Source: Pseudomonadota bacterium
GTDB taxonomy: Bacteria; Desulfobacterota; Desulfobacteria; Desulfobacterales; JAHIVH01
Direction of reading: 5' to 3'
Length of the DNA stretch: 64,000 bases
Assembly: GCA_018816735.1 (NCBI GenBank)
Contig: JAHIVH010000036.1
Location: 20,667-84,666, forward strand
The translations under genes were made by a program, and so were the position numbers. The notes under the pieces were generated by a model that searched no databases, was not told where the DNA came from, and worked only from the letters and a program-made list of their open reading frames with translations. Of this stretch, positions 1 through 64,000 are shown piece after piece. Numbering within the stretch: position 1 is the first letter of the stretch; each line of letters opens with the position of its first letter.

Positions 1-2
1 TC

Positions 3-881
3 ATGAGCCAGTGGATCAATTTCAAGCTGCTGGATAGCCTTATCGAATCCATATCCGTCATGACACCTTGCGGCTCGAATGTTGTAAAGACAGGGGGCAA
101 AATGCGGATAATGGCTGTGGCAACCTATAAGAGCGGAAAAGAGGAAATCGCAACCGATCTTATCCATTGGGAAAGTCTTGACACAGATATCGCGCACATC
201 AAAGACAATGCGCTGTTTACGAAATTCGCAGTGGCGGATCATCCCGGATGCGCGACCATCGTCGGAGGAACAGATGATATCAAGGACACTTTGGAAATCG
301 AGGTTACGGACCAGTTCTTCCGTGCATCCGATCAGGTCATTCCCGGCATCACGCCTCCTGAAAGCTACCCTTCCACTGTTGACGGAGTATGTATCGACAC
401 CTGCCTATGGGCAATGATTCATGCAAACGGATTTGATGTGACCATGGCGGAAGTCAATAAAACCGGGAAACTTCACCTTCCCGGATTCGGGCTGACCGTC
501 ATGGAAATTACGCCCGTATTGAACCATTATGATATCAACCACAACAATATCACGGTGAGGTGCCTGGATGAACGTCTTTCCTGCAATACAGAAACCTACG
601 AGGACGTATTGAGGGAAAAAGTGGTAGAAAGGGTCCAGCAGGGAATTCCCGTGATGTTCAGCCTGAAATATCTGCCGGATTATACCCCGATTGCGGCCAT
701 AGATCATTTTGTGCTGACGATCGGATATAATGAAGATACGGATGAGCTTATCTATTATGACATGAATCAGACCTATCGATCCACAGTAACCAAACTGACG
801 GACGGGTCGTTTGGATATTCGACCATCAATCTATTTGGCATCATGAATATTATCGAATTTCCGGACTTTGAGCCTATGTAA
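3..881 (+). CDS. Ig-like (Big_2-type) domain plus C39-like/papain-fold cysteine peptidase domain protein. It may be 5'-truncated by the window edge.
   Basis: The ORF is open to the left edge. The N-terminal stretch VVKTGGKMRIMAVATY...HWESLDTDIAHI resembles a Big_2 repeat. The C-terminal half has a Cys in IDTCLWAMIHANG and a His in DHFVLTIGYNED, spaced as in C39-like peptidases. Confidence 0.55.
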   Translation: MSQWINFKLLDSLIESISVMTPCGSNVVKTGGKMRIMAVATYKSGKEEIATDLIHWESLDTDIAHIKDNALFTKFAVADHPGCATIVGGTDDIKDTLEIEVTDQFFRASDQVIPGITPPESYPSTVDGVCIDTCLWAMIHANGFDVTMAEVNKTGKLHLPGFGLTVMEITPVLNHYDINHNNITVRCLDERLSCNTETYEDVLREKVVERVQQGIPVMFSLKYLPDYTPIAAIDHFVLTIGYNEDTDELIYYDMNQTYRSTVTKLTDGSFGYSTINLFGIMNIIEFPDFEPM

Positions 882-1232
882 TTTCATATGGAGAAAACAG
901 CCTGCTTCTTGCTGAAAACAAGCTGAATTTTATGACATCTCAAGAATTTTGATGGTTTCTGTTTCTATTTATGAAGAGAATATCATACATACAATGAATC
1001 ATATTGATTATTTTAAGTAAACGAATTTGAAAGTGGATTGTCATGAAAATTCACTGAAGGATATTTCCTGCATCAACGCTCACCATATATTCTAAAAACA
1101 TCAATAATATATAATATTTTCAAAATATTATGCGATATATTCATTTTTGGTATCTTATTTGCTTTTATATAGTCCCAAATTGAGGGATTGCACCGATACT
1201 GGTGAAAATTATTTATTAACTTAAGGAGATGA

Positions 1233-1481
1233 ATGATGATAAAAAAATTGGTAGTTGTCATAATGACCGGATGTTTTCTTTTATGTGGCATATCTTTCGC
1301 GGCTGAAAAAGCCTTAACAGACACCACCGAAAAAGGGATTCAAACCCAGGAATCCTTAGATGAATCGCCTGTCGCAGATGAGTCACTTTCGGCAGATCAG
1401 AATGACGAGGACGCGTCAACTGACAAAGCAACGCATATAGAACAAAAAACGCCTGCACCTGAAGAAGACACACAATCCTGA
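1233..1481 (+). CDS. Small secreted acidic protein with a signal peptide; function unknown.
   Basis: An AAGGAG RBS lies just upstream. The hydrophobic N-terminus is KKLVVVIMTGCFLLCGISFAAE, followed by a D/E/T-rich tail. A hairpin follows the stop. Confidence 0.5.
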   Translation: MMIKKLVVVIMTGCFLLCGISFAAEKALTDTTEKGIQTQESLDESPVADESLSADQNDEDASTDKATHIEQKTPAPEEDTQS

Positions 1482-1522
1482 TAGTCTGCTACCCTGCCCT
1501 TTACCTTCTGCTGTCAGGTCAT

Positions 1523-1557
1523 CAAACCAGGCCCCATCGTCTTCGGGGCCTGGTTTG
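1523..1557. terminator. Perfect 13-bp stem-loop between convergent genes; candidate bidirectional terminator.
   Basis: caaaccaggcccc / 9-nt loop / ggggcctggtttg. It sits between the stop at 1481 (+) and the stop at 1627 (-). There is no strong U-tract on either side. Confidence 0.5.
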
Positions 1558-1626
1558 GTCATAAGGGCTTCCCCTAAAAAAAATAATACGCTAACCTGAA
1601 ACAGGCTTCTCCCGATCATTCAACCG

Positions 1627-4014
1627 CTAGTTTTCTGTGGCTTTTTGATATTCAGGCGCCAAGACACCCCTATTTTCCGGGCTTATTTTTTCAGCACCAA
1701 ATGGCTTAAAAACCTTGATGAGTGCCGGAAGTACAAAAAGATCCCCTAACAATGCAGAAATCATCGTGATTGCGGATAAAAGTCCAAAGTATGCAATGGG
1801 TTTAAATGTTGACACCACAGCAACACCAAAACCAAAGAACAACACGACAGAGGTAATGGTCACAGGAGCGCCTACTGTCTTTATGGTCTCATCAATAGCG
1901 CGTTCATAATTCCGGTACTTGTTAAAAAGATATCTGAACCGGGAAAGTAAATGAATCGTATCATCCACGGCAAGACCGATAGCTATTGATGCAATGAGAA
2001 CCGTTCCCAGATCAAGGTTGATACCTATCCATCCCATGAGGCCAAAGGTTAAAAATACCGGGATAATATTTGGAATCATGGCAAGAAGAGCCAATTTCAC
2101 AGAACGGACAAGAAGCGCCAACATGAAAAGGATAGATAACAAGGCAATGCTGAATCCCTTGACCTGGCTGTCAATAAGATAATCAATCATGTTAATATAA
2201 ATGGGAATAATGCCAGATACTTCGGCCTTGACTGGTCCGGAAGAATAGAGTTCCCTGATTTTCGCTTCTATGTCCTGCGTGATGGCCTTCAGGGTATTGC
2301 TGTCGACATAATTCAACCGGCCATGAATTCTCGCTGCCGAATAATCCATGGTATCCACATAAAATTCTAGTTCTTCACTTCCCTCACCCAGAAAAAGCAA
2401 ATCTTCTATCATTAATTTCTCTTTTGGGATCGTATAATAAGCGGCATCGTTATTCTGAAAAACTTTATTCATCTCTTTAATAAAATCAATCATGGAAATT
2501 GTCTTTTGAATTTGGGAAACAGACGTCACGTATGCCTGAAGTGCTTCCATTTTTTGAAGCTGTTCCGGTTCCTTGAATATACCTGCTTCACCGGTCAGCA
2601 TGATTTCGAATGCTGTTGTGCCGGTTAAATTATTTTCAATAAATTCCGTGCTCACGCGAATGGGATGATCTTTTCTGAAATACTGCAGTTCATGGGTATT
2701 GACCTCAATTTTAACAAGTCCGGAAAGAGACACCAGAAAAACGAGTCCTGCGATGACAAGATTGATTTTCACATGTTTTTTGTTGATTTTGGCTACCCAA
2801 TCCAAAAATATTTCCAGCACTTTGTTGCCTCTTCGTCTTTTTCCGTCTGGTGCCTTTCTCTTCACCCGGCTCAATATAATAGGTACTAGTATCATATTGA
2901 TGATAAACGTAAAGAACATGGCGATTGAAGCATAAATGCCAAACTCCTGAATCACTTTCATATTGGAAACTGTCATGGAAGCAAAGCCTACTGCAGTGGT
3001 AAGGCTTGTAAACAGGCAGGGGATGAACACCACCAGCCATGCTCTTTTGGAAGCCCTTGGGGAATCGCCTGTCTTCTCATACTGCGCTTTATATTCAGCT
3101 ATAAAATGAATGGTATCTGCAATGCCGATGACAAGAATCAATGTAGCGAGAATGGCATTCACCATATTAAACGTGGAGCCAAAGAGGGGCAGCAATCCAT
3201 GGGTCCAGATGCATGCCATGATGATCACAGAAAAAGAAATGAAGATATAGATGAATCGTCCATGGATCAAATACAAAAGGAATACAACTATAAATGTTGA
3301 CAGGCTGTATTCCCATACCGCATCATCTGTACTTGCTTTATCCTCAAGACCTATTAAAATAGATACTCCTGCCGCATGGAACGAGTATTTGCCATTTTCA
3401 CTTTCTTCTGAAAGAAGTTTAAAAAGTTTATCAGTAAGCTCCCGCTGATAGTTTTTGCCTTTTTCCTGTTTTTTAACTTTTAAAATAATGGCTGTAACCG
3501 TTCCATCAGCTGAAATCAGATTGTCCCGAAACAGGGGGCTATTGATGGCAATCTCCTTGATTGCTCTGATTTCCTGGTCAGTTTCAGGGATTTCAGGCAT
3601 CAACTCATTAAAAACGATTTCGTCATTTTCACTGGCAACATTTTCTGTATTTGTAAGTGAAATCACTTGAAGAATATAGGGAAGTGTTTTCAGTTTTTCA
3701 GTCAGGTCTGAAATTTTATGAAGGATGGAAGGCGTAAAAATATCCTTTGACTTAAAGGCAATGATCACAAAATCGTCATCTCCAAACTGTTCATTAAATT
3801 TCAGGTAACTTTGGTAAGCAGGGTCTGTTTCATTGACCCAAACCTCCATGGAGTTATCTATTCTTAATCCTGGCAATATCCTTTTCCCATTAATCGAAAT
3901 ACCGGTCAGGCAAAGAAAAAAACCAGTCGTAATCAAAAACAGAATGACAAGATAAAAAATACGGTTTTTAAGAATACTGTCAATAACTCGTTCAGACTTC
4001 ATCATATTCTCCAA
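1627..4014 (-). CDS. RND-superfamily exporter with MMPL/SSD-type domains (HpnN-like architecture).
   Basis: 795 aa. It has two blocks of about six TM helices, each preceded by a large hydrophilic loop. This is the typical MMPL/RND layout. Confidence 0.85.
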   Translation of the reverse strand: MENMMKSERVIDSILKNRIFYLVILFLITTGFFLCLTGISINGKRILPGLRIDNSMEVWVNETDPAYQSYLKFNEQFGDDDFVIIAFKSKDIFTPSILHKISDLTEKLKTLPYILQVISLTNTENVASENDEIVFNELMPEIPETDQEIRAIKEIAINSPLFRDNLISADGTVTAIILKVKKQEKGKNYQRELTDKLFKLLSEESENGKYSFHAAGVSILIGLEDKASTDDAVWEYSLSTFIVVFLLYLIHGRFIYIFISFSVIIMACIWTHGLLPLFGSTFNMVNAILATLILVIGIADTIHFIAEYKAQYEKTGDSPRASKRAWLVVFIPCLFTSLTTAVGFASMTVSNMKVIQEFGIYASIAMFFTFIINMILVPIILSRVKRKAPDGKRRRGNKVLEIFLDWVAKINKKHVKINLVIAGLVFLVSLSGLVKIEVNTHELQYFRKDHPIRVSTEFIENNLTGTTAFEIMLTGEAGIFKEPEQLQKMEALQAYVTSVSQIQKTISMIDFIKEMNKVFQNNDAAYYTIPKEKLMIEDLLFLGEGSEELEFYVDTMDYSAARIHGRLNYVDSNTLKAITQDIEAKIRELYSSGPVKAEVSGIIPIYINMIDYLIDSQVKGFSIALLSILFMLALLVRSVKLALLAMIPNIIPVFLTFGLMGWIGINLDLGTVLIASIAIGLAVDDTIHLLSRFRYLFNKYRNYERAIDETIKTVGAPVTITSVVLFFGFGVAVVSTFKPIAYFGLLSAITMISALLGDLFVLPALIKVFKPFGAEKISPENRGVLAPEYQKATEN

Positions 4015-4360
4015 ATTTTTTGTCTGCTTTATTTTTATGAAGGGGGAAGCATGAGTGATGAGATAAACCAGACACCACAGAGCTGGCTTGTATGATATTC
4101 AAGAAAAATAGGAAAAGTCAAGTATCCTCTTTTAATGTTTTTCTTACGATTGACCAGACAAACCCAGGGGTTCAGTCAGGCAAATAGCATTCCGGATCAT
4201 CGTAAAAATGAATATTGCATTATAATTCAATTATGTTAAATTTTATTTCCAGATCATCCCATTTAGGATTATGAAATAAAATGAAGCTTGTCGAAAATTT
4301 CGACAGGCATACAGGGTTGCCGGTATATCCGTGAAATCCAATTATTGATAAGGACACGCC

Positions 4361-4741
4361 ATGCGGAAAATAATGATCTCAATGTTCATCACCATGGCCA
4401 TGCTGAGTTGCGGCTCACAGGAAGAAACCATGGATAATTCCGGTAATCCGTCCGGCAGCGTTCAATCCACGGCATCCAGCTATACGATAGTTGAATATTA
4501 TGCAACCTGGTGCGGATATTGTTCTCAATTTGCTCCTGTTCTGGATAAATTTGAAGACAGTAACCCGGATATATCCGTTGTCAGAAAAGATATCGATTCT
4601 TATCCGGCTGAAGTTGAAAAGAACAGTATCTTCAGTGTGCCGACTCTTATTTTTTACGATAACAATGCAGAAGTCGCCAGAAACTCAGGTTATATGTCTC
4701 TGGATATTCTTCAGGACTGGGTAGACGGTATGACTGATTAA
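4361..4741 (+). CDS. Thioredoxin-fold protein with a CxxC motif; probable exported protein or lipoprotein.
   Basis: AAGGA RBS. The signal-like N-terminus ends in LSCGS. WCGYC active-site motif and a downstream cis-Pro context (FSVPTLIFY). Confidence 0.8.
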   Translation: MRKIMISMFITMAMLSCGSQEETMDNSGNPSGSVQSTASSYTIVEYYATWCGYCSQFAPVLDKFEDSNPDISVVRKDIDSYPAEVEKNSIFSVPTLIFYDNNAEVARNSGYMSLDILQDWVDGMTD

Positions 4742-4769
4742 CCCTTATTTGGACGGAGGAAAAAAACAC

Positions 4770-6116
4770 ATGACTGTCATACCGTTTACAAAAGACTTCC
4801 TCTGGGGAGGATCCACATCAGCCTATCAGGTGGAAGGCGCCGCTGGTGGTGGTGGCAAAGGAGAATCCATATGGGATCGATTCTGCAGGAAACCCGGCAC
4901 TATAAAGGATGGCACAAACGGTGACGTGACCTGCAATTTCTATCAGATGTTCAGGGATGATATTTCTCTCATGAAAACCCTTAACCTGAATGCCTTTCGT
5001 TTTTCCATATCATGGTCTCGCATTCTGCCTTCTGGAAAAGGGAAGGTCAATCAGGATGGCATTGATTTTTACAAAAAAATGACAGACCGCCTCCTCTCTC
5101 AGGGCATAAAACCTGTTGCGACACTTTATCACTGGGATATGCCCCAGGCGGTTGAAGACAAGGGGGGATGGAGAAACAGAGACACCGCATTCCGGTTCAG
5201 CGAATATACGGCCATGGTCTCAGGGCTTCTGGGGGAAAGAGTTAACATGTATATCACGCTTAATGAACCGGGCATGTTTTCCACATTAGGGTATATCCTG
5301 GGTGTCCATGCGCCTGGCATCAAGGATCCGGCATGTTTTATGGAAATGTCTCACACCATCAATCTTGCCCATGGACACGCCGTCTCGGCTATCCGGTCAG
5401 AAGCGAGCCACGCAGCCGTTGGACTGGCCTTTCAGGCACCTCCCATTTATCCTGCCACAGATACGGAAAAAGACCAAGAAGCAGCCCGGATAACAGATTG
5501 CTTTATTAACAGATGGTGGGTAGAACCTGTGCTGCTGGGCAGATACCCTTCTGAACTTCTTGCAACAATCGCCCCTTTGATTGAGACAGATGAAAAGGAT
5601 ATGACGGTTATTTCACAGCCAATAGATTTTGTGGGGCTAAATATTTATACAAGGCTCTTTGCCCGTCATGATACCTCGGTACCCAAATTTCAGGCAGCCA
5701 TTGATCCCCACTATCGTGTAAAAGGAAGCCGGTATACCGAAAACGGATGGGAAGTATATCCGGAGGTCATGTGTGAAAGCATTCTTCGATTCAAAAACCA
5801 GTGGAAAAACCCGGTTATCTATATCACTGAAAACGGGTGTGCCCTGAATGACATCAATAAAGATGGAGAGATCAATGATTCCCTCCGAATTGATTTTTAT
5901 AAGGCCTATCTTGACAACCTGAAACAATCGATGCATCAGGGGGCCCCGGTCAAGGGTTTCTTTGCGAGAAGCCTGTTGGATGGTTTTGAATGGGAGGAAG
6001 GGTATCAAAAACGATTCGGATTGATTCATGTTGATTTTAAGACTTTGAAAAGAACCCTGAAATACAGTGCCATATGGTTCAAGGAAATGATCGAATCCGG
6101 GGGGCAGGCGCGATGA
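4770..6116 (+). CDS. Glycoside hydrolase family 1 beta-glucosidase.
   Basis: GH1 signatures FLWGGSTSAYQVEGA, TLNEP (acid/base Glu) and ITENG (nucleophile Glu). I prefer the ATG at 4770, preceded by GGAGGA, over the TTG at 4749 used by the ORF track. Confidence 0.92.
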   Translation: MTVIPFTKDFLWGGSTSAYQVEGAAGGGGKGESIWDRFCRKPGTIKDGTNGDVTCNFYQMFRDDISLMKTLNLNAFRFSISWSRILPSGKGKVNQDGIDFYKKMTDRLLSQGIKPVATLYHWDMPQAVEDKGGWRNRDTAFRFSEYTAMVSGLLGERVNMYITLNEPGMFSTLGYILGVHAPGIKDPACFMEMSHTINLAHGHAVSAIRSEASHAAVGLAFQAPPIYPATDTEKDQEAARITDCFINRWWVEPVLLGRYPSELLATIAPLIETDEKDMTVISQPIDFVGLNIYTRLFARHDTSVPKFQAAIDPHYRVKGSRYTENGWEVYPEVMCESILRFKNQWKNPVIYITENGCALNDINKDGEINDSLRIDFYKAYLDNLKQSMHQGAPVKGFFARSLLDGFEWEEGYQKRFGLIHVDFKTLKRTLKYSAIWFKEMIESGGQAR

Positions 6117-6221
6117 TACATTCAGGGAAAACCACCTTTTCGCTATACAACTCTCGATAGAGTATGATATTTAACTATCCGTCTTTCAATCTGGAAATCG
6201 CTACAATATAAAGGAAAAGGG

Positions 6222-7157
6222 ATGAGCGGCATTGGCGTGATCTTTAATCCCCGGGCGGGGAAAAACCGGAAAAATCATAATAAGCTTTTAAAATTAGAAG
6301 ATATATTAAATGGATGCGGCATTGTAAGAGAAACAAAAACTGAAGAAGAACTCACTCAGGCCGTTCTTGAATTCAAGGAAAATAAATTTGATCTCATTGC
6401 CATAAGTGGCGGTGATGGAACAATTCATCGGGTTCTTTCAAACGTCATCACTCATTATGGGGACGCCCCTCTTCCCCGGTTTATGGCCCTCAGAAGTGGC
6501 ACCATGAATACCTTTACCAACTCTGTCAAGTTCAAAGGAAAATCCGCAGATATTCTTTCAAAAACGGTTTTGCACTATCAAACCGGCCAGGCATTCAGAG
6601 AAATCCATCAGCATTTGATGAAAGTGAATGACAAGTATGGGTTTATGACCGGCGCCGGTGTGGTTTCCAATTTCTTGAACACCTACTACTCAAGCGGAAA
6701 TCCCGGTCCGGTTGAGGCTGCGAAAATGGTCACACGAATTATTCTGAGCACCATTTTCCGAACCCGCTTTGCAACGGACCTCTTCAACCAGACCAGATTT
6801 AAGGTGACAATTGATGGCGCGCAAGTTGAACAGGAATCGTTTATGTTCATCCTGGGATGCACGATTACAGAATTGGGTTTGGGTTTTACCCCTACTCCCC
6901 GGGCTTATGAAAAACCCGGACACTTTCACTTTATCGCATCAACTATAAAACCGTTTCAACTCTTGCCCAAGGTGCCGGCATTGTGGCTGGGAAAAAGCAT
7001 ATCGCACCCGGAGTTTCAGCATAACGGGATTGCAGAAGAAGTTATTGTTGAACCGGAAGGGAAATTTCAATGGATGATTGACGGGGATCTCTATATGACC
7101 GAAACCCCGCTTCACCTGTCTGTGGGACCGACGATTACGGTTATCTCGCCGGACTGA
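6222..7157 (+). CDS. Diacylglycerol/lipid kinase catalytic-domain protein (YegS/BmrU-like).
   Basis: GVIFNPRAGK at the N-terminus and the ISGGDGTI nucleotide-binding motif of the DAGK_cat / NAD-kinase-like fold. Confidence 0.8.
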   Translation: MSGIGVIFNPRAGKNRKNHNKLLKLEDILNGCGIVRETKTEEELTQAVLEFKENKFDLIAISGGDGTIHRVLSNVITHYGDAPLPRFMALRSGTMNTFTNSVKFKGKSADILSKTVLHYQTGQAFREIHQHLMKVNDKYGFMTGAGVVSNFLNTYYSSGNPGPVEAAKMVTRIILSTIFRTRFATDLFNQTRFKVTIDGAQVEQESFMFILGCTITELGLGFTPTPRAYEKPGHFHFIASTIKPFQLLPKVPALWLGKSISHPEFQHNGIAEEVIVEPEGKFQWMIDGDLYMTETPLHLSVGPTITVISPD

Positions 7158-7169
7158 AACATATGACGG

Positions 7170-8081
7170 CTATCGGGATGGATCATACCTGTAGTCTGCA
7201 TAGATACTGTTTCCGATAAAATGATTCATCATTTCATCCAGGGATGAATCTGACAAATATCGCAGCAAGGACAGTTTGTTTTCCTTAATATATACGGCAG
7301 ATACGTCTCCCTCGATGCCACCCAGCCGGCCGGCCCATTCGATGGCGTCTTCAAGGTTGCCCATCCGGTCTATCAGACCCAGCTCAAGGGCTTCTTCACC
7401 TGAATAGATACGGCCATCTGCGAGTTCACCCATTTTTACCAGGTCCATATTTCTTCCCTTGGCCACGTCATTGACAAACTGCTGATGAACCTTATCCACA
7501 AATCCCTGAAGAATCTGTTTTTCCTTTTCCGTCATGTCTCTTACAGGAGATCCCATATCCTTGAATTCGCCACTTTTGATCACCACAGGAAGAAGTCCTA
7601 TTTTTTCAAAAATCTCCTTGAAATTGGTATACCCCATGATCACACCAATACTTCCCGTAATGGTTCCTGGATTGGCCATAATACCGTCGGTGGCCGATGC
7701 GGCATAGTATCCGCCAGAGGCTGCCACAGATCCCATGGAAGCGATAATGATTTTTTTCATCTCTTTTGTTTTTTCGATTTCCCTGTATATCTCCTGGGAA
7801 GGGCCGACACCTCCCCCAGGGGAGTCGATTCTTAAAACAATGGCTTTAACGGCCTTGTCTTCCCTGAATGTTTTAATATCCCGGATGACTTTTTTGGCAT
7901 CGGAAATAACGCCGATCAGTTCCACGACCCCGACCCTCTCACCGGGTACGCCATTATAAACCTCATAGTCTGCACCTTTTGACCCGAACGTGAAGAGAAG
8001 GGATATCAGGGTCACCGATACAGCGCAAATGGAGAGTGAAACAAGCATAAAAAAAAGATAAGGATGTCTTCTAGAAAACAT
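7170..8081 (-). CDS. sppA: Signal peptide peptidase SppA, 36K type (S49 family).
   Basis: An N-terminal TM helix, then the S49 core with SPGG and ASGGYY motifs. Confidence 0.9.
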   Translation of the reverse strand: MFSRRHPYLFFMLVSLSICAVSVTLISLLFTFGSKGADYEVYNGVPGERVGVVELIGVISDAKKVIRDIKTFREDKAVKAIVLRIDSPGGGVGPSQEIYREIEKTKEMKKIIIASMGSVAASGGYYAASATDGIMANPGTITGSIGVIMGYTNFKEIFEKIGLLPVVIKSGEFKDMGSPVRDMTEKEKQILQGFVDKVHQQFVNDVAKGRNMDLVKMGELADGRIYSGEEALELGLIDRMGNLEDAIEWAGRLGGIEGDVSAVYIKENKLSLLRYLSDSSLDEMMNHFIGNSIYADYRYDPSR

Positions 8082-8223
8082 GGGGATTGTCTCAATATTT
8101 TTTAGGGGAGTTTAAAAGAAGAGCCAGCAATGAAAAAATGCTTTGTGATAACGTTTAACACTGCTGACTCTTTATAATGCCATTTATAAAAAAGAAGATA
8201 ATGAACTTCATTATGCATCTTTC

Positions 8224-10032
8224 CTATTCTTCCTGATCTTCCTTGATCTTGTCCTGAAGGTTTTCTCTTAGGATTTCACCGAATGATGATGTTGCAGGTC
8301 CCATCTTGTTGACATATTCTGCAAGAATCGCCTTGTCATCATCCATATCCAGACGTTTGATCGAGAGACCGATTCTGCGCTCATCACTGTTGATATTCAT
8401 TACCTTTGCGGTAATGGCATCACCAATATTGTACATGCCGACAGGCGTTTTAATTTTTTCTTTGCTGATTTCCGAGACATGAATCAATCCCTCAATGCCT
8501 TCTTCAAGCTCAACAAAAACACCGAAATCGGTTATATTGGTAATATTGCCTGTTATCTCTTTTCCGGGAGCATACCGTTCGGCAACACTTTTCCATGGAT
8601 CCGGATGAATTTGTTTGATACCGAGTGAGAATCGTTCACTGTCCTTGTCAATATCCAGGACAACAGCCTGAACCGTATCCCCTTTCTTGTAAACTTCTGA
8701 AGGGTGTTTGATCCGTTTGGTCCAGGAAATATCAGAAATATGAACCAGACCGTCTATATCGTCATCAATACCGATAAACAGACCAAAGTCCGTAATATTT
8801 TTAATTTTACCCTCTATTACCGTACCGATCGGATATTTTTCACTGATGACTTCCCATGGATTATCCACAATCTGTTTCATACCAAGAGAAATGCGCCTGT
8901 TTTCCGGTTTGAGATCAAGGACAACCGCATCAACCACCTCACCCACAGATACAATTTTGGATGGATGGCGAACTTTTCTTGTCCAGGACATTTCAGATAC
9001 GTGAATCAAACCTTCAATACCTTCTTCCAATTCGACAAAGGCACCATAATCGGTCAGGCTGACCACTTTTCCGGAAACATGGGAACCCACAGGATATTTT
9101 TCTGTGGCAATAGACCACGGATCCGGAGTCAATTGTTTCATACCCAGTGAAACTCTTTCATTTTGAAGATCATAGGAAAGGATCTTCACCGTGATTTTGT
9201 CTCCCACAGAGAACATCTCGGATGGGTGTTTAACACGTCCCCAGGAAATATCTGTGATATGAAGGAGACCGTCAACACCACCCAGATCGGCGAATACGCC
9301 ATATTCCGTGATATTTTTGACGATGCCTTCCATGACTTTTCCTTCTTCCATGGCAGCAAGTGTAGCGGATCGTGTATCTTCTCTTTCCTGCTCGAGAATC
9401 GCGCGCCTTGAAAGAACGATATTGCTTCGTTTTCGGTTGTATTTCAATACCTTGAACTTGTATTTTTTACCGACCATTTCATCAAGGTTTCGGATAGGTC
9501 TCAAATCTGCCTGAGAGCCGGGTAAAAATGCCTGAAGCCCGACATCTACAGAGAATCCACCTTTTACGCGGCTTGTGATTTCACCTTCCACAATACCATC
9601 TGCATCATGAATCTCTTTAATGGATTCCCAGACTTTGATTTTTGCAGCTTTTTCCTTGGACAGGACGACACTTTCCTCCTCCTCGTCCCAGACTTCGACC
9701 ATGACCTCGACTTTGTCACCGATGTTGACATTGATTGTGCCATCGTCTTCACGGAATTCCTCAATCGGAATCTGCCCTTCTGACTTGTAACCGACATCAA
9801 CAAGAACAAAGTCCTTATCGACTGAAATAATTCTGCCTTTTACAAGTTCACCTTCACCAAAGCGCTGGAAACTTTCATCATAAAGTTGCATGAGTTCATC
9901 CATGCCGACTTCTCCATCTATGGAGTCATCATTGGATACATCCTCATCATTTTGATCTTGCAAGATGTCTATGTCTGATGTGACACCTTTTTTCAATTTT
10001 TGTTTTTCATCGTTCACTACAGTGTTTTCCAT
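8224..10032 (-). CDS. rpsA: 30S ribosomal protein S1.
   Basis: Six tandem S1 OB-fold repeats (G..V.G.V..I...G.FV.L). Conserved cmk-rpsA synteny. The N-terminal leader of about 50 aa is acidic. Confidence 0.95.
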   Translation of the reverse strand: MENTVVNDEKQKLKKGVTSDIDILQDQNDEDVSNDDSIDGEVGMDELMQLYDESFQRFGEGELVKGRIISVDKDFVLVDVGYKSEGQIPIEEFREDDGTINVNIGDKVEVMVEVWDEEEESVVLSKEKAAKIKVWESIKEIHDADGIVEGEITSRVKGGFSVDVGLQAFLPGSQADLRPIRNLDEMVGKKYKFKVLKYNRKRSNIVLSRRAILEQEREDTRSATLAAMEEGKVMEGIVKNITEYGVFADLGGVDGLLHITDISWGRVKHPSEMFSVGDKITVKILSYDLQNERVSLGMKQLTPDPWSIATEKYPVGSHVSGKVVSLTDYGAFVELEEGIEGLIHVSEMSWTRKVRHPSKIVSVGEVVDAVVLDLKPENRRISLGMKQIVDNPWEVISEKYPIGTVIEGKIKNITDFGLFIGIDDDIDGLVHISDISWTKRIKHPSEVYKKGDTVQAVVLDIDKDSERFSLGIKQIHPDPWKSVAERYAPGKEITGNITNITDFGVFVELEEGIEGLIHVSEISKEKIKTPVGMYNIGDAITAKVMNINSDERRIGLSIKRLDMDDDKAILAEYVNKMGPATSSFGEILRENLQDKIKEDQEE

Positions 10033-10150
10033 TAATATTAGTTCCCCCTAAACGTATTTTATGTCCCCAGATTCACCAGGGTAGCATAACTTGTCACTAT
10101 TATCAGACAGTACACCAAAAGACAATGATATTTTTATTTAAATTTGCTTT

Positions 10151-10813
10151 TTATTTTGCTTCGATAAGCTGAGCCATTTTATTGACCACAGTTTCGATAT
10201 CCAGATGGGTCGTATCAATTTTAATGGCATCCGGGGCTGGTTTTAAAGGAGCAATATCACGGTTTGAGTCGTTGGCGTCCCTTTTCATCATATCCTGCTC
10301 AACTTCTTCTAATGTCTGGGAACTATCAGGCCCCATTTCCCTGAATCGCCTTAAAGCCCTTTCCTTGATTGAGGCCATCATAAAAAATTTCACATCCGCA
10401 TCCGGAAACACAACTGTCCCCATATCCCGACCTTCAAACACCGCACATTTTTCCTGCCCCATTTTTTTCTGAAGCCCAAGCAGGCATCCTCTCACACAGG
10501 GTTTTGCAGAAACACGTGAAGCCATCATCGAGATTTCGGGTGTTCGGATCTGATCTGAAATATCTTTTCCATTTGAAAACAGTCTCAAGCCACTTTCTGT
10601 GATTTCAAATTTCAGATCAATGCGATCGCAAAGCGTTTCGAGATCTGTTTCAAGCTCCGGGTCTATTCCCTGTGAAAAGGTTTCAAAAGCAACCCCCCGG
10701 TAGAGTGCACCGGTATCGATATATTTATAATTCAATCGTTTAGCTAAAAGCTTGCTAACAGTTGTTTTACCGGATCCGGCAGGACCGTCGATTGTAATCA
10801 GGAATTTTTTCAT
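10151..10813 (-). CDS. cmk: Cytidylate kinase.
   Basis: ITIDGPAGSGKTT P-loop and the YKYIDTGALYR motif. I prefer the ATG at 10813 (MKKFLITIDG) to the extended ORF start at 10873. Confidence 0.93.
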   Translation of the reverse strand: MKKFLITIDGPAGSGKTTVSKLLAKRLNYKYIDTGALYRGVAFETFSQGIDPELETDLETLCDRIDLKFEITESGLRLFSNGKDISDQIRTPEISMMASRVSAKPCVRGCLLGLQKKMGQEKCAVFEGRDMGTVVFPDADVKFFMMASIKERALRRFREMGPDSSQTLEEVEQDMMKRDANDSNRDIAPLKPAPDAIKIDTTHLDIETVVNKMAQLIEAK

Positions 10814-11029
10814 GGACACCCTTTCTTCAAAGACCTGTGTGGTACGTGAACAAAAAAAATTGTTCAGCCCCATTGAAATTAAAATGACATTTAACGTTTA
10901 ATATGTTTACATTGACCGCAATCGAAAAATACGTTGAAACTGAAATATTTCAGATGGATTGTCAATAAGGATTTGCGATCATCAGGGGATAAAATATAAA
11001 GACAATAATGGGACATCAATCGATCATGA

Positions 11030-12220
11030 ATGGAGAGGTCATCTGTGATACCTGTAAAAACCGGACTTGAAAACTTTGTCACCTCATCGCAGCCAGAGTT
11101 TGCAAACAAAAAAATCGGTCTGTTATGCAACCCGGCATCTGTGGATAGCCGTCTCAGACATGCCAGAGACCTGATACACAATCGTTTTCCCGGTCAATTA
11201 AAGGCTCTTTTTTCACCTCAGCACGGTTTTTTTGCAGAAAAACAGGATAACATGATCGAATCCGGCCATTTAACGGATCGGACACTCCATATCCCGGTAT
11301 TCAGCCTGTACGGAGAAACCAGAGTGCCTGAAAAAGAGATGTTTGATTTGATCGATGCCCTTATAATTGATCTTATGGATGTGGGCACAAGGGTTTACAC
11401 CTTTATCTATACCGTATCGTATTGTCTTGAAACAGCCAAAAAGTTTGGACGGAAAATCATCATCCTGGACAGGCCAAACCCCATAAACGGTATATCCATT
11501 GAGGGTAATCTTCTGAATCCTGATTTTTCATCGTTTGTCGGTCGCTACCCCATTCCCATGCGGCATGGCCTGACCATGGGAGAGCTGGCCCTTTTCATCA
11601 ACCGCGAATTCGGCATCGATTGCGAACTTGACGTCATCCGCCTTTCCGGATGGAAAAGAAATATGTATTATGAGGATACTGGGCTTCCATGGGTACCCCC
11701 ATCACCCAATCTGCCCACGCCCGGTTCCGCGCTGGTTTATCCCGGACAAGTCATTTTTGAAGGCACCAATATTTCAGAAGGCAGAGGCACCACCCAGCCC
11801 TTTTTGCTGTTCGGTGCACCCTTCCTTGACACAGAAGAAATCACAAAAATTCTGGGCGGCAATCTTTTTCCAGGAGCAATTTTGAGACCCGTTGTTTTTG
11901 AACCCACATCCAACAAATGGAGCGGTCAGGCATGTCAGGGGTTCCAGATTCATGTCACCGATAGTGAAATTTACAATGCCTATGAAACCACCCTGACCCT
12001 TCTTCAGGCGATCATCAGGAGTTCGGGAGATGCGTTCAAATGGAAGTCGCCGCCATATGAATATGAATACGAAAAACTTCCCGTTGATCTGATCATAGGC
12101 GATCAACATATCAGGGAAAAAATTGAAACCATGATCCCACTTGAAGACATTTTTGCATCATTTAAACCGGATATCGACCGCTTCCGATCAAAAAGCGCCG
12201 CTTATCATCTTTACGAATAG
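11030..12220 (+). CDS. DUF1343 family protein (NamZ-like exo-beta-N-acetylmuramidase family).
   Basis: Family-typical blocks GLLCNPASV, FSPQHGF, IPVFSLYGE and DLMDVGTRVYT. The alternative GTG start at 11045 has a better RBS (GGAGAGG). Confidence 0.8.
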   Translation: MERSSVIPVKTGLENFVTSSQPEFANKKIGLLCNPASVDSRLRHARDLIHNRFPGQLKALFSPQHGFFAEKQDNMIESGHLTDRTLHIPVFSLYGETRVPEKEMFDLIDALIIDLMDVGTRVYTFIYTVSYCLETAKKFGRKIIILDRPNPINGISIEGNLLNPDFSSFVGRYPIPMRHGLTMGELALFINREFGIDCELDVIRLSGWKRNMYYEDTGLPWVPPSPNLPTPGSALVYPGQVIFEGTNISEGRGTTQPFLLFGAPFLDTEEITKILGGNLFPGAILRPVVFEPTSNKWSGQACQGFQIHVTDSEIYNAYETTLTLLQAIIRSSGDAFKWKSPPYEYEYEKLPVDLIIGDQHIREKIETMIPLEDIFASFKPDIDRFRSKSAAYHLYE

Positions 12221-12246
12221 AGCCATAATCATAAGGGAGACTTTCG

Positions 12247-12924
12247 ATGCCGGAAAATGATTCAGACTGGAAGCGATTGTGCTTTAAAAACAATAAAGTA
12301 TGGGCTTTGGTAGACAAAAGCGGGAATTATATTTTAAAAGAGGGCAAGGTGCTGATCAAATATCAGAAAAATCAATCCCATGAATACCTGGTTTTTGAAA
12401 CAGCCCTGAAACCGGAAAACCATCCGGATTGTGCTGCCGGTAACGCTGCAAAAAAAGCCGGTCCAAAGGCGGTGCCGCCAAAACCTTCGTCCGCATCCGC
12501 TCCAACGGAAAAAAAATTTCCCGATAATACGATTATTGTTTATACAGACGGGGCCTCCTCAGGAAATCCCGGGCCAGCAGGCATTGGCGTTCTCTTAAAG
12601 TACGGGGAACATCAAAAGGAAATTTCCAGATATATTGGCATCGGCACCAACAATATTGCAGAACTCGAGGCCATCCGGACAGCGCTTACCGAAATCAGGA
12701 AAAAAAATCTGCCGGTAAGGATCTTTACAGACAGCAGCTATGCCATAGGTGTTCTCACAAAAAGCTGGAAGGCCAAAGCCAATCAGGAACTCATCGGTTC
12801 AATCAAACATCTGATGGATGAGTTTAAGGATATCAGGCTGATCAAAGTCGAAGGCCATGCCGGGATTGAAGAAAACGAAAGAGCCGACGTTCTTGCCACA
12901 TCGGCTATAAAAGCCAGGTACTGA
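12247..12924 (+). CDS. rnhA: Ribonuclease HI with an uncharacterised N-terminal extension of about 95 aa.
   Basis: The C-terminal 130 aa carry the RNase HI blocks DGASSGNPGPAG, NNIAELEA, TDSSY and GHAG..ENERAD. Confidence 0.85.
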   Translation: MPENDSDWKRLCFKNNKVWALVDKSGNYILKEGKVLIKYQKNQSHEYLVFETALKPENHPDCAAGNAAKKAGPKAVPPKPSSASAPTEKKFPDNTIIVYTDGASSGNPGPAGIGVLLKYGEHQKEISRYIGIGTNNIAELEAIRTALTEIRKKNLPVRIFTDSSYAIGVLTKSWKAKANQELIGSIKHLMDEFKDIRLIKVEGHAGIEENERADVLATSAIKARY

Positions 12925-12930
12925 CACCGA

Positions 12931-14325
12931 TTACGGATGGCTCATCACCGACTGGTTCCGGCCTCGGGCCTTGGCTTCGTATAATGCCTTGTCAGCCAGA
13001 TTAATCAGATCTTTTTGTGTTTGCTGGTCATCCGGTACCACTCCGGCAACACCGAGGCTCAACGTCACAACCCTGTCGGTTTTGGATTCACCATGGGGGA
13101 TAGAAAGATTCCTGACTGCCTTTCTTATGATTTCAGCCACATGAAAAGCTCCCGCCACGTTTGTATTTGGCAAAATAATAACGAATTCTTCTCCACCATA
13201 CCGGGCGACCAGATCAGACGGCCGTTTTACGCTGGTTTCGATTGCCTTGGCCACGACCTGAAGACATTCATCGCCTGTCTTGTGACCATAGGTATCGTTA
13301 AAATTTTTAAAAAAATCAATGTCACACAAAATCAGTGCCAGATTATTTTTTTCCCGCCGCAACCGTTTCCATTCACTATCCAATATTTCATCAAACCGCC
13401 GACGGTTGGCGATCTGGGTCAACCCGTCCATGATAGAAATCTTTTTCAACTCTTCATTCATCTGCTGAAGTTTGATTTCCGTGCGAACCGTATTTGAAAT
13501 ATCAATGGCAAATCCGTAAAACCCACTGATGCGTCCGGAATCGTTTCTGGTGATATGGGCATAGGAAAGCGCCCAGAACGTGGACCCATCTTTTCTCTTA
13601 AGCTCGCTTCGGAATCGGTTCAGCTGTTCTGCTTCAAACAGGGAAAAAAAGAACTCTTCGGCCTTGTCTTCGTTTGCAAACATCTGGGATGCAATATCCG
13701 TCATTTTTTCGACCAGAACATCTGCGGTTTCATAACCCAGCATCCATGCCAGTTCAGGATTGGCGGTAATAAACCGCCCTTCTGAATTGGCCTGATAAAT
13801 ACCAATGGGGGCATTGCCAAAAATATCATTCAGATCTTTTTCCACCCGCTTTAATGTTTCCCTGGTCTCACGGATGGTTGTTACATCCTGAACCGCAAAT
13901 GAAATACCGGAAGGCATGCCCGATTCATTGAGAACCGGCGTATAGTAGAAATCGCAGAACAACTCGTCACCTTCCATGTTAATCATTGAAATCGTTCTTA
14001 ATTTTCTTTTTGCATTGTATAAAATATCAGAAAGGAACTGAACCAGTTCGTCCTTGTTTTCCCTGGCGGAAACAAGATCTGTCAGCAGGCGGCCACACAT
14101 CTGTTCTCTCCGGTATCCAAAAATCACTTCTGCATGTCCGCTCCATTCCGTAATTTTGTGGTCCAAATCAAGTTCAATATAGGCCAGATGCGTTCTTGCA
14201 ATAAGCTCTCTTAAAATTCTGTTTGTCTGCTGAAGTCTTTTAAGCTCATGCTCCAGTTCAGCTTCCCGTGATTTAAAAATATTGCCACACCCTTTTTGTA
14301 AATTTTCCGGGGAAACAACGCTCAT
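12931..14325 (-). CDS. PAS/PAC sensor diguanylate cyclase (GGDEF).
   Basis: A coiled-coil N-terminus, two PAS-like segments, and a C-terminal GGDEF domain with RYGGEEF. Confidence 0.9.
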   Translation of the reverse strand: MSVVSPENLQKGCGNIFKSREAELEHELKRLQQTNRILRELIARTHLAYIELDLDHKITEWSGHAEVIFGYRREQMCGRLLTDLVSARENKDELVQFLSDILYNAKRKLRTISMINMEGDELFCDFYYTPVLNESGMPSGISFAVQDVTTIRETRETLKRVEKDLNDIFGNAPIGIYQANSEGRFITANPELAWMLGYETADVLVEKMTDIASQMFANEDKAEEFFFSLFEAEQLNRFRSELKRKDGSTFWALSYAHITRNDSGRISGFYGFAIDISNTVRTEIKLQQMNEELKKISIMDGLTQIANRRRFDEILDSEWKRLRREKNNLALILCDIDFFKNFNDTYGHKTGDECLQVVAKAIETSVKRPSDLVARYGGEEFVIILPNTNVAGAFHVAEIIRKAVRNLSIPHGESKTDRVVTLSLGVAGVVPDDQQTQKDLINLADKALYEAKARGRNQSVMSHP

Positions 14326-14609
14326 TTGATTTTCCTTATTGCCATAATTTTTAAAAGCAAGCGAGGAGTCTTTCTAAAAATACCGCCTGGAACCCCCAAT
14401 ACAAAACAAAATAATCGGCACGCGATGTCCAAATGTCAATCCCCATATGGACATGAATCAAGCTAACCAGATGTTTTTTCAGTATTATTTGCATTTTTTA
14501 TCTGATTGGTATATATGGTCTTATATCGTGGAGTCAAGTTGAATCTTTATTTACAACTGAAAACACGTTCTTTAATTGACTTGAGAATGTTCCTTATAAT
14601 TCTAAAAAG

Positions 14610-16292
14610 GTGACCGCTGCCATGTCCAGATTCAGAGATCAGCTTATCCGGTTTCAAAAAAAAAATTACTGGCGCAACCTGAAACACGTGCGGGAAAACC
14701 TTTCGTATAACCCGTCTCTCATTAAATATGAAAATGAATACTTGAGCTATCTTAAAACCTATGAAGAAATTTCAAACAAAAACGAGCTGGTCAAAAAAGT
14801 AATTGCATCCGATCTGGTTTATCAGGGGGATTATCACACGTTAAGGCAATCCCAGCGACTGACATTGAGAATTTTAAGAGACATTCATGAAAAGCGGGAT
14901 ATCATCCTCCTCATGGAAATGTTTCACGCTGCAGATCAGAAATATGTGGATGATTTTCTGAAAGGCAATCTGACGGAAAACGATTTTATCCGGAAAATAG
15001 ACTATGGCAGGAAATGGCCTTTCAGTTGGCAGAGCTGGAGTTCGATTCTCTATTTCTGCAAGGAGCGCTGCATTCCTGTTATTGGTATTAACTCGGAGCA
15101 TGGTGAAGGATTAAAAAGCATCAGAAACAGGGACCAATATGCGGCCAGAGTGATTGTTAAAACCCTTTTGAGATACCCGGAAAAACTGGCCTATGTCATT
15201 GACGGCGATTTTCACATTTCCCCCAACCATCTTCCCAAAGAAGTCAATGACCTTCTGAAACTCCTGGACAATCCGGTAAGGCATCTCATCATTTACCAGA
15301 ATGCTGAAAATCTCTACTGGAAACTCTGCAAAGAAGACCGGGAGGAAGCAGATGTGCTGAAAATAAACGAAAACAGCTATTGTGTCATGAATACCATGCC
15401 GGCGAACAAAATCCAGTCCTACCTGAACTGGCTTGAGTTTTCAGAAGACGCTTATTATCCGGTAAAACGGGAATGGGAAACCGAAGGGGTGGAAGGTCAG
15501 GGAATCACCATTCAGGAGATAATTGTTTCCATAGCCTCTATCCTTGAGTTTGATCTGCCTCAAAATATCATAGAGGTCTTGTCCATACATTATGCTGATG
15601 ATTATCACTTTATTGATCATATCCACACCATAAAGGGGATCAAAGGCAAAATCCGGCTGATCAAGGAAAAAATCATAAAAGGCGAGGCGTTCCTGCTCGA
15701 ATATGAAAAGGATGGTGAGCCCCGGTACCTGATCTATCTCCCCAATTCAAATATCAATATGGCAGCAGAGGAAGCAAGCCATTTTGTCAATGCAGTATTA
15801 AGAGGCCCTCTGAAAAAATCATCCGATGCGTTTGACCGGTTTTATAAAAATGTGATCACCGAATGCCTTGGATTTTTCGGCAGCAAATTCATCAATGAAA
15901 AACGGAAATCCCATTCTGAAAATTCCATCCGCATCCTGTTAGGTCAGATCAAACGGGGAGAATATCTGAAGCTTGATCCGGTGATTCCTCAAACCGCCAA
16001 ATATATTCTTCAACACTTTTACCTTGAAAGGCAGACAACAGATCAACTGGCATTTCAGGAAAAATTTCAATCCATCTATGAAAGCAAATCCTCTACACCC
16101 ACCATATTCAGCACACAGCTTGGATACATACTGGGGAACAAACTCTATTACGCGGTAAAGAAAGGCAAATTCCCCCTGTCAAACGTCAGGGAGTACTTAC
16201 GGGATCCGTTCGATGACAAGCGGAAGGCGTATTACACCTACCTCGACATCAGTGAAAGATTGAAACAGGAAAAAGCGGTCAGCCAGTATTAA
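14610..16292 (+). CDS. Protein with an N-terminal ChaN/Tiki-like domain and an uncharacterised C-terminal half.
   Basis: GDYHT and GDFHIS motifs, spaced as in the ChaN/Tiki/erythromycin-esterase-like superfamily. I recognise no family in the C-terminal 300 aa or so. The start could be GTG 14610 or ATG 14622. Confidence 0.5.
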   Translation: MTAAMSRFRDQLIRFQKKNYWRNLKHVRENLSYNPSLIKYENEYLSYLKTYEEISNKNELVKKVIASDLVYQGDYHTLRQSQRLTLRILRDIHEKRDIILLMEMFHAADQKYVDDFLKGNLTENDFIRKIDYGRKWPFSWQSWSSILYFCKERCIPVIGINSEHGEGLKSIRNRDQYAARVIVKTLLRYPEKLAYVIDGDFHISPNHLPKEVNDLLKLLDNPVRHLIIYQNAENLYWKLCKEDREEADVLKINENSYCVMNTMPANKIQSYLNWLEFSEDAYYPVKREWETEGVEGQGITIQEIIVSIASILEFDLPQNIIEVLSIHYADDYHFIDHIHTIKGIKGKIRLIKEKIIKGEAFLLEYEKDGEPRYLIYLPNSNINMAAEEASHFVNAVLRGPLKKSSDAFDRFYKNVITECLGFFGSKFINEKRKSHSENSIRILLGQIKRGEYLKLDPVIPQTAKYILQHFYLERQTTDQLAFQEKFQSIYESKSSTPTIFSTQLGYILGNKLYYAVKKGKFPLSNVREYLRDPFDDKRKAYYTYLDISERLKQEKAVSQY

Positions 16293-16356
16293 ATTCTTCA
16301 TGCGTGTTTGAGAAGGATGCATATATGTATACGGAAAACCAAAGTGAATTGTCGTG

Positions 16357-17322
16357 TCATTTTATATCTCCTTTTTCTTTTTTCAACTTTGGTATGATCA
16401 GATGATTAATAGACTCTTTCATGCGTGAAATGCATTTAAAGCCCTCATCGATGGCTTCCTGGGCCCTGTAGAATTCAAGCAGCCCCAGATGTCGAAGACG
16501 GGGCTCCAGTATAATATCCGGCGGATCACCGGCCATCCGGCTTCTGGTAATTCGGTCCTGCATGATATTGACGGTTCCGGCGATAACTTCAAACAGACCC
16601 GGTGTCTTGTTTTTTTTCGAGCCACTGCCTATCTGGGATATAAAAGATTCAAATCCATGCCGGATTCTTGTTTGAACCTTAGAGCCAAAGCTGTGTGAAG
16701 ATTCTTCATCCATACTTGTGCCATCTTTTTCATCCGGATCATGGGTATCTTCAAAATGCCTTCCCACAATATCGCTGTTCAGATTGACGGCAATAATGAT
16801 GTCCGCACCCATAGCCCTGCATATGGAGACAGGTACGGGATTGACCAGCCCGCCATCGATAAGCCATTTACTTCCCATAAAAACCGGTTCCATGATTCCC
16901 GGAAACGACATGGATGCCCTGATGGCATCGAGAAGCAGGCCTTCCTTCAGCCAGACTTCCCTTCCGGTTTCAAGAACGGTTGCCACAGAGGCGTATGGCA
17001 AAGGCAAGGATTCAATGGTCGTTTGATCCCCCACATAATTTTTAAAAAAATTGATCAGCCGGTCGCCGACGATCACCCCGCCCCCCGTCAGTCTGATGTC
17101 AAACAAACTGAAGACTTCTTTCCAGTCGAGTTTTTTGGCCCAGGTTTCCAATTCATCCATGTATCCGGCCGCATAGATGCCCCCCACCAGGGCGCCTGCA
17201 GAACATCCGCAGACGATGTCCGGCTTGATGCCCATTTCTGCAAGACCTCTGATAATGCCGATATGGGACCATCCCCTTGCAGAGCCGCTCCCCAATGCCA
17301 GACCCAGTTTAGGTGTATTCAT
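16357..17322 (-). CDS. Patatin-like phospholipase (RssA-like).
   Basis: Oxyanion GSGSARG, nucleophile elbow GCSAG and catalytic Asp in IDGG. The ORF is open up to TTG 17544 and ATG 17514. I chose ATG 17322 (MNTPKLGLALG), which gives a typical length, but the start is uncertain. Confidence 0.8.
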   Translation of the reverse strand: MNTPKLGLALGSGSARGWSHIGIIRGLAEMGIKPDIVCGCSAGALVGGIYAAGYMDELETWAKKLDWKEVFSLFDIRLTGGGVIVGDRLINFFKNYVGDQTTIESLPLPYASVATVLETGREVWLKEGLLLDAIRASMSFPGIMEPVFMGSKWLIDGGLVNPVPVSICRAMGADIIIAVNLNSDIVGRHFEDTHDPDEKDGTSMDEESSHSFGSKVQTRIRHGFESFISQIGSGSKKNKTPGLFEVIAGTVNIMQDRITRSRMAGDPPDIILEPRLRHLGLLEFYRAQEAIDEGFKCISRMKESINHLIIPKLKKEKGDIK

Positions 17323-17596
17323 TTTTTCTCTCTTATTTTGTTCCTCTACTTCAGGCGGGCAGTTGATCCGTTTTGAAAGAAACCGGTTCAGCAGCACACC
17401 GTTGATTCCGGGCACAAATGTATTTGGAAAATTAAAATCCGTCAATGGGATAATCGGTTCGTTCGCGGATATGTTTGTTATGTCGGTTTCGCCCAGTCCA
17501 TACTTTCCGGCCATGTCAACCAGCGGTATGTCTTCCGGTGTCAACCCCCAAAATGGGTGGCCACCGCATCCAGCGTCACCGCGTTATCGCATGCCA

Positions 17597-18364
17597 TCAC
17601 TGTTCCGCAGTTATTACTGTAACCAACTCTTTTTCTTTCATAAAATGATACAGATACAGGTGTCCGAAAGATACATACCAGATATCCTTCTTGTCCTTTA
17701 TATGATCCAGATGTGCATCCCCGTAAGATACCCATTCGGCATCGCCAAGTGCCCATGGGTGAAGGTTCAGATGATAAATGCCGCCTGTATCATATACACT
17801 GTCAAACGTATGATTCAATATATTTTTATCTTCTTCGGTATCATACCCCATGCGAATGGTGAAGCCGGCAGGCGCATAGATATTGTAGTCACTTCGCCAT
17901 GGGGAAAAACCGGTGACACTGGAATTGCTGTTCCGGCTCACAAGATAGGTGCTGCTCATCATGGCCATAAGCGTCTGATTGCAGATCAGGCCAAATGGAA
18001 GAAGATAGGCATAGACATATTCGTGACTGCCGTTTTGATTGAAAACAGGCAACATGAGGTTGTCTTTGATCATGACAGATGACTGCCCGACTTCAACGGT
18101 CGCGTTCAGACAAAAAAGCGGGTCCCCCAGATGGTTTTGTGAATGCGAAACCGGTTCGATGAATCCATCGTCGATCTGATCCTGAATATGCGTCCAGGTC
18201 TCTTCAAGAAGATCGCCTGTAATAATTCCTGCACTTGCCCACAGCTGTCTTTCCTGAAATTTATTGCAGGCGGTGATAAAATTCCCGTCACTGTTGTTCT
18301 GCCAGTCATCAAAAGAAGCGGTCACAACCGCTTTCCGGTTATCATAGTATTCAGTAATCCCCAT
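17597..18364 (-). CDS. Polysaccharide deacetylase-like (CE4/NodB-fold) protein.
   Basis: SFDDW (motif 1-like) and SHSQNH (H-S/T-x-x-H motif 2-like), with appropriate spacing. Confidence 0.55.
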   Translation of the reverse strand: MGITEYYDNRKAVVTASFDDWQNNSDGNFITACNKFQERQLWASAGIITGDLLEETWTHIQDQIDDGFIEPVSHSQNHLGDPLFCLNATVEVGQSSVMIKDNLMLPVFNQNGSHEYVYAYLLPFGLICNQTLMAMMSSTYLVSRNSNSSVTGFSPWRSDYNIYAPAGFTIRMGYDTEEDKNILNHTFDSVYDTGGIYHLNLHPWALGDAEWVSYGDAHLDHIKDKKDIWYVSFGHLYLYHFMKEKELVTVITAEQ

Positions 18365-18587
18365 AAATATGACGTCAGGCAGGATTTCATTTGAAATAAT
18401 TGTAAATTAGACGGAAAAAGAAAAGTATTAACTAAATCGTTATTTCATATGATGAAAAAAAATCAACGAAAAAATGGAAGAATTTAATGCCAATCGAATG
18501 ATCAATAAAAATGATTAGCCCTATTCGCATTTTGGAATCTGATTTACATGTGTCTGCCTGGGCGGTGCTTTATGCCGGAGGCGATTT

Positions 18588-20282
18588 TCAATCAAGGCCC
18601 AGTGTACCGCCGGGGTTCAGGATATGATTGGGGTCAAAATGATTTTTTAGCGCTCTTAACACGTCCATTTGCGCTTTGCCCAGATGATTTTCCATCCAGG
18701 GGCCGATCATTTTCCCCACGCCATGGTGATGGCTCAAAGACCCCCCAAATTCGAGAATGTTGTCAATAAGCCCTTTCTGGAACGACCGGTAATCATCAAT
18801 ACCGGAAAATCGCCCGATAAAAATAAAATAGAGGTTCGTGCCCTGGGGATAAAAATGAGAGGCATGGGTCATGATGATCGTTTCCGGCCTTTTTTTTGCA
18901 AAACATCTGACACCCTGATGAAGGCGATGAAGGTTGTCCCAGGTGACACCCGTCTCCAGTGTATCGATAATGACGCCAAAATCATGAAGGTCTTCCCGCA
19001 TGTAGGGATCTTGATAGCGGCTGTGTTCCCATTTTTTCACCGGATAACCGGTCAGGCTCATGGCACTGTATTTTTTACAGATTCGCCTGACATTTTTTAA
19101 GACATTTCTCGAAAATCCCTTCTCCCCTTCAGTATGACCGATATACAGGCACCGCTCCATTTTTCGAAACCCTTTGTAATCCATGAGCTTGTCTAAGAGG
19201 GTGCCTTCGACGCCATAGAGTTTCAAGGCAACGTCAGTTTCTTCCGGATCGGAAATTCTGAATACAGAAGGTTTGCCGAATTCGCCCTGGGAAATTTCAC
19301 GGGTGGCATCCACTGCTTTTTCCCATGAAGGAAATATAAAACTGAACCGCCGCCGGTTTTCCGGCATGTATCTGAAAATTTTCAGGGTCACGCTCACGAG
19401 AATGCCGAATGCACCTTCACTTCCCATCATGATATCGTTCACCTTGGGCCCGGTGGCTGTACCCGGAAAATCAAGGGTTTTAAACATGCCCGTTGGGGTG
19501 ACATATTCCTGGCTCAACACAATATCACATGCATCGCCGTAATAGGAAGACTGCTGACCGGAACCCAGTGCCAGAATCCATCCGCCCACGGTGGAATATT
19601 CAAAGGACTGGGGAAAATGTCCGCAGGTATACCGCCTTTTGGCGTGGTGAATCTCAGGCGCCCTGTTCAAAGAATCTTCATAGGCTGGGCCCATGATCCC
19701 TGCGTCAACCGTTGCGGTCTGATTGGTTTCATTGACCTCAAGCACCCGGTTCATATGCGTGCTCATCACCAGGGAGACCCCCCCTTTTACGCATTTGAAC
19801 CCAAAGTTCACGGAACTTCCTCCCCCATAGGTGTATACCGGTATTTTTTTGTCGTTACAGTAGCGGATGACTTCCTGAACATCTTTTTTGTTCCGGGGAT
19901 GAATCACGATATCCGCCACCTGTCCGGTTTCCCCTTTCCGAAGCATCATGGCCTCTTCCATGGTCTTGCCATTTGAAAACCGGACCCGGGCATAACCGTC
20001 TGTGTTTACATTCTCCTCACCCACCATATTGCGGAAAATCTGAACCGCATTTTCAGGCATATTGACAGGTGTGGGACAGGTGACTGTTTCGTTTCCTTCT
20101 TCTTTTTTCTTTCTGAAGTCATCATCGGTCATGTGAAAGGTCTCTTTCATCAACCGGTAAAGCCGCTTGTTGGGATGCTTGAACCCGTTGGGAGCTCCCC
20201 ACTTGAAAATCGACCGGTAGGATCTGTCTAACGGTGCCTGACTCGTCCATTCCGGCATAAATTCTTTTTTAAGTCCCAACAT
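18588..20282 (-). CDS. FAD-linked oxidase, alkyl-dihydroxyacetone-phosphate synthase (AGPS)-like.
   Basis: An N-terminal extension of about 100 aa ahead of the FAD_binding_4 domain (PVYTYGGGSS), as in AGPS-type enzymes. The C-terminal FAD-oxidase domain ends in HHHGVG...LNPG. Confidence 0.85.
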   Translation of the reverse strand: MLGLKKEFMPEWTSQAPLDRSYRSIFKWGAPNGFKHPNKRLYRLMKETFHMTDDDFRKKKEEGNETVTCPTPVNMPENAVQIFRNMVGEENVNTDGYARVRFSNGKTMEEAMMLRKGETGQVADIVIHPRNKKDVQEVIRYCNDKKIPVYTYGGGSSVNFGFKCVKGGVSLVMSTHMNRVLEVNETNQTATVDAGIMGPAYEDSLNRAPEIHHAKRRYTCGHFPQSFEYSTVGGWILALGSGQQSSYYGDACDIVLSQEYVTPTGMFKTLDFPGTATGPKVNDIMMGSEGAFGILVSVTLKIFRYMPENRRRFSFIFPSWEKAVDATREISQGEFGKPSVFRISDPEETDVALKLYGVEGTLLDKLMDYKGFRKMERCLYIGHTEGEKGFSRNVLKNVRRICKKYSAMSLTGYPVKKWEHSRYQDPYMREDLHDFGVIIDTLETGVTWDNLHRLHQGVRCFAKKRPETIIMTHASHFYPQGTNLYFIFIGRFSGIDDYRSFQKGLIDNILEFGGSLSHHHGVGKMIGPWMENHLGKAQMDVLRALKNHFDPNHILNPGGTLGLD

Positions 20283-20301
20283 GTTCCGTCTCCTTATATG
20301 C

Positions 20302-21858
20302 CTATTTTTCCGGATAACCGGTTATTTCCCTGATTTCTTCATAAAGCGGTTTCAGTGCCTGATACATTTTCCGGTACACCCGGTGATAGAGTTTGTGATA
20401 AATTTCCGTGTGATCCGGATTTGGATGAAATACCGTATCGTAGTGCACCATTTTTTGAATGGCCTGATAAAAATCATCATAAAGGCCGATTCCCCTGGCC
20501 GTGACAATGGCCGCGCCCAAGCCGGATGTCTCAAAGGTTTTTCCCCGGACAAGGGGACGATTGAAAATATCGGCCGTAATCTGACAGATTTCATCACTTT
20601 GCGAGGCACCGCCAGATACAGCAATTTTCGTCACGTTCATCCGGCCCCTTTTTTCCATGGTCGTAAGTCCTTCAAGAAGACCATAGGCAAGTCCTTCGAT
20701 CACGCCCCTGAACACATGGGCTTTTTTGTGCACATCACCAAAACCGATCATGGCGCCTTTGGCTTCAGGCACATTCAGCCCCGGCCCCCAATAGGGCTGC
20801 ACCAGAAGTCCCATGGAACCGGGCGGCGCTTCCTTGAGCAATTGATTGAGAACGACTTCCGCCTTGATCCCCTGTTTGGCTGCCTCTTCGACTTCCTGAT
20901 GGGCAAATTCATTTTTAAACCAGGTGATCATCCAGTATCCCCTGAAAATTTCAATCTCAGGGTTATAATGGCCGGGAATCGCTGCAGGATAAGGGGGTAA
21001 AAATCGCAAGGGTTCAAAATATCTTGCTGTTGTTGTCTGGACGGTTGCTGTGGTCCCAAAGCTCAAACTGGCCATGCCCGGGTTGATGACACCCATCCCG
21101 ATGGTCTCACACCCTTTATCCGATCCGCAGGCAATCACGGGGATGCCTTCGGGAATACCTGTTTTTTTAGATGCATCAGCTGTCACATGTCCGATAATTT
21201 CTCCCGGCATCACCAGTTCCGGCATTTTATCCCGGTCAAGGGGAAATAAAAAAGAGATGGGGTCCCATTTGGAGGCCCATGCCATTTTTTTATAACTGAA
21301 CGGCACATGACCGATCTGAGATGCAATCGAATCCTTGAACATTCCGGTCAGCCGATGGTTCAAAAAACCGGACACCTGGACATATTTATGGGTATTTTTC
21401 CAGACATCCGGCTGGTTCTGCATGATCCAGTTGCCCTTGCCCGAAGTCTGGTTCTTCATGATCGTATCCCTGATACCGATTGTTCGTAACAAAAAATCCA
21501 CAAAAGGATTGGGGATAAAAGACGGCCTGGCTTTTCGCTGATCCAGCCATACGATAACCGGCCGCAATGTGTTTCCGTCCCTGTCCATATTGACCATGCT
21601 CGCACGAATGGCGGTAATGCCGACCCCTTTTATCTGGCCGAACAACGACTCGTTTCTGTCTTTTAGTGTCTGACAGGCATGACAGAGATTTTGCCAGTAG
21701 ACATCCGGGTCCTGCTCCGCCCAGCCGGGATAGTCACTGTAATACGGTTCGTATTCAATCTGAACCTTGTCCAGAAGATCGCCGTCCTGTGAAAACAGGA
21801 TGGCCCGGATGCTCTGCGTGCCGCAGTCAATGGAAAGAATGGGGGGTGTTGGGTTCAT
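20302..21858 (-). CDS. FGGY-family carbohydrate/polyol kinase.
   Basis: LSIDCGTQSIRA N-terminal actin-fold phosphate-1 motif and a C-terminal GGASQS motif. Length is 518 aa. Confidence 0.88.
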   Translation of the reverse strand: MNPTPPILSIDCGTQSIRAILFSQDGDLLDKVQIEYEPYYSDYPGWAEQDPDVYWQNLCHACQTLKDRNESLFGQIKGVGITAIRASMVNMDRDGNTLRPVIVWLDQRKARPSFIPNPFVDFLLRTIGIRDTIMKNQTSGKGNWIMQNQPDVWKNTHKYVQVSGFLNHRLTGMFKDSIASQIGHVPFSYKKMAWASKWDPISFLFPLDRDKMPELVMPGEIIGHVTADASKKTGIPEGIPVIACGSDKGCETIGMGVINPGMASLSFGTTATVQTTTARYFEPLRFLPPYPAAIPGHYNPEIEIFRGYWMITWFKNEFAHQEVEEAAKQGIKAEVVLNQLLKEAPPGSMGLLVQPYWGPGLNVPEAKGAMIGFGDVHKKAHVFRGVIEGLAYGLLEGLTTMEKRGRMNVTKIAVSGGASQSDEICQITADIFNRPLVRGKTFETSGLGAAIVTARGIGLYDDFYQAIQKMVHYDTVFHPNPDHTEIYHKLYHRVYRKMYQALKPLYEEIREITGYPEK

Positions 21859-21888
21859 TGGGTTGCTTTATAGTACTTTTATTTTAAT

Positions 21889-21917
21889 TTGACAAACGCT
21901 TAGCCAACTGGTATGAC
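21889..21917 (+). promoter_or_regulatory. Candidate sigma70 promoter of fadR-glpD.
   Basis: TTGACA-N17-TATGAC, about 37 bp upstream of the fadR ATG. The -10 element overlaps the FadR-like box. Confidence 0.35.
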
Positions 21918-21927
21918 CTCTTACCAG
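21906..21927. promoter_or_regulatory. FadR-type operator.
   Basis: AACTGGTATGACCTCTT matches 14 of 17 positions of the E. coli FadR consensus AACTGGTCCGACCTGTT. It is embedded in the inverted repeat CTGGTA-N8-TACCAG, in the divergent region between the FGGY kinase gene and fadR. Confidence 0.55.
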
Positions 21928-21953
21928 AACAATTTGAACAGGACAAGAAAAAA

Positions 21954-22664
21954 ATGACTCAGACAAAAAAAAATAATTTACCGTTCAGGCCCAAGGAACA
22001 TGCGGAAGATTATATTCTGACCCATATATTGAGCGGGGCCTATCCACCCGGGTCGGTGCTGCCTGGGGAAAGAGTGTTATCAGAAGAAATCGGCGTGACC
22101 CGGCCCACATTAAGGGAAACCCTTCACCGTCTTGCCGGAGAAGGATGGCTGACCATCAAACAGGGGAAACCCACAACGGTAAACGACTACTGGAATACAG
22201 GCGGCCTGGGCCTTTTGAATACCATGGCCAGATATGGTGAATATCTGCCCCAAAATTTTATTTCCTATCTTCTGGATGCCCGCGCAGCCGTACTTCCTTC
22301 CATGGCATTTCAGGCAGCCACGAATTCTCCGGAAGTCATTTCAGGCGTTCTTGAGAGAACATCGTCCCTTAAAAATACAGCTAAAGCATATACCAGATTT
22401 GACTGGGAACTGCAAAAACTCTTTGCCAGGGAATCTAAAAATCCGTTAGCGGTGATGCTTTTAAACAGCTTTGAAGTCATGTATCTCGCTTTAGGCCAGT
22501 TTTATTTCAGCCACCAAAAGGGGAAACAGACATCTGCAGGATACTACGAATTGCTGAAGGCCGCATTGCAAATAGGTCCCCGGGAAGTGGCATCTCTGGT
22601 CAGGGCGGAAATGATCAAAGCCAGGGAAATCTGGTCTGAAATAAATGATCTGAAGCCTTCATAG
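21954..22664 (+). CDS. fadR: GntR-family transcriptional regulator, FadR subfamily.
   Basis: The N-terminal wHTH PGERVLSEEIGVTRPTLRETLHRLAGEGWLTIKQGKPTTVNDYW is nearly collinear with E. coli FadR ([44 protein letters not shown]). Confidence 0.82.
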   Translation: MTQTKKNNLPFRPKEHAEDYILTHILSGAYPPGSVLPGERVLSEEIGVTRPTLRETLHRLAGEGWLTIKQGKPTTVNDYWNTGGLGLLNTMARYGEYLPQNFISYLLDARAAVLPSMAFQAATNSPEVISGVLERTSSLKNTAKAYTRFDWELQKLFARESKNPLAVMLLNSFEVMYLALGQFYFSHQKGKQTSAGYYELLKAALQIGPREVASLVRAEMIKAREIWSEINDLKPS

Positions 22665-22702
22665 GGTTTCATAGATAAAAAACTTAAAGGAAACAGAGCG
22701 TA

Positions 22703-24256
22703 ATGATTACCATTCAATCTCTCGAATCAAACTGGGATCTGATCGTCATTGGCGGCGGCATAACAGGGGCAGGTATTTTAAGGGAAGCATCCCGATCCGG
22801 ATTGAAAACCCTTCTTCTGGAGCAGAATGATTTTGCCTGGGGCACATCGAGCCGGTCATCCAAGCTGGTTCATGGGGGCCTCAGATATTTGAAAGAGGGT
22901 CGTCTGCCGCTGACCATTGAATCGGTCAGAGAACGGGAGCGTCTTTTAAACGAGGCACCATTTCTGGTCGAACCCATTGATTTTCTCTTTCCCACGTTCA
23001 AAGGCAAAAGCCCGGGCAAACTGTCTCTTGAAGCCGGGCTTTCCATTTATGATCTGATTGCGTTTAAAAAAAGACATACGTTTCTTTCTGCTGAAGAGTT
23101 CCTGAAAGTCGAACCCAAAATCAATCCGGACAAGTTCATGGGCGGATTCCGGTTCATGGATGCACAGGTCGATGATGCCAGATTGGTCTTGCGTGTGATC
23201 AAAGAGGCCGAAAAAACAGGTGCCAAGGCACTCAACTATGCGGCAGTAAAAAAGATCATCAGAAATAATAGCGGAAATGTTACGGGTGTCCTGGCAGTGG
23301 ATTCGGAAACAGGGGAAAGCCGGGAACTTTTAACTCCAGCTGTCATCAATGCAACCGGGTCATGGGCGGAGCAGCTTCACCCCTCTCCCAAAAAAGGACT
23401 GCATTTAAGACCGCTCCGGGGCAGTCATATCTTTTTTACCAAAGAGAAACTCCCTGTATCCCAGGCGATTTCCCTTGTGCATCCCTCCGACAAAAGACCC
23501 GTATTCATTGTTCCCTGGGAAGGGGCGAGTCTGGTAGGCACGACCGATCTCGATCATGAAAACGACCTTTCCCGTGAGCCTTCGATTACGAAAGAAGAAG
23601 TGTCCTACCTGATTGAAGCCGTCCATGGCGTATTTCCGGATGTTAAACTTTCTGAAAAGGATTGCCTGTCCACCATGGCCGGTATCCGGCCGGTATTGAG
23701 CGAAGGAATAAAGGACCCCTCAAAAGAATCCCGGGAGCATGTGGTCTGGGTGGACAAAGGCCTTGTGACAATCACCGGCGGGAAACTCACCACATTCAGG
23801 ATACTGGCGTGGGATGCATTAAAAGCGGTCAAACCCTTTTTATCCGGCAAACAACTCAAAGGTTGCGGAGACCGGGTTTTTGAACCGCTGGCGGAAAACA
23901 GAAAACCCCTCTCCCGGCCGGATATCATTTTCCAGAACAGGTTATATGGCCGATATGGAGAAATGGCCGAAAATTTGATGAAAAAGGCACCATCTGATCA
24001 ACTTGATCGTATACCGGGCACACTTTCACTGTGGGCAGAACTTTCTTTTGCAGCTCAGCACGAGAAAATCCGGCATCTTCCTGATCTTCTGTTGCGGCGG
24101 GTAAGGATCGGGCTTCTTCTTCCGGAAGGCGGCAAAAAATATCTCGATCGCATCAAGGACATCGTGATGCCACACCTCTCCTGGGACAATGACACCTGGG
24201 AAAAGGAAAAGATCCGCTATCTTGAAAATATCCGGGCCAATTACTCGGTACCCTGA
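22703..24256 (+). CDS. glpD: FAD-dependent glycerol-3-phosphate dehydrogenase.
   Basis: DLIVIGGGITGAG dinucleotide fold, SSRSSKLVHGGLRY block, and a C-terminal GlpD-type helical domain. Confidence 0.9.
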   Translation: MITIQSLESNWDLIVIGGGITGAGILREASRSGLKTLLLEQNDFAWGTSSRSSKLVHGGLRYLKEGRLPLTIESVRERERLLNEAPFLVEPIDFLFPTFKGKSPGKLSLEAGLSIYDLIAFKKRHTFLSAEEFLKVEPKINPDKFMGGFRFMDAQVDDARLVLRVIKEAEKTGAKALNYAAVKKIIRNNSGNVTGVLAVDSETGESRELLTPAVINATGSWAEQLHPSPKKGLHLRPLRGSHIFFTKEKLPVSQAISLVHPSDKRPVFIVPWEGASLVGTTDLDHENDLSREPSITKEEVSYLIEAVHGVFPDVKLSEKDCLSTMAGIRPVLSEGIKDPSKESREHVVWVDKGLVTITGGKLTTFRILAWDALKAVKPFLSGKQLKGCGDRVFEPLAENRKPLSRPDIIFQNRLYGRYGEMAENLMKKAPSDQLDRIPGTLSLWAELSFAAQHEKIRHLPDLLLRRVRIGLLLPEGGKKYLDRIKDIVMPHLSWDNDTWEKEKIRYLENIRANYSVP

Positions 24257-25233
24257 AACCGTTCTCTACCCATGATGGCGTTTATAGCCTCTGAAACCGC
24301 GTCCTGAAGTTCCTCATCTGTTTCAGGCTGAATGCGGATCGACTCAAGTGCAGGCAGAATGCTTTCATCACCGCAAATCCCTGCAATATAAACGATATCG
24401 CCTTTTGCGTTTGCATCCATTTCAGGCATACGGTTCATGAGGGGGTGTACAATTGCTCCGGCAAGACGGATATTTTTTTCGGCAATGGTCTCGATGGCCA
24501 CCATGGCGCCCAGACGAACCGGCCATTTGGCGGTGACCATCAGATCGATTAACGATGGGAATATCATATTTTTTTCGATCATCATATCGGCCAGTTTGAA
24601 GGCCTCGCCACTTTTAAGCATCCCTTCAAGCGTTGCCGTTCCCATTTTTGAAGGATCTCTATCAAGGATCATGCTTAAAATTTCAGCAGACGCGGTTCGC
24701 CCTGTCCAGGTGATCGTGTCATCGAGAATCACCGTGGGCGCAGACTGAATGTTATATTTCCTGGAAAGCTCAGGAAAAAATACCCCATCGATCACATCCA
24801 GATGGATCAATTTGCTTTGATACGAAAACCCAAGAAGCGTTTCAACCTGAACCGGACAATACGCGCAGTGGGGGGCAATAAAAATAATCAGCCGGGCAGG
24901 TACATTGATTTTTTCAAGTGGGGCGTTCTTCGTGCGAGGCGTGTTTATTTTTTTTTCAGCCTGGAAATCAAGGGCATTTAAAAATGGGGACAATTCCGGT
25001 CCTGAAGGAATAGCATGAAAAATAATATTTTCCTGTACGCGAATCGATGGCGGCTCACCATCTTCACCCTGGGTTGCTTTCATGACAACATGCGGTACAA
25101 CCTGAACAAAATCGTTTAAAAAATTCTGAAATACATCTGTTCGTTCATCGTTGGTCTTAATCAGGGTAATCTGGCAGACATGGTGCTTTTGCTCTTGCCA
25201 GGTGTCTATTATTCTTCTGTCCTGTGGTGTCAT
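24241..25233 (-). CDS. Thioredoxin-fold (PDO/AhpF-N-like) protein with a CxxC motif and a C-terminal HEAT-like helical repeat region.
   Basis: IFIAPHCAYCP active-site context followed by SAPTV (cis-Pro loop). The C-terminal 130 aa are helical-repeat-like. The 3' end overlaps the glpD 3' end by 16 bp. Confidence 0.6.
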   Translation of the reverse strand: MTPQDRRIIDTWQEQKHHVCQITLIKTNDERTDVFQNFLNDFVQVVPHVVMKATQGEDGEPPSIRVQENIIFHAIPSGPELSPFLNALDFQAEKKINTPRTKNAPLEKINVPARLIIFIAPHCAYCPVQVETLLGFSYQSKLIHLDVIDGVFFPELSRKYNIQSAPTVILDDTITWTGRTASAEILSMILDRDPSKMGTATLEGMLKSGEAFKLADMMIEKNMIFPSLIDLMVTAKWPVRLGAMVAIETIAEKNIRLAGAIVHPLMNRMPEMDANAKGDIVYIAGICGDESILPALESIRIQPETDEELQDAVSEAINAIMGRERFQGTE

Positions 25234-25430
25234 TCATCCATTCCATTTATCTGTCGATTGATCAAGCCGTGAATATACCCTGTTTTTTCTTTTTTTCAAC
25301 CTATCTGAAGAAATTGTGTTTACGAAAAAAATAAAAATAGTGTTGGCCATTCAGGGTCGGCACATGTATATTCAAAAGTTAATTAATTTAACGTTGCCAT
25401 TTTCGAATGGGTTTAATTTTAAGGGGTGGC

Positions 25431-25853
25431 ATGAAAATAAAAAAAAGTATTGAATGCTGGATCTTTGACACCTACCAAAAAAAATTTTTACTGCTTCACT
25501 GCCCGGAAACATTGAGACACCGGCCATACTGGCAGCCCGTTACAGGTGGTATTGAAAACGGAGAAACCCCTTTCCAATCCTGCCTTCGTGAAATCAGGGA
25601 AGAAACGGGCAAAGCTTTTGAAAAAGACAATCTGGTCAGATTATTCAATAATTATTCGGTCTCCATTCCTGAAGATGACATGGAATTGAACAAGAATATT
25701 TTTATTGTCAAAACAACCGGGTTTGATGTCAGGATATCAACTGAACACACGGATTACAAATGGGTTTCTCCTGAACAAGTCCGAAGCATGCTTCTTTGGG
25801 AAAGCAATAAAATCACATTTCAGGAAGTCGCAAAATATCTGGGACTTTCATAA
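25431..25853 (+). CDS. NUDIX hydrolase.
   Basis: Nudix box GGIENGETPFQSCLREIREETG. I prefer the ATG at 25431, preceded by AAGGGGTGG. Confidence 0.85.
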   Translation: MKIKKSIECWIFDTYQKKFLLLHCPETLRHRPYWQPVTGGIENGETPFQSCLREIREETGKAFEKDNLVRLFNNYSVSIPEDDMELNKNIFIVKTTGFDVRISTEHTDYKWVSPEQVRSMLLWESNKITFQEVAKYLGLS

Positions 25854-25865
25854 TGCGGGACAGCT

Positions 25866-26777
25866 ATGTATTTTAAAGATATTGACGATGTGGAAAAACG
25901 GCTTGAATCTGCAAACTATATTTCATCCAAAGAAATTGCCATCATTGTATTTCTTGCCACGGCAACCGAAAAACCGATTCTGATAGAAGGTCCTGCCGGT
26001 GTGGGAAAAACAGAACTGGCCAAAGCGATCGCTGCCAGTCTCAACCATGAACTGATACGCCTGCAGTGCTATGAAGGACTTGATGAGGCCAAGGCCCTTT
26101 ATGAATGGGAATATGCCAAACAGCTTCTATACACACAGATGGTCAAGGAAAAAGTTCAGGATGTGATCAAAGGGGCCAAAACGCTTTCTGAGGCTGTTGA
26201 AAAAATAGCCGATCAGGAAGATGCGTTTTTCACCGACCGCTTCATCCTGCCACGCCCCCTTCTCCAGGCAATTTCTTCAAAGAACCCCGTGGTCCTTCTG
26301 ATTGATGAAGTCGACAAATCAGATCCTGAATTTGAGGCATTCCTGCTGGAACTTTTGAGTGATTTCCAGGTGACCATACCGGAAATCGGCACAAGAAAGG
26401 CAGAAACGATACCTCTTGTTTTTCTGACATCAAACAATTACCGGGATATGAGCGACGCCCTGAAAAGACGATGCCTGCATCTGTATATCGACTATCCGGA
26501 AAGGGACGCGGAAATGCGGATCGTCCGGTTGAAAATCCCTGGCATAGATGAAACACTTCTCAGGCGATTGATCGATACCATCAACAATATCCGGAAACTG
26601 GATCTGAAGAAAAAACCCTGTATTTCCGAAACCCTGGACTGGGCAAAATCACTTATTGCCCTCCAGGCAAAAGACCTTACAAGGGATGTTGTTCTGAACA
26701 CATTAAATGTCATTTTAAAGTATCGAACCGATGTGGATCTGGCTATTTCAAATATAGACAAGGTCATTGCCAGCTGA
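25866..26777 (+). CDS. MoxR-family AAA+ ATPase.
   Basis: Walker A GPAGVGKT and Walker B LLIDEVDK. About 300 aa, single AAA module. A VWA partner gene lies immediately downstream. Confidence 0.9.
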   Translation: MYFKDIDDVEKRLESANYISSKEIAIIVFLATATEKPILIEGPAGVGKTELAKAIAASLNHELIRLQCYEGLDEAKALYEWEYAKQLLYTQMVKEKVQDVIKGAKTLSEAVEKIADQEDAFFTDRFILPRPLLQAISSKNPVVLLIDEVDKSDPEFEAFLLELLSDFQVTIPEIGTRKAETIPLVFLTSNNYRDMSDALKRRCLHLYIDYPERDAEMRIVRLKIPGIDETLLRRLIDTINNIRKLDLKKKPCISETLDWAKSLIALQAKDLTRDVVLNTLNVILKYRTDVDLAISNIDKVIAS

Positions 26778-26806
26778 AGCCGGTTTAAACTCATGAAAAC
26801 ACGGTT

Positions 26807-28213
26807 ATGGTTAATCTTACGCTGAAATTTGCCGCCTGCCTCAGGGCTATTGATATGAAAGTTTCCACAGCAGAGGTTCTGGATTGCGTAAACCATCTGA
26901 AACTGATTGATGTGATTGATGAAGATCTGTTTAAAACCGTGCTCAAAACAAATTTTGCCAAAAGCAGAAGAGACCACCGGACCTTTGATCACGCCTATGA
27001 CCTTTTCTTTCATCAGATGAATTCAAATATCCGTCTTGAGGATATTAAAGCCAATGAAAACCTGGTTGCCGCAAATGAAATCGATATCCTGCAAAAGGAA
27101 TGCGTGGATCAACTGGCGGCCAACCTTGAGATGGATCAAATCAATCAGGCGCTGATCAACTTTCTGTCTGGTGAGCCATTGACTTACATGAAAATGTTAC
27201 GAGAGCTTCAGACAAAAATCGAAGTCGCAAGAGTCATCAACTCCAATCTCGGGCAGCTTACCGAACGTCTTCAGATCATGCTCAAAATCAACGCCATACG
27301 GAATTTGATTCCTCAATTTTCAGGTGGCAATTTTGACATGCCCGGTTCAAACAAACAAAAAAGACTGAATCAGCGGCTCGAAGAAAGGCTCGACAATGCC
27401 TATCAACTCCTTGTGAAGGAACCGGTTCCTGAAAACGAAAGCCTAAATGTCGTTACACGGAACCAGAAACGGTCCCAAAAGCTGGGAGATATCCCGTTTG
27501 CCAACCTGTCGCAGACCCAGATCGAAGAGATGAGGGAAACGATCCGGCAGCTTGTACGGAAATTGAATGATATTGTCACCTTGAGATTTGCATCTCGAAA
27601 CAAAGGCATACTTGACATCAAAAAGACATTACGAAAATCCGCAAAATACCATGGCCTGCCTCTGGAACTGAAATTCAGGAACAAACCCTTACGGAAAGGA
27701 AAGATTGTCGCACTCTGTGATGTATCGAGTTCGGTCTGGTCTGCCGCACGGTTTATGCTGAACATGCTCTATTCCCTTCAGGACTGCTTCAGCAAGGTTA
27801 AAAGCTATATTTTTGTCGCCCAGGTTGCTGATGTCACAGACTTTTTCGACCGGTATGACACAAATGATGCGGTTGAAAAGATTCTGAACGAAGCTGATAT
27901 AGAGTATAATGTGCTCACCGATTATGGCGCCACATTACTCGATTTTAAAACAAATTATATGAATGTTCTTGATAAAAAAACGACACTTATTATCATCGGG
28001 GATGGCAGATCCAATTATCTGAACCCAAGAGAACATATCCTTCAGGACATGCGGGAAAAAGTGAGACGGATTATCTGGCTCACACCTGAACCGGAAAAAT
28101 TCTGGAGAACCGGTGACAGCCAGATCATGACTTACAAAACCTATTGTCACGAGCTTCGGGTATGCCGGAATCTGAATCAACTGAACGAATTTATAGAAGA
28201 GCTTGTGATTTAA
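26807..28213 (+). CDS. VWA domain protein, CoxE-like.
   Basis: The C-terminal VWA/MIDAS context is VALCDVSSSV...IIIGDGRSN. The long helical N-terminus and the pairing with MoxR are typical. Confidence 0.8.
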   Translation: MVNLTLKFAACLRAIDMKVSTAEVLDCVNHLKLIDVIDEDLFKTVLKTNFAKSRRDHRTFDHAYDLFFHQMNSNIRLEDIKANENLVAANEIDILQKECVDQLAANLEMDQINQALINFLSGEPLTYMKMLRELQTKIEVARVINSNLGQLTERLQIMLKINAIRNLIPQFSGGNFDMPGSNKQKRLNQRLEERLDNAYQLLVKEPVPENESLNVVTRNQKRSQKLGDIPFANLSQTQIEEMRETIRQLVRKLNDIVTLRFASRNKGILDIKKTLRKSAKYHGLPLELKFRNKPLRKGKIVALCDVSSSVWSAARFMLNMLYSLQDCFSKVKSYIFVAQVADVTDFFDRYDTNDAVEKILNEADIEYNVLTDYGATLLDFKTNYMNVLDKKTTLIIIGDGRSNYLNPREHILQDMREKVRRIIWLTPEPEKFWRTGDSQIMTYKTYCHELRVCRNLNQLNEFIEELVI

Positions 28214-28220
28214 ACCCATT

Positions 28221-29378
28221 ATGACTCTATCCATGACAAATAACCAATCCATGCTGGAAAATGAAATCCGAAACGCCTTGAGCGCTATTCACTTTTCAGA
28301 TCCTCAACATGTCCCGTTCCAGGCTTTCTCAAGAGAACAATGGGCAAAAGCAGGCCAGGCCGGCCTGATGGGGATCGGCCTTCCGGAAAAGTATGGCGGC
28401 TGTGGCGGAGGTGATCTGGAAATCGCCATCACCGGGCAGGTGATTGCCGAGACATGCAGGGATATGGGATTCAGTCTTTCCTGGCTTGTCCAGATTCTTG
28501 TATCGCGCCTGATTGCAACCTTTGGCACAGACACTCAGCAAAAGACACTGCTGCCCCAATTGATATCCGGCAAACAGATCATTTGTTTTGCCGTATCAGA
28601 GCCTGACGTGGGACCTCATCCCAAATATCTGAAAACAAAAGCTGTCCTGTCCGGAGATCACTACATTATCGATGGTGAAAAAATCTGGATCACCAACGCG
28701 CCTGTTGCCGATATGTTTATCATCATTGCCATTACTAAAGAACAGCAAGGGAAAAAATATTATTCCGCCTTCATTGTTCCGGCACAAACACCCGGCGTAA
28801 CCGTATCAAAACCGTTTGATATGCCATTTTTCAAAACATCCCCTCATGGTGGCATTCAGCTGAAACAGGTGAAGGTGCCGACCAGCAATCGTTTGGGCGA
28901 GCCTGACGGTATCTATGAAACCATGGTGATCCCCTTTTCTGCTATAGAAAATGCCATGATGATGGGTCCAGTCACTGGCGGCTTTGAGGCTCAGAAAACC
29001 ATTCTGATGATGCATTTGAAAAAAAAGAAGGCCACTCTGCCAAACGAATTGTCTTTTGAACTGGCTCAACTTGAAACAATGATTTATACTGCAAAATTGA
29101 TTGTCAATAAAGCAGCTGCCCTTGCCAGGGTCTCTGATAGCGCACGTGAATCACTTTTTCTGTTGATTTTTTTCAGAGACCTTGGAAAGAAAATTCAATC
29201 ACAAATAGAAAAGATTGTTGATCTGGCTGAAATACAGCCGGGAAATGTGTTTAAAGACATTCTAAATGATCTGGAATGTTCAAGAGGACTTGGAGAAAAA
29301 TCAATTTTACAAAAACAAACAAGACTGGGCAGGACATTGTTTGAAGCATTTTCATCCGAACCTGGTTTTAACAAATGA
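28221..29378 (+). CDS. Acyl-CoA dehydrogenase family protein.
   Basis: ACAD-like blocks FAVSEPDVGPHP and GEKIWITNAP. About 385 aa with a three-domain layout. Confidence 0.82.
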   Translation: MTLSMTNNQSMLENEIRNALSAIHFSDPQHVPFQAFSREQWAKAGQAGLMGIGLPEKYGGCGGGDLEIAITGQVIAETCRDMGFSLSWLVQILVSRLIATFGTDTQQKTLLPQLISGKQIICFAVSEPDVGPHPKYLKTKAVLSGDHYIIDGEKIWITNAPVADMFIIIAITKEQQGKKYYSAFIVPAQTPGVTVSKPFDMPFFKTSPHGGIQLKQVKVPTSNRLGEPDGIYETMVIPFSAIENAMMMGPVTGGFEAQKTILMMHLKKKKATLPNELSFELAQLETMIYTAKLIVNKAAALARVSDSARESLFLLIFFRDLGKKIQSQIEKIVDLAEIQPGNVFKDILNDLECSRGLGEKSILQKQTRLGRTLFEAFSSEPGFNK

Positions 29379-29411
29379 CATATAAACAATTGATAATATA
29401 TGGAGATAACT

Positions 29412-29900
29412 ATGGAAAAATGCCCGTGCGGACTTGACACCCCATTTGAATCATGCTGTGAACCCCTTATAAAAGAGATCCGTCCCGCCAAAACAGCCGA
29501 AGAACTGATGCGATCACGATATTCTGCTTATGCAACCGGAAATATTGACTATATTGTTAAAACAATCATTAAAGGCAAGCAGGACAGCCAGGACAGGAAT
29601 TCCATTAAAAAATGGTCCGAAAAATCCAAATGGAATAAACTTGACGTGATTAACGTCGAGAAAGGTGGACCGGAAGATGATGAGGGATATGTTGAATTTA
29701 TTGCACATTACATCACCGATGGTGAAAGACACGCCCATCATGAAATTGCCCATTTCAAAAAGGAAGACAGCACGTGGTTTTTTAACGACTCACAATTTCC
29801 ATCGATCAAACAATACGTGAGAGAGACCCCCAAAGTCGGAAGAAATGATCCCTGCACTTGCGGCAGCGGTAAAAAATTTAAAAAATGCTGTGGAAAATAA
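29412..29900 (+). CDS. ychJ: YchJ-family (UPF0225) protein with SEC-C motifs.
   Basis: N-terminal CPCG...CC and C-terminal [21 protein letters not shown] metal-binding motifs. GGAG RBS before the ATG at 29412. Confidence 0.85.
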
Positions 29901-30169
29901 ATGCGTTAAAAAATAATATTATCAACAATGTGATTTTTGTTCATTTTCATGATGACAATTCACTTAAATAATAGTATTGTCTTTTATAAAGGGACAGGTT
30001 TTAAGAAGGCCGTATAGACGTTTAAATGAGTAACCATTCAGTACACTATTTTGCAACACCCTTTAATTACATATATTATTAGCATAATCGACATATAAAA
30101 GGGATAACTTGCATTCATTTCCTGGCATGTTAACTGTTCAAAATATTTAGAAAACATATTCTTTTTAGG

Positions 30170-30198
30170 TTGACAGTATGAGACAAAAAATGTATGTA
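30170..30198 (+). promoter_or_regulatory. Candidate sigma70 promoter for the PilZ gene.
   Basis: TTGACA-N17-TATGTA in a 450-bp AT-rich intergenic region. It implies a leader of about 150 nt. Confidence 0.35.
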
Positions 30199-30354
30199 CA
30201 AAACGATGTTTTTTCTGGAAAACGATGTAGGTTTATTTGTTTGTAAGCTTTTTCGTCAAGAGCAGCTTGAAAGCTGGTTGTTCCCTCTGTTTTATAGCTA
30301 TCAAGTAGCCCATTTATCCAGGTTTTTTAATCAAGATATAGGAGCCAAACCCGC

Positions 30355-30735
30355 ATGGTTAAACGAAACAGAATTCTTGAAGAAAGAAGAGCTCACAAGC
30401 GTTTCCTCGCCAAAGATGGTACATATGCCATTTTTGGCAAATATTCCAATAAACTTGGCCAGGTGATCGATATAAGCAACGGTGGCCTTGCATTCAGGTA
30501 CAACGATGATGACAACCGCTCGATTGATCTCTTCAACATCGGCATTATGGTTGCCGATGCATCAGACATAGAGGAAGAAATCTCCTTCAAAGCCAAAACA
30601 ATTGCTGACTTCGAAATTTCTCAAGGCACACAATATTTCATGCCCCTCAGGCAAAGCCATGTTCAATTTGTGGAGTTGACTGACGAGCAGAAAGCGTTGC
30701 TAAGCAAGCTGATCATCAATCATACCCGGAAATAG
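30355..30735 (+). CDS. PilZ domain protein.
   Basis: RRAHKR (RxxxR) followed by DISNGG (D/NxSxxG), with canonical spacing. Confidence 0.7.
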   Translation: MVKRNRILEERRAHKRFLAKDGTYAIFGKYSNKLGQVIDISNGGLAFRYNDDDNRSIDLFNIGIMVADASDIEEEISFKAKTIADFEISQGTQYFMPLRQSHVQFVELTDEQKALLSKLIINHTRK

Positions 30736-30872
30736 GCGGTAAAATTACTTCCGGAGAAGTTACCACGCATGTTAATAGTCATTATTAGCAATGGGCTTCT
30801 GTTTTCCTAATTTTAACATCAACAATGAGTGCCGGACCTTGCTTTCAGAATTTCTGAAAAAGGATTGTTCAG

Positions 30873-31580
30873 GTGGACATCGAAAAATCATATGACATTT
30901 TAGGATTATCCCGTGATGCCACCCTTATTGAAATCAAATACGCCTATCGGGCAAAAGTAAAAGAAAACCATCCGGACCTTGTGGGGCCTAATCCTTCATT
31001 GCAAAAAGAAGCAGACGACAGAATGAAGGAAATCAATATTGCATACCGTAAAATTCTGGAATTTAGCACTAAATCTCAGTCAAAACAAGGAACCAAACAA
31101 CGCTCCTATCCGGATGAAACCACACGCCAGAAAGAAACAGAGTACAGCTCCGGTGAATCTTTCAATAAAAAGCCTCACCGCTCATCAGGAAAAAAGCCGT
31201 ATCAGCCGTTTAAAAACAATGCAAATCAAACCATTCGGGCTGAAAAAGGATTTCTTGCCCAATTAATGGCGCTTATTGTCGAAAGCCTGTCCCGGATAGA
31301 TCTTAAACATATGATGCCCGGTCAAAAACCGGGTGAGCCTGTTGCAAATAAAAGAAAGACGGCTTTCACAAGCCCTAAAATGAATTTTGATGATATTTTG
31401 AAGGATATTTTGAAGGAAGGGGTGTATCCGGGAAAAACGACAAAAGGCAGACAGGGAAAAACAAGATATTACCAAAACATGAACCAACAGACCCAGACAA
31501 AAAAATCTCAAAAAGAACAAGGGCCTGTCAGTGGCATCAAACCTGTATCCAGGGTTAAAGGGGTCTATCGGGACAGATGA
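30873..31580 (+). CDS. J-domain protein with a low-complexity K/Q/T-rich C-terminal region.
   Basis: YDILGLSRDATLIEIKYAYRAKVKENHPDL (HPD tripeptide). GTG start. No G/F or zinc-finger region. Confidence 0.8.
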   Translation: MDIEKSYDILGLSRDATLIEIKYAYRAKVKENHPDLVGPNPSLQKEADDRMKEINIAYRKILEFSTKSQSKQGTKQRSYPDETTRQKETEYSSGESFNKKPHRSSGKKPYQPFKNNANQTIRAEKGFLAQLMALIVESLSRIDLKHMMPGQKPGEPVANKRKTAFTSPKMNFDDILKDILKEGVYPGKTTKGRQGKTRYYQNMNQQTQTKKSQKEQGPVSGIKPVSRVKGVYRDR

Positions 31581-31603
31581 CGTCTTGCCGACTCCAGATG
31601 TCG

Positions 31604-31861
31604 TTAGTATACTTTCCCTCTATCAATAAGATACATTGCGCCATCTTTTTCTGTACAAACTTTTTCCGCATACCGCGTGGATAATGAAACATTCTGGTCA
31701 TTTGAAAGGCATTGCCTATCATAAACCAGCCAGCTTACAATGCCAATGACAACAACACCTGATATATTGACAAAAGGTGACACCGGTCCGTCCGCTCCGG
31801 CCAGCATCAACCCCAAAATCCATAATGCAGCCAAAATATAATTTTTAATTGTTTTACCCAT
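31604..31861 (-). CDS. Small two-TM membrane protein.
   Basis: 85 aa with two hydrophobic helices. It lies downstream of, and co-oriented with, the S24 repressor gene. Confidence 0.45.
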   Translation of the reverse strand: MGKTIKNYILAALWILGLMLAGADGPVSPFVNISGVVVIGIVSWLVYDRQCLSNDQNVSLSTRYAEKVCTEKDGAMYLIDRGKVY

Positions 31862-31958
31862 TGGCTATTGCTCCTTTTTTTACAACCTAATATTATTCTG
31901 TATATTTGGTCATATGCAAAGTTAATCTATATAAACATGCACCCAAAAAAAAATCAAA

Positions 31959-32612
31959 TCAACGGTATTCCCTGCATATCCACAGCACTTTCCCAATAAT
32001 CACAACACTTTTTATTTCTTCTCCTTTTAAAAATATGGGAGAATAATTCTTATTATCACTTTGAAGAACGAGGGTATTGGGCAGTTTTTCAACGCGTTTT
32101 ATCAAAATTGTGTCGTCCACTCCAACCGCATAAACTGCGCCTGCAAGAATATCTTTATGCGCCTGATTGACAAGAACCGTATCACCGTCCTTTAATTCAG
32201 GTTCCATACTGTTTCCAACCACATCCATCATGACCATTTTATCTGATGCCCCTTTTGATTTTAGCCAGTCTTTTCTGAAAGAATAGTAACCTTCAATGGT
32301 TGCCTCATTTTCAAAAGACCCGCCACCTGCTGAAAGCCTGGCCGTGACCTTGGGAACCTTTAAAAAATAATCTTCCGTACCCGGAGTGCCTTTCAAGAAT
32401 GTCGGGCCCTGTCCGGTTTCAAGCCATTCGGGGTTCAGACCAAATTTTCTATAAAGGACAACCATCCATTTGTCAGGAATAGCATCCTTTTTTCTGGCCT
32501 GGGTTATTGCAGATCGGTGGATATCAAGTGATGTTGCAAGATCAATCTGGGAGTTTATCCCAGTAGCTTCCTGAACCCTGTTAAGAAAAGATATGAATTT
32601 GGTATCACTCAT
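31959..32612 (-). CDS. CI/LexA-like repressor (XRE-type HTH plus S24 peptidase domain).
   Basis: HTH segment INSQIDLATSLDIHRSAITQARK. S24 catalytic Ser in GNSMEP and Lys in LIKRV. I prefer the ATG at 32612 (MSDTKF). Confidence 0.85.
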   Translation of the reverse strand: MSDTKFISFLNRVQEATGINSQIDLATSLDIHRSAITQARKKDAIPDKWMVVLYRKFGLNPEWLETGQGPTFLKGTPGTEDYFLKVPKVTARLSAGGGSFENEATIEGYYSFRKDWLKSKGASDKMVMMDVVGNSMEPELKDGDTVLVNQAHKDILAGAVYAVGVDDTILIKRVEKLPNTLVLQSDNKNYSPIFLKGEEIKSVVIIGKVLWICREYR

Positions 32613-32881
32613 AAAATATCCTGATTTTATAATATTGTTTGCATTGGTGATATTTATAAACATATTTTTAATTTTTTACAACATCTTTTTTCTAAAAAAT
32701 TATCTATCTGGTATTATTTGCGATAATGCTCTTAAATATTTTCTGAATTGCAACCCTGATCATCACAACATGCATTGATTATTACTTGACAGAAACGCTA
32801 TATATAGTGGATATATATACACATAAAAAATCGGATTCATTTGCCTGCACCCATACAGCATATAAATATCCCCGGAGGACT

Positions 32882-33655
32882 ATGCCAGCATACGCATCCA
32901 CATTAGAACTGCAAAGGGCGTTTCAAATTCTTTTCAGCACAGACAGGCAGCACATAACCGATGTTGCCATCCGCCTGGATCTGCCAAAGCTTAACAAGGC
33001 ATATCGAAAAAAAGCCTTTGAAACCCATCCTGACCGATCAAAAGCACTTGGTATAAACGAAGCGGACATGACGAAACGGTTCAACGAAGTCTCCTCCGCA
33101 TACGAATTGCTGAAACCGATGGCACAGGACGGTGTCACCTTTTTAAATAAGAAGAAAACAGCGCCTAAAACGAAAAAACCGTTTTCTACAACGCCTGACA
33201 CTGCACAGCCTAATCCTAAAAACACAGTCAAGGCCAAGCGTGGCCGGCAAAATATGAGAAGTCACTATTATCAGGGAGCTACTCCTGGGTTTGAAATGAA
33301 ATTCAATCAGTTTCTTTACTATACAGGTATGATTTCCTGGAAAACCTATATTGACGCCATTATATGGGAAAACAAACAATGTCCGCGCTTTGGCCGGATT
33401 GCCCGGGACTGGAATTTCCTCTCGACCAATGATGTCATTGAAATTTTAAGGAACAAAAACTATGGTGAAAAATTCGGGGAGTTTGCTCAACGAAGGGGTT
33501 ATTTAACCCTGTTTCAACAAATGGCAATTGTCGGCAAACAACGAATTTTGAAACCGCCTCCCGGACAGTACTTTTTGGAACACGGATTCTTCTCAACCGG
33601 TCAACTCGATCAGATGATCGAAAAAATTCGGGTACACAACCAAAAATTCCGTTAG
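32882..33655 (+). CDS. J-domain protein with an uncharacterised C-terminal domain.
   Basis: LNKAYRKKAFETHPDR (HPD). GGAGG RBS 5 nt before the ATG at 32882. The ORF track starts at TTG 32786, which I read instead as a TTGACA -35-like hexamer. Confidence 0.75.
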   Translation: MPAYASTLELQRAFQILFSTDRQHITDVAIRLDLPKLNKAYRKKAFETHPDRSKALGINEADMTKRFNEVSSAYELLKPMAQDGVTFLNKKKTAPKTKKPFSTTPDTAQPNPKNTVKAKRGRQNMRSHYYQGATPGFEMKFNQFLYYTGMISWKTYIDAIIWENKQCPRFGRIARDWNFLSTNDVIEILRNKNYGEKFGEFAQRRGYLTLFQQMAIVGKQRILKPPPGQYFLEHGFFSTGQLDQMIEKIRVHNQKFR

Positions 33656-33689
33656 AACCTAAATGAACCTTTAAACGTCAGTAAAAATT

Positions 33690-33977
33690 ATGGTTATTGG
33701 AACAGGAATCATTACTTTCAGGCTTCATGATTGCCACTCATTAAAAGAAAAAAGAAAAATCATCAAATCCATTATCAGCCGCTTAAGAAACACTTTCAAT
33801 GCATCCATAGCCGAGGTGGGCGCAAACGATATGTTTCAGCGGGCGGAAGTGGGGCTTGCCATGGTGGGCAATGACAGCAGAATCATCAATTCCAAGATAG
33901 ACAAGCTGATCAATATGGCAGAAGACATGGGCATTGCCGAAATTATTGATACGGAATTTGAAATTATCAGCATGTGA
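33690..33977 (+). CDS. DUF503 (YlxP-like) protein.
   Basis: 95 aa. The family-typical start is GTGIITFRLHDCHSLKEKRKIIKSIISRL. Confidence 0.75.
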   Translation: MVIGTGIITFRLHDCHSLKEKRKIIKSIISRLRNTFNASIAEVGANDMFQRAEVGLAMVGNDSRIINSKIDKLINMAEDMGIAEIIDTEFEIISM

Positions 33978-34001
33978 GAAAAGAAATGAAGAGGTTTCTT
34001 C

Positions 34002-34934
34002 ATGGCATCATTTATACCATCCTATATTCAATGCCGGAAAAACGGACAGCTTCACCAAAAAATTCGTACAGCCTCAGAAAAACTTGAAAAATGCGACCTG
34101 TGCCCCAGAAAATGCGGTGTCAACAGGCGCTCAGGTGAAACCGGCGTTTGCAAAACCGGTGAATTTGCTTTTGTCTCAAGCTATAATGCTCACTTTGGCG
34201 AAGAAAGCCCGCTTGTTGGCACACATGGCTCGGGAACGATCTTTTTTACCTGGTGCAGCCTTCTCTGCAACTTCTGCCAGAACTATGAGATCAGCCATAA
34301 GGGCCATGGTACGGAAGTTTCCCATGAAACGCTTGCAGATATCATGCTGCATCTTCAGAAAACAGGGTGCCATAATATCAATCTGGTAACCCCGTCCCAT
34401 GTTGTTCCCCAGATACTCGCCGCACTCGACATCGCTGTCCCAAAAGGTCTTCGTGTCCCCCTGGTATATAACTCAAGCGGATATGACTGTCTGGAAACGA
34501 TCCGATTACTTGAAGGGGTGATTGACATTTATATGCCGGATTTTAAATTCTGGGATCCGGAAGTGGCAGATATGACCTGTCATGCCAAGGACTATCCCCG
34601 GGCTGCTCGCCTTGCCATCAAAGAAATGCATAGGCAGGTTGGCAACCTTGTATCAAATGCGGACAATATTGCCGAAAAAGGCCTTTTGATCAGGCATCTT
34701 GTTCTTCCCGGAGGACTTGCCGGCACAAAAGACATAATGAACTTTATTGCAGAGGAAATTTCAACAGATACATACGTAAATATCATGCCCCAATACAGGC
34801 CTTGCGGTATGGCACACACGATTGAAGGCCTTTCGGACTACCTGCCTGAAGAAGAATTTGTCGAAGCTTTGAAAATAGCTCAAAGAAGAGGCCTGAAACG
34901 CCTGGATAAGCCGCTTGGGTTGTTCCGAACCTGA
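34002..34934 (+). CDS. Radical SAM protein (PflX-like activating-enzyme family).
   Basis: CSLLCNFC = the CxxxCxxC cluster motif. An N-terminal extra Cys pair (CDLCPRKCGVNR) is typical of COG1313-like proteins. Confidence 0.85.
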   Translation: MASFIPSYIQCRKNGQLHQKIRTASEKLEKCDLCPRKCGVNRRSGETGVCKTGEFAFVSSYNAHFGEESPLVGTHGSGTIFFTWCSLLCNFCQNYEISHKGHGTEVSHETLADIMLHLQKTGCHNINLVTPSHVVPQILAALDIAVPKGLRVPLVYNSSGYDCLETIRLLEGVIDIYMPDFKFWDPEVADMTCHAKDYPRAARLAIKEMHRQVGNLVSNADNIAEKGLLIRHLVLPGGLAGTKDIMNFIAEEISTDTYVNIMPQYRPCGMAHTIEGLSDYLPEEEFVEALKIAQRRGLKRLDKPLGLFRT

Positions 34935-34943
34935 GATCTGCTG

Positions 34944-34987
34944 AAAAAAAAATTTGAAGCACCCATTTTGGGATACTTCAAATTTTT
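34944..34987. terminator. Bidirectional intrinsic terminator.
   Basis: A9 tract, hairpin tttgaag..ccca-ttt-tggg..cttcaaa, then a T5 tract. It lies between convergent genes. Confidence 0.55.
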
Positions 34988-35056
34988 AAGGAGTAAAGGC
35001 CCGACCAACCGGTGAAGCCTAAGGAGAAAAATGCATCATGATGCACGGCAGCCGAT

Positions 35057-35947
35057 TTATTGGATAGACAATTTAATTTTTTTATTCTTTCTGAAAAATC
35101 CCAGATTTTCGTTGAAAAAACACTTTCTGCCGAACCGTAGCAGCATCATAACGGTCAAAGGTACCCAGCAGGTTAATTTGGAAAAAATCGCCATGAAAAT
35201 AAAGGCATCCCCTCTTTCAAAAAAACTGATTTCCGGAGGAACCATTTTACGTATGGGTTTAGGGAAATCGTTCATTTCAAAAGATCCCAGAGAACCGGGA
35301 AACATATTCTTAAAGAAAAAAGGATAATCCCTGTTAACCAGGGTCGCTTTTTTCCTGAAAAGAAGCTTGTCATGAATCATCATGAGGCTTTCCGAGGGCT
35401 TGAACGAATTCTGCATGATTTTAAAAAGCGTTTTGTATTTGTAAAAACCGATCATCACACGCGGATTTGGTGTGATACTTAAAAAAACGAATTTGGCTTT
35501 TTTCTTTTTACTGAATATCGTGAATATCGATCGGGCGGAAAGAACGCACAAGGTCAAACCGAGCCGGTTTCCTCTGTATTCCTTTAATACCATGGTCTCA
35601 TCCAGGCCAAAGACAACGTATCTGTCTATCACCCAATGAGAAAGCAATTGAAAACCCACAACTTTTCCGTCCTTGACGATGTAGGTAATCATGTCACGCT
35701 CATTAAAGTAGCTATAAAAATTTTCCTGTGCGGTCCAGCAGGCGTTTTCAACCTTCTCACACGCACCAACAATCTTTTTTAATCTTGAAATATCCGTATT
35801 CTTGATGTCAACAGTATAAAATTTAAACCCCTGTCTATTTTTAATGGTAAAAAATCCATCATACTCAATATCATATTGTTCTTTTTCGCCTTCCGGTGCA
35901 GGATACTCGAGTTCAAAGTGTGAAGAAGCGGCTGCCATCTGATCCAT
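35057..35947 (-). CDS. Hypothetical protein, possibly a GNAT-fold acyltransferase.
   Basis: DETMVLKEYRGNRLGLTL resembles GNAT motif A (R-x-x-G-x-G/A). A strong AAGGAG RBS precedes the ATG at 35947; the TTG at 35995 used by the ORF track is less likely. Confidence 0.45.
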   Translation of the reverse strand: MDQMAAASSHFELEYPAPEGEKEQYDIEYDGFFTIKNRQGFKFYTVDIKNTDISRLKKIVGACEKVENACWTAQENFYSYFNERDMITYIVKDGKVVGFQLLSHWVIDRYVVFGLDETMVLKEYRGNRLGLTLCVLSARSIFTIFSKKKKAKFVFLSITPNPRVMIGFYKYKTLFKIMQNSFKPSESLMMIHDKLLFRKKATLVNRDYPFFFKNMFPGSLGSFEMNDFPKPIRKMVPPEISFFERGDAFIFMAIFSKLTCWVPLTVMMLLRFGRKCFFNENLGFFRKNKKIKLSIQ

Positions 35948-36440
35948 ACCTTCTCTCCTTGTTTCTGGCAGGGAATCATTAAAAAATTTCTGCAAAATAT
36001 CCCAGCCTCAAGTTGATAAATACCTAAAATACCCACCATCTGAAACCACAAAACTGGATGCAACAAGCATAACTGCCTGTTTCCATGCCTTTTTTATTTA
36101 AATACCATAGTTATCTACAAAAAACAACGTTTGTCTTAATGATTTTATTCATACCCGATTCCGATGTATTCCAGTGTGGCATATTTTTGTCAAACCAAAC
36201 TGCGCTTCTTAATAAAACATCAATCGGAAACATTTCAATTCTTCAGAATCATTATATATATATGGATCACACTGGCCTTGACACAATAATATTCATTGTC
36301 TATAGACTACTTACGATTTGAATGGTTGCTTGATTTCTTTCATGTATTATGACGGCTACGTAACATTGCAACTTTTTTTATACAACATTAATTTCATAAA
36401 CAACACATAAACGAACATTCATTGACGAGAGGACCAAGCC

Positions 36441-36740
36441 ATGACAATGACCATCGGAAGATCAATGAGGCTCAGGCCGGTAAAAGTAATGATCAAAACA
36501 AAAGACGGCCATGCAATTACCGGTCAGATCAATTTGGGAACAAAAGACAGGCTTTCGGATATGTTTATCCAGTCCGGAGACAAATTTATTATTATTTTAA
36601 AAGCCACATTTGATTCTGAAGAAACCAAGGAAGTCATGATTCTCAATATGGACTATATCGCATGGGTGGAGCCGGTTGCAGAAGACAGGGAATTCAATGA
36701 GCACTTGTACCAGAAAGGCGCCCAAAAGCTCTCATACTAA
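36441..36740 (+). CDS. Hypothetical 99-aa protein.
   Basis: GAGAGGA RBS and coding-like composition. I recognise no motif. Confidence 0.4.
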   Translation: MTMTIGRSMRLRPVKVMIKTKDGHAITGQINLGTKDRLSDMFIQSGDKFIIILKATFDSEETKEVMILNMDYIAWVEPVAEDREFNEHLYQKGAQKLSY

Positions 36741-36815
36741 GGATCATCTGCCTGATGGCAATTGTGACGCTGTCATTCATTTCATGGAAAAACCATTTTG
36801 TAAGGAAAATCAGCC

Positions 36816-37757
36816 ATGCCCTATAACATCTCATTTCATCCCGGAGTCAAGAAGGCCGTCAAACATCTGCAGGCATGCGTTTATTTTTCCGCTTTATTAA
36901 CGATATTTTTGCTATTTGCTGTCAAGCCATCAGAAGGACAGCCATTGCCCGTCCGCGTATATGTGAGCATTCCGCCACAAGCCTATTTTGTTGAACAGAT
37001 CGGTGGGGATCACGTTATGGTGGACGTCCTTCTTATACCGGGAAAAAATCATGACACATTTTCCCCGTCTCCGGAACAGATTGTCACGCTTTCAAAAGCA
37101 GATATCTTTTTTAAAATAGGCCTGCCGTTTGAAACAACTTTGCTCAAAAAATTCGATACCGGCTCTTATAAATTGAACGTCATCAACACCATCGAAGGTA
37201 TAAGTCTTCGTAAAATCGAAGGGATTTATCCCCATGATCATGAAAATAACCACAGCCATGATCATGAATCCGGCTATGACCCTCACACCTGGCTGAACCC
37301 CCTTCTGGTCATAAAACAGTCAGAAATCATCCTTAACGCACTCATTTCCCGCAATCCGGCTAACAGCGCATTTTATACAGCCAATTTTGAAAGATTCAGA
37401 GATGAACTCAACCGCCTGGATGCAAAAATCAAAACCATTCTGGAGCCGGTCAAAGGCAATATTGTCTTTGCTTTTCATCCTGCATTCGGCTATTTCACAG
37501 ATGCGTATGGTTTAAAACAGATGGCTGTGGAAATTGAAGGGAAAGCGCCAAAGGCAAAAGAGCTTTCGAACTTTATAAAACTGGCCAGGGAAAATCGCGT
37601 GCGTGCTATTTTCATTCAAAACGAATTCAATCAGAGTGCTGCCAAAAAAATCGCATCTGCGATCGATGGCAAGATTATTGTACTCAATCCGCTTGAAAAA
37701 AATTATAAGGCCAATCTGTTATCCATCTCGGAAAAAATTGCCGATGCTTTAAAATAA
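36816..37757 (+). CDS. znuA: Zinc ABC transporter substrate-binding protein.
   Basis: Signal peptide and cluster-9 SBP fold blocks. Characteristic His-rich loop HDHENNHSHDHESGYDPH. Confidence 0.88.
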   Translation: MPYNISFHPGVKKAVKHLQACVYFSALLTIFLLFAVKPSEGQPLPVRVYVSIPPQAYFVEQIGGDHVMVDVLLIPGKNHDTFSPSPEQIVTLSKADIFFKIGLPFETTLLKKFDTGSYKLNVINTIEGISLRKIEGIYPHDHENNHSHDHESGYDPHTWLNPLLVIKQSEIILNALISRNPANSAFYTANFERFRDELNRLDAKIKTILEPVKGNIVFAFHPAFGYFTDAYGLKQMAVEIEGKAPKAKELSNFIKLARENRVRAIFIQNEFNQSAAKKIASAIDGKIIVLNPLEKNYKANLLSISEKIADALK

Positions 37758-37831
37758 TAAAAGAATGGTTATATTGTCCCGTGTCCTTAAGAATTAATGG
37801 ATGTTATACAAAACCGAATTCAGGGTAAAAC

Positions 37832-38590
37832 ATGAAAGATGAGATTGTCATTGACATCAAGAACGTTTCTTTTGGATATGGCAGAGAACCGGTTCTTGAA
37901 AATGTGAATATTTCAGTCCGGCAAAATGACTTTGCAAGTATCGTGGGGCCCAACGGAAGCGGGAAAACCACACTTTTAAAGCTGCTCCTGGGTCTTTTGC
38001 CCCCGGATAAGGGAAGCATCACCATACTGGGCAAAACACCTGAAAAGGCAAGGCTTGATATCGGCTATATGCCCCAGTACGCCCACCTTGACATGAAATA
38101 TCCTGTCACTGTAATGGATGTGGTGCTTATGGGCCGTCTTCATCATAATCTGGGATTCCGATTTTCCAGAAAAGACAGGGAAATCGCATATGGGGCCCTC
38201 GAAGAAGTCAAACTCAAGGATATTTCCAGCCGAGTCTTTAGCGAACTCTCCGGCGGTCAGAGACAGCGGGTACTCATTGCAAGGGCACTTTGCTGCAAGC
38301 CGGCCATTCTGTTTCTGGACGAACCCACGTCAAACATGGATCCGGAAGTCGAAGAAGCGCTGTTCACCATCCTTCAGGATCTAAATAAACGCATGACCAT
38401 CCTTCTTGTGTCTCATGACCTGGGATTTGTATCAAAAGTTGTAAAAAGTGTGATCTGCGTCAACCGGAAAGTCGTTGTACACCCGACCAGCGAAATCAAC
38501 GGCACCATGATCAATGAAATTTATGGTGGCGATTTGAGAATGGTCCGCCACGACCATATCTGCAGTGAGGGAGGCCACATCAATGACTGA
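37832..38590 (+). CDS. znuC: Zinc ABC transporter ATP-binding protein.
   Basis: Walker A GPNGSGKTT, signature LSGGQRQR, Walker B LFLDEP. Confidence 0.9.
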   Translation: MKDEIVIDIKNVSFGYGREPVLENVNISVRQNDFASIVGPNGSGKTTLLKLLLGLLPPDKGSITILGKTPEKARLDIGYMPQYAHLDMKYPVTVMDVVLMGRLHHNLGFRFSRKDREIAYGALEEVKLKDISSRVFSELSGGQRQRVLIARALCCKPAILFLDEPTSNMDPEVEEALFTILQDLNKRMTILLVSHDLGFVSKVVKSVICVNRKVVVHPTSEINGTMINEIYGGDLRMVRHDHICSEGGHIND

Positions 38591-39431
38591 TTTTCTTTCG
38601 GCAGTCATGGATCCGGATAACGGATTCCTGCGCCTGGCTCTCTATGTGGCAACACTTTCAAGCATCTCATTCGGTATCATCGGCACATATGTCATCACCA
38701 GACGAATCAGTTATCTGGCAGGTTCCATATCCCACTGTGTGTTTGGCGGCATCGGTGCCGGGCTCTTTTTAAAAAACAGAATCGGTATTTCCTGGTTTGA
38801 TCCCATGTATGGGGCCATTATTGCAGCCCTTTTATCTGCTGTGATCATCGGCGTGGTAAGCCTCAAGATGAAACAACGGGAAGATACAGTCATAGGTGCC
38901 CTGTGGGCTGTAGGCATGGCCGCCGGCCTTTTATTTATCGACATGACACCCGGATATTTCGACATGACGAGCTATCTGTTTGGTGACATTCTTCTGCTTT
39001 CAAAAAACGATCTTTTTCTGGTGATCGGCCTTGATATCATTGTTGCCGGTTTTGCGATCTATTATTACAACATCCTTCTTGCTGTCTGCTTTGATGATGA
39101 GTTCGCCTATCTGAGGGGTATCCATGCAGGCGCATTTTATATTCTTCTCTTATGTCTCACGGCACTGACGGTTGTTCTCCTGGTCCGTATCGTAGGAATC
39201 ATTATGGTCATCGCGCTGCTTACGATACCGGCTGCTGTAGCCGGCCAGTTTTCAAGGCGTTTATGGCAGATGATGATACTTTCCACCTTTTTATGTATCT
39301 TTTTTTCATGGACAGGTTTGATCATCAGCTATTCCAATAATCTGTCGAGCGGCCCCACCATCATTATGGTTGCAGCAGCTGTGTATTTTATGGTTCTCCT
39401 TGGCGCCAGATTTTTCAAACGCGCATCATAA
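38583..39431 (+). CDS. znuB: Zinc ABC transporter permease.
   Basis: Multi-TM ABC-3 family permease. The ATG at 38583 overlaps the znuC stop by 8 nt, which suggests translational coupling. Confidence 0.9.
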   Translation: MTDFLSAVMDPDNGFLRLALYVATLSSISFGIIGTYVITRRISYLAGSISHCVFGGIGAGLFLKNRIGISWFDPMYGAIIAALLSAVIIGVVSLKMKQREDTVIGALWAVGMAAGLLFIDMTPGYFDMTSYLFGDILLLSKNDLFLVIGLDIIVAGFAIYYYNILLAVCFDDEFAYLRGIHAGAFYILLLCLTALTVVLLVRIVGIIMVIALLTIPAAVAGQFSRRLWQMMILSTFLCIFFSWTGLIISYSNNLSSGPTIIMVAAAVYFMVLLGARFFKRAS

Positions 39432-39653
39432 TTAAAACCATACACATCAAAAAAGGGTACAGTCAGGACACAATTCATATTTCCAGGTGTTTTCCTCTTT
39501 AAATATCAATATTTTCTATACAAAAGTTTCTCGCCATAAAAATTACCAATTGGACTTTGCGTGCACAGGCATGCCATAGATATTTCCCGAAAATTCAATT
39601 CATGTGCCTGTCTGTTTCAATTGCGGCAAACTATAATTTGTAAGGAGAAAAAG

Positions 39654-40499
39654 ATGAAACCAGAGAAACGCACCCATCGATTTGTCATCATGATCATGGC
39701 GATATTTTTTATTTTCCACATGGCAACCCTGATATATGCCGCATCAATCGATACATTCACCGGAGAAAAGGGCGATATCAGAATTTCCGGCGGTACAGCC
39801 CACATTCCGGTAATGAAAGAGGTGGCTGAAGAAATCATGACCCATAATCCGGATATCCATATCAGCATTGCCGGTGGGGGATCAGGTGTGGGAATCAAAC
39901 AGGTTGGGGAAGGGCTGGTGGATATAGGCAACTCCGGACGGAAACCCACAGATGAAGAAATCGGTTCATATGGCCTGAACCTTTTCAAATGGGCTATAGA
40001 CGGTGTTGGCATTGTAACGAACCCGAAAAACAAGGTGAAGGCACTATCAACCGATCAGCTGAAACATATTTTCTCCGGCCAGATAACCAACTGGAAGTCT
40101 CTGGGCGGAGAAGACAAACCCATCAACATTTACACCAGGGATGAATCCAGTGGCACCCGGGAAGTCTTCTGGAAAAATGCCATCTCAAAAGGCGATATCA
40201 GTTCCAAGGCCAATGTGGTTGTATCAAACGGTGCCATGAAATCGGCCATCGCAAATGATCCTTACGGTATTGGTTATATTTCTGTAGGTCATATGGATGA
40301 CACCGTTCAACCTGTGGCCCTTGATGGCGTGTCACCCACAATTGAAACGGTAAAAACCGGCCGGTACAAGGTAGCAAGAGGCCTTTACAGCAATACCAAA
40401 GGTACGCCGGAAGGAATCGTCAAAAAATTCATCGATTATCTTTTCACCGCTGAAGGAAAAGCGATTACAGCTGAAAAAGGATTTATTCCTGCAGATTGA
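39654..40499 (+). CDS. pstS: Phosphate-type (PstS/PBP2 family) ABC substrate-binding protein.
   Basis: AAGGAG RBS and a signal peptide. Blocks ISGGTAHIP and IAGGGSGVGIKQV..G..DIGNSGR are typical of the PstS family. Confidence 0.85.
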   Translation: MKPEKRTHRFVIMIMAIFFIFHMATLIYAASIDTFTGEKGDIRISGGTAHIPVMKEVAEEIMTHNPDIHISIAGGGSGVGIKQVGEGLVDIGNSGRKPTDEEIGSYGLNLFKWAIDGVGIVTNPKNKVKALSTDQLKHIFSGQITNWKSLGGEDKPINIYTRDESSGTREVFWKNAISKGDISSKANVVVSNGAMKSAIANDPYGIGYISVGHMDDTVQPVALDGVSPTIETVKTGRYKVARGLYSNTKGTPEGIVKKFIDYLFTAEGKAITAEKGFIPAD

Positions 40500-41353
40500 T
40501 GAAAACCACAGAATCGATTGTCAAAAACGTCTTTTTCATTTCGGCACTGACAAGTGCCTTAATTACAATCAGCATCTTCTGTTTTATGGTCATATTAGGC
40601 CTTCCCATTTTCCGGGAAGGCCTTTTCCTTGATATGCTCACCCAGCCCTGGCTGCCGCAGAAAAGTATCTACGGGATTTTTCCCATGATATTGGGCACAC
40701 TTTTCATATCGTTTCTAAGTGTTTTTATAGCCTTTCCCATTTGCATGGGCTGTGCCGCACTGATCAGTGTGATTCACCCGGGAAGGTTTAGCCGGTTTCT
40801 GAAAGGTTTGATCAGTCTCATGACAGGCATCCCCACGGTCATTTACGGTTTTATAGGTATCTTTCTTCTTGTGCCATTTATAAGGGAGATATTTGAAAAA
40901 GGCTCCGGCATGTGCATCCTTTCTGCCGCCATTCTCCTTGCTGTTCTCATATCACCTACAATGATTCTTTTCTTCTCGTCCACCTTTGAAAATATCCCGG
41001 AAAGTTATCTGAAAGCCATAGATGCATTGGGCGGCACAAAGGTCCAGAAACTCCTTTATGTAATTTTGCCCAATTCCTTACACGGTATAATAACAGGTTT
41101 CACGTTATCCCTGGGACGCGCCATAGGAGACACCATGATCGCCCTCATGGTTGCCGGAAACGCCATTGCCGTACCCACATCTGTTATTGATTCATCACGG
41201 ACGCTGACCGCCCATATTGCCCTTTTAATTGCAGCCGACTTTAACAGCATGGAATTTAAAACGCTTTTTTTATGCGGCATGATTCTGTATCTCCTGACAC
41301 TTGCCTGTACGGTTCTCGTAAAAACGCTATCTGCCGGCAAAAGGAATGCATAA
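40496..41353 (+). CDS. pstC: Phosphate ABC transporter permease PstC-like.
   Basis: Six-TM BPD-type permease. Its start overlaps the pstS stop (TGATG). Confidence 0.85.
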   Translation: MMKTTESIVKNVFFISALTSALITISIFCFMVILGLPIFREGLFLDMLTQPWLPQKSIYGIFPMILGTLFISFLSVFIAFPICMGCAALISVIHPGRFSRFLKGLISLMTGIPTVIYGFIGIFLLVPFIREIFEKGSGMCILSAAILLAVLISPTMILFFSSTFENIPESYLKAIDALGGTKVQKLLYVILPNSLHGIITGFTLSLGRAIGDTMIALMVAGNAIAVPTSVIDSSRTLTAHIALLIAADFNSMEFKTLFLCGMILYLLTLACTVLVKTLSAGKRNA

Positions 41354-42239
41354 AATGACCGGCAGGATTATTGAAAAATTCGTGATTCTGTTTTCATGGC
41401 TATGCGGTTTCATCCTTTTGGGAGTTGTCTCCATCCTGCTTGCCTATCTTCTGACAAAAGGGTACCAGGCATTAAACCAGAAACTCATTTTTGGAAATAC
41501 CGCACCTTTGGATGCGCTCCTTTTTAAACGCCAGGTTTTTGATGGCCTTTTTCCGGCAATCATTGGCACGTTGGTGATTGTTGTCACTTCGGTTCTGATC
41601 GCAATTCCTGCAGGAATTGCCGCTGGCATCTACATGTCCGAATATTCAAAACCACCTTTCAAATTCGTCTTCAGCCTTATTTTTGATGTGCTGGCAGGCA
41701 TTCCTTCGGTCGTTGTCGGCTTGTTCGGGTTTTCAGTGACGATTTTTCTTCATCATCGATTTTTTAACAATCTCTACCCTTGTCTTCTGATCTCAGCGGT
41801 TTCACTTGCATTTTTAGTATTGCCCTATCTGATCCGGACGACGCAAGAATCGCTTGAAAATGTGCCTCCGACACTGAGGCAAACAGGTATCGCCCTTGGC
41901 GCGACAAAACTTCAGAACATTTATTATGTTCTTATTCCTGAATCGATTTCAGGAATCATCACCGGAGTCATCCTGGCCATCGGTCGATGCGCTGAAGATA
42001 CAGCCGTCATTATGCTTACAGGTGTCGTGGCATCTTCAGGCATACCCAGGTCCATCTTCGCCAATTACGAAGCCCTGCCCTTTTACATCTATTATATATC
42101 ATCACAATATATGAACGCGGAAGAACTGGCCAAAGGTTACGGTGCCGCCATTATTCTTCTGACGATATGCTCGTTTCTTTATCTGTTGACCTTTCTCATC
42201 AAACGTCGATTGAAAAACATCATTAAAAAAAGGGGTTAA
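41346..42239 (+). CDS. pstA: Phosphate ABC transporter permease PstA-like.
   Basis: BPD-type permease with the EAA-like loop LRQTGIALGATKLQ. The start may be ATG 41355. Confidence 0.85.
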   Translation: MHKMTGRIIEKFVILFSWLCGFILLGVVSILLAYLLTKGYQALNQKLIFGNTAPLDALLFKRQVFDGLFPAIIGTLVIVVTSVLIAIPAGIAAGIYMSEYSKPPFKFVFSLIFDVLAGIPSVVVGLFGFSVTIFLHHRFFNNLYPCLLISAVSLAFLVLPYLIRTTQESLENVPPTLRQTGIALGATKLQNIYYVLIPESISGIITGVILAIGRCAEDTAVIMLTGVVASSGIPRSIFANYEALPFYIYYISSQYMNAEELAKGYGAAIILLTICSFLYLLTFLIKRRLKNIIKKRG

Positions 42240-42249
42240 CTGTTATAAA

Positions 42250-42930
42250 ATGGATGCAAACATTAAAATTTCAATAAAGAATCTGTCCTTCCGATATTAC
42301 CGGAGAAACGTGATCGACAACCTGTCATTCCGGTTTGCTGAAAATAAAATCACTGCCATCACAGGCCCATCCGGACAAGGCAAATCCACGCTCCTTACGA
42401 CCATAAACCGTCTCTGGGAGGATATTCCGGGGGCGTGCATGACAGGGAATGTAACCATACAATTTAAGGAAGCGGTTAAAAATATCTATGACCGGTCGAT
42501 TGATCTTCCATGGTTGCGAAAAAAAGTAGGGATGGTATTTCAGTCCCCAAACCCGCTTCCGATGAGCATTTTTAAAAATACCGCATTTCCGCTGAAACTG
42601 GCGGGTGAAAAAGATAATAGGGTCACCGCATCTAAAGTGGAAAATGCTCTTAAAAAAACCTTTTTATGGAATGAGGTGAAAGATCGCCTGCAAAACGATG
42701 CACGGACACTTTCAGGGGGCCAGCAACAGAGACTCTGCATGGCAAGGGCTCTCGTTTTGGAGCCTGAAGTGCTGCTTCTTGATGAACCGACCTCTTCGCT
42801 TGATCCTTTATCTGTCTCAGTGATTGAAAACCTCCTTTTGGATCTCAAACACAATCAGACCATTATCATGGTTTCCCATTACCTGGATCAGATCAAACGA
42901 ATCGCAGACCACGTCATGGAACTGGAATAA
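42250..42930 (+). CDS. pstB: PstB-like ABC ATPase, short form.
   Basis: Walker A GPSGQGKST, signature LSGGQQQRL, Walker B LLLDEPTS. At 226 aa it is shorter at the C-terminus than the canonical PstB I recall. Confidence 0.78.
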   Translation: MDANIKISIKNLSFRYYRRNVIDNLSFRFAENKITAITGPSGQGKSTLLTTINRLWEDIPGACMTGNVTIQFKEAVKNIYDRSIDLPWLRKKVGMVFQSPNPLPMSIFKNTAFPLKLAGEKDNRVTASKVENALKKTFLWNEVKDRLQNDARTLSGGQQQRLCMARALVLEPEVLLLDEPTSSLDPLSVSVIENLLLDLKHNQTIIMVSHYLDQIKRIADHVMELE

Positions 42931-42956
42931 TCCGGCTTTCCAAGCAATCCTTGTGA

Positions 42957-42971
42957 TTTACAAATTGTAAA
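42957..42971. promoter_or_regulatory. Palindromic upstream activator-like site, copy 1.
   Basis: TTTACAAATTGTAAA is a perfect 6-3-6 palindrome. It begins 120 bp upstream of the -24 TGGCA at 43077. Confidence 0.5.
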
Positions 42972-43076
42972 ATAATCTGACACAAAACCGAAACAGCGTT
43001 TTCTCAAGCTACCTTCCATAATCATCTATCTCCTGTTGTTTCAGCTAATTATAACAGTCCCCCCAGGCCTTTACCG

Positions 43077-43092
43077 TGGCATGCCGATTGCT
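43077..43092 (+). promoter_or_regulatory. sigma54 (-24/-12) promoter P1.
   Basis: TGGCATGCCGATTGCT has GG-N10-GC spacing and matches TGGCAC-N5-TTGCW at all but one position. It lies 56 bp upstream of the kinase ATG at 43148. Confidence 0.7.
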
Positions 43093-43147
43093 CTTAACAA
43101 TCCCAGAAAATAATGAGGATGAGCTGTGAATAAAGGAAAAAATTTTA

Positions 43148-44875
43148 ATGGAAGAAAATAATCAAAAACCCCGTTCTCCCTATTACCGGTCTTTAATGCG
43201 CCGGATGGTCGCAGTGGTCATCGTTGTCTCATTCACGCCGATGATTCTCATTACCTGGGGCTTTCTTTACCAGTTTAAAATCCTTTACCATGAAAAGGTC
43301 TATGCGCATCTTGAGGAGCTGGTCCAGAAACACCAGCAGAATATTGATGTCTTTCTTAAAGAAAAACTGGCAGATGTCAAATTTCTTGCGACCAACTTCA
43401 GTTTTGATCAACTGTCAAATGAACAATTTCTGAAACAGAAGCTGATATCGCTTGACAAGGAACATGGTCCTGTCATTACCGATTTGGGCATCATCGATGA
43501 AAAGGGCATTCAGTTAGCCTATGCCGGTCCTTTCAAACTTGAAAAAGCCAACTATGAGGCTGCAGACTGGTTTAGAAAATCAATTCTCAGTGAATACTAT
43601 ATTTCAGATGTCTTCCTTGGTTTAAGAGGGCACCCCCATTTCATTATTGCGGTCCGAAATGAAAACGAGGAGCAGAGCTGGCTTTTACGGGCAACCATCA
43701 ATTTCGAAGCATTTAACTCGCTTGTGGAAAATCTTCGGGTCGGGACCACCGGTTTTGCCTTTATTTTAAACAGGGAAGGTAAATTTCAGACCAAACCGAG
43801 CATTAACATCACGGAAACACAGGCAAAAGGATACCTGAAAGAGTATATGCAACTGAAAGACAACCGTTCGATTACAGAAGAATCTCATTTGAACGGGCAG
43901 CCCATCATTCATGTGTCATCTCTTTTGAAAAACGAGGAATGGCTCATGATATTTCAGCAGAATGCATCTGATGCGTTCAGGGATTTCATTCATGCCAGGC
44001 GTATTGCGCTGGTCATATCGTTTGTTGGCGGATGCGCCATCATCACCATGGCATTTTTAATGTCAAGGCGCATGGTAAAAATCATTGCCAAAAGAGATGA
44101 AGAAAACAAAATGATGAACCAGCAGGTCATTGAAACAGGCAAGCTTGCATCTATCGGAGAACTTGCAGCCGGAATTGCCCATGAAATCAATAATCCTGTG
44201 GCGATCATGGTAGAAGAAGCCGGATGGATCGAAGACCTTCTGGAAGAAGAGGAATTCCAGAACAGTAAAAATATGGAAGAATTCAGACGGGCATTGACCC
44301 AGATCAACACCCAAGGGAAACGATGCAAGGGCATCACGCACAAACTGCTCAGTTTTGCCAGAAAAACCGATTCCCGGGTCCATGACGTGGAAGTTAACGC
44401 GCTTATCACAGAAATTGTCGGTATCTCCGCCCAAATGGCCAAGTACAGCAATATAAATATTGAAACAGAATTTGAGGAAGGACTTCCCTATATTGAGATT
44501 TCCCCTTCTGAAATGCAGCAGGTGCTTCTGAACCTGATCAATAATGCCATCTATGCCATGGAAAAAACAGGAGGCACAATAAAAATCGGCACAAAATTAA
44601 GTCAGCTTGAAAAGGATCATATTGTCATCATTGTTGAGGATAACGGACCGGGCATACCGGAGTCAAATCTGCCGCGTATATTTGATCCGTTTTTCACCAC
44701 AAAACCGGTAGGAAAAGGAACAGGCCTGGGTCTCTCCATATGTTACGGAATCATCCAGAAAATGGGCGGGAAAATCGATGTGCATAGTGCTGTTGATTCG
44801 GGAACGCGTTTCCGTATCTGGATACCGTTTCAAAAGGAAGATCAGCAAAGTACAAAACACGAGTCAAACGCATAA
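43148..44875 (+). CDS. Sensor histidine kinase with a Cache-like periplasmic domain (paralog A).
   Basis: TM1, about 260 aa extracytoplasmic region, TM2. H-box [14 protein letters not shown]-box [10 protein letters not shown]-boxes DNGPGIP and GTGLGLSI. Confidence 0.9.
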
Positions 44876-44922
44876 GGATTAGATGAATATTTACAAGGAC
44901 AACCCAAAAAAAGGAGAATCAG

Positions 44923-45354
44923 ATGAGCGACGCAAACATACTTTTGGTAGATGATGAACAACCGTTTGTCGAAACGATGACAAAGCGGCTGGAAAAAAGA
45001 AACTATAAGGTCAATGCTGCTTTTAGCGGTTATGATGCCATCAAAATACTTGAAAAGGAAAGTCAGGTGGAAGTTGTTATTTTAGATGTGAAGATGCCTG
45101 GCAAGGATGGTATCGGCGTACTTCAGGAAATCAAACAGAAATATCCACTGATAGAAGTAATCATGCTCACCGGCCATGCAACAGTTGAATCGGCGATTCA
45201 GGGGATGAAACTGGGGGCATATGACTACCTCATGAAACCGTGCGATATGAATGAACTGGTGGCAAAAGTGGACGAGGCAACCGGTAAAAAAAGGGCCCAT
45301 GAAGAAAAAATCGTGGAAGCCAGAATGAAAAGGATCACAGGTACACGCATTTAA
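44923..45354 (+). CDS. Single-domain response regulator (receiver only) with a helical C-terminal tail.
   Basis: LLVDDE, phospho-acceptor context VILDVKMPG, LTGH and a conserved Lys (MKP). There is no output domain. Strong AAGGAG RBS. Confidence 0.9.
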   Translation: MSDANILLVDDEQPFVETMTKRLEKRNYKVNAAFSGYDAIKILEKESQVEVVILDVKMPGKDGIGVLQEIKQKYPLIEVIMLTGHATVESAIQGMKLGAYDYLMKPCDMNELVAKVDEATGKKRAHEEKIVEARMKRITGTRI

Positions 45355-45372
45355 AGGAAAAGTATATCAACT

Positions 45373-45765
45373 ATGATTAGACACCAGAAAGAAGCGCTCA
45401 AACTGCTTTTGGTTGATGATGAGGAAGGCTACGTTAATGTACTGTCAAACCGGCTTTCAAAACGAGGCATCCAGGTCAGAAAAACAACCAGCGGGACTGA
45501 AGCCATTCAAACCCTCCGAAAGGAAGAGTTTGATGTGGCGATTCTGGATTTGAAAATGGAAGACATGGACGGCATAGAAGTATTGAAGATATTCCGGAAA
45601 ATGGCCCCTGAAATGGCCGTGATCATGCTCACAGGCCACGGCAGTGAAATAGCGGCAAAAGAAGGTATCGGTCTTGGGGCCTTTGATTATTTGACAAAAC
45701 CATGCGTACTGGAAGATTTGCTGGAAAAGATTTATGAAGCAGATCACGCCCGGCGTGAAGATTAA
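45373..45765 (+). CDS. Single-domain response regulator (receiver only).
   Basis: LLVDDEE, AILDLKMEDMDG, LTGH, TKP. 130 aa with no output domain. Confidence 0.9.
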   Translation: MIRHQKEALKLLLVDDEEGYVNVLSNRLSKRGIQVRKTTSGTEAIQTLRKEEFDVAILDLKMEDMDGIEVLKIFRKMAPEMAVIMLTGHGSEIAAKEGIGLGAFDYLTKPCVLEDLLEKIYEADHARRED

Positions 45766-45863
45766 AAACGTTACCTGACAGCATGGTCCGGAAGCTTCTT
45801 TCGTTGACAACAGCAAGGATACAGGAATCAATCAACCGGACAGCAATCAGACAAGGAGTTAAA

Positions 45864-47447
45864 ATGTTCTATAAAACAAATGGATTCAAACTTTGCCTGG
45901 CTTTATTACTGGGCATTATTGTTCTTTTCCTTCCCCGGCCGGAAGGAACCAAATTCAAGATATCGGGTGACCCGGATCAGGCACTTTTTAAATCCGTCGA
46001 CACTGTTTTCAACATCCTGAAAATTGAAACCGGAAAAAAGAAGAATACCTATATTCTTGAGGCAATGCATCCGGGAACACCGGAAGCCACAGCGTCATTT
46101 CTCCAAAATCAGGTTAAGACGGGAAATCTTTCGGGCATAGAAGTCAGTTATGTGGATGGCTTGCCCTTGAAAGCCAAACGGTTTCTGGCTGTTCTGGTTG
46201 TCCTTGTGTTTTTGTTCATTGTCGAGCCCATACCGCTCGAAATTACAGCAGTAATGATCGGCGTATCTTTAGTCTTGATGGGTATTACAGATACAAAAGA
46301 TGCCTGGGCGCCTTATATGCATCCGGTCGTTATTTTTATCATGTGCTGCCTGATATTTGCCATTTCACTCGACAAGGCAGGCTTAACCAAAAGGCTTGGT
46401 TATTTTATCACCAAAAAGGCAGGAACCAGTGTCACGCGATTTACGTTTATTCTTGCCATCAGCCTGGGGCTGGCCTCCACATTCATGCATGATGCAGCTG
46501 CCTGCGCCATTGGCATCATCACCATGCTGCCCCTGATGAGGGCTGTCGGCATTGAGCCTCATACCAATACAGCCAAATTCATGATGCTCTCCCTTCCCTT
46601 TGCCTGCTCTTGTGGTGGCATGGGAAGCCTTATCGGCGGCGGGAGGTGCATGGTTTCTGCCGCATTTTTAAAGGAGTTTACCGGCATCGAAATTACATTC
46701 TTTGACTGGATCAAATACGCCATGCCCGCGGCCATTCTCACCGTGCCCATCGCAGTTTTGATTGTCTATTTTGTTTACAGGCCTGATCCCAAATTCAAAC
46801 TCCCCCAATTTGATGAAGATCTTGGCAAATGGAACGCCCTTGAAATTAAAACATCGGTCATCATCGGCCTTTCCTTTATCGCATGGCTTACCAAAGGGAT
46901 TCATGGTATGGACTACTCAATCACCGGTATGGTTGGCGTTGCCGCCCTTGTCCTTTTTGGCGTGCTGAAATGGGAGGATATCAATGACAATCTTGAGTGG
47001 GGAACCGCCCTGTTTATCTTTGGCGGCGGTATATCCCTGGGTCTTGCCATGGGATACTCCGGTGCCGCCGATTATTTTGCCAATATGTTCTTCCCGCTTA
47101 TTGAAGGCAAAGGCTGGTTGATTCTGTTTATCGGCGTGGGCGTTTTCGGAGCGCTTGTCACCAATGCCATGGCAAATGTGGCCGCAGCCGCGTTGATTTT
47201 GCCCATCGTGATTCCCATGGCCCAGCTTGAAGGCGTCAATCCCACCATCCTGGCATTATGTCTGGGGATGGCCACGTCTTTTGCCATGCTGCTGGTGATT
47301 GGATGTCCGCCCAATGCCATCTCGTATAGTTACAGATATTTCAAGTCAGGGGATTTGACCAAGGTAGGTCTTGTGGCCACACCGATCCTTCTTCTGGTAT
47401 TGGTTGTTGTCGCAGCCACCTGGTGGAAAATTTTAGGGCTTGTTTAA
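45864..47447 (+). CDS. DASS/SLC13-like (ion-transporter superfamily) permease 1.
   Basis: Multi-TM protein with the GCPPNAISY re-entrant-loop motif. AAGGAG RBS before the ATG at 45864; I reject the ORF-track start at 45783. Confidence 0.85.
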   Translation: MFYKTNGFKLCLALLLGIIVLFLPRPEGTKFKISGDPDQALFKSVDTVFNILKIETGKKKNTYILEAMHPGTPEATASFLQNQVKTGNLSGIEVSYVDGLPLKAKRFLAVLVVLVFLFIVEPIPLEITAVMIGVSLVLMGITDTKDAWAPYMHPVVIFIMCCLIFAISLDKAGLTKRLGYFITKKAGTSVTRFTFILAISLGLASTFMHDAAACAIGIITMLPLMRAVGIEPHTNTAKFMMLSLPFACSCGGMGSLIGGGRCMVSAAFLKEFTGIEITFFDWIKYAMPAAILTVPIAVLIVYFVYRPDPKFKLPQFDEDLGKWNALEIKTSVIIGLSFIAWLTKGIHGMDYSITGMVGVAALVLFGVLKWEDINDNLEWGTALFIFGGGISLGLAMGYSGAADYFANMFFPLIEGKGWLILFIGVGVFGALVTNAMANVAAAALILPIVIPMAQLEGVNPTILALCLGMATSFAMLLVIGCPPNAISYSYRYFKSGDLTKVGLVATPILLLVLVVVAATWWKILGLV

Positions 47448-47475
47448 AAACGGCCAGGCCTGATAAAAGGATTTG

Positions 47476-48636
47476 ATGCTCATGGACGCAATCAAAACAC
47501 TTCTCGTGGATGATGAGAAAAGTTTTATTGAAACAATAGAAAAACGGCTTAAAAAAAGAGGGTTTGCACCCTATTTGGCCGAGAGCGGCAAGAAATGCCT
47601 GGAAATCCTTAAGGATTCAACCATCCATATCGTGGTTTCAGATGTGAAGATGCCGGGTATAGGTGGCATCGACCTTTTGAAAAAAATAAAACAGGACTAC
47701 CCGGCCATTGAAGTGATTCTGCTCACAGGGCATGCCAATCCGAACGATGGCGTGGAAGGGATCAAGCAGGGTGCGTTTGACTACCTGACCAAACCGATCG
47801 AACTTGAGCATCTCATCGGAAAAATAAACCAGGCATGGGACAAAATCCAGAGGATCAAGGAAAAAAAAGAGGAAGAAGCGTTTCGGGAACGGATGAAAAA
47901 ACAATTGATTGCAAATGAGCGCCTGGCATCCTTAGGCACATTATCTGCAGGCGTTGCCCATGAAATCAATAATCCACTGGCCATTATCAAGGAATCTGCC
48001 GGTTGGATGAATACAATCATAAGCGGGATGAACTTATCAACCGTTCCCCGACTGAATGATTTAAAGACAGCCATTGACAAAATAGAGAAAAGTGTGGAAC
48101 GGGCAAGAAGAATCACCCATCAGCTGTTAAGTTCCGTAAAAAAGCAGGATACGGCGCTTTCGGAAATCCGTCTGAATGAATTTCTTCAGGAAACCATCCA
48201 TCTGGTTAAAAGAAGTTTACCAGAAAAAAATATTAAAATGTCCCTTGACACCCGTCATACCGATGGCATCCTGTGGACTGATCCCTATCAGCTCCGTCAG
48301 ATATTGATCAATCTTTTTACAAATTCGGCAAGAGCCATATCAAACGAAGGATGGATTGATCTTACGGTGGCTGACACCGGAGATCTTGTTTCAATAAGCC
48401 TGAAGGATAACGGAGAGGGCATTGCTTATGAAAACCTTGAAAAAATCTTTGAACCTTTTTTTACCACCAGAGCACCTGGTGAAGGAACAGGGTTAGGTTT
48501 GTTTATCACCCGGGGCATTGTGGAAAAACTGGGCGGAAAAATTGAGGTGGAGAGTCAGGTCGGGGAAGGAGCCTTATTCACGCTTGTTTTGCCAAAATTC
48601 AATAAAAATTGTGACACCCAAAAAGGGAGAAATTAA
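47476..48636 (+). CDS. Cytoplasmic receiver-histidine kinase fusion (REC-HisKA-HATPase).
   Basis: N-terminal REC ([22 protein letters not shown]), then H-box [13 protein letters not shown] and G-boxes DNGEGIA and GTGLGLFI. No TM segment. The start is 47476 or 47482. Confidence 0.9.
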
Positions 48637-48639
48637 CAT

Positions 48640-49086
48640 ATGGGAAAAATCAGAATACCAACCAGAGTACTTGTTGTGGACGATGAAAAAGATTTTGTAG
48701 AAATACTCTCAAACCGTCTGGAAGAAGCCGGTGAAACCGTTTCCAGCGCAAACAGCGGTCAGGAATGCCTCAAGGTGCTTGATGAAAAAACGATTGATGT
48801 GGTCATCCTTGATATAAAAATGCCGGGCATGGATGGGATGGATGTATTGAAAGAAATCAAAAAGCGCCACCCCCTGGTCGAAGTGATCATGCTGACCGGC
48901 CATGGCAGTACGGAAACAGCCGTGGACGGCATGAAAGCAGGTGCGTTTGATTATCTGTTAAAACCTGCGGATTTCAGTGAACTGACAAAAAAACTCGTTG
49001 GCGCCCGGAAACGGAAAGACGACCAGGAAGAACGCATCAGGCAGGCTGAAGTTAAACTGCTTTTAAGAAAAGGCGGAAATATATAA
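48640..49086 (+). CDS. Single-domain response regulator with a helical C-terminal tail.
   Basis: VLVVDDE, VILDIKMPGMDG, LTGH, LKP. No output domain. Confidence 0.9.
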   Translation: MGKIRIPTRVLVVDDEKDFVEILSNRLEEAGETVSSANSGQECLKVLDEKTIDVVILDIKMPGMDGMDVLKEIKKRHPLVEVIMLTGHGSTETAVDGMKAGAFDYLLKPADFSELTKKLVGARKRKDDQEERIRQAEVKLLLRKGGNI

Positions 49087-49099
49087 AGGACCTGAAAGA

Positions 49100-50791
49100 A
49101 TGGTAAAAGATAGCGTCTACAAATCCTTGAAGAATGTTATTCTCGTGAGCATGATCGTTGTGCCGTTCATACCGTTTATCATGACGGTAGGTACCGGATA
49201 TTACTACTTCACCTATTCACTTGAGAACAGCACCATATCGAGCATGCAAAGGATTGTAGACGACCATCGGCTGATGATAGAATCCTTTTTAACCGAACGC
49301 AAAGCGGATCTGGAATATGCCCTTGATGCCATAAGCATGGAAGATCTGAAATCTCCTGACACGGTTGATCATGTATTTGAAAGGCTTCAACGGAAATCCA
49401 CAGCCTTTTTCGACCTGGGTGTATTTGACGGGGAAGGCGTTCATCTGGCCTATCATGGACCGTTTAAATTGACAGGAAAAAATTACGGCAGGGAAGAATG
49501 GTTTAAAAGAGTCCTTCAAAATGGCTATTATATCAGTGACGTTTTCTCCGGTTTCCGGGAGGTGCCTCACTTTATCATCGCGGTGTGCCGTGAAGAAAAG
49601 AACGGGAAAAAAATCATCCGGGCGACTATTGATACCAAAATTTTCAATAACATGGTAGAAAAAGTTCGTATCGGTAAAACAGGAGAAGCCTATATCATTA
49701 ACAAAGACGGTATTTTACAGACAGAAAGGCGCTCAGGCGGCGAACTAATGACCAATGATCCGGACCATTTGGCATACAAAGATTTTCACAAAGGGATACT
49801 TACGTTTATCCATAAGGACGTAAAAGGAAATACCCATTTGTATGCCACAACGTGGATTCTGGATAACAAATGGATTCTGGTTGTCAGGCAGGAAAAGGCG
49901 GATGCGTTTAAATCGCTCCGCCTGGCCGCCTATCTTATCATTCTGATTTCCATGGCAGGCGGAATCGTGATCACAAGCCTTGCGTTTTATATATCCGGAA
50001 AAATTGTGAAATGGATCAGAAAAACGGAATCGGAAAAAGGCGATATGGAAAAACAGCTGATAAGTGCCACCAAGCTGGCAGAGCTGGGTGAAATGGCTGC
50101 AGGTTTTGCCCATGAGATCAACAATCCCCTTCAGATCATGAAAAGCGAATATGCGCTGATAAAAACAATTCTTCCGGCCATCAAAGAAAAAAAATCTGAA
50201 AACTTTTCCGACGACATGAAAGAAATTGAAGAATCGATGGATCAGATTGAGCTTCAGATCAACCGCTGCTCCAAAATCACCCATGCCATCTTAAAATTCG
50301 GCAGATACAGTGAACCTGTTTCCCAGGCCATATCCCTGAAAACATTTCTGCAGGAAATGATAGACATCATTTCAAAAAAAGCCTCGGTAAACGGTATCAG
50401 GCTCTCAATAGAACTCTCACATGACACCCCGGATATCAAAGGAGACCCGGCACAACTTCAGCAGGTCATCATCAACCTGTTTAACAATGCCATGGATGCG
50501 ATTATGGAAAGGCATGGTGTGAGTGGCGGTATTCTTGCAGTCAAATCCGGAAAGAGATTAACAAATAAACATGCTTTCATTTCCGTATCCGATAATGGTA
50601 CAGGGATTGCCCCTGAGCATTTAAAAAAAATCTTCACACCTTTTTTTACGACCAAACCGGTAGGAAAAGGCACGGGCCTTGGCCTGTCTGTCTGCTATGG
50701 CATTATCGGCAATATGGGCGGCAGCATGGGTGTGGAAAGCGATACGGGAAATGGCACTATTTTTACCATCGTTCTTCCTGCAATATCTTGA
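49100..50791 (+). CDS. Sensor histidine kinase with a Cache-like periplasmic domain (paralog B).
   Basis: Same architecture as 43148-44875. Shared sensor blocks include GPFKL..NY...WF......YYISDVF.G.R..PHFIIAV. H-box [13 protein letters not shown]; G-boxes DNGTGIA and GTGLGLSV. Confidence 0.9.
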
Positions 50792-50808
50792 ACCTTATCT
50801 TGCTGGGT

Positions 50809-52581
50809 CTATTCTCCTTTCAGCCGGGTAAATGTGCCAATATCGGGCGGTTCAAACCTGACATACCTGCCTGAGTGCCATTTTAAAAAAATCAATGACG
50901 GATCATCAAACGCTTTTTTAAAATGAAAAGCGACCTTTTCAGGCCTGCCGTCTGTTGTCAAAGATAATATTTCGATGGTCAGTCCAGTCAGCTCGATTCT
51001 TTTTCCTTTTTGCAATGGATGCAATTGATCCCGAAAACCGGTACTACCCCGTTCTGAAAAATATCCGCCTTCGGGTTCAACGACCAGTGTCTGCGGATCG
51101 GTTCTCATAATTTTCAAATTATTTAAACCAGCGAAAAGAACCCTCAGGTGCATCGGTATTGAAAGGTTATAGCACATACGGGTGACAAGAAAATAAATAC
51201 CTTGCAGTGCGTCGACTGGATTTATCAGAACAAGGTCTTTGTCTGTGTAATCTGTTTGTGTCCCCAGATTCATTGCCGGCGCATGATACATCTTTTGGGT
51301 AAAATTATTAAAAATCATCATTTTCATGGAAAACAGCAAAGGAGAAAGAAACAAATGGACAGCGATTAAAATAATGACAAGGAAATTTGTCAAGATTCGC
51401 AAGAATTTCATATTTGGCAACCACGGTGCATTATGATGCCAGCTGAATATCAACTGCGCCAGGAGTGCTACTGCTCCCATACCGGTAAAAATAAACAGAC
51501 GGTCATCGCTAAAAGCGGCGCACATCAATATCGATGACAGGAAAAAACCTGTAAACCAAAAACGGGCTTTATTATCTGTGCGAAGCAGCGGGAAAATAAG
51601 TGTGAGACCAATCGCGCTTAAAACCAGCGTGGCAAACCACATTGGTGTCTTTACGGCTTCAGGCAGGATAAAAAATGTTGAAGGAGATATCCCCCATTCT
51701 CCCTGGAACATTACGGGAAGCCGTTTATGCAGGACTGATATGAATTCAAGCGGACTCTTGGCCGGGTCAATGTATGTCATTGAGCCGAAACTGCCAAAGC
51801 GGCCAATAGTATAAAAAATTCGCCAGGTAATTGTGACCATCATATACGGCAGCAGACTCAGTGCCCTATCTTTTAATCTCCGGTTATCTATAAACACACT
51901 ATAAGAAAAAATATAAAATATTGTAACAACGCCGTATTCTGCGGATAAAAGAGAAAGGATCAAACAAACAGGCGCAATGATATAACCGGCTTTCCAGGTA
52001 TCCTTTATTAAACGATCATGAGCGATAAGAGATGAAACACCAAAGAATGTGGCTATCATGGAATTTCTAGCGGCTATCCAACTGACATTCAAAAAGTGCG
52101 TATGGTCAAGGGCGTACAACAGCCCGGCAAGACCGGCAAGATGAGTGATACCCATTATTCTTCTGAAAAAGATCGATACGACCAGGACGACAGCGCCAAA
52201 CCAGAGTAGATTATGGAACAGCATAAATTCAGGTGAGTCAGGCAGAAATTGATAATCCAGCCAATGGGTAATTTCAGCCAACGGCCGCCAAAAAGAAATG
52301 CGAAGCCCTTCATATGTCCACCAGGGAAGATCCCCCCTGTCCAGCTGCTGTAAAAATTCTGCATGGTTTTTGGTCTGCCATGAAAACATGCCAAACAGCC
52401 GGAAGCCGTTTATTGGGTTGTCCATGGCAGAAGAATCCATAAATTTGATGCGATGAATATAGTCATCGACCTTAAACCCCGTAAACAAACCCGGCAGGCT
52501 TATAAACATGGCCAACAGTGACAGGATGACAGGCAAACGGGCATGGGTCAGCAGGGAAAACGCTTTTTCATATTTTTCCAT
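50809..52581 (-). CDS. Polytopic membrane protein, tentatively a GT-C-fold (ArnT/PMT-like) glycosyltransferase.
   Basis: About 12 TM helices, a DD motif (KVDDYIH) in the first predicted loop, and a soluble C-terminal domain of about 130 aa. The assignment is by architecture only. Confidence 0.5.
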   Translation of the reverse strand: MEKYEKAFSLLTHARLPVILSLLAMFISLPGLFTGFKVDDYIHRIKFMDSSAMDNPINGFRLFGMFSWQTKNHAEFLQQLDRGDLPWWTYEGLRISFWRPLAEITHWLDYQFLPDSPEFMLFHNLLWFGAVVLVVSIFFRRIMGITHLAGLAGLLYALDHTHFLNVSWIAARNSMIATFFGVSSLIAHDRLIKDTWKAGYIIAPVCLILSLLSAEYGVVTIFYIFSYSVFIDNRRLKDRALSLLPYMMVTITWRIFYTIGRFGSFGSMTYIDPAKSPLEFISVLHKRLPVMFQGEWGISPSTFFILPEAVKTPMWFATLVLSAIGLTLIFPLLRTDNKARFWFTGFFLSSILMCAAFSDDRLFIFTGMGAVALLAQLIFSWHHNAPWLPNMKFLRILTNFLVIILIAVHLFLSPLLFSMKMMIFNNFTQKMYHAPAMNLGTQTDYTDKDLVLINPVDALQGIYFLVTRMCYNLSIPMHLRVLFAGLNNLKIMRTDPQTLVVEPEGGYFSERGSTGFRDQLHPLQKGKRIELTGLTIEILSLTTDGRPEKVAFHFKKAFDDPSLIFLKWHSGRYVRFEPPDIGTFTRLKGE

Positions 52582-52778
52582 ACATAACTACTTATTCTGA
52601 CTTCGTTAAAATTCAACACGGCTGCCAGCTTCAATGCAGAAAACCGCGCTCGCAATTCTATAGCCGACAGTCGCTTTTGATGACGAATGGGGTGGCATTG
52701 TACGCAATTCCTGTCAAGCGTATTTAAACCTTGGTAAACATGATATTGAAAATCCAATAATAAAATTACAGATACAGT

Positions 52779-52793
52779 TTTACAAGATGTAAA
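52779..52793. promoter_or_regulatory. Palindromic upstream activator-like site, copy 2.
   Basis: TTTACAAGATGTAAA is a perfect 6-3-6 palindrome. It begins 118 bp upstream of the -24 TGGCA at 52897. AT-rich, bendable DNA lies in between. Confidence 0.5.
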
Positions 52794-52896
52794 AAACATC
52801 GACATGAAAATTGGACCTGCTTTCACCCCCCAAAAAAATCATAATAATTTATAATATATTTTCAGGTAGTTGTATATAAAAATTTTCAAACTGGTC

Positions 52897-52912
52897 TGGC
52901 ACAAAGGTTGCC
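52897..52912 (+). promoter_or_regulatory. sigma54 (-24/-12) promoter P2.
   Basis: TGGCACAAAGGTTGCC is an exact TGGCAC-N5-TTGC. It lies about 100 bp upstream of the receiver gene at 53014. Confidence 0.75.
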
Positions 52913-53013
52913 ACACATAAAAAATGAAAATGCATATTTTTTTTTCTTCAGGTCATTTCCTGGCAGAAGCTGAAGCTGACAGGATAATTATTATTTAATC
53001 GAAACAGGGGGTA

Positions 53014-53472
53014 ATGATGGAAAAATTGAAACTGTTGCTTGTGGATGATGAGAAAAGATTTCTTGAAACCACAAGCAAGCTCCTTTCTAGAAAAGGACTG
53101 GAAGTTTACACGGCAACAAATGGCCAGGATGCGCTTGACCTAATTCAAAAGCAAATCATCCATGTGGTCATTCTGGACGTGAAAATGCCGGGCATGGATG
53201 GCAACACCGTATTAAAACGGATAAAGGACAGTTATCCGCTTGTGGAAGTCATTATGTTAACCGGCCATGGAACGATTGAATCTGCAGTGGAAGGGCTGAA
53301 AAGCGGGGCCACAGACTATCTGGTCAAGCCTGCAGATATAGAAGAACTGGCATCCAAAGCAGAAGAAGCCTATGAAAAACGGCTCAAACAGGAAGAAAAA
53401 ATCCGCATGGCCCGTGCCCGGATGTTCATGAAATCACCCAGGGAAATTTTGAAAGAGGCAGACAAACTTTAA
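53014..53472 (+). CDS. Single-domain response regulator with a helical C-terminal tail.
   Basis: LLVDDE, VILDVKMPGMDG, LTGH, VKP. No output domain. Confidence 0.9.
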   Translation: MMEKLKLLLVDDEKRFLETTSKLLSRKGLEVYTATNGQDALDLIQKQIIHVVILDVKMPGMDGNTVLKRIKDSYPLVEVIMLTGHGTIESAVEGLKSGATDYLVKPADIEELASKAEEAYEKRLKQEEKIRMARARMFMKSPREILKEADKL

Positions 53473-53507
53473 TCAATCGTGTGAATCGTTCCTTTTCGGA
53501 GGTGAAT

Positions 53508-55361
53508 ATGCAGCAAACAAAATCGAAAAAAATAACCGGATATGATAAGTATGTGGACTGGAAGATATTTATTGTTCCGGTTGTCCTGTTTTTTGTCTTT
53601 ATCTTCATGCCAACACCCTATGGCATGAAAGATGTGGGTATGGAATACAACATCGGGCAGAAATCCGTAATCAACCTGATCACCGAATCCCTTTTTGGTG
53701 TAAAAGGCAATGAGGCGGCACAATGGCAGCTTCTGACCGCCCAAATCATGGAACAGAACATGCAGATGGGGGCACTTAACCGAAAGCGATATCTGAAACG
53801 GGATATCAAGTGGTGCAGCAGCAATAAAATCGAAGCAGACAAATCCAACTTTGAGAAAGCCTATGCATTTATTGATTCTCAAATTGACGACCAAACGTAT
53901 CTTTCCTTGATGCAAAATGCCCTCAAACACCGGAAAGAAGGCCTGAAGTATGAAAACCTCACCGGTTCGGATAAAAAATCAGCCGACAAAGGCGCCTGGC
54001 ACATCAAGGTGGCTATCGCCATGAGCGTATTTGTTGTCTTATGCTTTTTGACCGAATGTATCCCCTTGCCAGGCGTTGCCTTCTGTATAGGGCTTATTCT
54101 GGTATTTACAGGTGTTCTTTCGAGAAAAGAAGTGGCCATGCTCTATTGGGATGATGCGTGCTGGTTTATCATGGGAAGTCTCATGTTCGCCGCAGCTTTC
54201 GTAAAAACCGGCGTGGACAAACGGGTATGCCTGATGATGTTCAAGAAACTGGCTACACCCAATGTCAAATGGATCACCCTGATCTTCTTCATCATCATTA
54301 CTCCTCTTGCCGCGTTTATCTCGGATCATGCGCTTGCGGCCATGTTTCTTCCCATAGGCATGCTTCTCTATCAGAACAGCCTGACACGGGAAACACCGGA
54401 TGATCCGGAACTCGCCAAAATGCTTATGATCACCATCGCCATGGCTTGCAACCTGGGAGGGCCGGGTTCACCGTCAGGCGGCGCCAGAAACGTCATCATG
54501 ATGACCTACCTCTCCGATATGTTTGGCATGGATATCGGCTATTTCCAGTGGATGATCTACTGTTTTCCATTCGTCATGGTCATGATCCCCATTGGATGGT
54601 TTTTCATCAATTTTCGGTTTAAGCCGCAAATTCACTCTCTGGCACCTGCCATGAAACACCTTCAAACCGAAATAGGGAAAATGGGGGATTGGAACCGATC
54701 ACAGATATGGGCACTGATCATCTTTGTCGTCATGGTCTTTTTCTGGTTCACGGAAAAAACATTTTACGAAATGGGAATACTCCCGATCCGAATGGGGATC
54801 GGTGTGGTAGCAGTAGCCGGCGCAGTCGCCTATCTTCTGACAGGCGTGGTGAACTGGCGGGATTATCAGGAAAAAGTGGATTGGGGTGTGGTCTGGCTCT
54901 ATGCAGGCGCCATCATCTTCGGCCGGACGCTTGACAGCACTGGTGCGGCTTATTGGCTAGCCAGATCCGTTCTCGATGCGCTCGCACCTCTGGGAATGAA
55001 TGCAGGGCTGCCATTAATGGCCCTTTCAAATGGCATGACCGCAATTCTCACCAATCTGATGGCTGATGGTCCGGCTGCAGCAGCAATTGGACCGATTACA
55101 CTTAACATGGCAGGGCTTGCCCATCCCGGAACCTATTTTCTACCATTCATGGCCATGTCCACAGCCATTGCTTCTTCTTTTGCCTATTGCCTGATTATAG
55201 GAACGCCACCCAATGCAATCGTATATGCAAGCGGCTATCTTGAACCCAAGGATTTTTTGAGAGTGGGTATACCGCTTTGGTTTATTACGAACATCGTTCT
55301 TCTTGTTCTGACAGGTGTATACTGGATGGTTATAGGATTTGGAGAAATGCCTGGCTTTTAG
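53508..55361 (+). CDS. DASS/SLC13-like permease 2, with a large hydrophilic insert after TM1.
   Basis: GTPPNAIVY and PSGGARNV re-entrant-loop-like motifs. GGAGG RBS before the ATG at 53508; the ORF track starts at GTG 53481. Confidence 0.85.
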   Translation: MQQTKSKKITGYDKYVDWKIFIVPVVLFFVFIFMPTPYGMKDVGMEYNIGQKSVINLITESLFGVKGNEAAQWQLLTAQIMEQNMQMGALNRKRYLKRDIKWCSSNKIEADKSNFEKAYAFIDSQIDDQTYLSLMQNALKHRKEGLKYENLTGSDKKSADKGAWHIKVAIAMSVFVVLCFLTECIPLPGVAFCIGLILVFTGVLSRKEVAMLYWDDACWFIMGSLMFAAAFVKTGVDKRVCLMMFKKLATPNVKWITLIFFIIITPLAAFISDHALAAMFLPIGMLLYQNSLTRETPDDPELAKMLMITIAMACNLGGPGSPSGGARNVIMMTYLSDMFGMDIGYFQWMIYCFPFVMVMIPIGWFFINFRFKPQIHSLAPAMKHLQTEIGKMGDWNRSQIWALIIFVVMVFFWFTEKTFYEMGILPIRMGIGVVAVAGAVAYLLTGVVNWRDYQEKVDWGVVWLYAGAIIFGRTLDSTGAAYWLARSVLDALAPLGMNAGLPLMALSNGMTAILTNLMADGPAAAAIGPITLNMAGLAHPGTYFLPFMAMSTAIASSFAYCLIIGTPPNAIVYASGYLEPKDFLRVGIPLWFITNIVLLVLTGVYWMVIGFGEMPGF

Positions 55362-55398
55362 GTAATGGCAGTTTGAAATGAATAAAAGGAGTCACATC

Positions 55399-55545
55399 AT
55401 GAACCAGGACCTTGACCAAAAAAAAATGTTTATCTTTTCAAAAGGGAAAATGTATTTTTCGAAAGATACAGAAAGAAGAATCTGTTTTTTTCTCACACTG
55501 ACCATGTTGATTTCAGCGGCTTTGTTTAAGGCAGGGATCATTTGA
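55399..55545 (+). CDS. Candidate 48-aa small membrane protein (below the ORF-track size cutoff).
   Basis: AAGGAG RBS 8 nt before the ATG. Translation: MNQDLDQKKMFIFSKGKMYFSKDTERRICFFLTLTMLISAALFKAGII, with one C-terminal hydrophobic helix. It sits between the DASS-2 and Yip1-like genes. Confidence 0.35.
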   Translation: MNQDLDQKKMFIFSKGKMYFSKDTERRICFFLTLTMLISAALFKAGII

Positions 55546-55569
55546 CACAAGCGAAAGAAGGAACATGAT

Positions 55570-56103
55570 ATGCATCATACGTCTTTTTCAGCACATTATT
55601 ATGTGACAACACTCTCAGGCCTTCTCAGAAAGCCCGGCGTTTTTTTCAGGGAATCCCTTGATCAGGAGACATCTCTCCGGGCATTCCTCTTTTTACTGAT
55701 ATCAGGTGTTTTCTCTACAGCGGCAGCGCTTCTGATGAATCCCGATATCAGGGCACTCCTACCCACAGGAATTCTTTTTGTGAATGCTATTGGGATGTCT
55801 GTGCTTGCCGCTTTTACCGGATATGGCATCATGGTCATGATGGTCGGAAAAAAAATATCTTTTGCCAGATTTTTCAATATTTACGCCTTTTCCTCAGGCG
55901 TGATCCTTCTGGCCTCATGGATACCTTTTTTGGTCATTATCACAGAACCCTGGCGATGGATACTGATCGGCACCGGGCTCGTCAAGGGAGGTCAGATGAA
56001 AAAGTTTCAGGCATTTATGATCATTATCCTCTCAATCACGGTCATGACCCTTTTGTTCTGGTCGATTCTGCCTGTCTTGTCCGTTGTCAAAGGAAAAGGA
56101 TAA
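55570..56103 (+). CDS. Yip1-domain-like integral membrane protein.
   Basis: 177 aa with five predicted TM helices after a short cytoplasmic N-terminus. The family call is by architecture and memory only. Confidence 0.55.
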   Translation: MHHTSFSAHYYVTTLSGLLRKPGVFFRESLDQETSLRAFLFLLISGVFSTAAALLMNPDIRALLPTGILFVNAIGMSVLAAFTGYGIMVMMVGKKISFARFFNIYAFSSGVILLASWIPFLVIITEPWRWILIGTGLVKGGQMKKFQAFMIIILSITVMTLLFWSILPVLSVVKGKG

Positions 56104-56182
56104 GGATAAACAAAATGGCTGTTTCATGATTTTTAATTGGATATTTACGGCATGATTATTAATAAAAAAGGAGACAAACCCC

Positions 56183-57088
56183 ATGAATAAAATAATTAAA
56201 GTCCTGATGGTGGATGACGAGGAACAGTTTCGAAAAACCACCAAAAAAATTCTTGAAAAAAAAGGATTTGAGACCATCATGGCTGAGAACGGCAGGCAAG
56301 CCATTGATATGCTCAAAGAAAAACCGGATGTGGTCGTGCTGGATATTAAAATGGAAGGCATGGATGGCCATGAAACACTGGATGAAATCAAAAAGCGCTC
56401 ACCTGATTTGCCGGTCATTATGCTCACAGGCCATGGTGCACTGCCATCTGCCAAAGAGGCATTAACCCAGGGGGCCTTTGATTACCTGTCAAAGCCCTGT
56501 GATATTGATCTTCTGGCTTCGAAAATTAAAGACGCCTGCAAATTTAAATTTCAGGATGACGTGGACACGGAAAAAAAAGTTTCTGACATCATGATCCCCC
56601 TGAACGAATATACACTGGTCGAAGCAAACCAGACTATTGAAGAGGCAGTCAAAAAACTGAAAGACTCTTTTCTGTCCAAAGTCGCCACAAGCCGGTTGAT
56701 GGAAACCGGCCATCGTTCCATTCTTGTCACGGGAAAGGATAAAAGTATTCTTGGCCTTTTAACGATTCTTGACCTGCTGAACGCCATTATGCCGGGCTAC
56801 CTCTCTGCGCCAAGGCCGTCTACTGCGGACAGCGTCAGGTACTCTCCCATGTTCTGGACCGGTATGTTTACAAGAGAAACCCTGGAACTAAAGAAAATAC
56901 CCATAAGCCAGATCATGAGTCCTGCGCCCATTACCATTGATGAAGATGCCAATATCATGGAAGCCGCACACACCATTATCGAATTTGAAACAAGGCGGCT
57001 TCTTGTGATATCAAAGGGCAAACCGATTGGGATTGTCCGGGAGCAGGATCTGTTCTTTGAAATGGAGCGGATCATGTCGAGCCAATGA
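56183..57088 (+). CDS. Response regulator with a tandem CBS-domain output (REC-CBS-CBS).
   Basis: REC motifs (LMVDDEE, VVLDIKMEGMDG, LTGH, SKP), then two CBS repeats (VSDIMIPL... and ISQIMSPAPITID...GIVREQDL). Confidence 0.88.
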   Translation: MNKIIKVLMVDDEEQFRKTTKKILEKKGFETIMAENGRQAIDMLKEKPDVVVLDIKMEGMDGHETLDEIKKRSPDLPVIMLTGHGALPSAKEALTQGAFDYLSKPCDIDLLASKIKDACKFKFQDDVDTEKKVSDIMIPLNEYTLVEANQTIEEAVKKLKDSFLSKVATSRLMETGHRSILVTGKDKSILGLLTILDLLNAIMPGYLSAPRPSTADSVRYSPMFWTGMFTRETLELKKIPISQIMSPAPITIDEDANIMEAAHTIIEFETRRLLVISKGKPIGIVREQDLFFEMERIMSSQ

Positions 57089-57133
57089 CATTGAACTTAA
57101 GTACGATCAGGCTGAATGATCTCCTTTCTTAAA

Positions 57134-57162
57134 CCGGTATGGAGAGTTCTTCTCCATACCGG
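57134..57162. terminator. Bidirectional terminator hairpin between convergent genes.
   Basis: ccggtatggaga-g ttc t-tctccataccgg (12-13 bp stem, 3-nt loop). It is flanked by T-rich sequence on the minus-strand side. Confidence 0.6.
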
Positions 57163-57177
57163 AGTTCCCGATTTCAC

Positions 57178-58605
57178 TCAGGTGCTCATTTTAATCTTGT
57201 ACCGGTCTATCTTGGCAAGAAGCGTGGGCCGGGACAGGCCTAGAATTTTTGCAGCCTGGCTCCGGTTGCCTTGAGACAGGTTAAGGGCCTCCCGCGTCAG
57301 AATTTCTGCAAAATAATCCATAATATCCTCAAAGGTGTGCTCGGAAGAGGAGGACTGAATCTTTTGATGAACCCAGTCCCGCATGATTTTATCGATATCC
57401 GTCATGGTATCGGATGTGGGCATCCTGGAAAGATGATTCTCACCATCCGAGGTTCTCAGAATATCGTCTTTACTGATTGGTGTTCCCTGATTGAAAATCA
57501 GGGCTTTCTGAATCACATTGGCAAGCTCCCTGACGTTTCCCGGCCAGGGGTAAGTGATGAGTGCATTTTTAGCTTCTTTATCTGCGCCCGGATTGGGAAT
57601 GCCCATTGCATGGCTGAACCTGGATAAAAAATGATCTGCGAGAAAGGAAATATCTTCCGTTCTTTCCCGAAGTGGCGGCAAAGAGAGTGTCACTACTTTC
57701 AACCGGTAATATAAATCTTCCCTGAAGGTACCGCTTGAGACAGCTTCTTCAAGATTTCTGTTGGTTGCTGCAATGATCCGCACATCAACAGGGATGGCAT
57801 TTCGCCCGCCCAACCGTTCGATACTTTTTTCCTGCAAAAGACGGAGAATCTTTGATTGAATGTTAAACGGCATATCTCCGATTTCATCCAGGAAAACCGT
57901 CCCTCTGTTCGCCTGTTCGATTTTACCGACACGTCTTCCCGCGGCCCCTGTAAACGCGCCTTTTTCATATCCAAAGAGTTCACTCTCAAGCAGGGTCTCC
58001 GGTATGGCCACACAATTGATCACCAGGAACGACTGATCGTGTCTCTGACTGTGCTGGTAAACGGCACGTGCCACAAGCTCCTTGCCTGTTCCGGATTCTC
58101 CCCGGATAAGGACCGTTGCATCTGTGGGGGCCACACGCCCAATGGATTTGTATATCTCCTGCATGGGCTTGCTTTTTCCGACGATCGCGTCTTCTGATAC
58201 GTTTTCCGGCGAGACATCCATCTGAACCCGGGATCTCATGCATCGGCCCGCATGAAGCCCTTTTTTAATCAATTCAAGTATATCCGGTATTTCAAAAGGT
58301 TTCAGCACATAATCAAATGCGCCCATCTTGGTTGTTTCAATGGCGGTTTCTGTTGTACCATAAGCGGTCATGATAATCACCGGCAGTCTCGGCTCGATGC
58401 CGTGCATGATCTTGAATGCTTCAAACCCATTCATATCAGGCATTCTGACATCCATAATCACCAGATCGGGCATATCTCTTTTAACAACTTCAATGCCGGC
58501 AGCACCGGACGAGGCTGTCTGCGTTCTGTATCCTTCTTCGTCCAACACTTTTTTAAAACTGTTTCTCAGTTGAGGGTCATCATCCACAATAAGAATTGTT
58601 GTCAT
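57178..58605 (-). CDS. sigma54-dependent response regulator (NtrC/Fis family bEBP).
   Basis: REC ([19 protein letters not shown]), AAA+ with Walker A GESGTGKE, the GAFTGA loop ([15 protein letters not shown]), and a C-terminal Fis-type HTH ([16 protein letters not shown]). Confidence 0.93.
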
Positions 58606-60073
58606 TTCCTATATCCTTGCAAGGTAAAACTATTGTAAATATTGTACCGTTTCCCGGCTTTGAAACCAATGAAAGCATGCCGCCATGTTCATCGATAATA
58701 CGATTGGCAATGCTTAATCCCAGGCCCGTCCCCTCTTCCTTGGAACTGTAAAACGGTTGAAAAACAGTCTCCTGAACGGGTTCGGGAATACCCGGTCCAT
58801 TGTCCTGGACCTGAATCACCACCGATCCGCCAAACGGGTCAATGGTTTTCTCTCCTTCGATGATGGTAAGACGTCCCCCATCCCCCATAGCCTCACACGC
58901 ATTCACCATCAGATTAACCAGAACTTCCTTCAGCTGCTCCGGATCAACCGGAATCATGGGAAGTCTGGACTGCCTTTTCACAGTAACCCATGTGCCATAA
59001 GACTCCAGGCGATATTTTAAAAGCTGAAGGGCCATATCCACCACATCGGAAGGACTGATTGTCTGACGCTTTAATTTAGGCGGTCTTGAAAATTCCAGAA
59101 AATTTTTCAAGACTGTATCGATCTGCCTGATTTCTGCTGAAATCACTTCAAGATCCTCTTTTTGCGCAGAAGTCAGTTTCAAACTTCTCTCCAACGAGAA
59201 TAACCGCATTTTAACTGAAGTCAAAGGATTTCTGACACTGTGTGCAACTCCTGCCGCCAGTTTCCCCACTGTTGCCATTTTTTCAGCCTGGACAAGCTGA
59301 CCTTTGCTCGCAACAAGTTCTTCCCGGGTATGCCCGAAATCTGCAATCAAGCCATTCACCTGCTTCTTTAATGTTTTGACTTCATCGCCCGAAAGAAAAG
59401 TGGCCTGATCTGGTTCTATGCCGGAGGACAGTTCCCGGATGGGCTTGAACACCTGAATATAGAGAATAAAAATCAAAAAAAATACCAGAAGCGCATCAAC
59501 CGGAATGGCTATCCAGGCAAACACAGAAACCAGCCGTGACGCTTTTCGGTAGCTATTCATGGCAGATGTAATGCTCTTTTCGTGAATATCCCTGAATGTT
59601 TCACTGAGTTTTCTTATCTTAAAAAACTGGTCCCTGACGCCCCAGTGGGCCTCCGCACCTTCATCCTTTTTTCCTTCCTTGTAAAGGGCAATCACGTTGT
59701 CTCTTGAATAGGTGTAATGAAGGTATCCGGATTCAATATCATTCAAGATCCCTCTTGCATAGCTGTCTTTGGATGTCTCTCTTGCCCGTTCAAGGGATTT
59801 CATAAATTCGCTATGAAAATCATTGAGTTGGTCCAGCCATTTGGCAGCGTTGGTCAGAAAAAAATACGTGGTCAACCCCTTCTGCATCACAAGTGCTGCA
59901 TCCATTTTCTGGGCGGCAATCAGGGATGCCATATTATTTTCGATCCTGGACATATAAAGATACTGGGTTTTACGGATATGCCATACGGTTATCAGGGAAC
60001 CGGCAAGTGTGATAAGGGTTAAGAGCAGAATGATGAAAAAAAGCTTCTTTTGTAAACTCAGCCTGGCAAACAT
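58580..60073 (-). CDS. Membrane sensor histidine kinase, cognate partner of the NtrC-type regulator.
   Basis: TM1, helical periplasmic domain, TM2, HAMP-like linker. H-box LAAGVAHSVRNPL, N-box LMVNACEAM, G-boxes DNGPGIP and GTGLGLSI. The 3' end overlaps the regulator start by 26 nt. Confidence 0.9.
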   Translation of the reverse strand: MFARLSLQKKLFFIILLLTLITLAGSLITVWHIRKTQYLYMSRIENNMASLIAAQKMDAALVMQKGLTTYFFLTNAAKWLDQLNDFHSEFMKSLERARETSKDSYARGILNDIESGYLHYTYSRDNVIALYKEGKKDEGAEAHWGVRDQFFKIRKLSETFRDIHEKSITSAMNSYRKASRLVSVFAWIAIPVDALLVFFLIFILYIQVFKPIRELSSGIEPDQATFLSGDEVKTLKKQVNGLIADFGHTREELVASKGQLVQAEKMATVGKLAAGVAHSVRNPLTSVKMRLFSLERSLKLTSAQKEDLEVISAEIRQIDTVLKNFLEFSRPPKLKRQTISPSDVVDMALQLLKYRLESYGTWVTVKRQSRLPMIPVDPEQLKEVLVNLMVNACEAMGDGGRLTIIEGEKTIDPFGGSVVIQVQDNGPGIPEPVQETVFQPFYSSKEEGTGLGLSIANRIIDEHGGMLSLVSKPGNGTIFTIVLPCKDIGNDNNSYCG

Positions 60074-60261
60074 ATTTTTTACCTCATTTATCAGGTATTG
60101 AAGTCCGGTATGCCAGACCGTTTGATATTATCGTTTGGTTACACATATTTATATATTAACGAAAACGAAAATCATGTCAATCTGCAAATGAATGGTTCCC
60201 CTGGGAAATCACCTGTTCGGGAAACGATCCGGAAACCTTTCTCCCCATCGGTCACATCCGG

Positions 60262-60276
60262 TTTACACACTGAAAA
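60262..60276. promoter_or_regulatory. Upstream activator-like site, copy 3 (one mismatch).
   Basis: TTTACACACTGAAAA has the same 6-3-6 frame with TGAAAA in place of TGTAAA. It begins 120 bp upstream of the -24 TGGCA at 60382. Confidence 0.4.
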
Positions 60277-60381
60277 AAAATTGGACACCGCACACGGTTT
60301 AATGCCCTTTCGATTAAAACAGCAATCGGTGTTTATTTAATAATTACTTGATACTATACCGTCATTGTCTATAATGTCAAT

Positions 60382-60397
60382 TGGCACAGAACTTGCC
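60382..60397 (+). promoter_or_regulatory. sigma54 (-24/-12) promoter P3.
   Basis: TGGCACAGAACTTGCC is an exact TGGCAC-N5-TTGC. It lies about 90 bp upstream of the ATG at 60486. Confidence 0.75.
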
Positions 60398-60485
60398 ATT
60401 TGTCATATCATCAGAACATGAAAACAATGGCCTGAGCACCTGTACTATAAAATCAGGCAAAAAACTGTGAAATCGGGAAAGGTTT

Positions 60486-63400
60486 ATGACATTCAAAAGT
60501 ATAAAAAACCGTTTGACTTTTTGGTTCATCATTGTTGCCCTGCCACCGCTTCTGATTATAGGCATCGTCAATTATCATCAACGGGTTTCCGCTATTCAGG
60601 AAAGAGCCTTTGACAAGCTCTCGGCCATACGGGACCTCAAGATCAAGGAAATCAACAAATGGTTTAATGCAAAACTGAACGACCTCCGAACCGTCAGTGA
60701 AGATCCGGAAACCCGCTCCCTGGAATTCATTTTTGATAAAAAAGTGTATTCGGAAACGGATCTCGCCCTTCTTGATAGTGTGCGGGAAAGCCTCAACCGG
60801 TTTATAGAAAATTATACGGATTATCAGGAAATCTATATTCTTGATCCGGTTTCCGGAGATATCAAGGTGTCCACAACCCGAAATGCAGAAGGAGAAAACC
60901 GGTCAGGGAACCCTTACCTGACAGAACCGTTAAAAACCGGCCAAACTTATATCAAGGATATTTTCTACTCAAAGCACCTGAACATGCTCTCGATGACATT
61001 TTCAACACCCATATTCTGCCGGAAAGATCGCGGCAGCCATATCATCGGTGTACTGGTGATCAGGGTGATTCTTGAGGAATCGATCTATGAATTGCTTCAG
61101 GACTATTCCGGATTGGGGGAGACCGGTGAGACACTGATTGTCAACAAGGATCTGCTGGCACTGAACCAGCTGAGGGGGGCTGACAAGGGACCGCTTAAAA
61201 TCAAGATCGAAGCAACACCTGCCAAACTGGCGGCCGATGGCCAGACCGGTATCATGGAAGCGGTTGATTACAGGGGGAAAAGAGTGCTTGCCGCATATGG
61301 CCATATACCCAAAATCGGCTGGGGATTTGTGGCCAAGCAGGATATCAGGGAAATCAACGGCCCCATTAAAGCGATGCTGGCTAATTTAACAGGAATGATC
61401 CTGTTGTCATGGGTTATTGTATATATCGTCGCCTTTTTCCTGAGCAGAAGTATTGCCAGGCCGGTTCTTGAAATGACCGAAATATCAAAAAAAATCCAGC
61501 TTGGAGACATGACCGCCCGTAATACCTATTTTACCGGTGATGAACTCGGCTTTTTGTCCGGGTCTTTCAACCAGATGGCGGATTCTCTCACCCATCAGAT
61601 GGAAATCCAGAAAATCGGGTCTGATATTACAGACTTGCTTGTAAAGGCGTCCAACCTCATGGATTTTTCAGAGAAACTGATTCACAAGCTGGTGGATATC
61701 ACCGGTGCAGAACTAGGCGTCTTCTACCTCATGAGTCAGGACAGCGAAACATTCAAACCCTATTTTTCCATTGGCGCCATGCCGGAAAGCCTTGAGTCCT
61801 TCGATGCCGACCAGTTCGAAGGAGAAATCGGGAAAGTGATTGCAACCCGTAAAGTATCTTATATAGAATCCATACCTGAGGACACGGTATTTAAGATCAA
61901 AACCGTTTCAGGGATTGCCATTCCAAAAGCGATTCTGACCATACCTGTGATTGCCAGAAACAAAGTGATGGCCGTGATCTCCCTTGCCGGATTCAAACCG
62001 TTTCCGGATAACATTCAGGAGCTTCTCAAACGGTCATGGATCGTTGCCCTTCATACATCCTTCTCGAACCTTCTGTCCAACGAAGAGACCAAAATTCTGG
62101 CCGGAGAACTGAGTTACAAAAACCATGAACTGAAAGAACAGGCTGAAGAACTTACCCTTCAGGCAGACCAATTAAAACACCAGTCCGATGAACTGCAGAA
62201 AAAAAATGAGGAACTGAATCAGAAACGCCTTCAGGTCGAAGAAGCCAACCGGATGAAAAGCCAGTTTTTGTCAAATATGAGTCATGAACTGAGAACGCCT
62301 CTGAATTCCGTAATGGCGCTTTCACGCGTTCTTATCATGCAGAGTTCAGACAAATTATCAGAAGATGAAATGAAATACCTTGAAATCATCGAACGAAACG
62401 GCAAACATCTTCTTGAGCTGATTAATGACATCCTGGATTTATCGAAAATAGAATCCGGTAAAATGGATATTGTTTTAAGCACGTTCTCCCTGCCATTGGT
62501 CTTAGACACTGTCATGGAAAGCCTTGAGCCTATAGCAACGGCAAAAGGGATAGTCATGCAAAAATACTTCCCCGGTGATTTCCCGGATATACAGAGCGAC
62601 AGAATCCGTATTCATCAAATCCTTCAGAATATTATCGGGAACGCTGTCAAATTTACAGAAGTGGGGAGTATATCTGTGACGTTGAGGATTGAAAACCGGC
62701 AATGCTATGTGGACATTTCCGACACAGGCATTGGCATTCCTGAGGATCAGATACTAAAAATATTTGAGGAATTTTACCAGGCAGACGGTACGTCTTCAAA
62801 GAAATATCAGGGCACCGGACTGGGGCTGACCATCGCCAAACGAACAGCGGAAATGCTGGGCGGAGCTATCTTCATCAAAAGCACCTTTGGCAAAGGCTCC
62901 GTATTTACACTTTGTCTCCCCCTCAAATGGGACATGGCCAATCATAAAGATACAGATGAATCCGAAATCGTGTTTAGACCTGAAGGACTTTCAGAAAAAG
63001 GCACCATTTTAATCGTGGATGATGACAGGAATACGGCAGAGATCATATCCCGTTATCTTGTCGAGGACGGTTATGATACAATCATTGCCTGTTCCGGTGA
63101 AGAAGCGCTCAAAATTGCCAAAAGCAGCCCCATCTTTGCCATTACCCTTGATATTATCATGCCGGACATGGATGGACTTGAACTGCTTCAGGCATTGAAA
63201 CAGGCTCCGTCTACCCGGGATATCAAAGTCGTTATCGTATCGGTTTCCGAGGATATGGAAACCTGTTTTGCCCTTGGCGCAGTCGGATATGTGACAAAAC
63301 CCATAAATAAATCACTCCTGATTTCGGAAATCCGTCATGCCATAAAAAATGAAAAAGCGGGCTTTGATGATTGTCTGGTGATGATCGTGGATGACAACGA

Positions 63401-64000
63401 TCTGGACCGGGCGTCCATGGAAAAAATCATTTCAGAAGAAGGCATGACGGTGATTTCCGCAAATAACGGAAAAGCATGCATCAATCTCATAGACGAAATC
63501 ACGCCGGATCTCCTGATACTTGATCTGGTCATGCCTGAGGCAGACGGCTTTCAGGTCTTGTCCTATCTTAAAATGAATCCGCAATATAATTTCCTTCCGG
63601 TAATTATTGTCACGGCCAAAGACCTGGACCGGAAAGAATGGACTCAGCTTAAAGAACATGTATGTTCGGTGCTTGAAAAAGGAAATTTATCAGCAGATGT
63701 TTTGCTGTCAAATATTGATCAATGTATCGGCAGTCATCTGGCAAAACCATCTGAAAACAAAGACGCCTCCTTGTCTCCTGAAAAAATAGCAAACGGTCGG
63801 AAAGACGATGTTGTTCCAACGATTCTTGCCATTGAAGACAATCCGGACAACATGACGACGATTAAAGCCGTGCTCCAGAACCGTTACAGATTGATTGAAG
63901 CTGAAAATGGTGAAATCGGACTCTCAAAAGCGATATCCGAAAAGCCGGATCTGATTCTTCTTGATATGTCGCTACCTGTGATGGACGGGATCACCGTGGC
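60486..64000 (+). CDS. Large hybrid sensor histidine kinase, 3'-truncated by the window end. Domain order: Cache-like sensor, TM, HAMP, GAF-like, coiled coil, HisKA, HATPase, REC, REC, REC.
   Basis: My manual translation from the ATG at 60486 stays open to position 64000, so the ORF is missing from the supplied track. H-box SNMSHELRTPLNSV (His codon 62283-62285). N-box IGNAVKFT. G-boxes DTGIGIP and GTGLGLTIA. Three receivers: ILIVDDD...DIIMPDMDG, VMIVDDN...LDLVMPEADG, ILAIEDNPDN...LLDMSLPVMDG. Confidence 0.9.
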   Translation, partial: MTFKSIKNRLTFWFIIVALPPLLIIGIVNYHQRVSAIQERAFDKLSAIRDLKIKEINKWFNAKLNDLRTVSEDPETRSLEFIFDKKVYSETDLALLDSVRESLNRFIENYTDYQEIYILDPVSGDIKVSTTRNAEGENRSGNPYLTEPLKTGQTYIKDIFYSKHLNMLSMTFSTPIFCRKDRGSHIIGVLVIRVILEESIYELLQDYSGLGETGETLIVNKDLLALNQLRGADKGPLKIKIEATPAKLAADGQTGIMEAVDYRGKRVLAAYGHIPKIGWGFVAKQDIREINGPIKAMLANLTGMILLSWVIVYIVAFFLSRSIARPVLEMTEISKKIQLGDMTARNTYFTGDELGFLSGSFNQMADSLTHQMEIQKIGSDITDLLVKASNLMDFSEKLIHKLVDITGAELGVFYLMSQDSETFKPYFSIGAMPESLESFDADQFEGEIGKVIATRKVSYIESIPEDTVFKIKTVSGIAIPKAILTIPVIARNKVMAVISLAGFKPFPDNIQELLKRSWIVALHTSFSNLLSNEETKILAGELSYKNHELKEQAEELTLQADQLKHQSDELQKKNEELNQKRLQVEEANRMKSQFLSNMSHELRTPLNSVMALSRVLIMQSSDKLSEDEMKYLEIIERNGKHLLELINDILDLSKIESGKMDIVLSTFSLPLVLDTVMESLEPIATAKGIVMQKYFPGDFPDIQSDRIRIHQILQNIIGNAVKFTEVGSISVTLRIENRQCYVDISDTGIGIPEDQILKIFEEFYQADGTSSKKYQGTGLGLTIAKRTAEMLGGAIFIKSTFGKGSVFTLCLPLKWDMANHKDTDESEIVFRPEGLSEKGTILIVDDDRNTAEIISRYLVEDGYDTIIACSGEEALKIAKSSPIFAITLDIIMPDMDGLELLQALKQAPSTRDIKVVIVSVSEDMETCFALGAVGYVTKPINKSLLISEIRHAIKNEKAGFDDCLVMIVDDNDLDRASMEKIISEEGMTVISANNGKACINLIDEITPDLLILDLVMPEADGFQVLSYLKMNPQYNFLPVIIVTAKDLDRKEWTQLKEHVCSVLEKGNLSADVLLSNIDQCIGSHLAKPSENKDASLSPEKIANGRKDDVVPTILAIEDNPDNMTTIKAVLQNRYRLIEAENGEIGLSKAISEKPDLILLDMSLPVMDGITV

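Follow-up and report, generated by a model that had tools for sequence, protein, structure and literature searches.

A 27-bp element at a rigid distance from sigma-54 promoters predicts a two-component regulon of DASS permease and signalling genes in Desulfobacterota

Promoters and Shared Upstream Element

In a 64-kb stretch of DNA from a bacterium of the Desulfobacterales (hereafter the window), three sigma-54 promoters each carry one copy of the same 27-bp element at a nearly constant distance upstream. From sequence comparison, we predict that these copies are the enhancer elements of a single sigma-54 regulon and that the two-component pair encoded beside them is its cognate regulator, a reading to which we assign a probability of about 0.75.

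The pattern TTTACANNNTGTAAA, with at most one mismatch, was found exactly three times in the 64 kb, starting at 42957, 52779 and 60262. The expectation from shuffled sequence was 0.26, and three matches were reached in 1 of 100 shuffles. A count of TTTACA-N3-TG(T/A)AAA also gave three, which bears out an earlier sequence-only reading that had seen no further copy in the window. With the promoter pattern TGGCACNNNNNTTGCW, at most one mismatch allowed, 6 matches were obtained in the window vs 2.7 expected, and three of them are promoters P1 (TGGCATGCCGATTGCT, 43077..43092), P2 (TGGCACAAAGGTTGCC, 52897..52912) and P3 (TGGCACAGAACTTGCC, 60382..60397), all on the plus strand. Each departs from the 16-mer TGGCACNNNNNTTGCW at one position, or at 1, 0 and 0 positions when the last one is left free, and all three show the GG/GC spacing and the TGGCAC-N5-TTGCW form of sigma-54 promoters. 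The six sequences thus lie where that reading had placed them, and the fixed distance of 118-120 bp that it proposed was recomputed as 120, 118 and 120 bp from palindrome to TGGCA for sites 1, 2 and 3. The operons start 45-92 nt 3′ of the three co-oriented promoters. Chance does not account for three palindromes that all keep the same distance to promoters of one orientation.

Alignment of the three window regions revealed that the conserved unit exceeds the 15-mer. It is a 27-bp asymmetric element, c-TTTACA-N3-TGTAAA-AAAt-N-Ct-GACA, comprising three half-sites (ACA-N3-TGT-N11-ACA), and conservation past the 15-mer, ending in GACA, was also seen in orthologous loci and in 89 distinct metagenomic sites. 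The shared upstream site put forward from the sequence is therefore real and common to the three promoters, but its extent is this tripartite 27-bp unit and not the 15-bp palindrome alone. On the plus strand, enhancer element 1 (UAS1, TTTACAAATTGTAAAATAATCTGACAC, 42957..42983) lies 27 bp past the stop codon of a pstB-like gene, element 2 (UAS2) is TTTACAAGATGTAAAAAACATCGACAT at 52779..52805, and element 3 (UAS3, TTTACACACTGAAAAAAAATTGGACAC, 60262..60288) lies in a divergent intergenic region. It speaks against the enhancer reading that each promoter has only one element, whereas many sigma-54 activators use tandem sites.

Between enhancer and promoter, a search for a WATCAANNNNTTR-like pattern with an AT-rich flank returned one IHF-like site per region, each a consensus match only: TTTCAGCTAATTA (43039..43051, plus strand, 7/9 of the consensus, 38 bp upstream of TGGCA), TTTCAGGTAGTTG (52860..52872, plus strand, 7/9, 37 bp) and TATCAAGTAATTA (60341..60353, minus strand, 9/9, 41 bp). 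In 90 related promoters, 34 of the 49 IHF-like matches of at least 8/9, likewise consensus matches only, fell at -40 to -31, and the AT content of related promoters reached its maximum of 75% at -55 to -35.

Activator and Sensor Kinase

The candidate activator (57178..58605, minus strand) consists of a receiver, a sigma-54 AAA+ domain that contains a GAFTGA loop, and a C-terminal Fis-type helix-turn-helix (Pfam Response_reg 3.4e-32, Sigma54_activat 1.2e-72, HTH_8 3e-08). The GAFTGA motif lies at 57960, and DDD and a further ten-residue motif were seen in the translation. With a receiver Asp, AAA+/GAFTGA and a Fis-type helix-turn-helix, the protein belongs to the NtrC family of two-component sigma-54 activators. 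When all six frames were searched for GAFTGA-type and ELFG motifs, only this gene emerged, so the earlier view that the window holds a single sigma-54 activator stands. The gene rpoN lies outside the window. Assignments to named regulators were rejected: the score for NtrC proper (TIGR01818) was 480.8 against an NCBIfam cut-off of 558.6, that for the AtoC equivalog 472.3 against 714, that for the ZraR equivalog 384.8 against 760, and that for the PEP-CTERM-box regulator (TIGR02915, PEP_resp_reg) 435.1 against 502.6, the last match stopping at residue 383 and so not reaching the DNA-binding domain. All orthologues conserve the helix-turn-helix, GNRSxAAxLLG(L/I)SRPTL, and among GTDB representatives the best relatives outside the orthologue group reach at most 49% identity.

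The cognate sensor kinase (58580..60073, minus strand) carries a periplasmic four-helix-bundle sensor (4HB_MCP_1), HisKA and HATPase domains, and its gene overlaps that of the activator by 26 bp. The periplasmic sensor domain contains invariant residues. A candidate sigma-70-like promoter for the kinase/activator operon, TTGACA-16-TAATAT, lies at 60153..60180 on the minus strand and is a consensus match only.

Comparative Evidence

The composite of element and -24/-12 promoter was present in 8 of the 9 activator-orthologue loci with usable flanks (60-81% identity). In loci L001-L005 (60-74% identity) it stands at 120-122 bp, save in L005, where the distance is 141 bp, two turns more, and it is found too in L203 (81% identity) and L204. 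L202, a complete MAG genome with the orthologous pair, has no composite within 10 kb. Across 74 loci of non-orthologous activators (1.1 Mb), composites numbered 0, strict sigma-54 promoters 19 and palindromes 2. These figures (8/9 vs 0/74) strengthen the suggestion, made from the window alone, that the local NtrC-type pair is the cognate regulator. In ten loci (L002, L003, L005, L096, L105, L106, L132, L153, L156 and L204) the element lies 40-400 bp past the activator stop codon. The elements thus have the attributes of an upstream activator site, namely a conserved dyad about 80-200 bp upstream and phylogenetic co-occurrence with a regulator.

A metagenome pattern scan, with element-promoter distances of 113-143 bp allowed, returned at least 120 stretches, from which 80 loci and 92 matches were listed. 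The distance was 120-123 bp in 70 of the 92 matches listed (binomial p 3e-43 vs uniform spread). Taking all composites together, it keeps to 118-125 bp and only rarely exceeds this, by about one helical turn. Positions left free in the scan pattern were nevertheless conserved, both in the element (T1 98%, A16-A18, C21 and G23 97%, over 89 distinct sites) and in the promoter (the T preceding GG, the G that follows GGCAC and the T that follows TTGC, over 90 related promoters), and across composites the promoter takes the form TGGCAY-N5-TTGCW. The orthologous kinase/activator pair adjoins the composite in 10 of the 80 pattern-selected loci listed (p ~3e-18).

Two explanations without an enhancer can be judged on these data. 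A chance co-occurrence of AT-rich intergenic motifs draws on the AT-richness of the intergenic DNA and on an excess of TGTAAA-N7-GACA-like strings in the window (12 vs 4.2 expected); it is refuted by the comparative data, that is, by the empty 1.1 Mb of controls and the sharp spacing peak, along with the single distance of the three window sites. We also consider it very improbable that the palindrome is the operator of a sigma-70-type repressor or activator, or that sigma-70 promoters drive the operons, the -24/-12 matches being incidental. Sigma-70-like hexamers do occur near P3 (60348-60375, 11/12 positions) and elsewhere in the region. However, the -24/-12 element is conserved together with the IHF-like site and the 120-bp spacing in activator-anchored loci that were chosen without any promoter criterion, the free promoter positions of the scan are conserved as well, and repression from an operator 120 bp upstream would be unusual.

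Among the matches listed, the first downstream gene (n = 85) encoded a receiver in 18 cases, Usp in 17, DASS in 7, dCache in 7, CBS in 5 and TauE in 2; the second (n = 58) encoded a dCache kinase in 8, a receiver in 7, TauE in 5 and CBS in 5. By pattern and annotation, many sulfate-reducer-like genomes thus have the composite ahead of genes for DASS, TauE/TSUP, Usp, CBS, receivers and dCache kinases. The idea of one local regulon holds insofar as the three local promoters share the element, but the regulon would not be merely local, as Usp, CBS, TauE/TSUP, CstA and acetyltransferase genes follow the composite elsewhere.

Relation to Known Sigma-54 Systems

The classical sigma-54 architecture (NtrC/glnAp2, NifA/nifH, DctD/dctA) combines an upstream activator site, an IHF bend and a -24/-12 promoter. 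The window shares with it an NtrC-type activator with its kinase, a GG-N10-GC promoter, a dyad about 100-150 bp upstream of that promoter and, between the two, an IHF-like AT-rich site. It is well supported that the unit, made of a predicted activator site, an IHF-like site and a sigma-54 promoter, is a new instance of a known architecture. It differs in having one asymmetric element with three half-sites instead of tandem dyads, and an unusually rigid spacing of 120-123 bp.

In Desulfovibrionales, the site TGTAAAAAAAGCTGACA, which precedes the TSUP permease operon DVU0132-0133, has been assigned by prediction to DVU0110/DVUA0057 (Kazakov et al., 2015, PMC4641369, Additional file 4). Positions 10-26 of our element (TGTAAAAAAtnCTGACA) are a near-identical 17-mer, agreeing with that site at 15 of 17 positions and containing its TGT-N11-ACA motif; a TSUP/TauE permease target and predicted sigma-54 dependence are common to both systems. 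In D. vulgaris, the distance given between site and promoter is 210 bp (PMC4641369), against 111 bp here. The likeness favours a reading that accepts the architecture but assigns the element to a non-local activator, for example one similar to DVU0110/DVUA0057 (PrsR), the local pair being only a frequent target or neighbour. The lack of a nearby composite in L202 would fit, as would two of the pattern-selected loci listed, which hold other activator paralogues (40-41% identity). Such an activator nonetheless seems unlikely to us, given the tight adjacency of pair and composite in ten loci, the absence of the composite from all 74 loci of other activators, the helix-turn-helix conserved among orthologues and a window without a second sigma-54 activator. 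Membership in the DVU0110/DVUA0057 regulon through the regulator itself was rejected, since the DNA-binding domains differ (11/42 identity to DVU0110, counted by eye).

The closest D. vulgaris activator by DNA-binding domain is DVU0118 (24/42, by eye), whose recognition helix, SRPTLLARMERY, corresponds to a 12-residue segment in the window activator. The validated DVU0118 site is ATGTTCCC-N4-GGGAACAT, with TGT-N12-ACA and a GC-rich core (Rajeev et al., 2011, PMC3333781). The outer TGT...ACA triplets are shared, and a membrane transporter is a target of DVU0118 too, but this site differs from the A-tract element of the window, which counts against the local pair as the regulator. The sigma-54 response regulators DVU3334 and DVU3305 bind GTTACA-N3-TGTAAC and GTTGCA-N3-TGCAAC (Rajeev et al., 2011, PMC3333781), which resemble the window palindrome in their 6-N3-6 geometry and its TTACA-N3-TGTAA core; the targets of DVU3305 are Usp-domain genes (PMC3333781). 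These two differ from the window system in their kinases (KdpD-like, and a Lon-receiver three-component system) and DNA-binding domains, and their sites lack the GACA extension.

Gene Content of the Island

Operon 1 (43148..50791, plus strand, intergenic gaps of 4-48 bp) encodes, in order, a dCache kinase, two receivers, a DASS permease (45783-47447), a receiver-kinase, a receiver and a dCache kinase. Operon 2 (53014..57088, plus strand) encodes a receiver, a DASS permease (53481-55361), a Yip1-like membrane protein and a receiver-CBS protein; this permease is 80% identical to a Desulfosarcina variabilis 'sodium/sulfate symporter'. Operon 3 (60486..64000, plus strand) starts with a hybrid kinase (dCache, HAMP, GAF, HisKA, HATPase and three receivers) that extends beyond the window end and has 1231 aa in L081; a receiver-PAS-kinase and a receiver come after this kinase. 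Neither operon 1 nor operon 2 encodes a DNA-binding regulator, and the island encodes no DNA-binding response regulator besides the 57178-58605 activator.

A cluster around DASS-type sulfate transporters has been described in D. variabilis and other Desulfobacteraceae (Sci Adv 2025, PMC11887813). It has in common with the window DASS permeases, dCache kinases, receivers, receiver-CBS, Usp and CBS proteins, and the gene order receiver, DASS, small ORF, Yip1-like, receiver-CBS. By gene content and order, the window island is orthologous to this published cluster, in which we found two composites, at 121 and 122 bp. For the cluster, sulfate sensing by cache kinases with WalR-type regulators has been proposed (PMC11887813), and the main text of that paper contains one unrelated mention of sigma-54 and no 'enhancer', and its supplements no 'NtrC'. 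The sequence-only reading had not recognised the wiring as a described system; the gene island had in fact been published (PMC11887813), but the sigma-54 wiring is absent from that description. It speaks against the proposed regulation that the DASS proteins of D. variabilis were reported as constitutively formed, in a comparison of high-sulfate cultures only (PMC11887813). Sulfate is the putative substrate of the DASS proteins, assigned in the literature by homology and proteomics.

Proposed Mechanism and Significance

We propose that the four-helix bundle of the kinase detects a periplasmic ligand and that the kinase then autophosphorylates at the conserved His278 and passes the phosphoryl group to the Asp within a 12-residue segment of the activator receiver domain. 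The activator would assemble on the 27-bp element, its helix-turn-helix probably reading the TGT/ACA triplets, IHF would bend the DNA between enhancer and promoter, and the GAFTGA loop would remodel the closed sigma-54 complex with ATP hydrolysis, transcription starting about 12 nt past the -12 GC. A single two-component pair would in this way turn on the two DASS permeases and, as a second tier, kinases and single-domain receivers without a DNA-binding output of their own. The signal may, speculatively, be sulfate, another sulfur oxyanion or energy limitation. As a tentative and rather doubtful extension, by analogy with nitrate sensing by NarX, uptake of sulfate or sulfur oxyanions in Desulfobacterota could have the 4HB-sensor kinase/NtrC-type pair as its master switch, the bundle sensing external sulfate and the pair turning on, through the enhancer, alternative DASS and TSUP permeases, cache kinases, receivers, Usp and CBS.

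Published models name cache-domain kinases, and a transcriptional output is absent from them. Our analysis supplies a 27-bp cis-element with rigid spacing, a candidate regulator pair and a predicted regulon (DASS/TSUP, Usp, CBS and second-tier signalling). Its specificity suffices for the element to be used as a metagenome probe for regulon members. Many uncultured Desulfobacterota share the arrangement, as do some cultured ones, among them Desulfosarcina variabilis, for which proteomic data exist. It would constitute a regulatory cascade, with one two-component system placed over at least four further kinases and six receiver proteins without DNA-binding domains. These findings bear on the regulation of sulfate uptake in marine sulfate reducers, including how they alternate between low- and high-affinity uptake where sulfate becomes depleted deeper in the sediment.

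Sigma-54 promoters and a probable 27-bp enhancer element

The sequence-only reading had described three plus-strand sigma-54 promoters (P1, P2 and P3, at 43077, 52897 and 60382), each preceded at a fixed distance by the same palindrome, and all the sequences that it quoted were found where it had placed them. With one mismatch at most, the palindrome TTTACANNNTGTAAA gave exactly three matches in the 64-kb window (42957, 52779 and 60262; G+C content 43.8%) against 0.26 expected from shuffles, confirming that there is no fourth copy. At the same tolerance, the -24/-12 pattern was matched six times in the window (2.7 expected), three of these matches being P1 to P3. The palindrome-to-promoter distances measured 120, 118 and 120 bp.

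Alignment of the three upstream regions showed that conservation runs on to a GACA located 7 nt past the palindrome, and the consensus of nine sites from the window and orthologous loci was TTTACA-N3-TGTAAA-aaa-N4-GACAC. Conservation was also counted over 89 distinct metagenomic sites, at positions left free in the search pattern: T1 (98%), A4 (98%), T12 (94%) and G23 (97%) were conserved, A16, A17 and A18 carried 0.8-1.2 bits, and C21 carried 0.96 bit. Across these 89 sites the information content was about zero outside positions 0-26, with neither a second dyad nor a tandem repeat of the element, so the unit is a 27-bp asymmetric element (elements 1 to 3: 42957-42983, 52779-52805 and 60262-60288). 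The palindrome first proposed is therefore conserved, but as part of a larger unit. On this pattern of conservation, the element is composed of three putative half-sites, ACA(4-6)-N3-TGT(10-12)-N11-ACA(24-26), and an A-tract. Hereafter, an element followed by its sigma-54 promoter is called a composite.

The stretch between element and promoter is rich in A+T (75% at -55 to -35 relative to TGGCA). IHF-like sites, as consensus matches only, were concentrated in the -40 to -31 bin of 90 related promoters (34 of 49 matches at 8/9 positions or better), and those of the window, likewise consensus matches only, agreed at 7/9, 7/9 and 9/9 positions at -38, -37 and -41, respectively.

Some other features of the window can be mentioned. 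On the minus strand at 52712-52728, 51 bp upstream of element 2, part of the element recurs as a weak inverted copy (TTTAAATACGCTTGACA), and TGTAAA-N7-GACA-like strings are over-represented window-wide (12 found, 4.2 expected). P3 forms a perfect inverted repeat, TGGCA-N7-TGCCA (60382-60398), flagged by the terminator scan as a hairpin with a T-run; this repeat is probably incidental. A scan of 36000-64000 against Rfam for leader RNAs gave no matches.

Gene content of the island

Upstream of the island, an operon for a ZnuA/ABC/ABC-3 type metal ABC transporter (36816-39431) precedes the genes of a pstSCAB-like ABC transporter (39561-42930, plus strand; PBP_like_2 binding protein, two permeases and one ATPase), which end 27 bp before element 1. 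The P1 operon (43148-50791, plus strand) encodes a dCache kinase, two receivers, a DASS permease, a receiver-kinase, a receiver and a second dCache kinase. Between operons 1 and 2, divergent from P2, lies the gene of a 590-aa multi-pass membrane protein (50809-52581, minus strand) without Pfam or NCBIfam match, which is missing from the corresponding position of L203, an 81%-orthologous locus. The P2 operon (53014-57088, plus strand) encodes a receiver, a DASS permease (53481-55361), a Yip1-like protein and a receiver-CBS protein. The P3 operon, from 60486 onwards on the plus strand, begins with a hybrid kinase carrying dCache, HAMP, GAF, kinase and three receiver domains. Its continuation past the window end (L081, 1-8120) shows this kinase to be 1231 aa long. 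The genes behind it encode a receiver-PAS-kinase of 519 aa and a receiver of 132 aa, beyond which come a PAS-HisKA_3 kinase and a NarL-type (GerE) response regulator.

The regulator pair is encoded on the minus strand, by an activator gene (57178-58605; receiver, AAA+ and HTH_8 domains) and a kinase gene (58580-60073; 4HB_MCP sensor, HisKA and HATPase domains). As had been claimed, this activator is the single sigma-54 activator of the window, with its GAFTGA loop at 57960 (minus strand). It falls below all NCBIfam equivalog cut-offs and is thus not NtrC, AtoC, ZraR or PrsR proper. Because the receivers of operons 1 and 2 all lack a DNA-binding domain, the activator alone provides the island with a transcriptional output of its own. 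On the minus strand of 60074-60260, upstream of the pair, no sigma-54 promoter with correct GG-N10-GC spacing was found, only a sigma-70-like match. A palindrome, TTCCC-CT-GGGAA (60196-60207), followed by GTTCGGGAAAC, is located between the kinase start codon and element 3. It resembles the GTTCC...GGAAC half-sites of DVU0118, the Desulfovibrio vulgaris regulator whose DNA-binding domain is closest to that of the activator, and might be an autoregulatory site.

Association of the activator with the element

In a forward test, the activator protein was searched in one genome per species, which gave six likely orthologues (60-74% identity, in Desulfobacterales-type MAGs) and 74 more distant activators. 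Composites were present at the orthologue loci L001 (two) and L002, L003 and L004 (one each) at 120-122 bp, while the single composite of L005 has a distance of 141 bp, that is two helical turns more. The composite is likewise present in L203 (81% identity) and, in two copies, in L204, a Desulfobaccales MAG. The site is conserved at most orthologous loci, where its lack would have spoken against the sequence-only reading. The distance from the activator stop codon to the start of the element is 40-230 bp in L002, L003, L005 and L204. The operon behind the element in L003 and L005 has the gene set of the window: dCache kinase, receiver and DASS, then receiver-CBS and further kinases. The 74 control loci of the distant activators (1.1 Mb) contained no composite, despite 19 strict sigma-54 promoters and 2 palindromes.

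In a reverse test, a metagenome collection was scanned with the element and GGCAY-N5-TTGC at any distance of 113-143 bp. At least 120 stretches were found, and the matches listed comprise 92 matches in 80 loci. The distance was 120-123 bp in 70 of the 92 matches listed (binomial p 3e-43 against a uniform spread), with a few at 132-134 bp. Orthologues of the pair (59-67% identity) adjoin the composite in 10 of the 80 loci listed, most of which are short (p about 3e-18 for a single-copy gene).

Also, the helix-turn-helix GNRSxAAxLLG(L/I)SRPTL(L/H)SK is kept in all orthologues and altered in L007 and L008, relatives at 47-49% identity. Together, the two tests and this conservation support, at the level of sequence comparison, one shared activator site and the local NtrC-type pair as its probable regulator. 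In the kinase, the periplasmic four-helix bundle spans residues 35-185 or so, and Q64, G66, Y70, W79, F90, Y117 and V127 are invariant in it, as would be expected for a conserved ligand. The complete MAG CP070694 has the pair (L202) and no composite within 10 kb of it. Upstream of the DASS operon of the same MAG (L206, CP070694.1, 7934-8043) the sequence reads GGTTTACATTT, then about 100 Ns; this masking starts directly after 'TTTACATTT' and covers the element/promoter stretch.

Predicted target genes and the described sulfate-transporter cluster

Among the matches listed, the first gene behind the composite (n = 85) encoded a Response_reg protein (18), Usp (17), DASS (7), dCache (7) or CBS (5) and, more rarely, CstA (2), TauE (2), a Pat-like acetyltransferase (2), Porin_O_P (2) or Hsp20 (1); second genes (n = 58, matches listed) included dCache kinases (8), receivers (7), TauE (5) and CBS (5). 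The targets in L001 and L002 were Usp, CBS, Usp and the Pat-like acetyltransferase, as well as a receiver, a GGDEF protein and a cytidylate-kinase-like protein. Small ORFs without Pfam matches follow the composite of L004. The regulon is thus broader than the island: the idea of one local regulon holds for the window promoters, which share the element, but targets elsewhere reach beyond the island genes. Judging from these genes, its centre is putatively made of anion permeases (DASS, TSUP/TauE), Usp and CBS proteins, and second-tier signalling proteins. Elsewhere, the first gene behind the composite can encode a PstS-like binding protein or a phosphate-selective porin (Porin_O_P), which recalls the pstSCAB-like genes before element 1.

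The island itself is already described. A 30.5-kb cluster of Desulfosarcina variabilis, with DASS-type sulfate transporters, many two-component genes, Usp, CBS and receiver-CBS, is conserved among Desulfobacteraceae and further sulfate reducers, and its cache kinases were proposed to sense sulfate (PMC11887813). The main text of that paper has one unrelated mention of sigma-54 and does not use 'enhancer', and 'NtrC' is absent from its supplements. The wiring that the sequence-only reading did not recognise belongs to a known island, while its sigma-54 enhancer part is not in that paper. The window DASS (53481-55361) shares 80% identity with the D. variabilis 'sodium/sulfate symporter', and the D. 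variabilis locus (L205; cluster at 4.31-4.33 Mb of CP159846.1) has the local gene order of the window and two composites, with distances of 121 and 122 bp. Behind the composite at 121 bp come Usp, CBS, Usp, receiver, dCache kinase, receiver and DASS, on to receiver-CBS, and behind that at 122 bp DASS, dCache kinase and receiver. In Desulfobacterium autotrophicum, induction of the clustered DASS genes HRM2_38230 and HRM2_38300 at sulfate concentrations below 100 µM is reported (PMC5840216, citing Tarpgaard, 2017), which, by analogy, fits an inducible promoter. In Desulfocicer vacuolatum (FWXY01000001.1; L207, 1641-1970), the element TTTACACGTTGAAAAAAAATCTGACAT lies upstream of a dCache kinase, receiver and DASS operon, and the sole sigma-54-like promoter (CGGCATCATAGTTGCT) is about 314 bp from it, not 120. 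An integrase gene is directly upstream.

Related regulators of D. vulgaris

Positions 10-26 of the element are nearly identical to TGTAAAAAAAGCTGACA. In four Desulfovibrionales genomes this site was predicted ahead of the TSUP permease operon DVU0132, with DVU0110/DVUA0057 as its regulator (Kazakov et al., 2015; PMC4641369). In D. vulgaris the DVU0132 promoter is listed 210 bp from the site, whereas the distance from the matching positions here is 111 bp. DNA-binding domains (42 aa, Additional file 2 of the same study) were compared with the window activator, identities being counted by eye. DVU0110 matched at 11/42 positions only and was rejected as a counterpart; the closest domain was that of DVU0118 (24/42), to which the comparison points instead of DVU3305, DVU3334 or DVU0804 as orthologues. 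The validated DVU0118 site, ATGTTCCC-N4-GGGAACAT (Rajeev et al., 2011; PMC3333781), has only the outer TGT...ACA triplets in common with the element. In geometry and core, the 6-N3-6 palindrome agrees with the DVU3334 and DVU3305 sites, GTTACA-N3-TGTAAC (PMC3333781). The DVU0804 site (GTAAAC-N5-GTTTAC) was discarded as the same motif, its half-sites being similar but in opposite orientation. In the Desulfobaccales MAG (L204, 4283-7051), a composite precedes Usp, a DVU0150-like small protein (PF28216), TauE and DUF4881; similar genes make up the D. vulgaris DVU0150-0146 operon, where the regulator is a different activator, DVU0151.

Proposed mechanism and significance

The comparisons show a conserved architecture and its association with the regulator pair. 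For the steps of activation we rely on the established behaviour of NtrC-family activators. The kinase would sense a periplasmic ligand and phosphorylate the activator, which would oligomerise on the 27-bp element; IHF would bend the DNA, and the GAFTGA loop, with ATP, would open the sigma-54 closed complex. Transcription is predicted to start near 43102, 52922 and 60407, so that the leaders would measure about 45, 92 and 79 nt. That the spacing is so rigid, the rare variants being longer by one or two helical turns, argues for a dependence on the face of the helix, and the greater distances in D. vacuolatum and D. vulgaris indicate that the distance is not absolute. The second-tier kinases and receivers would depend on the activator for their expression and would have no DNA-binding partner; speculatively, they could feed back on the activator or act directly on the permeases. 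The DASS and TSUP targets, with Usp, CstA and Hsp20, suggest sulfate or another sulfur-oxyanion, or energy limitation, as the signal, an assignment that we consider possible but rather doubtful.

This is a known kind of system, of which the island is a well-defined new example; the mechanism itself is not new. The element provides a highly specific cis-probe for metagenomics, and the described sulfate-transporter cluster gains a testable candidate for its transcriptional switch.

Follow-up and report, generated by a model that had tools for sequence, protein, structure and literature searches.

A putative sigma-54 enhancer-promoter signature in a kinase- and receiver-rich island around two DASS-type carriers

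Introduction

A gene cluster named "DASS-type sulfate transporter" was published for marine sulfate-reducing bacteria (Sci Adv 2025, PMC11887813), and DASS carriers were also treated by Marietou et al. 2018 (PMC5840216). In Desulfosarcina variabilis, the cluster comprises genes for a Cache-HK, REC, DASS carrier, small ORF, Yip1-like protein and REC-CBS in the same order as in the island analysed here, and the Desulfobacteraceae cluster of the same publication likewise contains further DASS, Cache-HK and REC sets within the same taxonomic range. The Cache sensors share conserved residues, the receivers are called 'WalR type', and the published model of external sensing by Cache kinases with a second level through CBS proteins follows the same idea as ours (PMC11887813). 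Sigma-54 promoters, a TTTACA-N3-TGTAAA palindrome and an NtrC-type activator are not mentioned for the cluster in PMC11887813. As judged from its genes, the island is a further copy of this cluster; new is a conserved putative enhancer and sigma-54 promoter signature which would link it to the adjoining NtrC-type activator.

Two other systems resemble the island in part. A sigma-54-controlled operon for a TSUP carrier, putatively of sulfur oxyanions, was described in the sulfate reducer Desulfovibrio vulgaris (DVU0151/DVU0150-DVU0146; Kazakov et al. 2015, PMC4641369); the activator there, a one-component protein, differs in its DNA-binding domain and carries an atypical GAFSEA motif, and no TTTACA/TGTAAA motif was reported. 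A DVU0150-family/TauE operon adjoins orthologues of the activator described here in Desulfobaccales and Syntrophobacterales. The rhizobial DctB/DctD-dctA system resembles the island in its periplasmic double-Cache kinase, its activator of the NtrC family and the control of an anion carrier by an enhancer upstream of a sigma-54 promoter. There, one kinase serves one DNA-binding regulator, whereas here the Cache kinases stand with receivers devoid of an output domain, and the activator is served by a separate 4HB kinase; furthermore, the dctA carrier belongs to DAACS, whereas the carriers of the island are DASS proteins with a probably inorganic substrate.

Results and Discussion

Gene content and gene order

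The window analysed is the whole DNA stretch of 64 kb, and the features of the island are listed in Table 1. The coordinates and domains of 12 genes given in a first-pass annotation of 43148-57088 were all borne out by ORF, Pfam and NCBIfam analyses. Its maximum intergenic gap of 98 bp agrees with the conserved T1 start at M28 in an ORF opening at 45783; the T2 ORF opens at 53481, and its start at M10 gives the length of the orthologues (616–617 aa). The 48-aa ORF is genuine and encodes a conserved small membrane protein, for which tblastn revealed matches at the same position in six loci of other genomes with the motif YF(S/T)KE.ER..FF.LT..ML; D. variabilis carries a 52-aa gene there. Syntenic orthologues of the Yip1 protein share 34–45% identity.

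Table 1. Positions of genes and putative regulatory elements in the window
Feature	Position	Strand	Description
Palindrome TTTACAAATTGTAAA	42957..42971	.	candidate enhancer (UAS) of unit 1; centre 114 nt upstream of -24 GG
-24/-12 element TGGCATgccgaTTGC	43077..43091	+	sigma-54-type; 57 nt before HK1 ATG
HK1	43148..44875	+	membrane dCache_1-HisKA-HATPase sensor kinase, H-box AHEINNP (Pfam)
R1	44923..45354	+	REC-only receiver, conserved C-terminal helical tail (Pfam)
R2	45373..45765	+	REC-only receiver without tail
T1	45864..47447	+	DASS/SLC13-type carrier 1 (Pfam, TIGR00785)
RHK	47473..48636	+	soluble REC-HisKA-HATPase kinase, LvrB-like architecture
R3	48640..49086	+	REC-only receiver, conserved C-terminal tail
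HK2	49100..50791	+	second dCache_1 kinase
X590	50809..52581	-	590-aa polytopic membrane protein; between HK2 and R4
Palindrome TTTACAAGATGTAAA	52779..52793	.	candidate enhancer (UAS) of unit 2; centre 112 nt upstream of -24 GG
-24/-12 element TGGCACaaaggTTGC	52897..52911	+	sigma-54-type; ~100 nt before R4 ATG
R4	53014..53472	+	REC-only receiver with C-terminal tail
T2	53508..55361	+	DASS carrier 2, 617 aa from M10
Small single-TM protein	55378..55545	+	48 aa from M8; between T2 and Yip1
Yip1-domain membrane protein	55570..56103	+	Pfam
RCBS	56183..57088	+	REC fused to two CBS domains (Pfam)
NtrC-family sigma-54 activator	57178..58605	-	REC-AAA+ (GAFTGA)-HTH_8 (Pfam)
4HB_MCP-type membrane histidine kinase	58580..60073	-	H-box AHSVRNP (Pfam)
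Palindrome, third copy TTTACACACTGAAAA	60262..60276	.	1 mismatch; 114 nt upstream of third -24/-12
-24/-12 element, third TGGCACagaacTTGC	60382..60396	+	sigma-54-type; upstream of hybrid kinase gene
Hybrid sensor kinase	60486..64000	+	dCache_1-HAMP-GAF-HisKA-HATPase-REC x3 (translation, Pfam)

A gene-neighbourhood survey confirmed that the dense kinase/receiver/permease module is real and conserved: 80 loci of other genomes have the arrangement as well, so the gene order is clearly not unique to this strain. In most related loci Cache-HK>REC>REC precedes DASS1>REC-HK>REC. T1>RHK were adjacent in 62/66 loci and RHK>R3 in 51/54, R2 stood directly before T1 in 50/73, and HK1>R1 lay upstream in 36/45; T1, RHK and R3 almost always adjoin one another, including in loci that lack the upstream Cache kinase. 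In locus L087 the carrier is a different one: PBP_like_2-REC-REC-REC-TauE precedes an unannotated gene, a PPDK-like gene and a Cache-HK.

The boundaries previously drawn between units 1 and 2 are evolutionary accidents. In L006, L012, L017, L035 and D. variabilis (L082), R4 directly follows HK2, which identifies HK2 as the ancestral first gene of the R4-DASS2-small ORF-Yip1-REC-CBS module. X590 matched nothing in Pfam, NCBIfam or PDB and has no homologue within the 80 related loci; it is a strain-specific insertion between HK2 and R4, outside the system. Compared with the published cluster of D. variabilis and other Desulfobacteraceae, this genome carries a shorter version without USP and stand-alone CBS genes, in which X590 parts HK2 from its module and the 4HB-kinase/activator pair is inverted. 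Identities to the D. variabilis counterparts are 80% for T2, 62% each for R4 and RCBS, and 51% for HK2.

Predicted sigma-54 promoters and the adjoining activator

The motif TGGCAY-N5-TTGC has three exact matches in the window (0.53 expected), and the TTTACA-N3-TGTAAA palindrome likewise only three (0.26 expected). Each -24/-12 motif is paired with one palindrome at a spacing of 112–114 nt, and all three pairs stand upstream of operon starts. Both units are preceded by putative sigma-54 promoters that have this palindrome in common. The third pair precedes the hybrid sensor kinase gene, which continues past the window end and is probably a member of the island's regulon.

In the 80 related loci, 85 palindromes were counted; together with -24/-12 elements at the right spacing there were 46 pairs, spread over 31 loci. 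A reversed-sequence control gave five palindromes and no pair. No pair was found before the internal genes R2 (0/61), RHK (0/50) and R3 (0/77) or before the activator (0/20). A pair lay immediately upstream in only 17/51 HK1 orthologues, many of these with a TTGA/TTGT variant of the -12 element; the D. variabilis cluster has three pairs, two directly before DASS genes.

The first-pass annotation had noted the lack of a DNA-binding output in all five receivers. This was confirmed for the receivers within 43148-57088, in none of which a DNA-binding domain was found, but a transcriptional output was missed, as a sigma-54 activator adjoins unit 2. This only GAFTGA protein of the window, together with its kinase (57178-60073) a conserved neighbour of the module, is the candidate for the island's transcriptional output. 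The two genes overlap by 26 nt. The activator scored below every NCBIfam equivalog cut-off and shares 59–64% identity with its orthologues, which directly follow R3 in 12/37 loci, or in 15/37 when three loci with an intervening REC-CBS gene are included. Six loci were retrieved solely by their activator orthologues. In all of them the activator is paired with the 4HB kinase, and in five the same enhancer-promoter pair lies beside the HK/activator operon, preceding TauE/TSUP-carrier and receiver operons; in the sixth (L086) the motif was not found. The enhancer-promoter pair thus follows the activator into lineages with a TauE/TSUP carrier instead of DASS. From this co-localisation we infer that the enhancer belongs to the activator at 57178-58605. 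Against this assignment stand L086, the 21.8-kb D. variabilis stretch, which contains the motif but no activator gene, and the number of such activators in Desulfobacteria, at least 50 (PMC12316311).

Kinases, receivers and a proposed mechanism

HK1 and HK2 are paralogues, as previously proposed, with 36% identity over the full length and a common GPFKL...YYISDVF...PHFIIAV block; HK1 orthologues have a median identity of 57%. Catalytic residues are intact, and each of the seven REC domains in the area retains DD/D/T/K. The receivers are NtrC-family by sequence, and the tails of R1 (conserved in 59 orthologues), R3 and R4 resemble the REC-to-DHp linker of RHK. RHK aligned end-to-end with the model of Leptospira LvrB (residues 4-375 to positions 1-376 of 377) at 130.9 bits against a cut-off of 500, indicating a common architecture rather than an orthologue, and matches LvrB structure 8vc9, a match found for the kinase core of HK1; the biological context of LvrB is unrelated. 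Judged by gene order, R3 would correspond to TOL2_C19430, a response regulator of the constitutive proteome of D. toluolica. The term phosphorelay used for the island does not apply in the strict sense, as the Pfam search revealed no Hpt domain in any protein.

We read the whole island, with moderate confidence, as a sulfate-uptake control system of Desulfobacteraceae comprising two DASS carriers, kinase/receiver branches and a sigma-54 circuit. The divergent carriers T1 and T2, each within its own branch, probably take up the sulfate used in dissimilatory reduction. Sequence signatures show a sigma-54 promoter for each operon, with a TTTACA-N3-TGTAAA candidate enhancer ~113 nt upstream. The adjacent 4HB-kinase/NtrC-type pair would bind this enhancer and set the expression of carriers and private signalling proteins; the activator's input may be external sulfate or a related signal. 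Kinases and receivers were paired by similarity of H-box, DHp and receiver alpha-1 (few residues, by eye) and by conserved adjacency. In branch A, HK1 would phosphorylate R1, R2 and the RHK receiver, and RHK in turn R3, alongside T1; in branch B, HK2 would phosphorylate R4 and REC-CBS, accompanying T2, the small TM protein and Yip1. Since the receivers lack DNA-binding domains, their output would have to be protein-protein; most likely their phosphorylation tunes the kinases or the activity of the carriers, and the CBS pair would add adenylate or energy input.

Single-domain receivers are often sinks or intermediates, as in the CheY2 and Spo0F types. The receivers might therefore never touch the carriers and act as phosphate sinks, insulators or connectors that modulate the flux between paralogous kinases, with the carriers as plain sigma-54 target genes. 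Their NtrC-family sequences agree with such a role, the R1, R3 and R4 tails fit docking to a kinase or activator as well as to a carrier, and no DASS-REC or DASS-CBS fusion occurs among the 120 best T2 relatives. Nevertheless we regard it as unlikely, because T1, RHK and R3 stay together without the upstream Cache kinase, a receiver-rich operon also surrounds the unrelated TauE carrier in L087, and constitutive TOL2_C19430, matched through gene order, fits a stoichiometric effector. Non-transcriptional control of carriers by receivers remains a live idea, drawn in PMC11887813 as a dashed 'putative protein-protein interaction'. That the same study reports the carriers as constitutive argues against a strong transcriptional switch in the conditions it tested.

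Carriers and their probable substrate

T1 (234.7 bits with TIGR00785; PF00939 match) and T2 (216.4 bits) both exceed the NCBIfam DASS cut-off of 198.6 and share 29% identity. The top 80 T1 relatives, from 80 genomes, are 72–81% identical with core residues >90% invariant, and almost all come from sulfate-reducing Desulfobacterota. By sequence, both carriers belong to the fold family of VcINDY/SLC13 (NaS1, NaDC, NaCT; E 1e-29 to 1e-38), with a detectable internal repeat and the TM10b PPN(A) motif kept, but they have an extra N-terminal TM and a 70–125-aa variable loop. Neither Ser-Asn-Thr signature motif of Na+-coupled DASS is kept (T1 has HDA/ANV, T2 SDH/ADG), and SPPN of TM5b is likewise replaced (GGGRC and GGARN, respectively); Na+:sulfate symport is therefore unproven.

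T2 is 80% identical to the published D. variabilis 'sodium/sulfate symporter' P0015 and has the same neighbours; therefore, the likely substrate is sulfate taken up as electron acceptor rather than a scavenged nutrient. In six Desulfobacteraceae, carriers of the cluster were both constitutive and abundant, the latter in each of the 80 substrate conditions tested, non-carboxylate ones included (PMC11887813), and expression of the D. autotrophicum DASS paralogues follows sulfate concentration (PMC5840216). This published proteomic and expression evidence points to dissimilatory sulfate uptake and was left out of account in the earlier proposal of nutrient scavenging with an unknown substrate; for clade-C DASS, the evidence for sulfate consists of expression and abundance.

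These same data weigh against an organic-acid system in which the carriers import di-/tricarboxylates or another organic anion, the Cache kinases sense the substrate and the sigma-54 activator induces the carrier. A dCache kinase, an NtrC-type activator and a sigma-54 promoter do form the DctB/DctD/dctA layout, DASS proteins are mainly carboxylate carriers with VcINDY and SLC13 as the closest solved structures, and the orthologues bear the JGI name 'sodium-dependent dicarboxylate transporter'. COG4191, described as signal-transduction proteins including C4-dicarboxylate transport sensor proteins, is also enriched in the Desulfobacteria sigma-54 regulon (PMC12316311). Given abundance on non-carboxylate substrates, expression tracking sulfate, relatives concentrated in sulfate reducers, the replaced carboxylate/Na+-binding SNT motifs, and the same activator and enhancer in other lineages with carriers of the TauE/TSUP family, which is linked to sulfur oxyanions, this explanation appears quite improbable.

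A switch for scavenging phosphate or nutrient anions in general, with a functional tie to the upstream PstS/PstC/PstA/PstB-like operon, which ends only 217 bp before HK1, is hardly credible even though the eukaryotic DASS relatives Pho87/90/91 carry phosphate, because no PhoU, PhoB or PhoR-type proteins are present, HK1 is set apart from pst by a putative enhancer and sigma-54 promoter of its own, and pst is no conserved neighbour, with only weak PBP matches (24–31% identity) in 4/80 loci. The link to pst is therefore incidental. The operon itself had been recognised correctly, since PstS, PstC and PstA scored above their NCBIfam cut-offs; the PstB-like ATPase scored below its own.

Gene content of the carrier region

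ORF calling together with Pfam and NCBIfam searches confirmed all gene positions and domains that the first-pass annotation had assigned to the region, which encodes two DASS carriers (T1 and T2) among histidine kinases and receivers. The dCache_1 histidine kinases HK1 and HK2, proposed there to be paralogues, share 36% identity from end to end as well as the quoted sensor block, and T1 and T2 are 29% identical. Conservation places the starts of the carriers at M28 (T1) and M10 (T2), and the small ORF of unit 2 encodes a genuine conserved protein with a single transmembrane segment. An alignment revealed D10, D11, D55, T83 and K105 to be invariant in all seven receiver (REC) domains of the area. 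As judged from Pfam and from reading of the sequences, all kinases have an intact H-box as well as HisKA and HATPase domains. Kinases with these three features and receivers with the DD pair, the phospho-acceptor aspartate, the threonine and the lysine are those of two-component systems.

Features of the region in window coordinates
Feature	Position	Strand	Description
Metal-uptake operon	36816-39431	+	ZnuA/ABC-ATPase/ABC-3 (znuABC-like); directly upstream of pst operon
PstB-like ATPase	42250-42930	+	226 aa; 256.5 bits vs cut-off 343.2
CTGACA half-site	42977-42982		right after palindrome
Sigma-54 element	43077		upstream of unit 1
Unit 1	43148-50791		HK1 (dCache_1-HK), R1 (REC), R2 (REC), T1 (DASS), RHK (soluble REC-HK fusion), R3 (REC), HK2 (dCache_1-HK)
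T1 start	45864		M28
X590	50809-52581	-	590-aa membrane protein
Sigma-54 element	52897		upstream of unit 2
Unit 2	53014-57088		R4 (REC), T2 (DASS), small ORF, Yip1-domain protein, REC-CBS (receiver + CBS pair)
T2 start	53508		M10
Kinase/activator pair	57178-60073		inverted
Activator	57178-58605	-	NtrC-type
4HB kinase	58580-60073	-	4HB_MCP-type membrane kinase
Sigma-54 element	60382		upstream of hybrid kinase gene
Hybrid kinase	60486-64000, runs off window end	+	at least 1171 aa; dCache_1-HAMP-GAF-HisKA-HATPase + three REC

The proposed phosphorelay (His-Asp-His-Asp), which would need an Hpt domain or a Spo0B-like phosphotransferase between receivers, was not recovered: no Hpt domain matched any scanned protein, the hybrid kinase being covered as far as the window end, beyond which its C-terminus lies. 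The RHK fusion rather suggests a kinase cascade than an Hpt-type multi-step phosphorelay. The view that the receivers lack a DNA-binding output was upheld. An Rfam search of the window gave no match, and a search for inverted repeats returned AT-rich palindromes and nothing else.

Relation to the published sulfate transporter cluster

In Desulfosarcina variabilis, a "DASS-type sulfate transporter" cluster of 30.5 kb that includes many two-component systems and CBS proteins has been described, and related clusters were reported in Desulfobacteraceae and other sulfate reducers (PMC11887813, Sci Adv 2025). The initial finding is therefore a rediscovery, and its description as a nutrient-scavenging system of unknown substrate gives way to an already published sulfate-uptake cluster. 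DASS carriers were found to be abundant and constitutive in proteomes of other strains, and in the published model Cache kinases sense external sulfate while CBS proteins add an intracellular level (PMC11887813).

The best named relative of T2 is a D. variabilis "sodium/sulfate symporter" (80% identity). The D. variabilis locus (L082, CP159846.1) has the gene order Usp-CBS-Usp-REC-CacheHK-REC-DASS-52aa-176aa-REC/CBS-DASS-CacheHK-REC-DASS, in which counterparts of HK2 (51% identity), R4 (62%), T2 (80%), the Yip1 protein (34%) and REC-CBS (62%) follow each other as in the window, with the 52-aa ORF at the position of the small ORF. Judged by these identities and this order, the region is orthologous to and syntenic with the reference cluster. 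Locus-tag spacing had pointed to Desulfobacula toluolica Tol2 as the source, an assignment that was rejected: the best match of T1 reaches 81% identity, and in Tol2, unlike the window, a CBS protein precedes the second DASS carrier. The exact T1 protein was found only in the Logan assembly of run SRR6514274, and the window does not derive from one of the published strains.

Conservation of gene order in related loci

A scan with T1, limited to one genome per species, yielded 180 relatives, and the best 80 of these (72-81% identity; almost all from Desulfobacterales, Desulfatiglandales and their kin) were used to retrieve loci. ORFs called in the 80 loci were matched to the window proteins, and the frequencies refer to loci with enough flanking sequence. 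T1 is followed by RHK in 62/66 loci, RHK by R3 in 51/54 and R2 by T1 in 50/73; further upstream, HK1 precedes R1 in 36 of 45. This recurrence bears out the suggestion of a conserved module. Directly after R3, a gene pair encoding a 4HB kinase and an NtrC-type activator was found in 12/37 loci, or in 15/37 if three loci with an intervening REC-CBS gene are included. In the window this pair is inverted and lies just beyond the stretch that the first-pass annotation had delimited.

The order HK2-R4-T2-small ORF-Yip1-REC-CBS forms a second recurrent module, which in the window is split between HK2 and R4 by the X590 gene on the opposite strand. The division into two units consequently does not reflect evolutionary units, as HK2 groups with the R4-T2 module in other genomes. 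X590 is a polytopic membrane protein inserted at the exact site where HK2 and R4 are contiguous elsewhere. The 80 related loci contain no homologue of it, and searches of Pfam, NCBIfam and PDB sequences likewise gave no match.

Sigma-54 promoters and a common enhancer motif

Neither the conserved module nor the non-DNA outputs of its receivers needs revision, but a transcriptional output is present in the form of sigma-54 promoters and an adjacent activator. TGGCAY-N5-TTGC has just three exact matches in the window (0.53 expected), and each of these -24/-12 elements is located 57-105 nt upstream of an operon start, namely of unit 1, unit 2 and the hybrid kinase gene. With at most one mismatch allowed, the palindrome TTTACA-N3-TGTAAA was found exactly three times as well (0.26 expected), each centre lying 112-114 nt upstream of one of the three promoters; the copy belonging to the hybrid kinase gene, which has its own sigma-54 element, reads TTTACA-N3-TGAAAA. 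This agrees with the arrangement of NtrC-family sigma-54 regulons, in which TGGCAC-N5-TTGCW lies upstream of the target operons and an enhancer precedes the promoter by about 100-150 nt.

In the 1.15 Mb covered by the 80 related loci there are 85 palindromes and 61 palindrome-promoter pairs, 46 of which are spaced 108-123 nt and distributed over 31 loci, whereas the reversed-sequence control gave 5 palindromes and no pair. The pairs are situated before the first genes of operons (HK2, DASS, HK1, R1, USP and cNMP-binding genes), and none was found in the related loci before the internal genes R2, RHK and R3 or before the activator. The reference cluster of D. variabilis has three pairs, and in two cases a DASS gene follows directly. 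HK1 orthologues are preceded by the strict sigma-54 motif in 4/52 cases and, in a relaxed scan that allowed a TTGA/TTGT variant at -12, in 17/51; the remainder are preceded by other genes. The motif is absent from the D. vulgaris sigma-54 regulome paper (PMC4641369), and no mention of TTTACA/TGTAAA or of sigma-54 control of the DASS cluster was found in the published accounts (PMC11887813, PMC4641369, PMC12316311).

In Desulfobacula, Desulfobacter and Desulfospira, the promoters of HK1 orthologues (e.g. L016 at ~7280, L045 and L049) read TGGCATrTATCTTGAT or TGGCAYGTATCTTGTA. Their -24 element is perfect and the GC of the -12 element is changed to GA or GT, which is unusual for sigma-54 promoters; this variant is kept across genera at the correct enhancer distance. 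Many genomes (L016, L013, L029, L031, L045, L049 and L062) show a second inverted repeat, (C/G)TGACA-N10-14-TGTCA(G/T), between the palindrome and the HK1-type promoter. Its CTGACA half comes right after the palindrome in those genomes and also in the window. The repeat might serve as a binding site for IHF or for a second regulator.

The candidate activator and its association with TauE/TSUP operons

The activator is the sole GAFTGA protein encoded in the window. Its REC domain, AAA+ domain with GAFTGA and Fis-type HTH (Pfam) place it in the NtrC family; since all equivalog scores were below cut-off, NtrC, AtoC and ZraR are not its orthologues. Its gene overlaps that of the 4HB kinase, the H-box of which is distinct (AHSVRNP vs AHEINNP in HK1, RHK and HK2). 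The rpoN gene was not found in the window.

Activator orthologues with 65-69% identity are widespread. In each of six loci retrieved via the activator alone, a histidine kinase gene directly precedes the activator gene, and five of the six kinases contain the Pfam 4HB domain. An exact palindrome paired with a promoter at a spacing of 105-117 nt was identified in 5/6 loci; the motif is absent from the remaining one, L086. On contigs of Desulfobaccales and Syntrophobacterales type, the pair stands before a Usp-DVU0150-TauE(TSUP)-DUF4881 operon and a single-domain receiver gene. The motif thus accompanies the activator also in loci that use a different carrier family. There is good comparative evidence, short of proof, that the activator may read the palindrome.

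TauE/TSUP proteins are candidate sulfate or sulfur-oxyanion carriers (PMC5840216), and a sigma-54-dependent TSUP operon is known from D. vulgaris (PMC4641369). Desulfobacteria encode dozens of such activators, and their sigma-54 regulon is enriched in COG4191-class kinases, CheY-like receivers and UspA (PMC12316311). In L087 (4506-8221, minus strand), the same enhancer/sigma-54 pair precedes the gene series PBP_like_2-REC-REC-REC-TauE, behind which come an unannotated gene and then genes for a PPDK-like protein and a Cache-HK. Here, receivers are again wrapped around a carrier, this time one of an unrelated family. In L084, L085, L087, L088 and L089, genes for large PPDK_N/PEP-utilizers proteins (~750-890 aa) border the kinase/activator pair and the TauE operons, and in L087 one such protein is encoded inside the receiver-rich operon.

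Carrier family and putative substrate

T1 and T2 belong by sequence to the DASS/SLC13 carriers (TC 2.A.47), with TIGR00785 scores of 234.7 and 216.4 bits, respectively, at a cut-off of 198.6, and PF00939 E-values of 2.9e-52 and 3.7e-48. The two Ser-Asn-Thr hairpin-tip motifs, which bind Na+ and substrate in VcINDY/SLC13, are not kept in either carrier. Direct alignment of T2 to VcINDY revealed SDH and ADG in place of the SNT motifs and GGARN in place of SPPN in TM5b; T1 has HDA, ANV and GGGRC at these sites, replacements that are invariant across 82 orthologues. As Na+/substrate-binding residues are replaced, the label "Na+/sulfate symporter" is provisional: both carriers remain members of the DASS fold family, but this does not imply Na+-coupled chemistry.

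Sulfate is the best-supported guess for the substrate of T1 and T2, given the taxonomic restriction to sulfate reducers, the constitutive carrier abundance across 80 proteomes, the sulfate-dependent expression of paralogues and the regulator common to DASS and TauE/TSUP operons. Two carriers of D. toluolica, TOL2_19410 and TOL2_19470, were placed in DASS clade C, and DASS paralogues of D. autotrophicum respond to sulfate concentration, as summarised in PMC5840216.

Proposed signalling branches and possible control of the carriers

At the level of sequence, the operons are conserved, the catalytic residues are intact, the sigma-54 promoters have an enhancer in common, and a kinase/activator pair travels along. 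The 4HB kinase would phosphorylate the activator, which would then turn on the hybrid kinase as well as the two carrier operons. In NarX, nitrate is sensed by a periplasmic four-helix bundle of this type.

The residues after the phospho-histidine differ among HK1, RHK and HK2, and helix alpha-1 of the receivers carries "..RL" in R1, R2, R3 and the RHK receiver or "TT.K(L/I)L" in R4 and REC-CBS. Together with the conserved adjacency, these differences suggest three insulated branches, in which HK1 and RHK would act on R1, R2 and R3 with T1, HK2 on R4 and REC-CBS with T2, and the 4HB kinase on the activator. R1, R3 and R4 end in a conserved helical tail, KR..EE(K/R)I(R/V).A, like the REC-to-DHp linker of RHK. 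By its place in the gene order, R3 is presumably the counterpart of the D. toluolica response regulator TOL2_C19430, which is part of the constitutive proteome of that species.

Direct gating of the carriers by these receivers is an attractive, putative function, and the data are equally compatible with receivers that serve as sinks or connectors. Among the 120 best T2 relatives listed, fusions of DASS with REC, CBS or USP domains, which would speak for direct contact, were absent, a weak result. Contact between carrier and kinase, by analogy with the co-sensing of DctA-DcuS/DctB, has gene adjacency as its sole hint. A folded regulatory domain in the extra periplasmic N-terminal loop of the carriers was dropped from consideration, as no part of T1 is less conserved than this loop; its poor conservation also speaks, if weakly, against a specific docking domain.

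One can speculate further, in a reading that we consider improbable as a whole, that a single conserved 4HB-kinase/NtrC-type pair is the master regulator of sulfate (electron-acceptor) import across several orders of sulfate reducers. Via TTTACA-N3-TGTAAA ~113 nt upstream of sigma-54 promoters it would drive the carrier family of the respective lineage, DASS or TauE/TSUP, together with private output-less receivers; phospho-receivers and REC-CBS would then bind the carriers and gate uptake fast. Such gating would be analogous to PII-AmtB or inducer exclusion, with phosphorylation as its basis.

Dissimilatory sulfate reduction begins with the import of sulfate, a step that influences its rate, and much of the carbon mineralisation in marine sediments is due to Desulfobacteraceae. 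Regulation of the cluster has so far merely been sketched in the literature; new here is that the cluster has a conserved enhancer/sigma-54 signature with a probable activator and is linked to TauE/TSUP clusters, which turns the sketched model into specific experiments. The signature provides a testable wiring diagram consisting of a defined DNA motif, a candidate activator and kinase, and promoters. The common regulator ties DASS and TauE/TSUP clusters together in sulfate reducers, and this link could help to decide which carriers move sulfate and what signal controls them.

Upstream uptake operons

The proximity to pst genes, which had been taken as a sign of nutrient-anion scavenging, is incidental. 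The ABC operon upstream of unit 1 encodes PstS, PstC, PstA and a short PstB-like ATPase, and with the znuABC-like operon before it the region presents a series of uptake systems. The ATPase aligns with positions 2-214 of the PstB model, which has 248 positions, so that the C-terminal ~34 are absent, and has the same length in an independent assembly (L081).
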